A stretch of DNA of 64,000 nt from Octopus vulgaris (lineage: Eukaryota), in assembly GCA_951406725.2 (NCBI GenBank), contig OX597819.1, positions 107,818,001-107,882,000 of the forward strand. Reading direction: 5' to 3'. Shown here piece by piece: positions 1 to 64,000 of this stretch. Made by a program: the position numbers and the translations under genes. Each line of letters starts with the position of its first letter. The first letter of the stretch is position 1. Under the pieces are notes generated by a model. That model was not told the origin of the DNA. It was given only the letters and a program-made list of their open reading frames with translations, and made no database searches.

Positions 1-900
1 TTTTCGTCAGGTGCCGATTTATCCATTTCAGTAAAGTTTTACACTGTCCATTTTCCGTGCTTTTTGTGCATGAAATCAAAGGAATCATTCTCTTTTTAAG
101 ATCAGGCTGAATAATACAGTTTTTATTTGTACTATTTGTCATTTTTTGTGAGGAAAACTGAATCCGTTTGTTGATAGGACTTGTGACCTCTGGTAGCAGA
201 TTGCCAGCCAGTGTGAACTTTTGCAATACGCAAATGATGTCAGCAAAATAATGTTTCAGGTATATTGAGGATGCCCAAACACACTGAGGTGATAAGTACT
301 GCTCCTGGGGAGTTCGAAGCGGTGGCAGGAACAAAATGTAATCAAGGAAAGTCGATGAGGCCTGTAACTCAATATTTGGGAAGGCAAATCCAGGCTGCTC
401 AACAGCGCTGTGAAGCATTGGAATCATGAACGAACTGATGAAATTGCTTGGGATCTGCTTTAATCCAGGTCTCCAGTTAGACAAGCACTATAACGTGGTG
501 ATGAGTAGAATAGCTAATAGTCTTTTCTACCCTAGGCATAAGGCCCGAAATTTTGGGGGAGGGGCCTGTCGAGTAGATCGACCCCAGTACGCAACTGGTA
601 TTTAATTTATCGACGAAAGTATGAAAGGCAAAATCGATCTCGCTTACTCTTCTAATTTCTGTGGAAGGGGTGGATTTCGCTGGTCAGACAGTCCACTTGC
701 TGCGTCAATATCAGCAGCGTGGGGAACTGGGCATGCATTGGCTAATGATGGGCAGACATGCACTGAGGTTGCGACTTCTCCAGTATTTCCTTAACAGAGA
801 GCAGGTGTGGTTGTTGTTTGTTTCACTCAGATTTTCGGCAGCTTGTCGCTTTTATATTTTGAGGAAGAAGGATAGGATATAGTATATGGCATGAGGAAAG
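1..900 (+). mobile_element. Old decayed Tx1/L1-clade LINE ORF2 fragment, interrupted by a SINE at about 520-645
   Basis: ORF 661..882 (GELGMHWLMMGRHALRLR...EQVW) matches GGLGMPWLMMRRHALRLR...EQVW in the 12901..14847 ORF; YANDV (YADDV-like) near 228-240; EFEAVAGTK-like segment near 310. Confidence 0.75.
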
Positions 901-929
901 CAGAGGTTGAACTCAGATATTTCATGCCT

Positions 930-1205
930 CGGAAGAAACGCTAGCACGCCGGGCGAAATGCGTAGCCGTATTAGGCGGCGAGCTGGCAGAAACGTTAGCA
1001 CGACGGGCGAAATGCGTAGCTGTATTTCGTCTGCCGCTACGTTCTGAGTTCAAATTCCGCCGAGGTCGACTTTGCCTTTCATCCTTTCGGGGTCGATTAA
1101 ATAAGTACTAGTTACGCACGGAGGTCGATATAATCAACTTAATCCGTTTGTCTGTCCTTGTTTGTCCTCTCTGTGTTTAGCCCCTTGTGGGTAGTAAAGA
1201 AATAG
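930..1205 (+). mobile_element. tRNA-derived SINE family A (central domain resembling Nin/Deu), with partial 5' duplication
   Basis: GGCGGCGAGCTGGCAGAAACGTTAGC head, GAGTTCAAATTCC B-box, GCCTTTCATCCTTTCGGGGTCGAT core; many copies in the window. Confidence 0.85.
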
Positions 1206-1904
1206 GTATTCCATGCCTCTTTTCTCATATTCTATTTTATATGTCTTCACCATCACTAGCGTCTCTGGTTTTGTGATTTGTCTTTGTAATATATTCTCAT
1301 CCGTTGCCCTTGAGGCAAATAAAGAATTAATTATTATTATTCCAGTACATCAAATCTGTAGAGGCGAGCATTTTTCAGGTCAGCTGCTTTTTAAGTCTTT
1401 TTTTTTTTCTCTCTATTTCTCAAAATGTTATATCACTCGACTCTGCTGTCAACATATCGGAATGACTTTGAAAATACCGAAAAGAACACCAGCAACAATA
1501 ACAACATTATCGACAAGATCAAAAGATTATTTGCAATGTAATCAAAAGTCTGTTTCTGCTTGCTTTCTTAATCAATATTACTGTGTATATCTTTGGTGTA
1601 TTTTCATGTAAATATTTGTCTGTGGTCATAGAGTACACAATAGAGAGGTTATCAATTATCCCCCCCTTCGTTAATTTATTTGAGAAAATGTCTACATAAG
1701 TGAAAAAGTGAGAAAAAATAAAAACAGAAAAACTTTCACACTACCTGAACCCAAACAGACCACCTGACCCTTGTAAACAAAAAAACTAGATACCCAATCA
1801 GCAAACAACTTTTATGAGAAATGTATAGGTCATGCAGTACAAAATTGAGATATCATTTGTCTCCTCTTCAGTATTATATCCAAAAATACTTTCCCATTTC
1901 CGCA

Positions 1905-2109
1905 TTCGACATTTTTAACTTCTGGGGTCTTGCATGCGTAGCGGGCTTGATACTTGCAGTCTATGGTACCATGCTATGTGTTCTTTTCAACTATTTAATA
2001 CCATCCTGGTCATTCTAGCCGTATCAAGAATGTGAATATCTTGTAACAGCTTTACTGAGTATTCTATTCCGATTCCCTTTATATTCCTTCTGATACTGTC
2101 CCCAAGGAC
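1905..2109 (-). mobile_element. 3' end of an R4/Dong-like RLE non-LTR retrotransposon abutting a (TAA)n/(TGA)n array
   Basis: Minus-strand translation LGTVS...IKGIGIEYSVKLLQDIHILDTARMTRMVLNS* resembles the R4/Dong C-terminus (GALGTV...LLQK...LGTARI.R.VL); microsatellite at 2110-2211. Confidence 0.6.
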
Positions 2110-2143
2110 ATCATCATCATCATTATTATCATCATTATTATCA

Positions 2144-2214
<71 letters not shown>

Positions 2215-2539
2215 GCCCCTTAAACCGTTCCCATCCCAAAATGAAACAAATAACCAAGAAATCAAACAACTTTTTCGCATTTCAGCTTTATAGATATTGA
2301 TAGTGTGGGTGGCCAGTTATATTACAATATTGACTACTCTACATCTTAGAGCGTGCTTCTTCTCCAGATCTATGTTTTTCTACAAACGATATATATATAT
2401 ATATATATATATATAAACATATAGATATACATATATATACACATATATACATAGATAAATATGAGTGCGTGAGTGTGTGTGTGCGCGCGCGTCTGTGTGT
2501 GTGCATGTAATGAATTCTAACATCTAAATAAGAGCTCAC

Positions 2540-2842
2540 ATTTGGGTGGAAGGAGTACTGCCAATTATACTGCCACTTGTCATCATCATCATTGTGACCA
2601 CCAACACTCGGTCTATGGATGGCTCATCCGAGCTCTCTGGAGATTTTCTTTTAATTATGTCAGTAGGACCTTCCATCATATGTGCCATCGCCAGATGCTG
2701 AGTGTGGACTTCCACAAACTTCTCACAGTACAGTGTAACCAATTTTGAGAAAGAAGGACAGAGGTAGCGGCGAGGAGGAGGAGGAGGAATTGAAGACGTT
2801 AACGTAATTCAATACCGCGATGTACGTTATGCACCTCTCAAC
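2540..2842 (-). other. Candidate host exon (5'UTR plus start of CDS)
   Basis: Unique sequence bounded by ttttcacAG acceptor and AAT/GTGAG donor; MAHMMEGPTD...STPSTQ frame stays open to the donor; no recognisable homology. Confidence 0.3.
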
Positions 2843-3177
2843 CTGTGAAAACTTGCAAAATCCACACCCACTCTTTTATTTCTAAAATAATAGGATTAAC
2901 AATTTTGCATCCATTTTAGCCAATGCTCTGGCTTTTGATGTTAACTGTCAGAAATGTAAAATAAATACCATATGAAACATTTTGAAAATGTATGGATTAA
3001 TTTCTTTATTATTTTCCTCTCCTTCCACGAATAATTTATTTTTCCTTTTAAATTTAAATTGGAAATGATAGAGCACAACATAAATAATCTCCTTAGAGGA
3101 GTTTTCAAATGTTTTGCCTTATGTTTATTAAAGATAGTCTGATTATCTGATTAGTTGCATGATTGTTTGCTTAAGTG

Positions 3178-3482
3178 AAGGCGTGTGTCTTAGAACGTAA
3201 GGTATTCGGCTTACGATCACCAGGTCGTGTGTTCGAAACCGGTGGCGCATTGTTTCCTTAAACAAGACACGTTATTTCACGTTGCTCTTGTCCACTCAGT
3301 TGGCAAAAATGAGTTGTATCTGTATTTCAAAGAGCAAGCCTTGTCACATTCTATGTCTCACTGAATCTTCTTGAGAAATATGTTAAGGGTATGCGTGTCT
3401 ATGGAACGCTCAGTCTGTTTCACTTAATTTCACGAGCAGGCTGTTTCATTGATCGGATCAATTGGAACTCTCGTCGTCGTAA
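3178..3482 (+). mobile_element. tRNA-derived SINE family C, decayed
   Basis: tRNA-like head with GTTCGAAACC, then CAAGACACGTTATTTCACGTTGCTC..CACTCAG, shared with 43892 and 57087. Confidence 0.7.
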
Positions 3483-4489
3483 TTGATTGTTATGTTTGTC
3501 TTCACACTGTTTTACGTTGTTAATCGACAGAAAAGAACTGTGGAATTGATAATCCCAAATCCTATGAGACTACAGGGACAATATCAATTTTTCAGATCCT
3601 TTGGTTCCAAAGTCTGTCCATATTACTGATTTTTTCCGAAACAAATATGGTCACGTTGGTCAATACATTCTAAATTAAGTAAATATTAAATTTACATAAA
3701 TAGTTAAATGAAAAACAGGTACCTGTACAATAGTATGAATTATACAAGTTTGTCATTAGTGTACTGTACAAGGTACTAGTCTGTGTAAGGCACTAAGTAA
3801 ACTAGTGAGGTGGCCACGGGAATTTTAAGTTCCTGCTCGTAATATATGCCGATTGTTAGAGGTTCTGGACAATCATTGAGTAGAAATTCGTTGTTGTTCC
3901 TGCAGTGGGATTGATGCGGTTGGTGTTCAGGTTGAACATAGAGAAAGATATGAGACAAAAATATGAGAGAGAGAGAGCAATTCCAGAGAATTGGATCCGT
4001 CGGAGTATGACTAAACAGCGTAATCTCAGATTTGTTTACTCTTTTCAGGGGGTTGGGTAACCATTTTGAACTCCATCTTTGGCGTTTATGTATGGAATTA
4101 CATTTGGTATATAATAGTAGCCGATATTTGGTATCGTTGACTAAATTTTCCTATCTGATCAGCTTTTTAAAAGATTAGAGTGTGATTTGAGGAAAAATTA
4201 GAGTGCTACATCTAGTAGGGGAAAAGATCCCATAGAGGTATTTTCATTTAAAGAAAATGGGTAGCTTAGAGCTCCATGTACTTTGGTCTTTTGGAGAGGG
4301 GCTGCACAATAATGATGCAGTGTGGGTGATAGAACAGATATGTTAATCTCCTGGATAGTTTTTCGCTGTGTATGTGTGTGTATCTGTGCTTATGTATGTA
4401 CTTGCCTAACAGTAATATACATTTATATCTATATACACGCACGCACACACACGTATCAAAACAAAGAATCAAAAGTCCTTCCCGCATCA

Positions 4490-4680
4490 TAAGCCCATAA
4501 GGCCATTTTTCCGTATTCTGTGGCGAATATATTCCACACTTAGACGGGACGCCAGTTTAGTCCCAGGGTTGCTCGTGTTCTCAACTGAATGGAATGGAGT
4601 AAAATGGGACAACGTGAAATAAATTTTTTTGCTCAAAAGCGCAGCACATCGCCCGGCCCAGGAATTGAAACCACAATTTT
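4490..4680 (-). mobile_element. SINE family C-like copy, decayed
   Basis: Minus strand GGTTTCAATTCCTGGGCCGGGCGATGTGCTGCGCTTTTGAGCAA...ATTTCACGTTG. Confidence 0.55.
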
Positions 4681-4922
4681 ACCACATGTGTGTGTGTGTG
4701 TGTGTATTTATGTATGCATTTATTTATCTACATCTTGGCTTAGCTCGAACAATGGCAGTCAGCCTTGCTGATGCTCTACGGATAAACAAATATATCTCCT
4801 CACTAAATATGAGCTGAACGAGTACCTATTTACAACACGTGCATAAAATTCTGAGTTGCTCAGGAGTAATTCCTCAGCAGATTCATTATAAATGTTTGTA
4901 TTTATTAGTCTGCGTACTTTCA

Positions 4923-5039
<117 letters not shown>

Positions 5040-5729
5040 ATTGATTAGCAGTCAATAACTCATATGGCCATTATTGAAGATGTGCCTTACAGACTCTGAA
5101 TCATTGCCTGTTAACTTCTTTTAAGAATTTGTCAAATCGTCGAAACCCTTTTGCAAATTGAATACTGAAGGAAACCATGCTATACGAATTATTAATTTTT
5201 TAATACTACTCGCCTCCATGTATAGAGTACTTATGAATTGTTATTACATGTGTGTGTGTGTTTGTGTGTTATTTGTATATTGCATTCCAAGCCAACTTTT
5301 ACTAATCCTTATAGTTAGAAAGATCTCAGAACATAGAAAAAAATGCAAAACTGGAAAGTTTCTTCATAAATTATTTTGTTTTCTATGCATGTATGTGTGC
5401 GCATATTGGTACGCGTGTGTATGTGTGCGTGAGTCTGTGTATGAGTATTTTTGCGTAGGAAGGACATGAAAGTATTACAGACGTGGAATAAAAAGAATTA
5501 TTTTAACGCATTATTTCCTTAATTTCTTTAATAATTCATATTTTCATCTATATCTGTCTCTATAAACATGTTCGTGGACGGTTGTGCTCGTTGGTGTGGA
5601 CTACGAGATGCATAATTTAGTCGAAAACTCAGCTTATAGTCTTCATTCTCAATAACAAAACTAGAGAGAAAGAACGAAAGAAAAGAGATAGAGAACAAGA
5701 AATATTGGCAGAATCATATAGATATATAC

Positions 5730-6678
5730 ATATATATATACTACATGTGTGGAAATCTGTGGCTGTATTTGTGACGTTGTTATCTACGTCGTTTTGTCGA
5801 TTTTAATGAAATTTGACACGTGAGTAAAACTAATGTTAGGAAAACTAGTGACATACTTAGATTGTTGAAAAAATCGATAATAGTGCCCCTGGAAGGGATT
5901 CTTATATCTACTATATATAACTAATATATTATTTTTAAACATCCTAGGGAAATAACCCTAATATATTATTTTTAAACATCCAAAGAAAATAACCCATTCG
6001 CTCCTGAAAGGGATCCTTATTTAAAGCCAAAGGAAATAACCCATTCATGTTTGTAAATTTTTTCGTATAAATCAAATTGAGTTTGCTTATTTCTTAGTAT
6101 TTGAACTATTTGAGTTATTTTCGCAATTTACCCAGTACAACGCTTAAACAAGTAAATAGTATTTTCCTAAACAATAGATCCACTTATTTCGGTTTGTGGC
6201 TTATTCGCGAATATACCAACACTAGCGCCGTTGAAAGTAATATTCTCTGCGAACGCACAAAAGCTTTTTTCAGAATCATTTACTTTGAATTATTATCTCA
6301 TATCTGATTAGCCTGTTATTACATAACATGCTTCACGATTTTAGTATACATACCTTATTAGTATTTTCTCTTAAGTTCTATATACTCTGGGAACGTATTA
6401 AAGCCTTTTTCGGGGCTACTTTATTTGAATACTTACTATCGGGTAATAAATTTCATGTTATTATATAACTGACTTCACAATTTCGATATTCATAACTTAT
6501 TGGTAATTCGTACAAACAAGATGCTGTGTAAGACAGTTCGGTCTTCTCACTGAATGCATGAATCCGTTTTAAGAGCTACATACTTTGCATTGTTGTCAGT
6601 GGGTTAGCGAAACAATTACGAGAACGAAACCAAGGAATAAACCCCGCTTTCCCGGGAATTACCGGGTACATCAACTAG
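5730..6678 (+). mobile_element. Non-autonomous Helitron-like element
   Basis: 3' end with CCCGG-gaatta-CCGGG hairpin then CTAG|T; internal repeats of GGAAATAACCC; 5' limit uncertain. Confidence 0.55.
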
Positions 6679-6764
6679 TATATATATAAATGCATGCATG
6701 TTTGTATGTATGTATGTATGTATGTATGTATGTATGTATGTATGTATGTATGTATGTATGTATG

Positions 6765-6935
6765 CTTAGCGGTATTTCGTCTAACTTTACGTTCTGGGTT
6801 CAAATTCCGCCGAGGTCAACTTTGCCTTTCATCCTTCCGGGGTCGGTAAATTAAGTATCAATTGCTTACTGTGGTCGATCTGCTCGATTGATCCCTTTCC
6901 CAAAAAATTCAGGCCTTGGGTCTAAAGTAGAAAAG
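6765..6935 (+). mobile_element. SINE family A copy
   Basis: GGGTTCAAATTCCGCCGAGGTCAACTTTGCCTTTCATCC core. Confidence 0.8.
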
Positions 6936-6964
6936 AATGTGTGTATGTGTGTGTTTATGTGTAT

Positions 6965-7045
<81 letters not shown>

Positions 7046-7076
7046 CGTTTGCATATATATATATATATATATATAT

Positions 7077-7820
7077 TGGCTGCGATGGGTAAATTGTCGC
7101 CATTTTATAATTTTAGTTTTGTGCATGCTCATTGTTTGTTTTCATTTTATCGACTACACAGTATAGTAGGGTCGGTTGGGCACCGTCTGTGAGAAAACAG
7201 CACCATGACGCAATTCACTTTGGCGGTAACTTGGAAACGACATGCTGTACTGCTTGTCATTCGCGCCGGACATTTCAGAGTGTTTGGGTGTCAGTCTGAG
7301 AACATGTACCGAGAGTGATAAAAATCAAACATCCAGTCAATGTCGTGGTGTTTGGGGTGGTCACCCTGTGTCAAGAGGGTGGCTTCTGAAAGACCCTACG
7401 TCTTGCATTATGCCACACAAGCAAGAGAATCCAGTCATGGCTTTCAGGCAATTTCTGCGACCACATCATCCCTAACATCTGGCCACCTAACTCCCTAGAC
7501 TGCAACTCCCTTAGTTATTATGTGAGGGGTACAGTTGAGCGAGAGACCATCAAAGTTCCTTGTAACACCAAAGAACTGAAGGCAAAGATTATGGCTGCAT
7601 TCACCAACTTAGACAAGGAGACAGTCTAGAAGAGTTGCAGGAGACTCCAATTCGTCTGGGGGCTGTTGAAACCAATGGCGATTGTATTGAATGAATTTAT
7701 TCTTTAGTATCTTAAGATATTTTCGATGTAATGTTGGAAGATATAACAGTTAAAATGAGATGTCAGTGTTATTTTCATTTTTGCGTAATTTAGACGACAA
7801 TTTATTCACCACAACTGGTG
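7077..7820 (+). mobile_element. DD37D (maT-type) Tc1/mariner deletion derivative
   Basis: Ends GATGGGTAAATTGTCG and GACAATTTATTCACC; transposase remnant WPPNSLDCNSLSYYV; homologous to 28344-29190 and 36532-37080. Confidence 0.8.
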
Positions 7821-7902
7821 TATATATATATATATATATAACTAATGTTATCAATGGCCAGCATATCAAAAAATACCTTTAAAGGTTAAATTTATAAATA
7901 AC

Positions 7903-8160
7903 ATATAAAATAAGGGCAAAAGAAAAATTATAATGCCAAATATGCCGATAAACGACAAAATTGTCAATAACCATTATAATTTAAGCGTCTCGAAACAAGT
8001 CGACAGAAATTTCTAAGAAAATCCGTTATTACCGTATTGGTCCCAATTTCGGGGTTAATCGTTAAGCGTTTCGAGACGCTTAAATTATATTGAGTTATTG
8101 ACAATTTTGTCTTTTTCGGCATATTTGGCATTAGAATTTTTCTTTTGCCCTTATTTTATA
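7903..8160. repeat. Imperfect inverted repeat (arms about 90 bp), MITE- or foldback-like
   Basis: AAAATAAGGGCAAAAG...AAGCGTCTCGAAAC is mirrored by GTTTCGAGACGCTT...CTTTTGCCCTTATTTT. Confidence 0.75.
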
Positions 8161-8218
<58 letters not shown>

Positions 8219-8224
8219 CTTCTT

Positions 8225-8575
<351 letters not shown>

Positions 8576-8745
8576 TACAACAATATCTGTTTCAACACAC
8601 GATTTCACATCAGAACCAATATACGTTCTACAAATTATTTCGGAGTCTAATTAATTCCAAAGACAAAAACGAAAAACTCTTAATGAAATAAACATTAAAT
8701 TCTTCGTCGGGAATTCCATAAAAGAATAAAAGAATATACATATAA

Positions 8746-9575
<830 letters not shown>

Positions 9576-10152
9576 CGCACACACACGCACATACGTATAT
9601 ATATACATATGTGTGTGTGTGTCTGTGTGTGTGTGTATGTATGCATATGCATACATGCATTTATACATATATGTTTGTGTGTGCGTATGTGTATGTGTGT
9701 GTGTGTGTGTGTAAGTGAGCGCGTTTGTCAGTTTAACAACTTTTATTTAAAATATATAACATAAAATCGCACACAGCTATCTACACTTCATTTTATATGT
9801 TAATGAATTGTTCATATATCTTGTTTCAGCCAATACGTCTAAGTTCATTGACATTTCAAGAGTGTCTTGGACATATATCTGTATAAGATGATATTACTAA
9901 CGCATTTTTGTCACCGTTTTCCCAAGGAATCAACACCACTGGGAATGCTGCTGCTTCTGTAACTGTTTCCTATTTATTATCACCAGGTATTCGCTTTTTC
10001 TGTTCGTTACTGTCTGATTTGTTTCAATAATTAAAAAAGTATGTTGTATCGTTGTCTCTCGTACTCAACTGGTGTAATGTGATGTCTGTGTAGTGTGTGC
10101 GCGTACAGACATTACAAACCTCTGTGTGTGTATCTGTGTGTGTCTGTATAAA

Positions 10153-10316
10153 GGCGCAGGAGTGGCCTCTGTGGTTAGAAGTTTGCTTCACAAGTACATG
10201 ATTCCGCGGGTTCAGTCCCACTGCGCAGCGCTTTAAGTAAATGTCTTCTTCTATAGCCTCGGGCTGACCAAAGTCTTGCGAGTGGATTTGCTAGTTCGAA
10301 ACTGAAAGAAGCCTAT

Positions 10317-10318
<2 letters not shown>
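10153..10318 (+). mobile_element. SINE family B head
   Basis: GGCGCAGGAGTGGC...GGGTTCAGTCCCACTGCG...GAAACTGAAAGAAGCC. Confidence 0.75.
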
Positions 10319-10357
<39 letters not shown>

Positions 10358-11763
10358 CGATTAGAAATTGCACTGAAGGCTGACTGGGTGGCACGCGGAA
10401 AATTAAAGCACAAATCCTGAACAAGCTCATCCTTCATCAGTTATCGTCCAAAAATCATAACAATTTCACGCCTTTAATGATAAGATTGTTCACATGATTA
10501 GGTATGCATGTGCACATACGTGTGTATTTATATTTGTATTTATAAAATTTGGACGTGGACTTGCATGAAATGATGAAGGAATTAATCAATTTATGATAAA
10601 TGCAACTCCTAACTCAAATAAACTTTATCAATTCATGGTGAACGCAACTTCTAATAAAGATTCCAGTGCTAATGCAATTAGGATTTTCTGATAAATATCT
10701 TCTATGATCTGCATATTTATCTGTTTATCCCCAAATCCTGAGGAATCTCAAGTAGCTTCGTGTATTCACATCCCAGACGGAGACGAGTACCAATCTTACA
10801 TGTGGCAGGCTTGATAATTGCTGAGCAATTTCTCTTGGCTTGAAACTAATGGTAGCCTTGTTAACCTACAATAAAGAATATATGTATATATTTATATATT
10901 TATATATATATATATATATATAATATATGTATATATTTATATATTTATATATATATTTACATATATTTCAGTGGCGACTCCGGCACTCAGGCTGTTCGGG
11001 CTTAGCCCGAGTATAAATTTAGTGAAGTGAATGTGTATTTGCAATCTGATTTAATTTCTGCAAATACTGACTTCAAGAATGTAATTGCAGCACATAATTC
11101 GAGCTCCTTTTATTGAGCCTGGTCACAGTTTATTCATTTTCTTTCAGCGTCTGGCGGTCATCTTAGAGGTGTCCTGTGTCACAAAATATCATCCATTGCA
11201 GACGTTCTCTTGACACCGTCCACACGCGCCTGATTCGGGCTCATAAGATACAGCCCGAGTTGTTATCTATAATCGTAAAAATTAAAAGTAATTCAAATTC
11301 AATTTTTTTCTTGAAACAATAAATTTCTATAGAGATTAGGATTTAAATTATAATCTGTGAAAAGTTTCCGTTCTACAATATTCTTAAAGGAACGAAAAAC
11401 TATCCGACCATTCGGGCTAATATGAATGAGCCTGGTAGGTGTAAAAGACTAACTGGTATCTCTTGTCAAGAGTACATGCGACCGTTAGATGGCTGATGTT
11501 TGTTGTGCATTCTGCTGTAGATATTTGATTGTTGTTATTCTGTGCGTCTGTGTGTAAAGATCAGCTGTGTTTTGCAGGGTTGCTTTTTTTTTTACTCTTA
11601 ACTTAGAAATGGAGATATAAAAAAAATAAGCTATTTGGGGCTAGAAATATAGCGGGAAAACGGGAAATTCTTCGAGCAGACATGTGTCTTATGCGAAATA
11701 TGTGATGAACCCGAATGACGCTGATGACCTCGAGCCGCCTCTGATAGGAAAGAAAGAAGGAGG

Positions 11764-11800
11764 ATTTAACGTTTCGAGCGGAGCTCTTCGTCAGAAACAT
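11764..11800 (-). ncRNA. Minimal type I hammerhead ribozyme motif (Penelope-type)
   Basis: Minus strand GTTT-CTGACGA-A-GAGC tcc GCTC-GAAA-CG-TT-AAAT: intact CUGAnGA and GAAA core, 4-bp stem II, palindromic AACGTT stem III. Confidence 0.7.
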
Positions 11801-11887
11801 AGAAAAAGGAAAGGTCCAAGGAAGGGAAGACGGAGAAAGTAAATCGCCAACGATACACACGCGGTCACATATTGAATTACCGGAAGG

Positions 11888-14964
<3,077 letters not shown>

Positions 14965-14989
14965 ACAATAAAGCTAGTCGCCAAATCAC

Positions 14990-15123
14990 GGTGGCTGTTG
15001 AATGTTACTGCTAGTTTAATCCCAGGCAGATTCTCCATCAGCTGGTTATTGGTGCGACACTCTGCACCCAACTGGCGAAGAATCTGCCTGGGGCTGAGCT
15101 AGTAGTAACATTCAACAGCCACC
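14990..15123. repeat. Inverted repeat (arms about 55 bp)
   Basis: GGTGGCTGTTGAATGTTACT...CCCAGGCAGATTCT versus AGAATCTGCCTGGG...AGTAACATTCAACAGCCACC. Confidence 0.8.
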
Positions 15124-15208
15124 TTGATGTTTTGAGTGGCTTTAGTGCTTAATATACGTTACTTCTCTTCTTGAGATTTTATAGCTAGCTATTTTGCTTA
15201 TATACACA

Positions 15209-15310
<102 letters not shown>

Positions 15311-15339
15311 TGTGTGTCTGTCTGCGTTTTTGTGTTTAT

Positions 15340-15515
15340 GTCTGTTCCCCACTACCGCTTAACAACCGATGTTGGTTTGTTTACGTCCCCATAACTTAGC
15401 GGTTCAGCAATTGAATGAATACTTAAAAATAGTACTGAAGGTGATCCGTTCGACTAAAACCCTTCAAGGCGGTGTCCCAGCATGGCCGCAGTTCAATGAC
15501 TGAAACAAGTAAAGG
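15340..15515 (+). mobile_element. SINE family B tail
   Basis: ACAACCGATGTTGG...AACTTAGCGGTTC...GGCGGTGTCCCAGCATGGCCGCAG...GACTGAAACAAGTAAA. Confidence 0.7.
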
Positions 15516-16417
15516 ACAAAAGTTGACAGTCAGCTCAGAGTTTTGTCCCGTCCTTGGCTCTTTACACCTGTCTAAACAACCAACTCGAACCGAAACTCTG
15601 AGCAGACTATCAATCTTTGATATAATATACATATGTATCCACTCTACCAGCGTACAGAGTTCTGTATCAATGACTGTTTGAATAATGTGCGTAAAATATA
15701 TTTTTCATATATTCTACTCCGCTTACATTACGATAATAAACCTGTGGGTGGTATCGCTTTAAATAAATTATTCTTACTGCTTGACATTTTATATTTTTTT
15801 GGAAAGGTACAAAAAGCATTTTTGCTTCTAGATTTCTTGTGCCTTTCAATCTGTACAAATTGATGGAGATATAAATAGAACCATGATTGAAATGAAAATA
15901 GTATGAGGAACACAGTCGGTCTTCATCTGTTACAGACACGACGTTAATGTTGATACTTAATACGTCAAGACGAGTAGTGAAAGGGTTAATTGCTTTCTCA
16001 GGAAACTAACAAAATGTCATGTATACTCATTTAAAAAGAAATGAATGAAAAAGACATTGTGAAAAGTTAACGCAAAAAGTAACCATAGAATGACTGCAAA
16101 AAATAGTCCAGTCCATTTAATGATAGTTCTGCCTGAGATAATTGGAAACTAAATTATGATACCATTACTTTAGTAACAGCGAGATTTAGTTAACTTTTTA
16201 TTGTCACAGCAAGGTTGTCTGTGTTATAAGTATATTTATTTAAAAAGACATGTTCAGAATTGATATCGAAGTTACAATAGCTGTTGATATTGTTTCTTCA
16301 AGCAGGTCAATGATTAAAGACATTCCAGCCGAGGCCCTCCCATCATTTTCTATTTATTTAAGAGTATGTTTGTCAAGTTGTTCCTTTTGATTGTTGAGTC
16401 TGATTTGAAAGATATGT

Positions 16418-16829
<412 letters not shown>

Positions 16830-17517
16830 TTAAATTAGACATGGCCTTGACCAATCTTTAGTCGAAACATATCTAAGTTTATCAAAGTTTATCTAATTTA
16901 ATTATAAATTTAAAACTACAATTAATACTATTAAAACATGTATATACAAAAGCCTAACTTAATACACCTCGTATGCTTGTTATCAAATAACAAATCTATC
17001 GCTAATTAGTATCTTACGAATAAACTTAAATTTAATATCTAATAATATAGAAAATTACGATAATTAGATCATAACATAAACAACGATATTTACATAAGGA
17101 GAATATTATTACTCCAAAGACTTATACAATATTAACATTTACAATTTGAAGATCTTAAATAAATACATACTTATCTTAGCGTTGAATCAGAAAACGTCTT
17201 TACAGCGTTTATAAGAATACTCGTGGAATTACGTTAGCAAAAAAAAGAATAAATTGTTGAAGAATTCATTACGCGTGAGGAACCTACGTTTTATTAATGA
17301 TTGCGAATGGGAAAATTATTTGTTTATCATTGTAAATAGAATGAAGTCACAAATAAAGAATAAAATCTCTCTATACTATAATATTTATTAATAAAATAAC
17401 TATGATAAATGAAACTTAATACAAAATAAATTAAATGATTTAAATGATTTAAAACCACTAATTATTAGATATATTCTAAAAATCTTATAAGATTAATAAA
17501 TATATAAAAATTTATTT

Positions 17518-18043
17518 ATTTGGGATCGCCTTAAAACCTTGAAACTTTACTCCCTCCAGCGTCGCCGTGAGCGGTACATCATTTGTACGATGTGGAAAAT
17601 ATACCGCCAACTTTGCCCAAACGACCTAAACATTAGCTTCAAGGTCCATCCAAGACTTGGACCACGGGCTATACGTCCCCTGCCATTCAAGATCACAACA
17701 TACATGTACACTGCAACATAATTTCTTTTCCTCAACAGGCCCTACCCTATTTAACATTGTCCCGAGGGAGATCAAAGAGGAAAAGGATCCCATCAACTTT
17801 AAACAGAGTCTGGATAGATTCCTTCAAAGAATACCAGATAAGCCACCCATAATTGGATACAACTCACCCAACAAGAACTCACTACTTGAACAAAACTGGA
17901 TACAACTCACCCAACAAGAACTCACTACTTGAACAAAACTTGACTTAAACAGGATTCGAATAATCCTATCAGGTGGTGCTATTAAGTTAGACATGGCCTG
18001 GACCAATCTCTGGTCGAAACATATCTAAGTTTATCTAAGTTTA
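17518..18043 (+). mobile_element. 3' end of a CR1-group LINE with a 43-bp internal tandem duplication
   Basis: WDRLKTLKLYSLQRRRERY...GPTLFNIVP...FKQSLDRFLQRIPDKP; duplication at about 17854-17939; tail TATCTAAGTT repeats; orphan tail copy at about 16828-16900. Confidence 0.85.
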
Positions 18044-20005
18044 TATAGTAACCCCTCAACATACTATAAAGTCTTTCCCATGCCTATATAATTATAAGCT
18101 AAAATTAGTGATCATAACCAAATCTATAAATACTTATCAAAATTTGTAGTACAACTATACATACGTATACATAAATATATTTAAAAAATATACATACATA
18201 TACATATATATATATACATATATATATATATACATACATATAAATATACATATACATATACACATACATACACACATACATACATATACATATATACACA
18301 CATATATACACATATGCACACTCATACATACATGTACATACATACAATACTCAATATATACACTTACACCTATATATACACACCCACACACATACACATA
18401 AATAAATGTATATACATATATATACACACACATCATCATATACACATATATACATACACACACAACCACATATATCATATAATAAATACATATATAAATG
18501 TCTATAATCATACTACAATACAAAATAGAGGTAAATATTAAGTTAAATCTAAATAATTAATCTACTAATCTATACTTCTATATTAAATAAAATAGATTAA
18601 ATAAACAACTAAATAAATCTATTTCAAATATAAAGAGATTACATACAAATAGATTAATATAATAAAAATTATAATTTAACGAAGTTATAACAGAAATATA
18701 ACAAAATATATAAAATAAATAAAATTGTAACTTACCAGACTTTATATTCAATAAACCATTAAATATTTATTAAAAATATATTTAGTAATAAAATATTTAG
18801 TAATAAAATGAACAACTATATATAATCTAACTATAATTAAAAACAGAACCTAAATAACTAAAATAAACTAATATAATATGTACTACAAATCACCTGCTAT
18901 ATTTAGAATACTAATACATAAAACAACAAATAGGGAGCTAATTAAGGCTAAGAAATATTCATTATTTATCAACAAATTTATTATATAAGTAAAGTAACTT
19001 GTGTCTGCATTTTATTTTGCGCTCATCACAGGTATTCAGTAAATTATCATGCTTATAAAATAAAATTTCCTTAGCCATGAAACGATCGTAGTGTTTTACT
19101 CATTATCTTTTATTAAACTTTTAATACTTTTGATAAATATTTAAAATAATATAAATTAATTAATTTTATGTATTGGCTTAATTTTTTCATTGTATGATTT
19201 GCCTAATAGTGGTTTTATCTCTAATTTAATATAATATAATATTTTACTATAAAATTGGATTCAATCCTAAATCTGATTTTTCCCTGTAAGTGTGGATTTA
19301 TTCCCTAATATTTTATTATATATATATATATGAACACATGTTTATATAGTTATGTGTGATTATAAAGTTTGCTAAGCAACAAAAAAGGGTTTTGAGTTCG
19401 GTCCTCTTAGGCAAGTGTCTTTTACAATAAATATGGGCTACCCAATACATTATGAGTGGAAGTGACAAATGGAAATCGAAAGGAAATCCGTCATGTGTGT
19501 GTGTTCGCGCTCGCTCTCTGAATCCACCACCAGCCCCAGGCGATCCCGTTACCAACACCACGTTTCCACCACTATCTACCGACTCATCTTTACTATCCCC
19601 GTCTCTCACTGTCTCCAACCTCTTCGTTTGCATCCGCAGTACCCCATCGTCGACTTCTGTCCACAAACCCATAAACATCGGCTGCCCCAATATTTCAACC
19701 TATAATTGCTCCACCGAACTCATCTTCGCCTGTCTCAAACTCTCCTTGCATCCCTGGTTGTTGCGCTCTCCTCCCACATCCATGACTCTAACCATGTTCT
19801 TTGCCTATTCAACTCCTCCCCCGATCTCCTCCCGTCATAGATTTACCATGGATATCAACTCTTTTTACATCGTCATTCCTCTCGATGGCCTTTTGTCTCT
19901 GAGACACTTCCTCGACTTACACCCCATTATCCTGATACCTATACTCTCTTTCGTGCTCAATTTTAATTGTTTCGCCTTCGTGGGCGAGATGTATGAACTG
20001 GAATG

Positions 20006-22957
20006 ATTAGTTAGTTAGTTAATTAGTAAGTTAATTTTTTGGCTCAAAAAGCAAAAAGCAAGGCCATGTAGGGGGACATGGAGTTATGTACAGGGTCGTG
20101 TTCATGTAAAGAGTTCAGGCCACTTGAGGTCAAGGGAGACTTTGAACCGAGCGGTCGTCGGCATCTTCACCATCTTATTCCACAGATCCGCAACCCGGAT
20201 GGAGAAAGCCCCTCTCCTTCGATTGAGATGAAATCGTCGCAGATAGAGCTTTTCGGAATGATCCCGCAGCCGACGCTCTGGAGAAGGAGTGAAGAACAGC
20301 TCTTTCGATAGGTTACACTTTCCGCTTATGATGTTGTGAGCAAGAATGAGATCTCCACGGCGTCGTCGTTTTTCTAGAGAATAAAGGTCGAGCGTCTTCA
20401 GCTTTTCTTCATAAAACAAATTCTTGAGACCAAGAACCATGCGGGTAGCCAGCTTCTGGACTTTTTCGAGATGCTGTATGTCTTTGAGGAGATAAGGAGA
20501 AGAGCCTTGAATCCCGTACTCCAATATGGGTCTCACCAGCGTGACATAGAGCGGTAGGAATATGGCTGCTGTGAGCATTCCGAATGACCGTCGAATCAAG
20601 AACAGAATTCCGCGTGCTTTGTTGGCAGCATGGACGCACTGGGCCGAAGGCGAAAAGAAGGAATCCACCAAGATACCCAGGTCCTTTACCTGATCGGTCC
20701 TCTCCAGCAGCAGACGACTCGACTCGAAATCAAGTTGAGTTGCAGGAGGAGAGCCAACAGGCAGATGACAGTACTTTGACACGTTCAGACACAGGTCCCA
20801 TTCGTTAGACCATCTCCAAATTTGGTGGAGGCATCGACGAAGATCCTCTATATCACCGCGAGGAGCGACCAGTTTGACATCGTCGGCAAATAGAAGGGTG
20901 TGTTGCGTGAGGTCGTCGGGCAAGTCATTTATGAAGACTAAGAAAAATAAGGGCTCAAGCACTGAACCTTGAAGCACGCCACTGCTCGCACTGGAGACGT
21001 CGGACCGCGAACCATTAACTTGGACTTGAAAGGAGCGATCTGAGAGGAAGGCACCAACCCATCGTACAATATCCGGATGGAAACTATGTGCTTGAAGCTT
21101 GACAAGTAATTGGCGGTGGTTTACCGAGTCAAAAGATTTGGCAAAGTCCAATAAAACGATGTCAACAGCATCACTATCATCGAGGATGCGCGTCACCAAT
21201 TCTTCCATTACCAGTAAGTTGGTCAAGCATGATCTCTTCGGCACGAAGCCGTGTTGGGAATCAGAGATAGAGGATGTGTTTTGGAGGTGGAGCATCATAC
21301 TTTTCTTAAGGATGGTTTCGAACGTCTTGCTGATTATTGATGTAAGAGAAACCGGTCGGTAGTTAAGCGGGTCTTCGCGGCTCCCTTTCTTGAAAATTAG
21401 GCAGATTATCGCTGTTCTCCACTCCGCAGGTATAACACCCGTCGCCAATGACATATTGAATAGACGTATTAAGGGCTCGCAGATGACCGGAGCCAACGCT
21501 TTGATAACCCGTGGGTGTATGCCGTCAGGGCCGTGACCCTTGTTGACATCGAGGCCTTGAATAACGTGTTCGACTTCGTCCCGCGTGATGACCAATCGAA
21601 GCATTGGAGGTACCGATCTATCAAATGGAGGGGGTTCACGACCATCATCTTGTTTGAAAATAGTTGAAAAGGCCTCGGCAAATAATTGACTCTGTTGATA
21701 AGGGTCCTCAATCGATACGCCTGTTGAGTCTACCAACGTTGCAATTTGGTTGTTCAAGCGGGAATTCCGTTGGACATGGGCAAAGAAGGTTTTGGGATTG
21801 CTACTGGCGTTTGCCGCGATTTTGTATTCATATCTGAAGCGTTCTTCCTTTTCAATTTTCACGACTCGGTCTCGTTGAGTTTTGTACACCCCAAAAGCTG
21901 CAGTCGAATCCAGATTTTTGAATTCAGTCCAAGCAATATCTCTGAGTCGAAGTTCTCGTTTAACCTTCTTCGTCACCCAAGGCTTGTTTCTTCTTCTTGG
22001 GAAGCCCAACGGGAACTGTCTGGTCAGTCAACCAGATTACATATGCTTTGAGGGATGACCATAGTTCGTCAACTGAGGACAACGTCATCAGGGATCGCCA
22101 GTCCAGAAGTGCGGAAGCCTCGGTTAGAATTTCAAGATTAATTGCAGAGAAGTGGAAGCGAAGTAGTCGTGGGCGTAGAAAAAGTTGTGTGCATGACGAA
22201 CTTCAGGACCGCATGATCACTCTTGGCAAGAGGGGCGCACACAGATACGTCTGACACTGATCTTGGATAGCGGGAGAATACCAGATCCAGCATAGATGGC
22301 TGCTGTCCAGACCGATGCCTTGTCGGATATTCAACATGTTGTGATAGAAAACAATCTTCAGCCACGTCAAGAAGGGCCTGGCCGAACCGGGAAGATGATG
22401 TACAAATTGATGCGGGCCAATCGATTGTGGGAGCGTTTAAGTCTCCTAATATCAAACAGTCATGAGAAGCTGAAACGAATCTTATCGCTTCGAGTAAATG
22501 AGCATCGTCCTGGGGGTTGGCAAGAGGCGGCCTGTAGACAGCTAACACGGGCAGGCAAAACCCGGATAGGCTCAGCTTGCAATAGACGGCATCGAATTTT
22601 GTTGTTGGTTGAGCATTAGTGGGTAGAATACTGCTGGACGGTTTGAGATTAGATTTAACATACACAGCAACACCTCCACCTCGCCTTTTTCTCTGTCACA
22701 TCTGAAGAGGGCGTAGCCCTTTAGGTGGATTTCTGAGTCCTTTACTGCTGGAGTCAGCCAAGTTTCGGTGATAGCTATCACATCAGGGGAATCACGCATG
22801 GCCAGTGTAAATAGTTCGCTGAACTTTGGAAATAAGGAGCACGAGTTGGTATAGACGATGCTGAGCTGTGAAGTTTGAGGGGCGGGAGTTGGGGAACAAG
22901 CAGAATAAGGGGTATCAGAGATATCATCGTTGTCGGGGGTATCTACTTCCTTTCTTC
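20006..22957 (-). mobile_element. Near full-length CR1-group LINE ORF2 (APE plus RT) with a (TAAC)n tail
   Basis: APE motifs DVIAITETWL, LILGDLNAP, LDLVF, SDH in frameshifted ORFs 22572..22973 and 22138..22665; tail reads TTAG repeats on + at 20006-20034. Confidence 0.92.
20102..22009 (-). CDS. CR1-type reverse transcriptase portion of ORF2 (element frameshifted upstream)
   Basis: 635-aa open frame with GPDGIHP, NYRPVSLTS, QHGF, DFAKSFDSV, GVLQGSVL, LFADD, KDLG. Confidence 0.85.
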   Translation of the reverse strand: MGFPRRRNKPWVTKKVKRELRLRDIAWTEFKNLDSTAAFGVYKTQRDRVVKIEKEERFRYEYKIAANASSNPKTFFAHVQRNSRLNNQIATLVDSTGVSIEDPYQQSQLFAEAFSTIFKQDDGREPPPFDRSVPPMLRLVITRDEVEHVIQGLDVNKGHGPDGIHPRVIKALAPVICEPLIRLFNMSLATGVIPAEWRTAIICLIFKKGSREDPLNYRPVSLTSIISKTFETILKKSMMLHLQNTSSISDSQHGFVPKRSCLTNLLVMEELVTRILDDSDAVDIVLLDFAKSFDSVNHRQLLVKLQAHSFHPDIVRWVGAFLSDRSFQVQVNGSRSDVSSASSGVLQGSVLEPLFFLVFINDLPDDLTQHTLLFADDVKLVAPRGDIEDLRRCLHQIWRWSNEWDLCLNVSKYCHLPVGSPPATQLDFESSRLLLERTDQVKDLGILVDSFFSPSAQCVHAANKARGILFLIRRSFGMLTAAIFLPLYVTLVRPILEYGIQGSSPYLLKDIQHLEKVQKLATRMVLGLKNLFYEEKLKTLDLYSLEKRRRRGDLILAHNIISGKCNLSKELFFTPSPERRLRDHSEKLYLRRFHLNRRRGAFSIRVADLWNKMVKMPTTARFKVSLDLKWPELFT

Positions 22958-24129
22958 GGAACGAGAATGGCACCTAAATACGCCAGCATATATGCCGGTT
23001 ACGTTGGGTCCTAAATCTCCCAGTTCATCCTCTCCACCTTCGACTTCTAAAAACGCACTGGCTTCCACTTATACCTTCATTTCTCATTCTCGTACCCAAC
23101 CTACACCCAGTCTCTGTCTCCTGTTTCCCGTTCCTCCATCTCCGGTGCTTCTGTAGCAGTAACCACAATTTTGAGACATAGGTTTCATTTTCAGCCCTAA
23201 CAATTCGTCTCGAGTATTACACCCACTTCGATCACTTTCCTCTTACTTACCACATAATCATCCTTTCCCTACAATTCGCCATCCTCCGCCTCTTCTTCTG
23301 CCCCCAGTCTGACGCTGTCGCTTTCTGCTTCTTCATTCTTCCTCTCATTCCTTTCTTCAAGCCTCCTCATCCATAGCACCTCCTTCCCATACCTCGTCTC
23401 CATCCCGTATCCCTCCATAACTCCCGTCCCTGCTACATTACGTGCCCTTTTCTTTCCAACACTACCACCCTTATCGGACACAAGCACCGCTCCTTCAACA
23501 ATAGAAAATCCTTTAACAGCACCTATAATAACTTAAAATACGCACTCCAGTGCTCCCTCTAAACTGGCTGCCAGTTGGCTGACAAGTTTACGGGGTGCCT
23601 CAGAGGTGGATCACCTGTCTCGCGACATTTTCACGCCGCTGAACATTCCATGCAAAATCTCCCGATCTTCGGCAGAGCTACCATTCTTGGCCCCCTGTCA
23701 CTTGTCTCCAGAAAGAACACGTGCTCATTTTTTCACTCCAAAACCTATATGTCTTTCGGTTGAAGTCAGATAGTAATAGAAATGATGATGATGATATGGC
23801 CTTCCTCAAGGTGCGATCGCGTCGATTTACAGAAAGAAATATTATTTCCATCTTTTCATCGACCCATCAAGTACACATTATCACATGATGCTACAATATA
23901 GCTCCTGGTTAATAGTAATATACATATATGTGTGTTTGTGTGTGTGTGATTGTGTGAGTGTGTGATTGTCTGTTGTTGTATCTGTATGTATGTATTTAAA
24001 CACACATATACACACACACACTTTCACACATATATATGAGTGTGCAATAATATACATAAATATATGTTCTTTTATTTTTAGTTTATTTTATCTATTCTGA
24101 ATCCTTGATGTAATTTCTAAAAAACAATG

Positions 24130-25535
<1,406 letters not shown>

Positions 25536-25806
25536 ACATGACAGCGTCTATGTGGATCTACAATTTGTAATTATTAAAGCATTTTCATATTTCGAAACTT
25601 TGCGGCATACTCTGTCAACTGTATTGTAATGGTTCACGAAAGATGTATCTTATTGATTTTTTTTTTTATTTTGAAAATATATATATTCCAGAATATATAA
25701 TAATCCATTATTTTTAACGAGTATGCTTTCTTTTTTATCAGTTTCACATGTGCCTGTGTACGTGTGTTCAGGCACATGTGTGCGCGTCTGCGCGTGTGAG
25801 TAATTG

Positions 25807-25866
<60 letters not shown>

Positions 25867-26235
25867 TCGTGTGTGCATGGCTGAGTTAGTATGTAACATG
25901 TATGCACGTATGTATGAACAATTTTGTTAAAGTGCTTTCTCAGCAAACGTGATCTATAATTTTCATCATGAAGGTTTATGAAATTCATTTCAATTAATGC
26001 GCGCGCGCACGCACACGCACGCACACACACACACACACACACATGCACACACACTCACGCACATACACATACACACACATGTAAGTCATGTGTGGTGTGG
26101 GTGTATTAAGTTATAACATAATATAAAAGTGCTCAATACAGCCTTGTGCTAAAAGTGCATATATTTATTCAAATGTACGATGCAAAGCAATGCATACAAA
26201 CGCGCATACACACCACACATACACGCGCTCATACA

Positions 26236-26273
<38 letters not shown>

Positions 26274-26382
26274 TTGTAAATTTGTTTGTATACATACAAA
26301 TATGCATGTATTAGAGAGAGAGAGAGAGTGGGAGAGATGAGGAGAAAGCTGAAGTAGCATTTGTCTGTGTGTATATATATAT

Positions 26383-26453
<71 letters not shown>

Positions 26454-26471
26454 TATATATATGTATGTGTA

Positions 26472-26515
<44 letters not shown>

Positions 26516-26525
<10 letters not shown>

Positions 26526-26770
26526 CATGAACTTAAATGTATGTCCGGTCATAGAGCGACCAATGGTTTCGCATCCATACAGCTCTTAAACTTTATGGAC
26601 ACGTCAGAATCCAATGGCCGCCGACATGCAACCTCTGTTATATACAGTGTCTGAAGAGTCGTCTATAAAGCTGAGCGCTTTATGACCAGACATAAATTTA
26701 ACTTCATATAAATATATTATTGCTCTAACTTTTAGAATGTGCTTTATTTTCGAATATATGATCTACAGAC
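26516..26770. mobile_element. Small non-coding element with inverted ends and divergent hammerhead-like motifs
   Basis: IR 26516-26558 versus 26675-26717; minus CTGACGTG-TCCATA..TATGGA-tgc-GAAACCATTGGTC; plus CTGAAGAG at 26651; tail homologous to 43605-43670. Confidence 0.6.
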
Positions 26771-26886
26771 GAAATACGTATGTATGTATGTATGTATGTA
26801 TGTATGTATGTATGTATGTATGTATGTATGCATGTATGTATGTATGCATGCATCTATGCACGCACCCATGCGTGGTAGTTTGAAGC

Positions 26887-26924
<38 letters not shown>

Positions 26925-27101
26925 CACATATTGATTATATTCACATATTACTTGATAGATTTATTCGTAAAATTTTTTACCGGCAGACCCTATATCGCCG
27001 GGTAGATTTTGCGTCTGCGCAGAGATTTGAAAAGTTAAGATCTGCAAGTTGTTTAGATCAACACATGGTCTAACACGCTGCGCATCTCAATTTAACTCAG
27101 G

Positions 27102-27184
27102 ATTCTCGCTGATGAAACCGGCCTTAGCAAACATATTCTGTCTGTTTTGCTAGAAAGAGGTAGAAACTGATATCAGTCCGGAAT
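27102..27184 (+). ncRNA. Hammerhead ribozyme-like motif with long stem II and palindromic stem III
   Basis: ATTCTCG-CTGATGA-A-ACC..TAGCAAA..TTTGCTA..GGT-A-GAAA-CTGATATCAG-TC-CGGAAT. Confidence 0.65.
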
Positions 27185-27377
27185 AAATTTATCCCTTTTT
27201 TGTGTCCCTAGCACTTGGCATCCTTATTTAGGAGCCCTTAATTGTATTTCTACATGAATAATATTTTTCTATATGAATAATATTTTGTCTAATGGCTAAT
27301 TCGTCCTTTGTGCTGGGCCACTGGTAGTAATCTATATTATTACCCTTTTGATTATATTCATATATATATATATATAT

Positions 27378-27492
27378 ATAGAATGGTTGTATACTGTCAA
27401 TCTAACAAGAACGTGACAGTAGGGGGTACACCACCGCTGTATAGCCCCTACTGTCACGTTCTTGTTAGATTGACAGTATACAACCATTCTAT
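27378..27492. repeat. Perfect 48-bp inverted repeat with a 19-nt spacer
   Basis: 27378-27425 is the exact reverse complement of 27445-27492. Confidence 0.95.
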
Positions 27493-27537
27493 CGCCCCAC
27501 CACCGTACATGTCTCTATGAGAGATTTAGAAATTCAA

Positions 27538-27596
<59 letters not shown>

Positions 27597-27799
27597 GAAC
27601 AGTGAATTCAGTAACGCCTAGCCAAGAAGCTACTCTGTGTTGATAAAGAGTGATAACCCAGAAACCGGTCCACAGATGTGTTTTGCGCTGGATGGGAGTG
27701 CTAAACTCCCTCTTCGAAAATATAAGGACACGGATATTGTGTCGTATAGCCAGCTGAAAACGATGTTTCCTGGGGTTAAACAATAGTAACATCGTCACA

Positions 27800-27839
<40 letters not shown>

Positions 27840-27895
27840 CATACACACACATACTTAAGAGTATGCACACACACACATATGGATATATATATATA

Positions 27896-28287
27896 CTAGC
27901 AGTATCGCCCGGCTTTGCTCGAGTTTGTAAGGGAAATAACTATATAAGCATTTTTAGAGAGTTATAGCAAAAAAATAGCAAAAAATGCATTAAAAATGGA
28001 AAAAAAATTATGGTAAATTTTTTTTTAAATCGTTGACTCATCGTAGACATTTTTAGAGAGTTACTTCTCTTTTTTAATAGCGAAAAAATGCATTAAAATG
28101 GAAAAAAATGATGGTAATTTTTTTTTAATCGTAGACTCATCGTAGACGCGCGCTAATACCCAGAAGGGCTCGATATGAATCACGACTATAAGATACCCGG
28201 TTTTGGTTAAACTGCACCGCAAAATGTGGGAGTAGTTAGGAATCTAAATCGTAGGAGACAGACACACAACCTTACTTTTATATATAA

Positions 28288-28290
<3 letters not shown>
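27896..28290 (-). mobile_element. Non-autonomous Helitron-like element
   Basis: Minus strand A|TCTTTATATATAAAAG...CTCGAGCAAAGCCGGG hairpin...CTAG|T; internal tandem duplication. Confidence 0.75.
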
Positions 28291-28343
<53 letters not shown>

Positions 28344-28347
<4 letters not shown>

Positions 28348-29190
28348 TGTCGTCTAAATTACGCAAAAATGAAAATAACACTGACATCTCATTTTAACAG
28401 ATATATTTACCAAAATTACATAAAACATATCTTGAAATACTTAACAGTAAATTTATTCAATAAAATCGCCATTTGCTTCAACCACGGCCTCCAGACGACT
28501 TCGGAATCTCCTGTAACTCTTCTGGATGTTCTTCTTGTTTAAGTTAGTGAATACTGCTATAATCTTTTCTTTCACTTCATTTTTGGAGTTAGAAGGAATT
28601 TTGTTGGTGGCTCGCTGAACTGCTCCCCACACATAATAATCAAGGAGCTTGTAGTCTGAGGAGTTAAGTGGCAAGATGTTAGGGATGATGTGGCCGCAAA
28701 AATTGCTTGACAGACATGACTGGGTTCTCCTGCTTGTGTGGGATGGGGCAGAGTCCTGTTGCAAGATGTAGGGTCTTCCAGTAGCCACACTTTTGATACA
28801 GGGCAGCAGCATCTTCTCCAGGCACTTGATGTAGGCCTCCGTGTTGAGTCTGAGGCCGTGTGGGTAGATGAATGGAGGCATAACGTCACCATCACTAGTG
28901 ATCACTCCGAGCATCATGATGCTGGATGATTCGATGGTTAATTTTTATCACCCTCAGTATTGTTGACACGCAACACTCTGAAATGTTCGTAGCGGAGCTT
29001 CCAGCACAAATGACAAGCAGTACAGCATCTCGTTTCCAAATTTCTGGCAGAGTGAATTGCGTCATGGTACTATTTTTCTCACATACGGTGCCTAACTGAC
29101 CCTACTATACTGTGTAGTCGACAAAATTTTAAAAAACAATGGGCATGCGCGAAAATTATAAAGTGGTGACAATTTACCCATCACACCCTC
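28344..29190 (-). mobile_element. DD37D (maT-type) element with transposase C-terminal ORF 28453..28917
   Basis: QQD-SAPSH...LLD-YYVW with 37 residues between the two aspartates; ends match the copies at 7077 and 36532. Confidence 0.85.
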
Positions 29191-29397
29191 TGCTGTTGGT
29201 GATTTCTTTTCATGTTTAGGACTTTTCCCTTACCCCTTTCCGACGAATAGCTATGTTCGAAACGTCAGACTCCCTCTTTTCATCGAGCGTTAAGTTAATA
29301 CTTTCCTTGTTCACGTCCTCTTGTTGTCTGTTATTTTCATTCTTTTATTTAACTGACTATGTGTGTGTATGTGTGTGTATACACACACTTATCTATG

Positions 29398-29434
<37 letters not shown>

Positions 29435-30199
29435 CGTATTTTAAAGTATTGAGAAATTAGAAAATTAATTTTTTACAAAATTGCTCACATGGAAATGTAG
29501 CTATAAATTATTGCTTGTAAAAGAAAGAATAAGAATTTGTTACATTGTTTTACAAATCTTACTTGTCGCCTTTTAACTGTGAAATTAAGAAAATATCTTT
29601 AATGTTACCAGTGAGAAAAGAAATCAGCTTTTGAGATCGTTTTTGTAACAGTGAAATATTTCTTAGACACTACTCTCATGCATATGTAGCTACAAATAAT
29701 AGCTCGTAATATATGGAATAATAGAATGTAAGGGATATTTCCCTTGTATTGTGAGATATAATTTTACTGCTACATTTGCATTTGAGCAACATCATGTAAA
29801 TCTTTATTTTCAAATTTCTAAATACTTCAAAGGCAGACCTAAGGGGAAACAAAACAACAAATTTCATATCACACTCCAAAGATTAAATCTAATTTTGCGA
29901 TTAAAAGCTGCTATGACTTTCAAATGTAGCAATATCACGGACGGCCAGTCTATGGTAGAAGCGCTGCTTGATTTCCGTGGCTAACTTTATCCACTTTCAT
30001 CCGTGAAAAGGAGTTTTAGTTATATATTATGGTTACTGCATTTGAGCAGCTTTATTAAAAGTCTTTGTGCAATTATGTACATGAATCAGCTACTGGGTAA
30101 TACTGATAAAGTTAACTTTATTCCCTGTGACAAAGGTGGGAATGATAAGCAGTGATATACATCTGGAAAATCCTGGAAGGATATGCACCAGACTTAGGC

Positions 30200-30576
30200 A
30201 TTGAAAGTTACACAAACACCAGAACAGAGTGACACTGCATAATACCAAACATCCCAACATCGCCATCACAATATTAGACCAGATTCTGATTCTACAACAG
30301 CTCATGTTTAAGGGCTCACAGCTCTTCAATATCGTCCCAAAAAGCCTGCGAGATCTACATGGATGAAGGAATGTCAAAACTGGATTTCCTTCTGCCCAGA
30401 GTTCCAGATTAACATATCTCGTGGTAGAAAACATAAATGAAGACAGTAGCATCAAACTCCCTCATTCACCAAATGCCACATATCAGAGTAGTATGAGTAG
30501 TTTTCAAGTAATGAAACCGTAGCAAAACTAAAGGCGGTGCCCCCGCATGGCCACAGCTCTCGAGTTGAAACTAGTA
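30200..30576 (+). mobile_element. Decayed CR1-group LINE 3' end
   Basis: SLMFKGSQLFNIVPKSLRDLHG...KLDFLLPRVPD-like remnants; tail GGCGGTGCCCCGCATGGCCACAG...GAAACTAGTA. Confidence 0.7.
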
Positions 30577-30742
30577 TGTGTATGTGTGTGTGTATAAAGA
30601 GTATATAAATGTATAGAGAGAGAGATAAACAAGGCTAATTTACATGTTACTCTGTATATTGAAAATTAATGAACAAACTTAATGGATTTTCGGATCTTAT
30701 TGGACTCTCATCAGTGGCGTTTAAATCAATTCTCCCACTACA

Positions 30743-30774
<32 letters not shown>

Positions 30775-32455
30775 CTGTCTGTCTATCTGTATGTCTGTAT
30801 GTATGTATGTATGTATGTTTGTATGTATGTATGTATGTATAGAATATATATATATATATATATATAAATTAATCAAAATAAAAACATGATGCCAAGGATT
30901 CAGCGGTACATATGTTTCGGGCCTTTATTAGACGGATTTATAACAATGCATAATGTGCGCCTGTGGCCTTCTTCAGCCGCGCACAACTACTTCTTCAAGG
31001 ACATGTATTACATCAAAACTTCCTGGTTGGGTATGCAAATCCTCTCATTCGCGTACGACGTAATGCGGCAACAGCATAAAAATAAAACGTCCATCTCGTT
31101 CTTCTCTCAATGTAGAATGAGGAAGTTTGGATGTTGAAGCAATATAAATAAATTAATAAATAAATATATACATATATAAATATATAAATACAGACAGACG
31201 TGAAGGAACCTGGAAATAAGAGCAAATAGAGATAAAGATGGAGGGGCGAGAATTCAGGACGGAGGATAAAAAATATATAAAAAGTGTAAGTATAGAAAAA
31301 TATAAAAATGTAGAGTATAAAGATATAAAGAGATATAAAAGATATAAAAAAATATAAATGAATATAAAGGTAAAAAGTTATAAAAATAAAAATAAAAAGT
31401 GTAAAAGAATATAAGGATAAGGGATATATAGTAGTTACGGACCAAACATGGTGGTCAGGAAAATGACAAATTCTGGTTGTAGAAATCTTGGGTGTCATAA
31501 ATCAATCGGGCCGTCTGGGGACCTAGTGTATTGTAAATTAGAGTTGTTGAGCAGCTTATGTAGTTCTTCGTAACGTATTAAATGGTCATCGTGTACATAC
31601 GCACCCGCGTGGATACATACACCCATATACACGCACACATATACGCACGCGTACGCAGCTACACGCACGCGTACGCAGCTACACGCATACAAGCATACAT
31701 ACGTACTCACGTGTAAACATATACAGATGTATATGGAAAAAAGGCGCATGTAGTTGGGTACACGAACCGACGCGCACGCGTACGTATATACATACACTCT
31801 CATGCGTTCATATAGGCACACTCGCACTTACACGCATTTACAAGACGAAGTGAATCCCTATGCGTGTGGGCAGGAATATGTATATACCTGCCCTCGCGTC
31901 CACCCCCACGTACATGGGGCAGTAGATCTCTATGTCTATGTACATATATATATATATATACATACACACACACATACGCATATACATATACACACACACA
32001 TATGCATACATATATATGCACATACATACATATGCATATATACACATATGCACCCACACACATACGCATATACATATACACACACACATATATATGCACA
32101 TACATACATGTGCATATATACACATATACATATACATACACACAAATATACACACGCCCATACCCGCACACGCACATATATATATGTGTGCGTACATGCA
32201 CACCCACGTGTGCATACATACACGCATACACGCATACACACGGACCCATGCACACGTATCCACACGCACACACACGCACATCTGTGTGTCCATACGTGCG
32301 TGTGCGCATACACTTAGATACGCATACACAGACACCCACACATATAGGTATCTAAGTGTATGCGCATCATGTTTTTATTTTGATTAATTTACTCCACCAC
32401 CTACACCACCTAACGGTATATACAGGTGCTTACAATTATCAAGTACTCATCCCGA

Positions 32456-32501
<46 letters not shown>

Positions 32502-32612
32502 TTAATCAAATATATTCAATGAGAATATTATATACTGAATTTCTAATAAGGGTCTAAAGCATTAAAAGTATTTAGACACTTAATAGGAGCGATTATATAT
32601 TATATATTCTCT

Positions 32613-32753
32613 CGTCAGAGAGAAAGAGGGCGAACCTCCGTGCAGTCAATCGAATGCCACTCAAAAATATTTTTAAAAAATATGATGTTTAAGGATATTG
32701 TTTTGAGTGGCATTCGATCGACTGCACGGAGGTTCGCCCTCTTCCTTTCTGAC
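32613..32753. repeat. Inverted repeat (arms about 55 bp)
   Basis: AAGAGGGCGAACCTCCGTGCAGTCAATCGAATGCCACTCAAAA versus TTTTGAGTGGCATTCGATCGACTGCACGGAGGTTCGCCCTCTT. Confidence 0.85.
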
Positions 32754-32998
32754 GATTGGATGTGTTGCCCAGTAGTGATTGTCGATTTTGGATTCCGTTT
32801 CTGGGGGTAGTGCATTCGCAGAGCGATCGTAAGATGTTTTAAACTTTTGAACCTTTTAAATCGTCATACTTTATATATTTGTACATCTATCTGTAAGTAC
32901 AATGTTGTTTTGGACGTATGTCTTCTGTGATGATTTTTTTTATGTAATTTTCTTGCTCTTATTTTATAAGATAATATATATATCATTTGTATATGTGT

Positions 32999-33080
<82 letters not shown>

Positions 33081-33938
33081 AGAAGTGAGTCTGATAAAAC
33101 ATTCTCTTTCGACCGAATATCTGGTTCTTTGAATATTTAATTCTAAGTACCTAGCCATGTTCTTATGTCTACATAACCCCAGGAATTACGAATATATGCA
33201 TACATATATGCGTACATATGACTAACTTATTCAAGTAATTAGCAAGATTGTTCATGCAAGTAAGGACTCAGTACGTTGTAATGTGGAGGTAAATGTTTTA
33301 CATGCAGGAGACAAGATAGGATTTGACCAATGTGTTTGTATATATGTGTGAGCGAGTGCGCACGCATGTATGTATGCGTGTGCATATTGAAAAGGCCTCT
33401 GTTTTATCTTTGTTATTGTAAATATTTTGGAATATTAAAGGATGCAGATTCGTTATTAATGTTTCCAGAGTTACAGGTATTATTTTCTGGATCAAGAGAC
33501 GTTGGCATGTGTTTCTGTCGATTTATAAACAAGCAGGGCTAATATAAGTGGTGTTGACATTATTGCCAAAATTAGAATGTATAACTGGTAAGTTTTTCTC
33601 ATCAGTCAGCAATTTGTATGGTTTCCAATGACCTGCAACTAAAATGTGAGAGAGAAAAAATCGGTAAAAAGTAACGCTAAGTTTGATAGAAAAGCAGTTT
33701 CCCAAATATGAACATACATCACATGCGCGTGCGCACACACACGCACACACACACTCATATATATATATATATATACATATACACATACATTTACACATAT
33801 ACACATATATGCACACACATACATATTTCTATGGAAAAGTTATTGAGAGAGATGATAGATAGATAGATATGCATATAGAGAGAGATGATAGATAGATAGA
33901 TATGCATTTATATATAAACACGCGCACACACACACTAG

Positions 33939-33978
<40 letters not shown>

Positions 33979-34850
33979 TACATATATACACAGATGGATG
34001 GATACATGCATGCATGTATGCATGGATGCATGCATATATAAGTAAATAGGCAAATGATAACAGGCGTAAGGAATGTATTTATATGAAAATTTGTGTATGC
34101 AATTTGCTTGATGTAATGAAGCCTTATCGTCATGGCTGCTTTAGATGATCGATGAGTGGTTGCTATAACGATGGAAGCAGGTGAAATAGTGAGGCAACAT
34201 CGTAGATATAAATAAAAGCAAAGCAAAATATCAACTAGCACGGATTTTGATAGCACCGTGCCGTAGAATCACGATATTCTTTTCAGAAGACAAAGAACAA
34301 GTTGGATCATGGGAGATAGAGTTTATAATATATATATTGAGGTCGATAAATTAGATAGGGAGAAATGCATTGTCGAACGGCTATAACGAGAGGTAAAACA
34401 GTATAGCTTGGATAAAGAGAAGAAATGCAAGTGTGTGTATTAGTGATGTGAAAGGAAGTATAGCTACAGCGGTAAATGTCTGAGGGAGAGATTGAGTGAT
34501 CAAGGGAATGATAGAAACAGCAAAGAGACAGAGAAAAGACCAAGCTTGAACGGACTCAGAAAGACTTCCATAAATTCTTTATAAATTATAATCTTTTTTG
34601 TAAAATAGCACTAAAATAACCAACGTTTCCGACATTGCTCTAGAAATAAACTCTAGTTTATATTCCCCTTACCATATAGTTAAATGTACTCACCCGAGAT
34701 CTGTTTTGAATAGCAAGCCAGAATCAAATATTTTCGAAGTAAACAACCATCGTTAATAATAAGCATCGTTTTAACAATTATATATACGTGTATGTGTATG
34801 TATGTATGAATGTGTGAGTGTGTGAGTGTGTGTGTGTGTGTGTGTGCGTG

Positions 34851-34914
<64 letters not shown>

Positions 34915-35221
34915 ATGTACATTCAAATCATCATAGGACACCTAGTATGCTAGGAGTAGCCAAAATCCAAACCACTATTAGGAATAAATAATTTTTTCTT
35001 ACCCTGATATTCATTAATTATTGATAATTTTTGGCAAATTGTCGCAGGAATGCCGGCATAATTTTTATATGCTGCCGACAAAAAACTGCGCTTGCGCGGT
35101 GGATTTGAAAAATTATAATATATAAGCACGAGGCGTATGCTGTATTGCCTCGTATTTATATGTTAATCTTGGTGTACCTGCTGAAGAAAGCTCCGTCTAG
35201 CAAATTATTTTATCTGCTAAT

Positions 35222-35587
35222 TTAGAGACGGTCCCTATCTGAAGTTTTGGATTTCTTCCGGAGTTTGGTTTCGACAAGGAGGTTTTTCCCTCTTTCTCAA
35301 AGGCTGTCATTACTTTCGAGACAGTACTTCTTGATACACAAAACATTTCAGCTGTTTTCGTTACACTAGCGCCTGCCATACGAGCGCCAACAATTTTACC
35401 TCTTTGAAAGTCCGATGAATTTTAATTACCTTTTTCTGATGATATCTGAAAAGAAAGAACAATTTTAACAAAACATATTAAGCAACACAAATAATAAATC
35501 AAAGAACATAAAAATAAACAAGTTTTGGCGGTTTTATAGATATTTTATAAATATGCTAGGTGTTTCCATTATTTTATGCAACCCCTG
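35222..35587 (-). mobile_element. 5' fragment of a Tc1-like transposon
   Basis: TA|CAGGGGTTGCATAAAATAATGGAAACACC end; paired-type HTH remnant SDFQRGKIVGARMAGASVTKTAEMFCVSRSTVSKV...SGRNPKL. Confidence 0.8.
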
Positions 35588-35589
35588 TA

Positions 35590-35630
<41 letters not shown>

Positions 35631-36242
35631 TGGAGAGAAAAAGAGAAACAGATATTCTGAAAATCTTGACTTAATTCAAGAAATTCGATGTATAAGGCAG
35701 TAGATAGTTAATATTTGGATATTAAATAGACACAGTTTTCCATATCTTTTAACTTCAAGGCGTATACTAGCGAGTAACAATACTAAACTCAAATGTTATA
35801 TGTGAAATCCAAAATACATTAAATATATCACTCTTCATTCCATGTTATTAAAGAGTGAGAAATGTATAGATCTGATGAATACGTCCGTTTGCCTGTGTCT
35901 GTTGATTGAATGAATTTCTAGAGACATTATACTTCATATGAATGTATAATACATAAATAAAGGATACATTATGTTACGTGTGTGTATATGAACACGATGA
36001 GGTTATGTGTGATGATAACTATGTAAAATAAATGTATATCTTACATGTATGTTCGCAGGTATTTGCTTTAATATTAACGTTGATACAACGCATTCAACAC
36101 TTTTTTTGTTTATAAGGATGTGTATACATATATTTCCGTACACATTTATACACACATGGGTACACTCAAACACATACTCTCCACAATACACAAGCATACG
36201 TATATAAGCACTCCCAGACATACTCATCAATACACACGTATG

Positions 36243-36332
<90 letters not shown>

Positions 36333-36531
36333 TAGACAGAGAGATAGATGGATAGATAGATAGATGGATAGATAGATAGATATATACATACATACATACA
36401 TACATACATACATACATACATACATACATGCATGCATGCATGCATGCATGCATGCATGCATACATACATACATACATACATACATACATACATACATACA
36501 TACATACATACATACATACATACATACAAAG

Positions 36532-37080
36532 TGTGATGGGTAAATTTTCACCATTTTATATTTTTAATTTCACGCATTGCTTGTTTTTCATTCTGTCGAC
36601 TACACAGTATAGTAGGGTCAATTGGGCACCGTCTGTGAGAAAAACAGTCCCATGATGCATTTCACTCAACCAGAAATTTGGAGTCGACATGCTGTACTGC
36701 TTGGCATTCGCACCGGAAGCTTTAATACGAACATTTCTGAGTGTTGGGTGTCAATCTGAGGACATGTAGCGAGAGTGATAAAAATCAAACATCAAGTCAA
36801 CATCATAGTGTTTGGAGTGATCACTAGTGATGCCAACGTTATGCTTCCATTCAGCTTCCCACGCGGCCTCAGACTCAACACGGAGACATAGTTCAAGTCC
36901 CTGGAGGAGGTAGTGCTGCCCTGGGTCAAGAGGCTGGCTACTTGAAGACCCCTATGTCTGGCAACAGGACTCTGCACCGCGCCACAGAAAAAGGAGAACC
37001 TAGTCATGTCTGTCAGACAATTTTTACAACATCACCCCTAACATCTGGCCACCTAAATCCCCAGACTGCCACCCATGATT
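36532..37080 (+). mobile_element. DD37D (maT-type) deletion derivative, 3' truncated
   Basis: Homologous to 7077 and 28344; WQQDSAP and WPPKSPDC remnants. Confidence 0.8.
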
Positions 37081-37284
37081 ACAAGGTGGTGTTAGGGTAG
37101 TATTTTACGTACATTTGTTGTAAAAATTACAATGAAAGCAATTTTTAAATTTATCGATAAAATATGTAAAGTTCATGAAACAAATTTAAAGGTAACTAGT
37201 AGCAGTCGGAAAGAAGAAGAAATATCCAAAAGCGGTGGAAGTAATGGAAAGAAAAATATATAAAGATATATGAATATATATAGT

Positions 37285-37698
37285 AGGCGCAGGAACGGCT
37301 GTGTGGTAAGTAGCTTGCTTACCAAACACATGGTTCCGGGTTCAGTCCCACCACGTGGCACCTTGGGCAAGTGTCTTCTACTATAGCCTCGGGCCGACCA
37401 AAGTCTTGTGAATGGATTTGATAGACGGAAACTGAAAGAAGCCTGTCGTATATATGTATTTGTATATATATGTGTGTGTGTGTGTTTGTGTGTCTGTGTT
37501 TGTCCCCGCAACATCGCTTGACAACCGATGCTGGTGTGTTTACGTCCCCGTAACTTAGCGGTTCGGCAAAAGAGACCGATAGAATAAGTACTAGGCTTAC
37601 AAAGAATAAGTCCTGGGGTCAATTTGCTCGAATAAAGGCGGTGCTCCAGCATGACCACAGTCAAATGACTGAAACAAGTAAAAGAGTGAAAAAGAGTA
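37285..37698 (+). mobile_element. SINE family B, complete copy: tRNA head, CORE-like segment, internal microsatellite, LINE-like tail
   Basis: GGGTTCAGTCCC B-box-like; ACCTTGGGCAAGTGTC resembles CORE; tail shared with the LINE at 30530. Confidence 0.85.
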
Positions 37699-37764
37699 GT
37701 ATTAATTAATTAGTGAAATCTAGAATGAATGAATTTTAAAAGTACACTTTGATCTCAGCCAAAA

Positions 37765-37992
37765 AGCCTAGGAGGGATTGATTTCAAATTATAGCACAAG
37801 GCCAGCAATTTTGGAGGAACGGGTAAATCGATAACATCGATCCTAGTGCTCAACTGGTACTTATTTTGACAACTCCGAAAGGATGAAAGGCAATGTTGAC
37901 CTCGGCAGAGTTCGAACTCAGAACGTTTAAGCGGACGAAATGCCGTTAAGCATTTTGCCCGCCATGCTGACGACTCTGCAAGCTTGCCGCTA
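37765..37992 (-). mobile_element. SINE family A, diverged
   Basis: CGAAAGGATGAAAGGCAA...GACCTCGGC...GAACTCAGAACG on the + strand. Confidence 0.75.
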
Positions 37993-38486
37993 TAAGGAAT
38001 TTTAAAAGCTATAATTAAGCACAACGCATTCAACACTCTTTTGGAGGGCTTTTGTTTGTTTTACTTATGGTGATGTGCTTACAAATAATCCTGCACGCAC
38101 ATACACACACACACACACACACTTGTATACACCCCAAATTTACGATCACCCCAATATATAAACATGTATATAGAAGCACTCCCAAACATATACACGAACA
38201 CACACGTCATTCGTCAGTCAAGTGTGAAAAATGAATCGGATAGGTTTTAAATGACTGGTTAAACGTATTACTTAGACTCGGGACAAGAATGTCCTTAGTC
38301 ACACTTTAAATCTTCCCACTTTAAAGTGTGAAGGTTTCCGTGTTGGTTGTTGAGTGATAAATGTGAAATTGTATGTCCGTGTCCGTGTGTGACTCTGTGT
38401 AGGTGCGATTTTTTAATACATACATACATACATACATACATACATACATACATACATACATACATACATACATACATACATACATA

Positions 38487-39650
38487 GAGGAAATGTCTAC
38501 ACGGACGTTAAAACTCGTAACATCATGACATCAATTGGAAACATCCACAGATACAGTGACATTGACAGGTTCTATCTAAGAAGGGCGTAGAGGTTTGAGC
38601 TTATTGCGGGAAGTCTCTCTCAGGCAGCACTTGCTAATCAACAGTCGAAAAAATAAGTACATATACTTAGTGCTGAAAGGCGAAAAGAACAACATTCTAT
38701 GTGTCGGAAGTGAGCTCTTTAGAAAGCACTCTCTTCCTTATGACTTCCCATCCAACCCCAAAACACCAGGAACAACGTACTTAGAAAAAAACTGGATCCG
38801 AAACGCACAGCATATCATAAGAAGACTCTGCGTAGGTATGTTTCCTGGAGGCTTGAACACAGTAATATCGACATGAAGCATAGCCTCTCTCTTGGACTCG
38901 CGACCGCTGCACCACATCGCATTTCGAAGGCTATACATTTGCAATCCAAAAACAGAAGGTTGCAACGAGATAGCTATTGAACAAAAGAGACAGAGAAACC
39001 CTTGGAGCTCCAAGATGCAAGCGAAAATGTAGATTTTGTCATATTTCTGTAGAAGATATAACACATGTGATTAGCAGTACTATGTGACACGACGTTGTTG
39101 CAAAAACAATATACAATGTCATTCGGAAAAAAAAACTGTCCTGGAATAAAAATAGTGAATCCCTTTGTTATTGAATACATACACTAACATCAACACAAGG
39201 AATACTGGTGGAATATTCACATCAAAAGATTTGTCGAGTGGTAAACAAGCCGGATATTGTTGTTTGAGACAGGTAAGAAAAAGTATGCACCGTCATAGAG
39301 ATTAGCTGTTCTGCAGATATGAATATTTCTTTCAAAATCAAAGAGAAAGCCGAAGATAACTATGGGCAACTGCTTCGAAACCTCCAGCTTCTATATCCAG
39401 ATTATAAATACGCATTTATACCAATAACAATTGGTACACTTGGTTTTATTTAGTAACAATCAGAAAAATATATCAGTCAACTAACTCGCACATTACAAAT
39501 ACAATCTGTAAGTGAAACAGAAAAAAATATGCTAGACTCTTCTCACGTTTAAAATGTGACTGTTTTTGTTATCTACACTCCAATGACGAACGCTTGTATC
39601 TTTGTTAGAAACCAGCCTCTTCCTCGAGAGAAGAATTCAAATAATTGAAA
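38487..39650 (+). mobile_element. Decayed R4/Dong-like RLE non-LTR retrotransposon, 5'-truncated, starting at a (CATA)n array
   Basis: Remnants SDIDRFYL, EGYTFAIQ, CRFC..EDITHVIS zinc knuckle, YWWN, NKPDIVV, VIEISC, FIPITIGTLG. Confidence 0.85.
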
Positions 39651-40208
39651 ACATATATGTATTAGCTTAACAGTAATACCATAGACAGGGTAGTTAGATA
39701 CAGCGTGTAGATATTGGTCTGATACATTTACATATTAATGATAGAGTACTATGTACTTCTACCACGGAAGATAAATTATATTAATGATTATGCCTTTGTG
39801 ACTTCAGAATTCCCTGGCTAGGTTATAGTGAAGATTAGCGTGATTTGGTAACGTTATTAATATGGGGCTGTTGGAGTGGTATTAGCAGAAAAATCGATGA
39901 GTTGATCTGCTAGAAACATTACTACAGGTTATCATAGAGTCCTTTAGTGGTTATTCAGGTGATGAAGAAGCTGGTGATGCCGCCCAGTTGGTAACATTGT
40001 CATAATTAGTAGATGTCCTTCGGGAGGAAAATTTACGAGTTATTTATTCACTTGATGTTAACTGAGATTTTTCATATTCTGATATAATTAAGGCTGTGTT
40101 TCTGCCAACATATAACAGATAACATATATCTTTAAGGAAATTGCATTATGTTAGTCTTATAATGAGCCATTTCCCTAAGGGTTTACTGCTATTCTTGTCT
40201 GTGTGTGG

Positions 40209-40244
<36 letters not shown>

Positions 40245-40257
<13 letters not shown>

Positions 40258-40395
40258 ACATTATATATATATACATACACATTTATACATTATATATATT
40301 TCTATTCATTATCTCTCTCTCTCTCAATATATATATATATTGAGAGAGAGAGAGAGAGAGATAATGAATAGAAATATATATAATGTATAAATGTG

Positions 40396-40420
<25 letters not shown>
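40245..40420. repeat. Near-perfect palindrome (foldback duplication) centred on (TA)n at about 40333
   Basis: CATACACATTTATACATTATATATATTTCTATTCATTATCTCTC is mirrored by GAGAGATAATGAATAGAAATATATATAATGTATAAATGTGTATG. Confidence 0.85.
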
Positions 40421-40445
<25 letters not shown>

Positions 40446-40533
40446 GTATATATGTGTATATATATATATAATGTATATATGTGTATATACGTTATATATG
40501 AGTGTGTGCGCGCGTGTTCGTGCGTGTGTGTGT

Positions 40534-40578
<45 letters not shown>

Positions 40579-41088
40579 TGTCTGTGTCTGTCAGTCTGTC
40601 TGTCTGTGTTGCACAAGAAGCTATCAATAATATATCTGGTAAAATACTCCAGTGATAGAACATATTAAATATAATCACCAACCTCTGCCGTATGCCAGAC
40701 TAGTGCGATTTCTACACCGAGGAAATCTGACGATTTTTTCGCAAAAATTTTAATAAGAAGCCTTATCTATACGAGCGAGAAAGTGGTTGAAATTTGTTTC
40801 AATTGGTTTTAGTTTGTTTAATAAACAGCTGACACGAAGTTCGATTCGAATAAAGGTATGTTTCCCCTTTTTCCATCCAAGTTGCATTTTACCTTATATA
40901 TTTCATTCGCAATTAAACAGCTACTTAAATTTTTAAAAAAACTTATTTTTCAAATTTCTGAATGCTCTTATCAAATCGAAGTAAAATTTATTAACCTTCT
41001 AACTTTTAAAGATAATATTCCATGATTGTATTCACTTTTCCCCGTCAATAAGGGATTTTTCGCTGTTATTTATAAATTCGTTTGCATA

Positions 41089-42361
41089 CGAGGGGCGTTC
41101 AATAAGTAATGCCCCTGACCCACTTCCCATAGCAGTAGAGCAACGACACTTGGCACAGTTATTCCTACATAGGAACTACCCAGAGTTATGCATTTCTCCC
41201 ATCGTTTGATACAGCTCTGGAGACCGTTTTTGTAGAAGACCCCAGCTTGGTCCTCCAACCACGACGTGACTTCAGAAATCAAGGCTGCATCATCTGGGAA
41301 ACGCTTTCCTTTCAAAATCAACTTCATGGCTGGAAAGAGGTGAAAATCAGAGGAGGAGTTCATAGCTGCACACCTGTGCTTCTGATCTGGCGACACGCGA
41401 GTTGTGGACCGGAGCGTTGTCCTGCAGGAGGAGGGTGCCTTTGCTGATCTTGCCCCGCCTCTTGATTTTGATAACTTCTCTTAATTTCCTCAAAAGTGAA
41501 GCATAATAGGCTCCTGTAATTGTGGTACCCTTTGCCAGGAAATCTGTCATCACTACTCCGTCCTGGTCCCAGAAGACTGTGAACATAACCTTGTCAGCGG
41601 AGGGCTGCACCCTTGCCTTCTTTGGAGGAGGTGAGTCACGGGGCTTTCACTGCATTGACTGGGATTTGGTCTATGGATCATAGTGATGGACCCAGGTTTT
41701 ATCCTGTGTGATCAGTCTTTTGAAAAATTTTGACTCATCTTGGCACATCTCCAAATTCATCCCCGAGCACTCAACGCGTTCTTGCTTCTGGAAAGGTGTG
41801 AGCAACCTGGAAATCCATCTGGCAGACACCTTTTGCATATGCAAATGGTCATGAATGATAGTTTCCACAGACCCGGTACTAATCTTGACCTTATGGGCTA
41901 TTTGGCGAATAGTTATGCGTTGACCTTCCAAAATGGCAGCCTCAACTTGACGGACAGACGTCTCATCAACGGCAGAAGGGGGCGACCAGATCTGGGAGCT
42001 GTTTCCACAGAGTTCCGACTATGTTTGAATTCACAATGCCAGGTCATATGATGGGGCATCATCACCATAATGCCAAGGTCATATGATGGGGCATCATCAC
42101 CATAAGTTACTTTCATTTCATCAAAAGTCTCCCGTGGTGTGCGTCCTTTCAAATACAAAAACCAGATCACTGCTCGACACTCAACAGGCTCCATTTCACA
42201 CTTGACTCAGTTCAAACACCTGTAAATCAGAAACCACAATTAGTTCAGAGCTGTAATTCGCCACTTAATCTATAGAGGTATAAATAAGTGCACATGCAAA
42301 CTTTCAGCTAGATCAAACAACTGCAAGTGGGTCAGAAGCATTACTTATTGAACGCCCCTCG
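41089..42361 (-). mobile_element. Full-length defective mariner, copy 1
   Basis: TIR CGAGGGGCGTTCAATAAGTAATGC with TA at both ends; ITQDKTWVHHYDP, LLLQDNAPVH; frameshifts and stops. Confidence 0.95.
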
Positions 42362-42410
42362 TAAAAGCAGCTTTTTTTTTTATTGCATTCATGCATATAC
42401 ATACATATAT

Positions 42411-42990
42411 TCACACCTTTAAAAACAAGGAATACTAGTGGAACACCCCAATAAAAACATCAATTTGATGCCAACATAACAGACCTGATATTGTTCTATG
42501 GGGCAGAAATCAAAATTCATGCGCTGTTGTAGAGGCCAGCTGCCCTGCAGATGTGAATGTACAATCAAAATTCCAGGAAACAGAGAACATTTATGGCGAT
42601 TTAATGTGAAACTTACAGCTACTGTACTCTGACGATATATTCTGATTTGTACCTATCATCATAAGGGCATTAGGTTATGTACGAAAAGAATTTGCACAAA
42701 GCCTAGAAACACTTGGTTTTCACGGAAAAAGTGCAAAAGAAACTGGCGCGGAATCTCCAAATTTAATCTATTATTGGCACAGTTGTAAGACATTTCAGAA
42801 ATTCTCCATGTGAGATTCTTAGATGAATAGATGCACACACCTGAGTGTATGCATCGACAGTTCAAGCAACACACCAACTCAACCACGCATTTACAAACAC
42901 CGGGAACTCTCTTAACTCAAAAGGTCTCGTTGCTTTGTCAGCAACCGGTTTGAAGTCTCTCAAGAAGTTAAATCAAACTCAAAGAAAAAT
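42411..42990 (+). mobile_element. Decayed R4/Dong-like RLE fragment, copy 2
   Basis: HNRPDIVLW, AVVEASCPADVN, FVPIIIRALGY; flanked by decayed CATA/CA repeats. Confidence 0.75.
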
Positions 42991-43168
42991 CATACACACA
43001 CACATACATATTGTGTATAAAAGGTTAAGTGAAATCAATGGACATATCGCTGCAGACATGATGGCGTAGGGAGGAATATACTCGCTGACTGTCACTCAAA
43101 TCATGTAATCCTTATTATATATGCATATATATACATACATCTATAAATATATATGTGTATATATGTGT

Positions 43169-43340
43169 GTCAGATAGTGACCATTGGTTTCGCACTTATA
43201 AAGTGTTTAGCCGTATTAGCGACTCGTCAGATTCAAATGGCTAGAGACACGTCCTTCGTAGAAGTATGCCTTATACGCCTTATGAGGTCGATAATCTTTT
43301 TGAGCGGCATCCTCGTGTAGAACACGTTTGATGATATGGG

Positions 43341-43376
<36 letters not shown>

Positions 43377-43670
43377 TCTGTAGAGTAACCAAGATCGAAT
43401 AACTCCATAGTATCATAGAGAAAGCAGCTTTCGTGATTATGTATACGAGCACAGCCAGTGGTACTGCTATAGCCCACAAACCACGTGATGGCCCTTTGCA
43501 ATACACTCTGCGACTGGAATGAGTCGAATTTCCTACACAGCTAAGTGCGTTATAGGTGCGAAACCAATAGTCACTCTCTGACCGGCCATAACAAACAACC
43601 TTCCAAATATATTATTGTTCTAATGTTTTAGAGTGTGCTTCTTTTTCAGATATATGAACTGCTGACGATA
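43169..43670. mobile_element. Non-coding element with inverted hammerhead-like termini
   Basis: IR 43169-43201 versus 43550-43582; minus CTGACGAG...GCGAAACCAATGGTC; plus decayed ..ATGAGTCG...GCGAAACCAATAGTC; same family as 26516. Confidence 0.6.
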
Positions 43671-43677
43671 TATATGT

Positions 43678-43825
43678 ATCTGTTCTAAGTTCAAATTTCG
43701 CCGAGGTCGACTTGCCTTTCATCCTTTCAGGATCGATAAATTAAGTACCAATCAAATACTGAGATCGATGTGATCGACCATCCCCCTTCTCTCAAATTCT
43801 GAGCCTTGTGTCTATACCGGAAAGG
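43678..43825 (+). mobile_element. SINE family A, 5'-truncated
   Basis: GCCTTTCATCCTTTCAGGATCGATAAATTAAGTACC core. Confidence 0.75.
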
Positions 43826-43891
43826 ATACATATGTGTCTATGTGCGTGTGTGTGTGTATGTGTGTGTGTATGTGTTTGTGTGTGTGTGTGT

Positions 43892-44058
43892 GAAGGCGCA
43901 TGGCTCACTGGCTAGAGCATCGAGTTCACAATCATGAGGTAGTGAGCTCGATTTCTGAACCACGTTGTGTGTTGTGTTCTTGAGCAAGATACTTTATTTC
44001 GCGTTACTCCAGTTCATTCAGCTGTAAGAGTGAGTTGTGATGTCACTGGTGCCAAGCT
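43892..44058 (+). mobile_element. SINE family C
   Basis: Homologous to 57087-57417. Confidence 0.75.
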
Positions 44059-44067
44059 ATATATATA

Positions 44068-44900
44068 TGCTGATCCGTTAATCGTTAATTAACTAAGTTA
44101 ACATTTTCGTTAACGATTTGATTTTTAAGTTAACTTTGAAAATCATTATCGGACTAATTATTTTCCGTTACATTTAGCTTCCGTTAACTCAAAACTCGTC
44201 TTCTGCAGCCCCTTGGTCGGCGAAGTTTTGGCAGACGTCGACGAAAGATTTGCGACCCTCCTGAACGATGAGGAATGCCTACTGGCTGCTACATTCCTCC
44301 TCAAGTTTCGCCTCATCTGATTGGATAGGTATGATAGCAGCAAGTTCACCAAGGTGAGGAAAAGCATGGGGGATAAGGCCGAGGAGGCCATAAGGCAGCA
44401 GTCTGAGGAAGTGAGCTGCAACAGTAAAGGCAGCAAAAACGAAGAGGTGGAGGATGGCTGCTTCAGTGGTGTCACCCAAAAAAAGGGGAGCGGAAGTCAC
44501 AGTTCACTGAAGGACAAGGCCCAGAATTTAGAAAAGACCTGGTTGGAGACCAACTTCAAAGATCTGCTAATAGATGCTGCCTTCTTGAGTGAGCAAGTTT
44601 TGGTGGACTTGTTCATCAAGTTCAACACAGCTATCCCTTCCAGTGCTGCAACTGAACGTTTATTTTCCATGGGCAAGGACATCTTAAGTGCCAAAAGATC
44701 GTCCTTGTCTGGTGAAAATTTTAGTAAGTTAATTTTCATGAAGGGCAACATGAACCTCATCAACAACATGAAAAAGAAGAGGAAAAATGAAATTATGTAT
44801 ATATCGTGTTTTTCATTTTTTATTTTTACTTTTTACGGGCATTTTATCAATAATTTTTTTTAGCTTAATACTAATATTGTGTCTCAACTGAGTTTTTTTT
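44068..44900 (+). mobile_element. hAT transposon deletion derivative
   Basis: ORF 44321..44863 contains the hAT C-terminal dimerisation motif LFIKFNTAIPSSAATERLFS..DILSAKRSSLS.ENF..LIFMKGN; left end has GTTAAC subterminal repeats. Confidence 0.75.
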
Positions 44901-46599
44901 ATGAAATCAGCCTTTTTAGGTCCTTTGAAATTTAAAACTATAAAATTAATATTTTTTAACTCTAAGCAAAAAAACTATTGTTTTGGAGTTCTAAAGCCCG
45001 CAAAAAGACCCAAAAAGCTGATTTTATAGTTTTGGCACTTTTTAACCCTTTATTGTTTAAATCGGCCAATTAGCTGTATCTAATTCTTTTACGAAATCTT
45101 TTTAAAAACTAAACAAATTACGAAAGAATAAAATTCTCGTAGCTTTGAGATAATGTGAGGGGTTTTCTTCCAGAAAACACAGAACTGAGAAAAAAGCAAA
45201 ATTAACTGAGATGGATGTCAACAGAGAAAATATTGATTTCCATAAAGTGGGAAAAATGAATGGAAGGAAAAAAGTTGGTAAATATTTCAGTGTGAATTGT
45301 TGTAACGTGGTATCAGGGCATGCTAGAAATAGCAGTCAAGTCTTTCCTTTTCTGGAAAAAAGGAGCCGTTTCCGCGTGATTTCGATGTCACGTTCGTTGA
45401 AAACATGCAAAATAACCTAGAAAAGAAAGAACCCCGCAAAACAAAACACTCTTGGTGAGAAACTTCGAGGTCCCCACTACCCCTCCCATCTTTCTTTCTG
45501 GAAAAAAGTGGCTTGCGGCGGATTTGGAGGTCAGATACTTTGAATGCACCCGAAAAAAATTGTGGGAAAAATTATTCCACAAAGAATAAAATCTTGTACC
45601 GATTATACCTGTATATTAATTAATTCAAATTAATGTACCTCATCTTGAAAAGTGGCAAAATTTTTGTCAGTTGCCATCTGGGATAATTTTAGTAACAAAT
45701 CAAACAAGTGAGATACATTAAGAATTTCAGTTTTAGTGTTTATCCATAATGTTATCGCTTTTACACCCGTTAATTAAATTTGCCTGCCCATAAAAGTCAA
45801 ATTTATTCAGCAAGATCAGGCAAAATTACATAACAATAAACCAGTGATGTATAAAGCACCCACTGACAAAATTTAAATTCTGTATGTAAAAAATTTACAA
45901 AGTTACAAGCAAATATTGTGGACACCCCTCTTGAACCTGAATAATTCAAAATAACGTGAACATGCATTCTACTTAATATGAATACTAAAGATGTTTTGAA
46001 TCTTTTTTTTTCTTACACACACACATAACACGACCTCGCTTGGTTGGGTCTACGTGAGTGTTACTTTGACATCATCATTCCATAAAATTTCTTTATGAAA
46101 AGAAAAATATTGAAAAATATCAATAGATGTGTGAGTGAAAAAGAAACGGGGAGGAAGGTTTGGGGATACGCTAGAAACAACAGCCAGATCTTCCTTATGT
46201 GGGACATGATCCGAAACTCCGTTTTGCAGAGCCCCCCCCCTCCCCCGCTTCCTTCCCAAAAATTTTGCCTACAAATTTCTTTGTAATCGTAATCTACACC
46301 GTTTGAAAGGTATTTGTATAAACTTTCATTAAAAAATATCTATTTTCCAGAAAGTAATGAGAGGAAAATTTTGGGTCTCTTTGAATTTTCCGAAACCCCT
46401 CTCCCCAGCCCCTCGGAAATTTTTTTCCAATAAATCTTTACGTACACTCAATCTACAGGATATAAGCAATTATTTGATAAAAGTTTCGTTAAAAAGTATC
46501 CATTTTTCTGGAAGTTATATATATGTGTGTGTGTGTATGTATGTATATATGTATGTATCTATGTATCTATGTATCTGTGCGTGTGTGTGTGCGTGTGCA

Positions 46600-46630
<31 letters not shown>

Positions 46631-47099
46631 GTGTGTGTGTGTACGTGTGCGTGTGCGTGTGTGTGCGTGTGCGTGTGTGTGTGTGTATGTGTGTGTAAGT
46701 GTGTATAAATAATAACTGATATATGTTGGTAGCAAACACCCTTTACCATTTTCTTATTAAATGCCGAGGCTTGTATCCGTTAAGATGGAAATGTATAATT
46801 CCACGTTCAGCCTTGCTAATCTTCATGCTTATATATAGTGTTTTAAAGTCTTACAGATTTGTAATTTCTAAAATTTATAAATCTTCATGGTATTAATTTT
46901 TCAGCTAATGCGTTGGGATTTTCTTTTTTTTCTTCAGAACATAAATTGAATTATCCTTTGTGCATTCTACGTGATGTCCCAACTTCTATAATTGAATGCT
47001 GTATCACCTTGAAATTTTACCCTACCATCATAAAAATACTATAGTATATTGATATAGGAAGTAAAAGCTATAGACGTCACTCTCAAGCTAGTATGTATG

Positions 47100-47295
47100 T
47101 CTATGTTTGTACCCCCACCTTCACTTGACTACCGATGTTGCTGGGTTTACGTCCTCATAACTTAGTCGTTTGCAAAACACACCGGTAGAATAAGTACTAT
47201 GCTTACAAAGAATAAATCATGTTGTCAATTTCTGTGACTAAAGGTGGTGCTCCGGCATGGCTGCAATCACATGACCGAAGCAAGTAAAACAATAA
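47100..47295 (+). mobile_element. SINE family B tail, diverged
   Basis: AGAATAAGTACT..GCTTACAAAGAATAA...GGTGGTGCTCCGGCATGGC. Confidence 0.65.
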
Positions 47296-47351
47296 AAAGC
47301 TATTCCATTTTAATGCCGAGCGACGCCGTGCATCTCTTTCTCTCTCTCTCC

Positions 47352-47409
<58 letters not shown>

Positions 47410-47453
47410 GTGTGTATATGTGCGCGCTTGTGTGCGTGTATATATATATGTGT

Positions 47454-47505
<52 letters not shown>

Positions 47506-48539
47506 ATGTATGTATGTATATATATATATATAGTGGGTGTAATTTTATGTTTAATCTGTAAGCAGAAGGAAGATGGTAGCATTAACTCACATAAATTAAA
47601 CTTGACGGAAAATGACGTTTAATAATATCCTGGATTGGCGTTGGTGTTTGTCGCTTTGGAGTTTTGTAAAGAACTCGTTAATTAGTTGGTTAGCAACAAG
47701 CTCCCGTGGAAAAAATAATCATTCAAGAAAGATGTGCACCATATTTTCTACCGCTGATAACAAAATGTTGCTCAACGTTGTATACTACTAGACTTTGCAG
47801 AGGGTCAAAGTTGGTAACAAAAACAGGACAGTGTAAACAAACAGGAAGGGCTGTGAAGCTAGAACGATGTGAGTTGGTGAACGGGGAAGAAACAAGCTCT
47901 GGCAGGAGACAGACAAGAATGCAACTTATCTCTGCAGCTGATCAGAAAGAAAGAAAGAAATTCAAGTGAGGAAAAGAAATATGGCCGATGGTCACGTGCG
48001 AGCAATGAGAGAGTAAAGGCAGAAGAGTGAGGGAGAGAGAGGGACAGACAGAGAATGAGAAAGGAAGAGAGAGGAAAAGAAAGGGGAGAGGGAAAGATAA
48101 ACAGAAAGTGATAGAATAAGTGTCGCATTGAAATTACTAAGATAAAACGTTTTTGGAGATGGATGCGTAGCATTCAACCATATAATAGTATAAATGATAT
48201 ATAAATATAATGTATTTTGAAATAATAGCATGAAATTTAATATCAAAAAAATTCCTCACAAAGGTATGTGTCTAAAATAGTATTGTATTAAAAATATATG
48301 TAAATATATGAAATATGACAGTTTAAAATTTTAGTAATTAATGTATCTTACGATTGTTTCACGAAAGTTTTGTCATTATAATGGAATCCATTGATAAACA
48401 ATACTTCCGCTCGTCAGAGATGGAGAAAGTAAAGTTTGTATAATATATCAAATGTTATTTTAAAAATCAGAAAAATATATGAAGAAGTATTTTTGAAAAA
48501 TAAAATTTACTGGTTTTGATTTAACTAGGTAGACTTTGG

Positions 48540-49228
48540 TATGAAAATGCCATTTTTAAATTGAAGAGACTGAACGATATAGGGATCCAGTGCTTCTGTC
48601 TTACCTTGCAATTGCTTTGCTATTTTTATAAGGTTGACAGACGTTCAATTGTCAGGCCCAACTCCTCCTTCTCTTCTTCTGGATCTGGTGCTTCCTCCAC
48701 CTCTTCGCTGACAGACTTAGTTAACTCCAACAAATCTTCGCCTGTTAGGGTTTCAGATTAGGCATCAATGAGGTAGTTGATCTCATCTTGTGTGATGTCA
48801 TCAAGACCTTCGCCACCAAGTACCTTTGTCAGTTTTACTTCATTGTTGACAGCCTTATGCTGAATGTCTTCAGGTGAGAAGCCCTCATAGTCCTGGACAC
48901 ACTCTGGCCACATCTTCTTCCAGCATGCGATGAGGGTTTCTTTTTTAATGTCTTTAAGAGCAGCGTGGATGACTGACAAGTACATTGCAATCGTGAATTT
49001 ATGCCAGTACTCCTTTAACTTGAAATTCTTGTCTGAATCTATTGCATCCACAAGGTTTTGGAGAGAGTTCCACATGTAAAGTGCCTAGAAGGCAAGGATC
49101 ATGTCTTAATTCATAGGCTGAATGGGATGGTGTTAGCAGGAAGGAACTCGACTTGGACTCCCTTGTGATTCAAATCCAAAGAGTGACCACAAGCATTATC
49201 TATAACAAGCAAGACCTTGAATTCCATG
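48540..49228 (-). mobile_element. Decayed pogo/Tigger transposase fragment
   Basis: KVLLVIDNACGH, VEFLPANT, IQPM, then LKEYWHKFTI...LIACWKKMWP in ORF 48758..49075. Confidence 0.8.
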
Positions 49229-49319
49229 AGACGAAGAGGCCTTTCTTTTTTCCGCCGAAACTACACCTGATTATATATACACTTTAGATAAGTTGTAGTG
49301 CACCTGAGCACTGTACACA

Positions 49320-49384
<65 letters not shown>

Positions 49385-49450
49385 TTAAAAACTTCGCAGT
49401 TCACCGCTTTTTTTCTTCGGACTGATTCATTCTCACACACACATACACGC

Positions 49451-49501
<51 letters not shown>

Positions 49502-49729
49502 CCTTAAATAATAAAGCAGCAAGGTCGAGTCAATGAAATCGCTACCGTGTACAACGCAAAATGAGAGGAGGGTATACGTATGTACCGAGGTAAAGACGGA
49601 TTTATATTCCAGATGCATGTACGATCACAAGTGTTTTTCTTTTTTTTTTTCGCATGGGCTAATAACTCTATTCATCAATAAAAAGCGCGTCTGAAACAGG
49701 TGTGGTGAGTGAACGACTATCCATCTATT

Positions 49730-49793
<64 letters not shown>

Positions 49794-49794
<1 letters not shown>

Positions 49795-50350
49795 GAGCAA
49801 AACGCCCCCACCAATGGACGGTACTGAATCATATCTGCTGAATAAAAAGCAATCAGTGTTTTCTTTTCATTTAAAAAAATAATTAAGCATGTCTTTATTG
49901 CAATAAATTTTTGGGTTTTGTTAAACGAAGTTAAGGCAAAAAAAAAATCTTCTTGAGAAACCAAATAGTCTTTCCTTCCTTCATGCTAAGTTTGAAGAAA
50001 ATATTTCTTTTGCATCTTACTTTTTTGGTCTCTTAAATATACTGCATTTTGTGTCATTATTTCAAGCCAGCCGGCTTTTTTTTTTTTTGCGCAAACTGCA
50101 CGTGCATTTTTCTCGCATACGCGTAGTATCGATCGCAACAGCTGATGTACTTGCGCGTACAAATGCACGTTCCCACGGCTTTATCGATCGCATTCTCACC
50201 TGGAATCGATTTTTGTAATTTTTTCAAAACTTATACACGCCCTGATACCGTCGGTATCTACATATCAAATTTGAGCGCAATCGGATAGAGGATGCCCGAG
50301 ATCCTAGAAGGCACACACACAGACAGACAGAACGAATTTTATATAATAGA
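49794..50350 (-). mobile_element. Non-autonomous Helitron-like element
   Basis: Minus 5' TCTATTATATAAAA then (TCTG)n; decayed 3' CTAG (CTCG); inserted in (TA)n. Confidence 0.55.
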
Positions 50351-51080
50351 TATATGTATGCATGTGAGGTGTTACTTATAGTAATAACCCTTGCTGTAAT
50401 AATGTATTTTATATTTGAGGAAAAAAATTATATACTTGTATTAATTTTTTCCTCAATCGGTTTTCCACGCTGGCTTCTTGATAAATCTTATATAGATTTT
50501 ATCCTTATACTTTATATATATCAGAAGCGTGCGGTCCATCGAAGCAAGGGAAGCAACGTTTCCCTTTAAAATTATAGAAACAAAATCGAAACTACATTTC
50601 TTATTTTTCATAAGATCGTTCTTTTAATGTTCTGTATAATTACTATAAACTACATGACATCATAGGCTTCAGACTTTTATTGTCGGAATTAGCATGAGAC
50701 GACACGCAGTGGCAGACGACACGCAGTGACAGACGCCACAAAAAAAATCTGTGCAAGAGAACCAACACGAGCTGTTGCATCCTCTCCGCTGTAATATTTT
50801 AACATTTTTTCCGATAAAAATGCCACCAAGACAATTTTTTTCTAGTAAGAGCTGATAACGAATAGTCTTAGATGCTAATAAATACTTATACGCTTAGATT
50901 AAGTTTCTATCAATTCGTAATACCTATAATATATATAATCTTACGTTGTTATGTAGCACTTACATTGGAAATGGAAGCAAGTTGACATTCTACTTCCATC
51001 AGGAAAACAGTGTAAAGATAACGCGCGTGGTTTTCTTGGTTTATTCAACTATTTCATACTTTTTCAGAACACCCTTAATA

Positions 51081-52323
51081 TTTGGTTGTCCGGAAAGTTT
51101 GTGATCTTTTATAGTAGCTTACCTTTTGACTTATTTTAGAAAATAGATGGGTTCATAAAATAGGATTTTACTACACATCCATTTAGAGCACAGTTTAAGC
51201 TATCTTTTCGTTGAAGAAGGTTTATGTTCCTATAACCTGTGTTAATTCTGTAACCCTTTAAAATGGAAGATAAGAAAGTTCATTTTCGGCACTTGATGCT
51301 TTTCTTTTCCTGTAAAGGGAAAAATGCCTCACAAGCAACCAAAGAAATATGCGCAGTTTACGGTGATGTTTCTTTATCCGAAAGAACTGTACGGAAGGTT
51401 CCGAGCTGGAGATTGTAGCCTTATTGATAAAGAGCGATCAGGCAGACCATCCACTACAGATGATGACCAAATCAGGTCATTAACTCAGAATAGCCCACAT
51501 TGCACAACCCGGGAATTGTCAGAGCCTCAACCTATCAAAATCCGTCGTTCATGAGTACCTGGTAAAGCTTGGGTACGCAAATCGCTACGATGTTTGGGTG
51601 CCACATGAGTTGAGTGAGAAAAACCTTTTGGGTCGCATCTGTGATTCGCTTTATAAACGGAATGAAAACGCCCCTTTTTTAAAGCAAATTGTGACAGGTG
51701 ATGAGAAATGGATTATCTACCGAAATGTTCAGAGAAAGCGATCCTGGAATAAGCGATATGGGCCACCCTTAGCCATCCCAAAAGCGGGTCTTCAACCTAA
51801 AAATGTCTTGCTCTGTGCCTGGTGGGATTGGAAAGGAATTCTGTACTATGAGCTTCTCCCAAGTAACCAGACAATTAACTCTGAGAAATACTGCACACAA
51901 TTGGACGAGTTAAAAGCAGCAATTCGATAGAAACGTCCAGAATTGGCCAACATGAAGGGTGTTGTTTTCCAACATGATAATGCAAGACCGCATGTTTCTT
52001 CGGGAACCAGACAAAAATTGCCGCAGCTCGGTTGGGATATGTTACCTCACCCTCCATATTCACCAGATATTGCTCCTTCGGATTTCCACTTATTCAGGTC
52101 TCTGCAGAATAGTCTTAATGGTAAAAATTTCAATTCCTTGGATGAATTCTTTGCCCTGAAACCACCTCAATTCTGGGAAGAGAGTATTTTCAAGTTAAAG
52201 GAAAGATGGAGACGCTTTGTGCAACAAGAAGATTCATATTTGGTTGATTAAAAATGTAATGGCAAGTATTTATTGACCTTTTTCTTTCCTATAAAATCAG
52301 CACGAACTTTCCGGACAACCCAA
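51081..52323 (+). mobile_element. Full-length defective mariner (second family)
   Basis: TIR TTGGTTGTCCGGAAAGT versus ACTTTCCGGACAACCCAA; WVPHEL, IVTGDEKW, HDNARPH, YSPDIAPSDFHLF; frameshifts and a stop. Confidence 0.95.
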
Positions 52324-52419
52324 CATAAAATGCGATTTTTTTTATTTCAAAAATAGCTGTATAATACGAACATGTCACTTTGATTCAAATATCTACGTGA
52401 CAGAAGATTTTGGCCATGG

Positions 52420-52938
52420 GTGCGTGCTGAGAAGTTGGCTTTCCAGCCACATAGTTCAGGGTTCAGCCCCACTACGTGGCGCTCTTGGGCAAGTGTCTTC
52501 TACTATAGCCCCGGAAGCGGATTTAGTGAACGGAAACTGAAAGGAGACCGCGGTACGTATACAACTTTTATTTGTTTATTTGTTTCAGACATTTGATTGC
52601 GGCCATGCTGAAACACCACCTTTAGTCGAAGAAATTGACCCACGACTTATTCTTTGTAAGCCTAGGACTTATTTTATCGGTCTGTTTTACCGAACCGCTA
52701 AGTTACGGGGACATAAACGCACCAACATCAGTTGTCAAACGATGGTGGGGGATAAACACACACATACACACATATATACAGGAGTGGCTGTGTGGTAAGA
52801 AGCTTGCTTACCAACCACATGGTTCCGGGTTCAGTCCCACTGCGTGGCACCTTGGGCAATTGTCTTCTACTCTAGCCTCGGGCCGACCAAAGCCTTGTGA
52901 GTGGATTTGGTAGACGAAACTGAAAGAAGCCCGTCGTA

Positions 52939-52972
<34 letters not shown>

Positions 52973-53365
52973 CGTATATATGTGTGTGTGTTTATGTGTT
53001 TGTGTTTGTCCCCCCAACATCGCTTGACAACCGATGCTGGTATGTTTACGTTCCCGTAACTTAGCGGTTCGATAAAAAAGACCGATAAAAAATACTACAC
53101 TTACAAAGAATAAGTCCTGGAGTCGATTTGTTCGACTAAAGGCGGTGCTCCAGCATGGCCGCAGTCAAATGACTGAAACAAATAAAAGAATAAAAGAATA
53201 AGAGAATATATATATGACGGGCTTCTTGCAGTTTCCGTCAACCAAGTCCACTCACAAGGCTTTGGTTGGCTCGAAGCTATAGTATGACACTTGCCCAAGG
53301 TGCCACGGAATGGGACTGAACCCGGAACCATGTGGTTGGGACGCAAGCTACTTACCACACAGCCA
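52420..53365. mobile_element. Cluster of family B SINEs: a + copy (52778-53205) nested inside a - copy (tail 52570-52775, head 53212-53365)
   Basis: Each segment matches the head or tail of 37285-37698. Confidence 0.8.
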
Positions 53366-53701
53366 ATGTATATATCTCTACTGTTTGCGTTTGTCCCCTA
53401 CCACAGCCTAACAACCGGTGTTGGTTTGTCTTTGGTTTCTAACTGTTTAAGAAAATGGACTATCACTACATATATTCATATGTATATCTACTCAGAGTAG
53501 ATAAAACAGGGGGCAACAGATGAAAGGAATGTTGTTTATGTTGCCTGTCTCGTATCTCTATTTCTTCCATTCGTTGTTCAAAAAAAGTTCGTTTTCCATG
53601 TTTTTGTTTTTTGTGTTCTCGTTTCTCATTTTGTTCACGTTTTTTTTACGTCCTGTACCCATATATGCATGTATATATACATATATATGTAGGAATGTAC
53701 A

Positions 53702-53752
<51 letters not shown>

Positions 53753-53786
53753 TATACATATATATATACATATATATACATACATA

Positions 53787-55044
53787 CGAGGGGCGTTCAA
53801 TAAGTAATGCCCCTGACCCACTTCCCATAGCAGTAGAGCAACGAAACTTGGCACAGTTATTAGTCTTTTCCTACATAGGAACTACCCAGAGTTATGCATT
53901 TCTCCCATCGTTTGATACAGCTCTGGAGACCGTTTTTGTAGAAGACCCCAGCTTGGTCTTCCAACCACGACGTGACTTCAGAAATCAAGGCTGCATCATC
54001 TGGGAAACGCTTTCCTTTCAAAATCAACTTCATGGCTGGGAAGAGGTGAAAATCAGAGGGTGCAAGGGGAGGAGTTCATAGCTGCACGCCTGTGCTTCTG
54101 ATTTGGCGACAAGCGAGTTGTGGACCGGAGCGTTGTCCTGCAGGAGGAGGATGCCTTTGCTGATCTTGCCCCGCCTCTTGATTTTGATAGCTTCTCTTAA
54201 TTTCCTCAAAAGTGAAGCATAATAGGCTCCTGTAATTGTGGTACCCTTTGCCAGGAAATCTGTCATCACTACTCCGTCCTGGTCCCAGAAGACTGTGAGC
54301 ATAACCTTGTCAGCGGAGGGCTGCACCCTTGCCTTCTTTGGAGGAGGTGAGTCACGGGGCTTTCACTGCATTGACTGGGCTTTGGTCTGTGGATCATAGT
54401 GATGGACCCAGGTTTTATCCTGTGTGGTCAGTCTTTTGAAAAATTTTGACTCATCTTCTTGGCACATCTCCAAATTCATCCTCGAGCACTCAACGCGTTC
54501 TTGCTTCTGGAAAGGTGTGAGCAACCTGAAAATCCATCTGGCAGACACCTTTTTCATATGCAAATAGTCATGAATGATAGTTTCCACAGACCCGGTACTA
54601 ATCTTGACCTTATGGGCTATTTGGCGAATAGTTATGCGTTGACCTTCCAAAATGGCAGCCTCAACTTGACGGACAGACGTCTCATCAACGGCAGAAGGGG
54701 GCGACCAGATCTGGGAGCTGTTTCCACAGAGTTCCGACTATGTTGGAATTCACAATGCCAGCGTTTTACAAGGTCATATGATTGGGCATCATCACCATAA
54801 GTTACTTTCATTTCATCAAAAGTCTCCCGTGTGTGCGTCCTTTCAAATACAAAAACCAGATCACTGCTCGACACTCAACAGGCTCCATTTCACACTTGAC
54901 TCAGTTCAAACACCTGTAAATCAGAAACCACAATTAGTTCAGAGCTGTAATTCGACACTTAATCTATAGAGGTATAAATAAGTGCACATGCTAGATCAAA
55001 CAACTGCAAGTGGGTCAGGGGCATTACTTATTGAACGCCCCTCG
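53787..55044 (-). mobile_element. Full-length defective mariner, copy 2 (near identical to 41089-42361)
   Basis: Same TIRs, TA flanks and shared lesions. Confidence 0.95.
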
Positions 55045-55047
55045 TAT

Positions 55048-55120
<73 letters not shown>

Positions 55121-55239
55121 TATATACACACATATATACACACACACACATACATATGTATATTTATATATACATACACACATGCATATGTATATGTATA
55201 TATACACATACATCTGTATGTATATGTACAATAATATAT

Positions 55240-55448
55240 ATACTCTTTTACTTGTTTCAGTCATTTGACTGCAGCCATGCTGGAACACGGTCTTTAGTCG
55301 AACAAATCGACCACGGGACTTATTCTTTCTAAGCATGGTACTTACTCTATAGGTCTGTTTTGCTGAACTGCTAAGTTACGGGGACACAAACACACCAGCA
55401 TCGGTTTCAAGCCTGGTGCGGGAACAAGCACAGACACACAAACACATC

Positions 55449-55493
<45 letters not shown>

Positions 55494-55616
55494 ATAATTA
55501 TTGTTACAATCATATATAAAACTTCTTGTTTTACCGAATATGGTTCCTTTTCATACCGAAACTACTTGGTGAAATTTATTAATTATAAATTAATAATTTT
55601 TTACCCTATATCTATA

Positions 55617-55691
<75 letters not shown>

Positions 55692-55835
55692 ACGGGCTTC
55701 TTCCAATTTCCGTCTACCAACTCCACTCACAATGCTTTGGTCGACCCGATGCTGTAGTGGAAGGTAGCACACAGTGAAAGTTAACCCGGAGCCATGTAGT
55801 TGAGAAGCAAGCTTCTTACCACACAGCCACTCCCT
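55240..55835 (-). mobile_element. SINE family B with an expanded internal microsatellite and insert
   Basis: Tail at 55240-55445, head at 55690-55835. Confidence 0.75.
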
Positions 55836-56319
55836 TTGTGGTGGGGGTTACTAGGAAAGGGTTGACAGTCACTTCGAAGTTTCGGCGGCGTAATCTTCAT
55901 CGATAAAGGCTATATAGCCGAAACTTCCAAGTGGTAGTCAAACTTCTTCTCGTAAAAAATATAAATGCGTTACTGTGCTGAAAACTATCGAGTTATGCTT
56001 CAATTTAATGTTTGGCTGTTTTATATACGATTATATTTTAATTCATTTGTTTATAAACATACATACATACATACATACATACATACATACATACATACAT
56101 ACATACATACATACATACGTACGTACGTACGTACGTACATACATACATACATACATAAGAGGGAGAAAGGGAGAAATGTGAAGAGGTAAGAGAAGAGAGA
56201 GTGTGATAGGCGGAGAGATAGAAGAGAGAGAGTGATGTGTGCGTATGTGCGTGTGTGTGTGTGTCTCTCTCTCTCTCTCTCTCTCTGTCTGTGTGTGTGT
56301 CTGTGTATGTGTGTGTGTG

Positions 56320-56376
<57 letters not shown>

Positions 56377-56904
56377 TTGCGCATAAAACACACACGTCAC
56401 TATCCATATAGTCGTCTGTTTATTAGAAGCAAAATCATCCTACGGTAATTTTTGTGTGTGGACAATATATTTTAAAGGCTTCTCAAATTTTTATTTACCT
56501 TCTGCTATAAATTGTGTTATTTTGTTTCTTTTTCCTCTTTGTTATTCATCAAAGTTTACTTTGAACGCAAATTTGTTCTGTTTTCCCCCCTTTTGCAAAA
56601 TTTTCAGAAAATTCATGTAAAATAAATATTTATGGATGAATTAACTGCCAAGATTTTCCTACGTAAAGTGACACTAAGCACCAGTTTGTGAAAGAAATAA
56701 TAAAGGCCAATTGTGTCATTTTTGTGTATGTGTCCCAAATTAATGTTTGAAATGTTTAAAATAGATATGTTTACACAAAACATTCAATATAAATTTGAAA
56801 TTGTTATGGGTTTTTATCTGATCAACTTAAGCCATTTTCAACGAGGTAAATTTTATTGTTCAAACTTTACTTTATGTAGATAGATAAATAGATAGATAGG
56901 TGGC

Positions 56905-56993
<89 letters not shown>

Positions 56994-57000
56994 GTATAAG

Positions 57001-57036
<36 letters not shown>

Positions 57037-57086
57037 AATGTATGCATATATGTATGAATATATATTTTATATACACACACATATAT

Positions 57087-57417
57087 AGGGTAAAGACCCC
57101 CTTCGGTCATGAATGACCATGGGATTGCACCTAGAAAGCTACCTTCCTAGATACAAGTCCGGGCAAGGTTGTTTATGGAAGGCCAGCAGTCGCCCATGCA
57201 TACCAGCCTCCCCTCTCCACGCCACCAGTGTTATCCAAGGGAAAGACAAAGGTCGATACAGCTTGGCACCAGTGACGTCGCAACTCATTTCTACAGCTGA
57301 GTGAACTGGAGCAACGTGAAATAAAGTGCCTTGCTCGAGAACACAACACGCAGCCCGGTCCGGGATTCGAGCTCACAACCTCACGATCGTAAGCTCGACG
57401 CTCTAACCACTGAGTCA
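57087..57417 (-). mobile_element. SINE family C, long copy
   Basis: Minus GACTCAGTGGTTAGAGCG...GAGCTCGAATCCCGG tRNA-like head with A and B boxes. Confidence 0.85.
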
Positions 57418-57441
57418 TATAGACATACATATATACATATA

Positions 57442-57531
<90 letters not shown>

Positions 57532-57539
57532 GTAACAGA

Positions 57540-59450
57540 AAGGGAAGAATTTCGATTGTCTCCGCGTGGTGAGTTGTAATATATATAAGAAAGTAAAGAA
57601 GGAAAATGCACACACTTTACATAGTTTTAATATACTTTTTAATATATCTTGCATTGTGTTTGTCGACCGGTTTCACTTTCGCTATTCATGACATTAAAAT
57701 TTACTTAAACACGTATTTTCTTAAGAAATTTTTTGGTCCATGTTGAGAGTGAAATTTATGAATAAATCATTCAACAAGTAGAAAAATCTAAGGGGAAGTA
57801 ATTGGTTATCGTTATTATTGTGGGCATGGGAGATAACTGTTTAGCTTTCGGTAGGGTATGGGGAATATATTTGTATACACAAAAATTCGAAAACTAGATT
57901 AGTGGGGAGAAACATATACAGTGAAGGGTATTTAATCGTGAATTAAAATATGTAAAGAGATCAAAGTTGGTTATGCGTGCATATTTAGACGTGTTCTGTA
58001 TTCTTCTATGAAAAAATTTTCTGTATTTAAACGTTCTTGTAAAGAAATTGTATCTTTGCACTAGTAGAAGGGGAAAACTGTAAAATTTGGTTTGACGTTA
58101 CCTGCACATTTCTCTATGTGTTCGCTTAAAGGAATTTGTCTGTATTGCAAAAACCGGATCTGCTCTTTATGTAGAGTGGTTCTCCGTCTCAATGTCATAC
58201 TCGTTAGTCATATATAGTGATGTCCACATCCCCAGCAGGTTATTACATAAGTTAGGTTCTCAGAGGCACAAGTGAAGTTGGTTTTAATTGTGAACCTCTT
58301 TCCTTGTTTGAAAAGGAAATCCGAGCCTTCAAGTAGGTTGGGGCATGTTCCACATGGTTTCGTAGTTGTGTAAAGCTTCGCATTTGATAGAAGTCTCTTC
58401 AGCGATTTGTGGTGCTTTTTTGCATTTGATGAGTTTATGCGCTTTCAACATGTTTTTCATTTTTGGATCTCTAGTTAGTAAAGGGAGATTTTGCACAATA
58501 GTGTTGCATGCCTCTTTGTTTCTAGGGTTGTGGGTTAATATATACAGTAGTGTTTTGAGATGATGTATTGTGTTATGCTTTGTTGTCCTTAGTGTTTTTA
58601 TGTCTAATTTCTTGGCACGCTTAATTTCATCGTCTATAAGTGAGGATGGATATTATCTTTCAGTTAGTGTTGTTTTGAGGTCTTGAAGACGAAGATCCCG
58701 AGTAGTTCTATCAGACACTATTGTGCAAACCCTTTTTGCCAAATTAAAGGGGATATTAAATTCGATGTGTTTCGGGTGGCATGAGCTAAAGAGGAGATAT
58801 TGTTTCAAATCCGTTGGTTTATGATAGATGTCAGTTATAATTTGGTTGTTGACTTTTTTTATCATGATATCCAAAAATGGATATATTCCATTGTTATTTG
58901 AACGTTACTATTTATATCATTTAGTGTTAATTTGAAGTTCAAAAGTTTGTCAATAGTCTCCTTCCAAATGATAAAACAGTCATCCAGGTATCTTTTCCAG
59001 CTTTCTCTTATGTAATGGTGAAATGGATAACCATATTTTTGAACTGACACTTCATATATGGTGAATTCAAAATAACCCATTATCAGGTTCGCAAGAACAG
59101 GAGCTGCTTTCGTTCCCATCGCAATTCCGCATTTTTAGGATAGTATGTGTTATCAGATATGAAATAATTGTTCTGAAGTATTAATTTTAAAGATTCAATA
59201 ATAAAGATCTGACTTATGCGTTCCCGGAGTACTTTTCCAACCAGAATTTGATTGCTTTTATTCCATAGTCATGTGGAATAAAGATTGGTGTAAAGATTGA
59301 TAACATCGAGGGTAACCAATATTGCCTCTTCATTAATTGTTTTTTGTAGGTGCTCTAGCGTCTAAATCGTCTCTAATGAAACTTTCGATGTATCTCAGCA
59401 AGGGTTTCAGTAGAATGTCAAGAAAATTGCTTAGGCGGTGGATTTCAGTT
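57540..59450 (-). mobile_element. Decayed Penelope-like element (Neptune-like): RT, GIY-YIG and 3'UTR
   Basis: LDVINLYTN, GIAMGTKAAP, WKRYLDDCF, YHKPTD..QYL.FSSCHP, FTCASENLTYVITCWGC..YI; ORF ends near 57971; decayed hammerhead at 57661-57694. Confidence 0.9.
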
Positions 59451-60569
59451 ACAGTCAACCAACAAACCTATAAACAGGATGCTACAGTGAAGTACAGTGA
59501 GCCTAATTCGAAATGAGTACCCCAGCAAGGTAGAGGCCATTAAGTTGTAACAAGGTACTGCAGTAGTGTACAATAAACTTTAAATGTTAGTAATTACTAC
59601 AGTGAAGTGCAAGCCATCTAGATATATGTAGGTACTAGAATAAATACCATAATGATGTACATTCCAGGTAGCCATAATTAAATGATTTCATAAAAGTAGG
59701 TACAGAAATGAGGCATAGTCCAACACTTCATTCATAGGTTAGCGACCGAGTTCCAGATATGTCCCAAATTCAGGTAAAGTCAAGTTAACAATAAGTATCA
59801 CAGCGATTTACAGTCAATCAATCTATAAGCAAGAACTACAGTGAGATACAATAAGCGTAGCTATACGTAGTTACAACAGTCCAATTAGATGTAAGTAGGT
59901 TCCAAAGTGAGATATGTCGCAACTAGCTGCTAGTAGTTATTTCAGTGTAGGATTTTCAGTTATGTACTCTCCAACTAGCTTCAAGTAAAATTCACAGTGT
60001 CATACAGTGTACCAAGTTATAAGCATCTCAGTAAAATCATTCCAACTAGCAGAAACTAAGTACCAAACTGAGGTGCGGTCTCCAGCGGTAGGTATGTTAC
60101 ATTCAGAGAGACACTGCACCAAGATGTAAATAAATCTCATTGTGAGTTTCATAACATGTACATTTTAAGTGGGTACTAAATTAGGTACAGTCAAGCTAGA
60201 TATAATTAGGTATAATTGTATAATTATACAATCTTCTCTTCCACAGTATTTTCCACGTTGAAATGGAATCCTCTGAGTTATACGAAATTAGAACAGTGGG
60301 GTATAGTCGATTTAATTGAGATGTGTTACAACCTTTATGTTAACTTCACCTAAAAAGGACTAAGTACCAGAGTGAGGCACAGTCAAGCGAAAGGGGTGCA
60401 ACCAAACAAGTCACAGTCCACTTAGATTTAAATAGATTTTGTAATAAAAGGTAGAATCTGCCTAAACTAAGTTAAAGATTATGCGCCCAGAATCAACAAG
60501 TACGTGGTTCAGAATCGTACTTCATATCCACACGGTCGTGGATTCACCCATCGTATGGATTCATCCTTT

Positions 60570-61218
60570 CGTATTTCTTTACTGCCCACAAGGGGCTAAA
60601 CACAGAGGGGACAAACAAGGACAGACAAACAGATCAAGTCGATTATATCGACCCCAGTGTGTAACTGGTACTTATTTAATCGACCCCGAAAGGATGAAAG
60701 GCAAAGTCGACCTCGGCGGAATTTGAACTCAGAACGTAGCGGCAGACGAAATACCTATTTCTTTACTGCCCACAAGGGGCTACACACAGAGAGGACAAAC
60801 AAGGACAGACAAACGGATTAAGTCGATTATATCGACCCCCATGCGTTATTGGTACTTATTTAATCGACCCCGAAAGGATGAAGGCAAAGTCGACCTCGGT
60901 GGAATTTGAACTCAGAACGTAGCGGCAGACGAAATACAGCTAAGCATTTCGTCCGGCGTGCTAACGTTTCTGCCAGCTCGTCGCCCTATATAACCCATCA
61001 TAATCCTTTCCGCTACAGGCACAAGGCCTGGAACTTCTAGGGAGAGGCTAGTCGATTACATCGACCCCAGTGCTCAATTGGCACTTATTTGATCTACCCC
61101 GAAAGGGATGTAAAGCAAAGTCGACCTCAGCGGAATTTGAATTCAGAACGTTCAAATTCAGGAGAAATGCTGCTAAGCATCTAGTCCGGCGTGCAAACAA
61201 TTATGCTAGCACGCCTAC
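60570..61218 (-). mobile_element. Tandem SINE family A copies (60570-60755, 60757-60985) and a diverged copy (61003-61218)
   Basis: Repeated CGACCCCGAAAGGATGAAAGGCAAAGTCGACCTCGG. Confidence 0.85.
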
Positions 61219-61563
61219 TTATTCGCCCGTTATAATATATAAAGAAATATATTTGTATTCAAGCAACCGTGTGTGTGTATGTTTATAAATGAAACACGAA
61301 AGTTTGAACAATGAAACTTACCTTGTTGAAAACAACTTCAGTGGATCAGACGAAAACTTATAACAATCTCAAATTTATATTGAATATTTTGTGTAAACAT
61401 TCAGTGTACGTACGTATGTATGTATGTATGTATGTATGTATGTATGTATGTATGTATGTATGTATGTATGTATGTATGTATGTATGTATGTATGTATGTA
61501 TGTATGTATGCATGCATGTATGTATGTATGTATGTATGTATGTATGCATGCATGCATGCATAC

Positions 61564-61594
<31 letters not shown>

Positions 61595-61625
61595 TGTATG
61601 TATGTATGTATGGATGTATGTATGT

Positions 61626-61853
61626 CTCTTCTATTTTTTAAATTATTATAATCTTCCAGTGAGGAGGGAGCCGGTTTCCAACAAAGATACAAGGCTCCAT
61701 CTTTGGGATGTAGTTAACACAGACAAATTCACATTCGGAACTTGAGAAAAGTCTTGCATATTTTTACTATTCCTCTCACAGATTGGACTTGTAATGTAAG
61801 AATCAGCCGGTCAACTTCTCTCTCTGAAAATCCCAGTTTATCTAGATTCTCCT
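61626..61853 (-). mobile_element. 3' end of R4/Dong-like element, copy 3, flanked by (CATA)n on both sides
   Basis: ENLDKLGFSEREVDRLILTLQVQSVRGIVKICKTFLKFRM* matches the C-terminus at about 39460-39560; 3'UTR TTGTTGGAAACCGGCTC matches 39602. Confidence 0.85.
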
Positions 61854-62149
61854 TGTATGTATGTATGTATGTATGTATGTATGTATGTATGTATGTATGT
61901 GTGTATGTATGTATGTATGTATGCATGCATGCATGCATGCATGTATGTATGTATGTATGTATGTATGTATGTATGTACGTACATACGTTCGTAAGTACGA
62001 AAGGGTGGATCGATCGATCGATCGATCGACCGAAATTACCCTTAGATATATTTAGATGTCGCAGTGGAATACGGCTTATCATCCATCTAACAACAAACAG
62101 CCTCCCCTGTGAGGTACAGCGCACCTTTTTGTAAGTTGATGCCACAGTA

Positions 62150-62340
62150 ATGAACTCATGCACTTTGGAAAAAGAATGTGCTCAAACAGCCTTGTTCTCT
62201 TTCTTCGGAGAAACCACTCACAGCATCCAGTAATATCAGGGACTTAGAAGTGAATGTTAACGGCAATCTCGGTTGGAGTGCTCACATCAATAATAAAGTC
62301 GACTGGCTCACATGATTTCCCACAAGAATGTCAAGTCTCG
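62150..62340 (+). mobile_element. Short decayed CR1-like RT fragment
   Basis: ELMHFGK...SSNIRDLEVNVNGNLGWSAHINNKV. Confidence 0.55.
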
Positions 62341-62665
62341 TGAGTGCACCTAGATGCCAGTTTGGGTACAATACAGCAACCTGTAAGTAGGCATTAGAAA
62401 CGGGTACCAAGTTGCAATTAGTACCAGAAAAAGATCCATCTAGCAGTATGTTAGTGGCATAAAATCGGGTAGGCTGTAAGCAAGGACTTTATTTAGGCAC
62501 AGTTTATCTGGTCTGAAGGATATCGAGTCTAGTAACTAGTTACCACAATGAGATACATTCCATATAGTTGTATAGGGTCTTGCAGATAAATTGAGACCAA
62601 TTTAAGCAGTTGACTTAGTGGGTTTAACATTTTATTTTTTGACAAAACCTTGCTATATATATATA

Positions 62666-63713
62666 CTAGCATTAAAGACCCGTCGTTGCCGGGTCATAGT
62701 GCTAGTGCATGTATATATGTGTATATATATGTGTACATATTACATGTACATCTATATATATATACATCTACACATAAAATACAAAATACAAAGTTATATC
62801 TTGATATCGCTAGTGATAACAATACTCAAAATATATAACAGACTGGAATTGTTAGCCAGTCTCTTGTAATTTCGATCAATTGTATCTTGTCCTCCCTCTT
62901 GTATAGAAGTGTGGCTACAATCCAGCCTACCTCTACTTCTGGGGGGGGGGGCATTTTAAATTTTTTTTTTCCGGGACGTCCTACGTCCCAGATATAAAGG
63001 TAAAAATAAAATATTTCTACTTTGCAAGTTCGAGTCGAGTACTCCCTTGCACGCTCCGTTGACTCGAACTTTGCTTCTATTGTGGCGAATTTACCGCCTC
63101 TGATTAGATAATTTTAATAGTCGCACCAAGACACTTTTCGAAGGTGCTTTCCTCCATGTGTTCAAATCTTCTTTTTTCTCTACATTGTATACTTTATAGA
63201 CAATAGTCTTTTCTTTAATTTAATTTTTTATTATTCATCTGGACTATTCCATTTCTGCACGCTAATCTTATTTTTAATTTATTCCCATTCATGTGAAACC
63301 ACTTATTCAAGTTCAAGTCATTGATGCAATTTTATACCAATTGCTATTTTTACTTTTTGTTTGTTACGATTATATTATACTTTAGTTTGATTTTAATTAT
63401 TACTTACTACATATAATTCAATTGTTATTATTATTTTTATTGTTAAAGTGAAAGTATCTGACATAAAATAGAGAAATGTTTTTGCTTCACTTTTAACACG
63501 TAATACTGAAATAGTGGAGAAGATATGATATTGTTATGGGCTCGCTCTAGGCAAGAAGTTGAACATATTTTTTTTGCCCATGAAACTACATGGACCCTAA
63601 GTAAGGCATATGTAAAATTTGAATGAAATTGGTTGTGTAGTTCTCAAGTTTTAGGGAAACACACAGGCAGACAGACAGACAGACACACATTCTCAGTTTT
63701 ATATATATAAAGA
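62666..63713 (-). mobile_element. Non-autonomous Helitron-like element
   Basis: Minus A|TCTTATATATATAAAA plus (TCTG)n; 3' GACCCG..CGGGTC hairpin then CTAG|T. Confidence 0.75.
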
Positions 63714-63770
<57 letters not shown>

Positions 63771-64000
63771 TGTTGTCGGCTGGCCATCGTTGGTCGACAT
63801 TGGCTGTCCTGTTCTCAAATCATCTCCGGCAGTCTCACTTATAGGCTACAAGACCGGCTCTTAATCTGCGCATCCTCACAAGCTATATGGTAATTCAAGA
63901 GAAAATATTTCCATTGTACCACGAGCAGAGGAAGAAGTATCCTGAAAATTTCAAGGACTGTTCAGGATAGTTTATGTGATTCAAGCAGCGACACAATCTC

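Follow-up and report, generated by a model that had tools for sequence, protein, structure and literature searches.

Three fragments of a retrotransposon, each broken off at a different point, lie beside CATA repeats in a 64,000-nucleotide stretch of the Octopus vulgaris genome (hereafter the window), which raises the question of whether these repeats were the place into which the element inserted or something that it left behind. A sequence-only reading had tied an R4/Dong-like RLE element to (CATA)n on its sense strand, and this association is upheld by tblastn, by contigs from sequencing runs, by the flanks of relatives and by junction scores.

Results

Truncated copies in the window

The three 5'-truncated copies of an R4/Dong-like RLE element reported earlier are present at the same positions and on the same strands (Table 1). 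With the intact relative P0162 as query, tblastn matched all of them to the C-terminal portion of an RT-CCHC-RLE protein (E 1.6e-33, 1.2e-25 and 1.4e-7 for copies 1, 2 and 3), starting at about residues 748, 999 and 1098, respectively. A Pfam scan of the decayed fragments gave nothing significant; the damage in copy 1 consists of stops, frameshifts and internal deletions. The view that the copies form one family has to be abandoned: nucleotide identity of 75.6% over 168 nt between copies 1 and 3 and of about 66% over 137-158 nt between copies 1 and 2, together with 3' UTRs unlike one another, divides them into at least two subfamilies, that of copy 3 comprising thousands of copies. The 3' UTR motif common to the lineage sits about 35-45 nt upstream of the element end.

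Table 1. Copies, domain remnants and flanks in the window
Feature	Position	Strand	Profile match
(CATA)17 array, 5' junction of copy 1	38419..38486	+	
Copy 1, 5'-truncated and decayed: end of RT region, zinc knuckle, RLE, ~100-nt 3' UTR	38487..39650	+	140 bits, C-terminal profile of the lineage
CCHC zinc knuckle remnant of copy 1, last Cys gone	39028..39078	+	
RLE catalytic core remnant (KPD...E) of copy 1	39247..39306	+	
3' UTR motif common to the lineage (CTTG..RCCGG type), copy 1, one mismatch	39592..39617	+	
Decayed 3' flank of copy 1; CATA match 9/16, background level	39651..39666	+	
Short degenerate CATA run, 5' junction of copy 2; 14/16	42390..42410	+	
Copy 2, 5'-truncated RLE remnant of another subfamily, ~180-nt 3' UTR	42411..42990	+	107 bits
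3' flank of copy 2, CATA/CACA mixed; 14/16	42991..43010	+	
Interrupted (CATA)n array, 3' junction of copy 3	61415..61625	-	
Copy 3: final 40 ORF codons (no stop) and 3' UTR	61626..61853	-	
Lineage-wide 3' UTR motif, copy 3	61669..61694	-	
Interrupted (CATA)n array, 5' junction of copy 3; array and element share one base	61854..61980	-	

CATA repeats at the junctions

Junctions were scored by matching 16 bases of each to (CATA)n on the element sense strand. Copies 1, 2 and 3 score 16, 14 and 16 on the 5' side and 9, 14 and 15 on the 3' side, against 6-10 on the antisense strand. The sense-strand CATA-type repeats noticed earlier at the 5' junctions are thereby borne out, with a flank at copy 2 that is only short and degenerate. 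The association also withstands comparison with CATA abundance within the window: sense-strand CATA adjoins five of the six junctions of the three copies, while among the 46 ends of 23 other repeats in the window, 3 reach a score of 14 on either strand. Among background 16-mers on both window strands, 0.4% reach 16 and 0.85% reach 14.

CATA stands on the 5' side at three different truncation points, which a 3' tail does not explain, and no upstream element end is detectable beside the 5' array of copy 1 or of copy 3. The simple-repeat content of the window is high (251 tandem-repeat rows), with 47 AT, 31 AC and 16 CATA-class arrays, and most of the CATA-class arrays lie away from the three elements. 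The window also holds one copy each of a Tx1-like and a TAA case, the profile match of the TAA fragment being non-significant (0.2 bits); together with the CATA elements, these prompted the speculative idea that retroelements may partition microsatellite types as safe harbours.

Relatives in sequencing-run contigs

Thousands of relatives occur in the contigs of three sequencing runs (X3, X4 and X9), where the 3' end continues into ACATAC; runs X7-X17, eleven in all, have small word shares, and of these only X9 was used as evidence. Relative to the last bin of the element, the first bin of the flank has 93%, 94% and 97% of the summed depth in X3, X4 and X9, ratios that are biased upwards because contigs matching the flank align more readily. 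At position 61650, 157, 164 and 106 contigs are clipped, and among the loose ends listed the consensus has GTATGT at the junction; their median length is 17-21, so that only part of them reach it. One X9 contig contains two copies joined head to tail through CATA. In the window and these runs, the evidence for the 5' junction comprises the three window copies and single contigs, and the genome-wide evidence concerns the 3' end; no empty site was encountered. In the host genome, the copy number of the family is roughly ten thousand or higher.

Relatives with intact or flanked ends

A phmmer search with the copy 1 frame gave 316 matches; a word-based protein search with the X-bearing form of that frame found none among 151 candidates, and an exact 25-nt pattern had no match in metagenome contigs. 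Two metagenomic loci, L001 (1133 aa) and L002 (1161 aa), are single full-length ORFs bordered by (CATA)n on either side; L011 runs out into (CATA)n. At ten other loci the flanks are (CTTA)n: in the 5'-truncated L017, the 5' junction shows CTTA; L004 lies downstream of an L016-type 3' end, with CTTA in between; and the flanks of L009 are a TAA run on the 5' side and CTTA on the other. Among the 13 loci with arrays, L009 excepted, each family keeps to one repeat unit. Neither a CATA nor a CTTA array was found at 7 of the 20 loci, most of which end inside the element; L020 looks unrelated. The 3' UTR motif was considered as a CATA-specific signal and rejected, being also present in the CTTA-flanked L003, L005 and L009. 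An intact Argonauta family (GAB1597890.1 and its cluster) was likewise rejected as the direct source of the window copies, since its C-terminal identity to them (39-48%) is like that of other members.

Phylogenetic placement

Copies 1 and 2 fall with the flanked loci in a 38-row clade (support 100), in a tree built without NeSL, HERO and CRE rows; copy 3 was left out of the trees because it is too short. A second tree, from which three more rows were removed for lack of C-terminal columns, places the two copies as sister to the CATA group (support 81/91, below the mark of firm support), and their grouping with the CTTA rows is also compatible with the data (AU p 0.23). The clade is separate from the insect/shrimp Dong-like group around the Pediculus protein P0227, with which it shares 36-42% RT identity. 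The closest group outside the clade includes an RT of Pediculus humanus, a species that a figure legend in PMC7998251 lists among R4/Dong-like elements, the correspondence being one of species name. Searches for named Dong, R4 and Rex6 proteins retrieved none. Copies 1, 2 and 3 score 140, 107 and 23 bits with the C-terminal profile of their own lineage, compared with 71, 61 and no match with that of the Dong-like group. The earlier placement therefore needs refinement: the lineage is well supported and R4/Dong-like, but it stands apart from the Dong-like group proper and includes several subfamilies, among them (CTTA)n-flanked elements.

Protein domains of the lineage

Of 16 aligned rows, 14 contain Pfam RVT_1 and two are N-terminal pieces; CCHC, RHD and PD..E are present in 10 of 11 proteins of relatives, the eleventh being cut short. 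No C2H2-like pattern occurs in the first 350 residues of any of these 11 proteins, a region that the window copies lack. No APE family appears among the Pfam matches, and the endonuclease is the C-terminal PD..E RLE. The solved relatives all belong to R2 (5 chains, E 3.5e-27 to 1.8e-20).

Residues 10-88 of L001 were modelled as three helices (pLDDT 78.5). The VIA list for this model is mostly Myb/SANT, with a modest best Z of 6.2 (rmsd 2.4, 64 aligned) and a Z of 5.8 for TRF1, and Atlas gave a lead of 0.86 to the Rap1 Myb; Foldseek returned nothing at E 0.001 and Pfam no match for this domain, and when all 368 residues of the N-terminus were used for fold searches, every row was coiled-coil or non-significant. 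The matches agree with the divergent Myb/SANT-like domain described for the clade but stay under firm thresholds. The window copies lack this putative Myb-like domain, and the helix data come from relatives alone. Predicted helix 3 reads L-R-D-x-A in four CTTA-flanked elements and L-N-E-x-A-K in two CATA-flanked elements and the intact Argonauta protein. The putative recognition helix thus appears to differ between CATA- and CTTA-flanked elements, a weaker conclusion that is confounded by descent.

Discussion

The window fragments are probably the dead 3' ends of single-ORF, RLE-bearing R4/Dong-like retrotransposons that inserted into existing (CATA)n in a fixed orientation. Domain remnants, variable 5' truncation and sense-strand CATA are seen here; CATA also follows the 3' end throughout the genome and borders the intact relatives on either side. 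By analogy with R2 biochemistry, the element protein would bind the conserved 3' UTR motif of its own RNA, the RLE would nick the (TATG)n strand, and reverse transcription primed at the nick (TPRT) would often stop early, any target-site duplication being concealed within the repeat. More tentatively, the N-terminal Myb-like domain may read the repeat unit, the helix 3 changes accompanying the difference between CTTA and CATA.

It is conceivable, and in our opinion unlikely, that CATA is instead a tail on the element RNA, that the element itself makes most of the arrays, and that new copies enter older tails by RNA-DNA pairing rather than by protein reading. In its favour, head-to-tail stacks such as the X9 joint and L004 occur, LINE tails are described as a source of microsatellites (PMC3812793), and the best genome-wide evidence is confined to the 3' end. 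Nevertheless, no upstream element end is recognizable next to the 5' array of copy 1 or of copy 3, L001 and L002 are full-length and have an array on either side, and most CATA arrays of the window lie elsewhere. RNA pairing could help priming within the targeting explanation too.

Less plausible still is a loose preference for any TA/CA-rich microsatellite, CATA being merely the commonest outcome or the best survivor. Such a preference would accommodate the mixed CATA/TATA/CACA flanks of copy 2, the decayed 3' flank of copy 1 and the unequal sides of L009, yet AT and AC arrays outnumber the CATA class in the window while the junction consensus in three runs is ACATAC, and L009 is the sole exception to one unit per family. 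Random insertion into a microsatellite-rich genome, for which the abundance of tandem repeats might be invoked, we regard as scarcely credible: the observed match is reached by less than 1% of 16-mers and by few control ends, and the 3' junction is common genome-wide and in relatives from other organisms, so that run contigs and relatives' flanks already largely refute it.

Given insertion into existing (CATA)n, it is intriguing to hypothesize, with considerable doubt, that an undescribed and widespread R4-like lineage is specialised on tetranucleotide microsatellites, and that two or three substitutions in the Myb-like recognition helix shifted its target, formerly (CTTA)n, to (CATA)n. If helix retargeting were true, it would represent a natural retargeting code for RLE retrotransposons, by which the target of Waldo was reached independently. 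Few residues of the predicted DNA-reading helix separate intact relatives flanked by CATA from those flanked by CTTA, which makes it directly testable whether the divergent R4/Dong Myb domain sets the target, as has so far only been argued. The findings bear on the retargeting of R2-type proteins for gene insertion and on the evolution of octopus microsatellites and their flanks.

Comparison with known systems

Microsatellite homing is known for this clade; within the literature searched, (CATA)n and the sister target (CTTA)n of relatives are described for none of its members, and they add two tetranucleotide repeats to the trinucleotide repeats and rDNA known as targets of R4-type RLE retrotransposons. 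R2, from which the TPRT model was derived, combines N-terminal zinc fingers with Myb and targets 28S rDNA, whereas relatives in the present lineage lack N-terminal zinc fingers and are flanked by microsatellites. Rex6 of fish targets (CTA)n. Rex6 and R4 are R4-clade RLE elements too, but are set apart, by their descriptions, through a trinucleotide or rDNA target, that of nematode R4 being rDNA (PMC3774820). An HDV-like ribozyme is reported at the 5' end of R4 and Dong (PMC3774820); when 8 loci were scanned with Rfam (E up to 1), all 7 matches fell below the gathering score and none was a ribozyme of this kind or any other, and Rfam may not model these ribozymes.

Dong and Dong-like elements (Bombyx Dong, DongAg, DongBg, Darwinula Dong1/2) are described as having a single ORF with RT and C-terminal RLE, a divergent N-terminal Myb/SANT-like domain without zinc fingers, and microsatellite insertion (PMC7998251, PMC3812793). 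The present lineage resembles the R4/Dong clade in its single ORF, RT, CCHC, C-terminal RLE, lack of N-terminal zinc fingers and repeat on both sides, and differs in target: (TAA)n in Dong-like elements versus (CATA)n in the window, L001, L002 and L011 or (CTTA)n elsewhere, with a single TAA run at L009. For O. vulgaris, 51 consensus families of Dong-R4 LINEs covering 92.7 Mb are listed (PMC13282606 supplement), 5 octopus families being recently active, and for O. bimaculoides there is a Dong consensus of full length (PMC9115989); the excerpts of this octopus literature name no target sequence, and its libraries may well hold the present sequences.

The earlier suggestion that (CATA)n specificity lacks precedent stands in part. 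Waldo (WaldoAg1, WaldoAg2 and earwig Waldo), of the R1 clade according to a cited title, targets ACAY with an APE-type endonuclease (PMC3812793). ACAY covers ACAT, the same repeat as CATA, and (CATA)n is therefore not new as a LINE target. In the literature searched, with Repbase, Dfam and the screen of Fell et al. 2025 outside its scope, no CATA, TACA, ACAT, ATAC or CTTA repeat is named as the target of an RLE element. Waldo has two ORFs and shares its target with the present lineage, but reaches it with an unrelated enzyme, APE-type rather than RLE.

Truncated copies and their junctions

Six-frame translation and self-comparison of the window reveal the tail of a restriction-like endonuclease (RLE)-type retrotransposon protein in three decayed fragments, copies 1 to 3. 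The copy-1 frame, with X at stops, matched 316 proteins at E <= 0.001 (phmmer), the long ones carrying RVT_1 and a zf-RVT-like knuckle; predicted octopus proteins (O. bimaculoides and O. vulgaris by name) occur among the matches, the O. vulgaris one sharing 69% identity with copy 1 across 58 columns, which points to an octopus as host. Since the copies begin at different residues of the intact relative P0162, they represent three different 5' truncations, as the sequence-only reading had proposed. It described them as one family; DNA identities of 75.6% (copies 1/3) and ~66% (copies 1/2), together with differing 3' UTRs, indicate that they are not.

The CATA repeats that it placed at the 5' junctions in element sense are borne out by the flank matches tabulated below, against a background in which <1% of window 16-mers score 14 or more against (CATA)n and a control in which 3 of the 46 ends of 23 other window repeats score >=14, either strand counted. 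The junction phases do not fix a target-site duplication lying inside the repeat.

Features of the window and the repeats beside them
Feature	Position	Strand	P0162 start residue	5' flank 16-mer, sense (CATA)n match	3' flank 16-mer, sense (CATA)n match	Remarks
Copy 1	38487-39650	+	~748	16	9	
Copy 2	42411-42990	+	~999	14	14	
Copy 3	61626-61853	-	~1098	16	15	
~40 codons resembling a Dong-like C-terminus	~1345-2108	-				directly behind TAA/TGA array; profile match not significant
5'-truncated LINE	12188-14878	-				690-codon RT frame; sense-strand (TATC)n at both sides; called Tx1 in the sequence-only reading
Near-complete LINE	20102-22973	-				endonuclease-like and RT frames; resembles CR1/L2 by eye
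Mariner-like copy	41085-42363					terminal inverted repeats; stops 47 bases upstream of copy 2
Mariner-like copy	53783-55047					terminal inverted repeats; 94% identical to the other
100-bp repeat	61299-61400; 56767-56868					86% identical; adjoins CATA array once, GATA array once

Copies beyond the window

Copy 3 with 16-18 flank bases was the reference for three contig sets, each with its own organism label, from which 5799, 4916 and 3769 contigs aligned; peak summed depth was 16,000-25,000 times typical single-contig depth, which is an order of magnitude only and not a copy number. Depth in the first CATA-flank bin reached 93-97% of the value for the final element bin, a ratio that the alignment inflates. 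Contigs clipped 24 bases within the element (157, 164 and 106 in the three runs) show the 3' junction with less bias: in every run the consensus of their loose ends has GTATGT there. These ends have a median of 17-21 letters and an agreement of 0.72-0.76, and only the longer ones extend to the junction. The copy-1 type of 3' UTR appears in other loose ends, which confirms that a second subfamily is abundant. Where copy 3 breaks off at its 5' side, element and array have one base in common, and 28-38 contigs continue the element sequence. The view of 5' junctions beyond the window covers a few contigs, 667 further loose-end rows lying outside the count: a paralogue from run X4 has CATA as its 5' flank, and a contig from run X9 has a copy-CATA-copy arrangement.

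Intact relatives and placement

Scanning metagenome contigs with a profile yielded 20 loci. In 13 of them a tetranucleotide array adjoins an end of the element; the other seven have none, most stopping inside the element and L020 being apparently unrelated. L001 and L002, each a single full-length ORF, have sense-orientation (CATA)n at both sides, and L011 has (CATA)n at its end. Ten loci (L003-L007, L009, L012, L014, L016, L017), several with intact ORFs, have (CTTA)n flanks, at both sides of L003, at the 5' truncation point of L017 and, in L004, following the 3' terminus of an L016-type element; the 5' side of L009 carries TAA. Independence of the loci does not hold, with L005/L006, L012/L013 and L014/L016 forming pairs, and the CTTA set may be one host's. 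A short 3' UTR motif ~45 nt before the end is common to the window copies and to CATA- and CTTA-flanked loci. Two 5' UTR blocks common to L001 (115-230) and L002 (100-235) might form a pseudoknot, and L004 repeats part of them; no Rfam family matched.

The reverse transcriptase (RT) search with L001 gave 59 close relatives at 45-66% identity, its own cluster apart, including an Argonauta hians protein, the rest being at <=42%. FastTree (89 rows) unites copies 1 and 2 with L001, L002 and the majority of CTTA loci in a clade of 38 rows (support 100). This is nested in a 66-row clade (support 100), outside which lies an insect/shrimp group that includes a Pediculus RT. C-terminal profile scores agree with this separation: 140, 107 and 23 bits for copies 1, 2 and 3 with their own lineage, versus 71, 61 and none with the insect/shrimp group. 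IQ-TREE (243 C-terminal columns, 35 rows) makes copies 1 and 2 the sister of the CATA group (81/91, unstarred); the AU test does not reject a constraint that unites them with the CTTA rows (p 0.23). The deeper branching of L012 and L014, both with CTTA flanks, suggests that CTTA is the older of the two targets. By architecture and nearest outside group the R4/Dong-like lineage is a probable member of the R4 clade, named R4, Dong or Rex6 sequences being absent from the RT search results and the comparison.

In Argonauta hians, P0187 and P0395-P0397 are intact or near-intact lineage members at least 90% alike, which suggests recent activity in an octopod; this family was ruled out as direct source of the window copies.

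Possible target reading and comparison with known elements

As R2 proteins are the sole solved structures among relatives, insertion would proceed by target-primed reverse transcription as in R2 (PMC4838377, in part). The N-terminal 79 residues of L001 form three helices in the predicted model, with mostly Myb/SANT structural neighbours, telomere-repeat binders among them; Z scores are modest, 6.2 at best, and Foldseek and Pfam yielded nothing significant; such a domain is reported in R4/Dong and argued to set the target in the accessible part of PMC7998251. The helix-3 sequence is L-N-E-x-A-K-R in the Argonauta protein as well as in L001 and L002, versus L/Q-R-D-x-A in all four aligned CTTA loci, a contrast that descent alone could explain, as the two elements with known CATA flank belong to one subclade; the window copies do not include the domain. 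The pair of intact CATA and CTTA elements offers a worthwhile way of testing target recognition.

A real (CATA)n target for this R4/Dong-like lineage is probable. The literature searched held no RLE element on CATA or CTTA repeats, and Repbase, Dfam, Kojima and Fujiwara 2004 or Fell et al. 2025 may hold the family. Among R4-clade elements, Rex6 targets (CTA)n. The available parts of PMC4640811, PMC7650587, PMC13580325, PMC4494074 and PMC13586686 contain nothing on a (CATA)n target of an RLE element, and those of PMC13282606, PMC9115989 and PMC8967140 catalogue octopus Dong-R4 LINEs without target. HDV-like ribozymes occur in R4 and Dong (PMC3774820, in part), but Rfam found none in the 8 loci scanned here. 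Dong targets TAA, whereas the present lineage has (CATA)n or (CTTA)n flanks, and Waldo targets ACAY (both from the accessible text of PMC3812793), so that the CATA repeat is already known as a target of LINEs with an APE-type enzyme.
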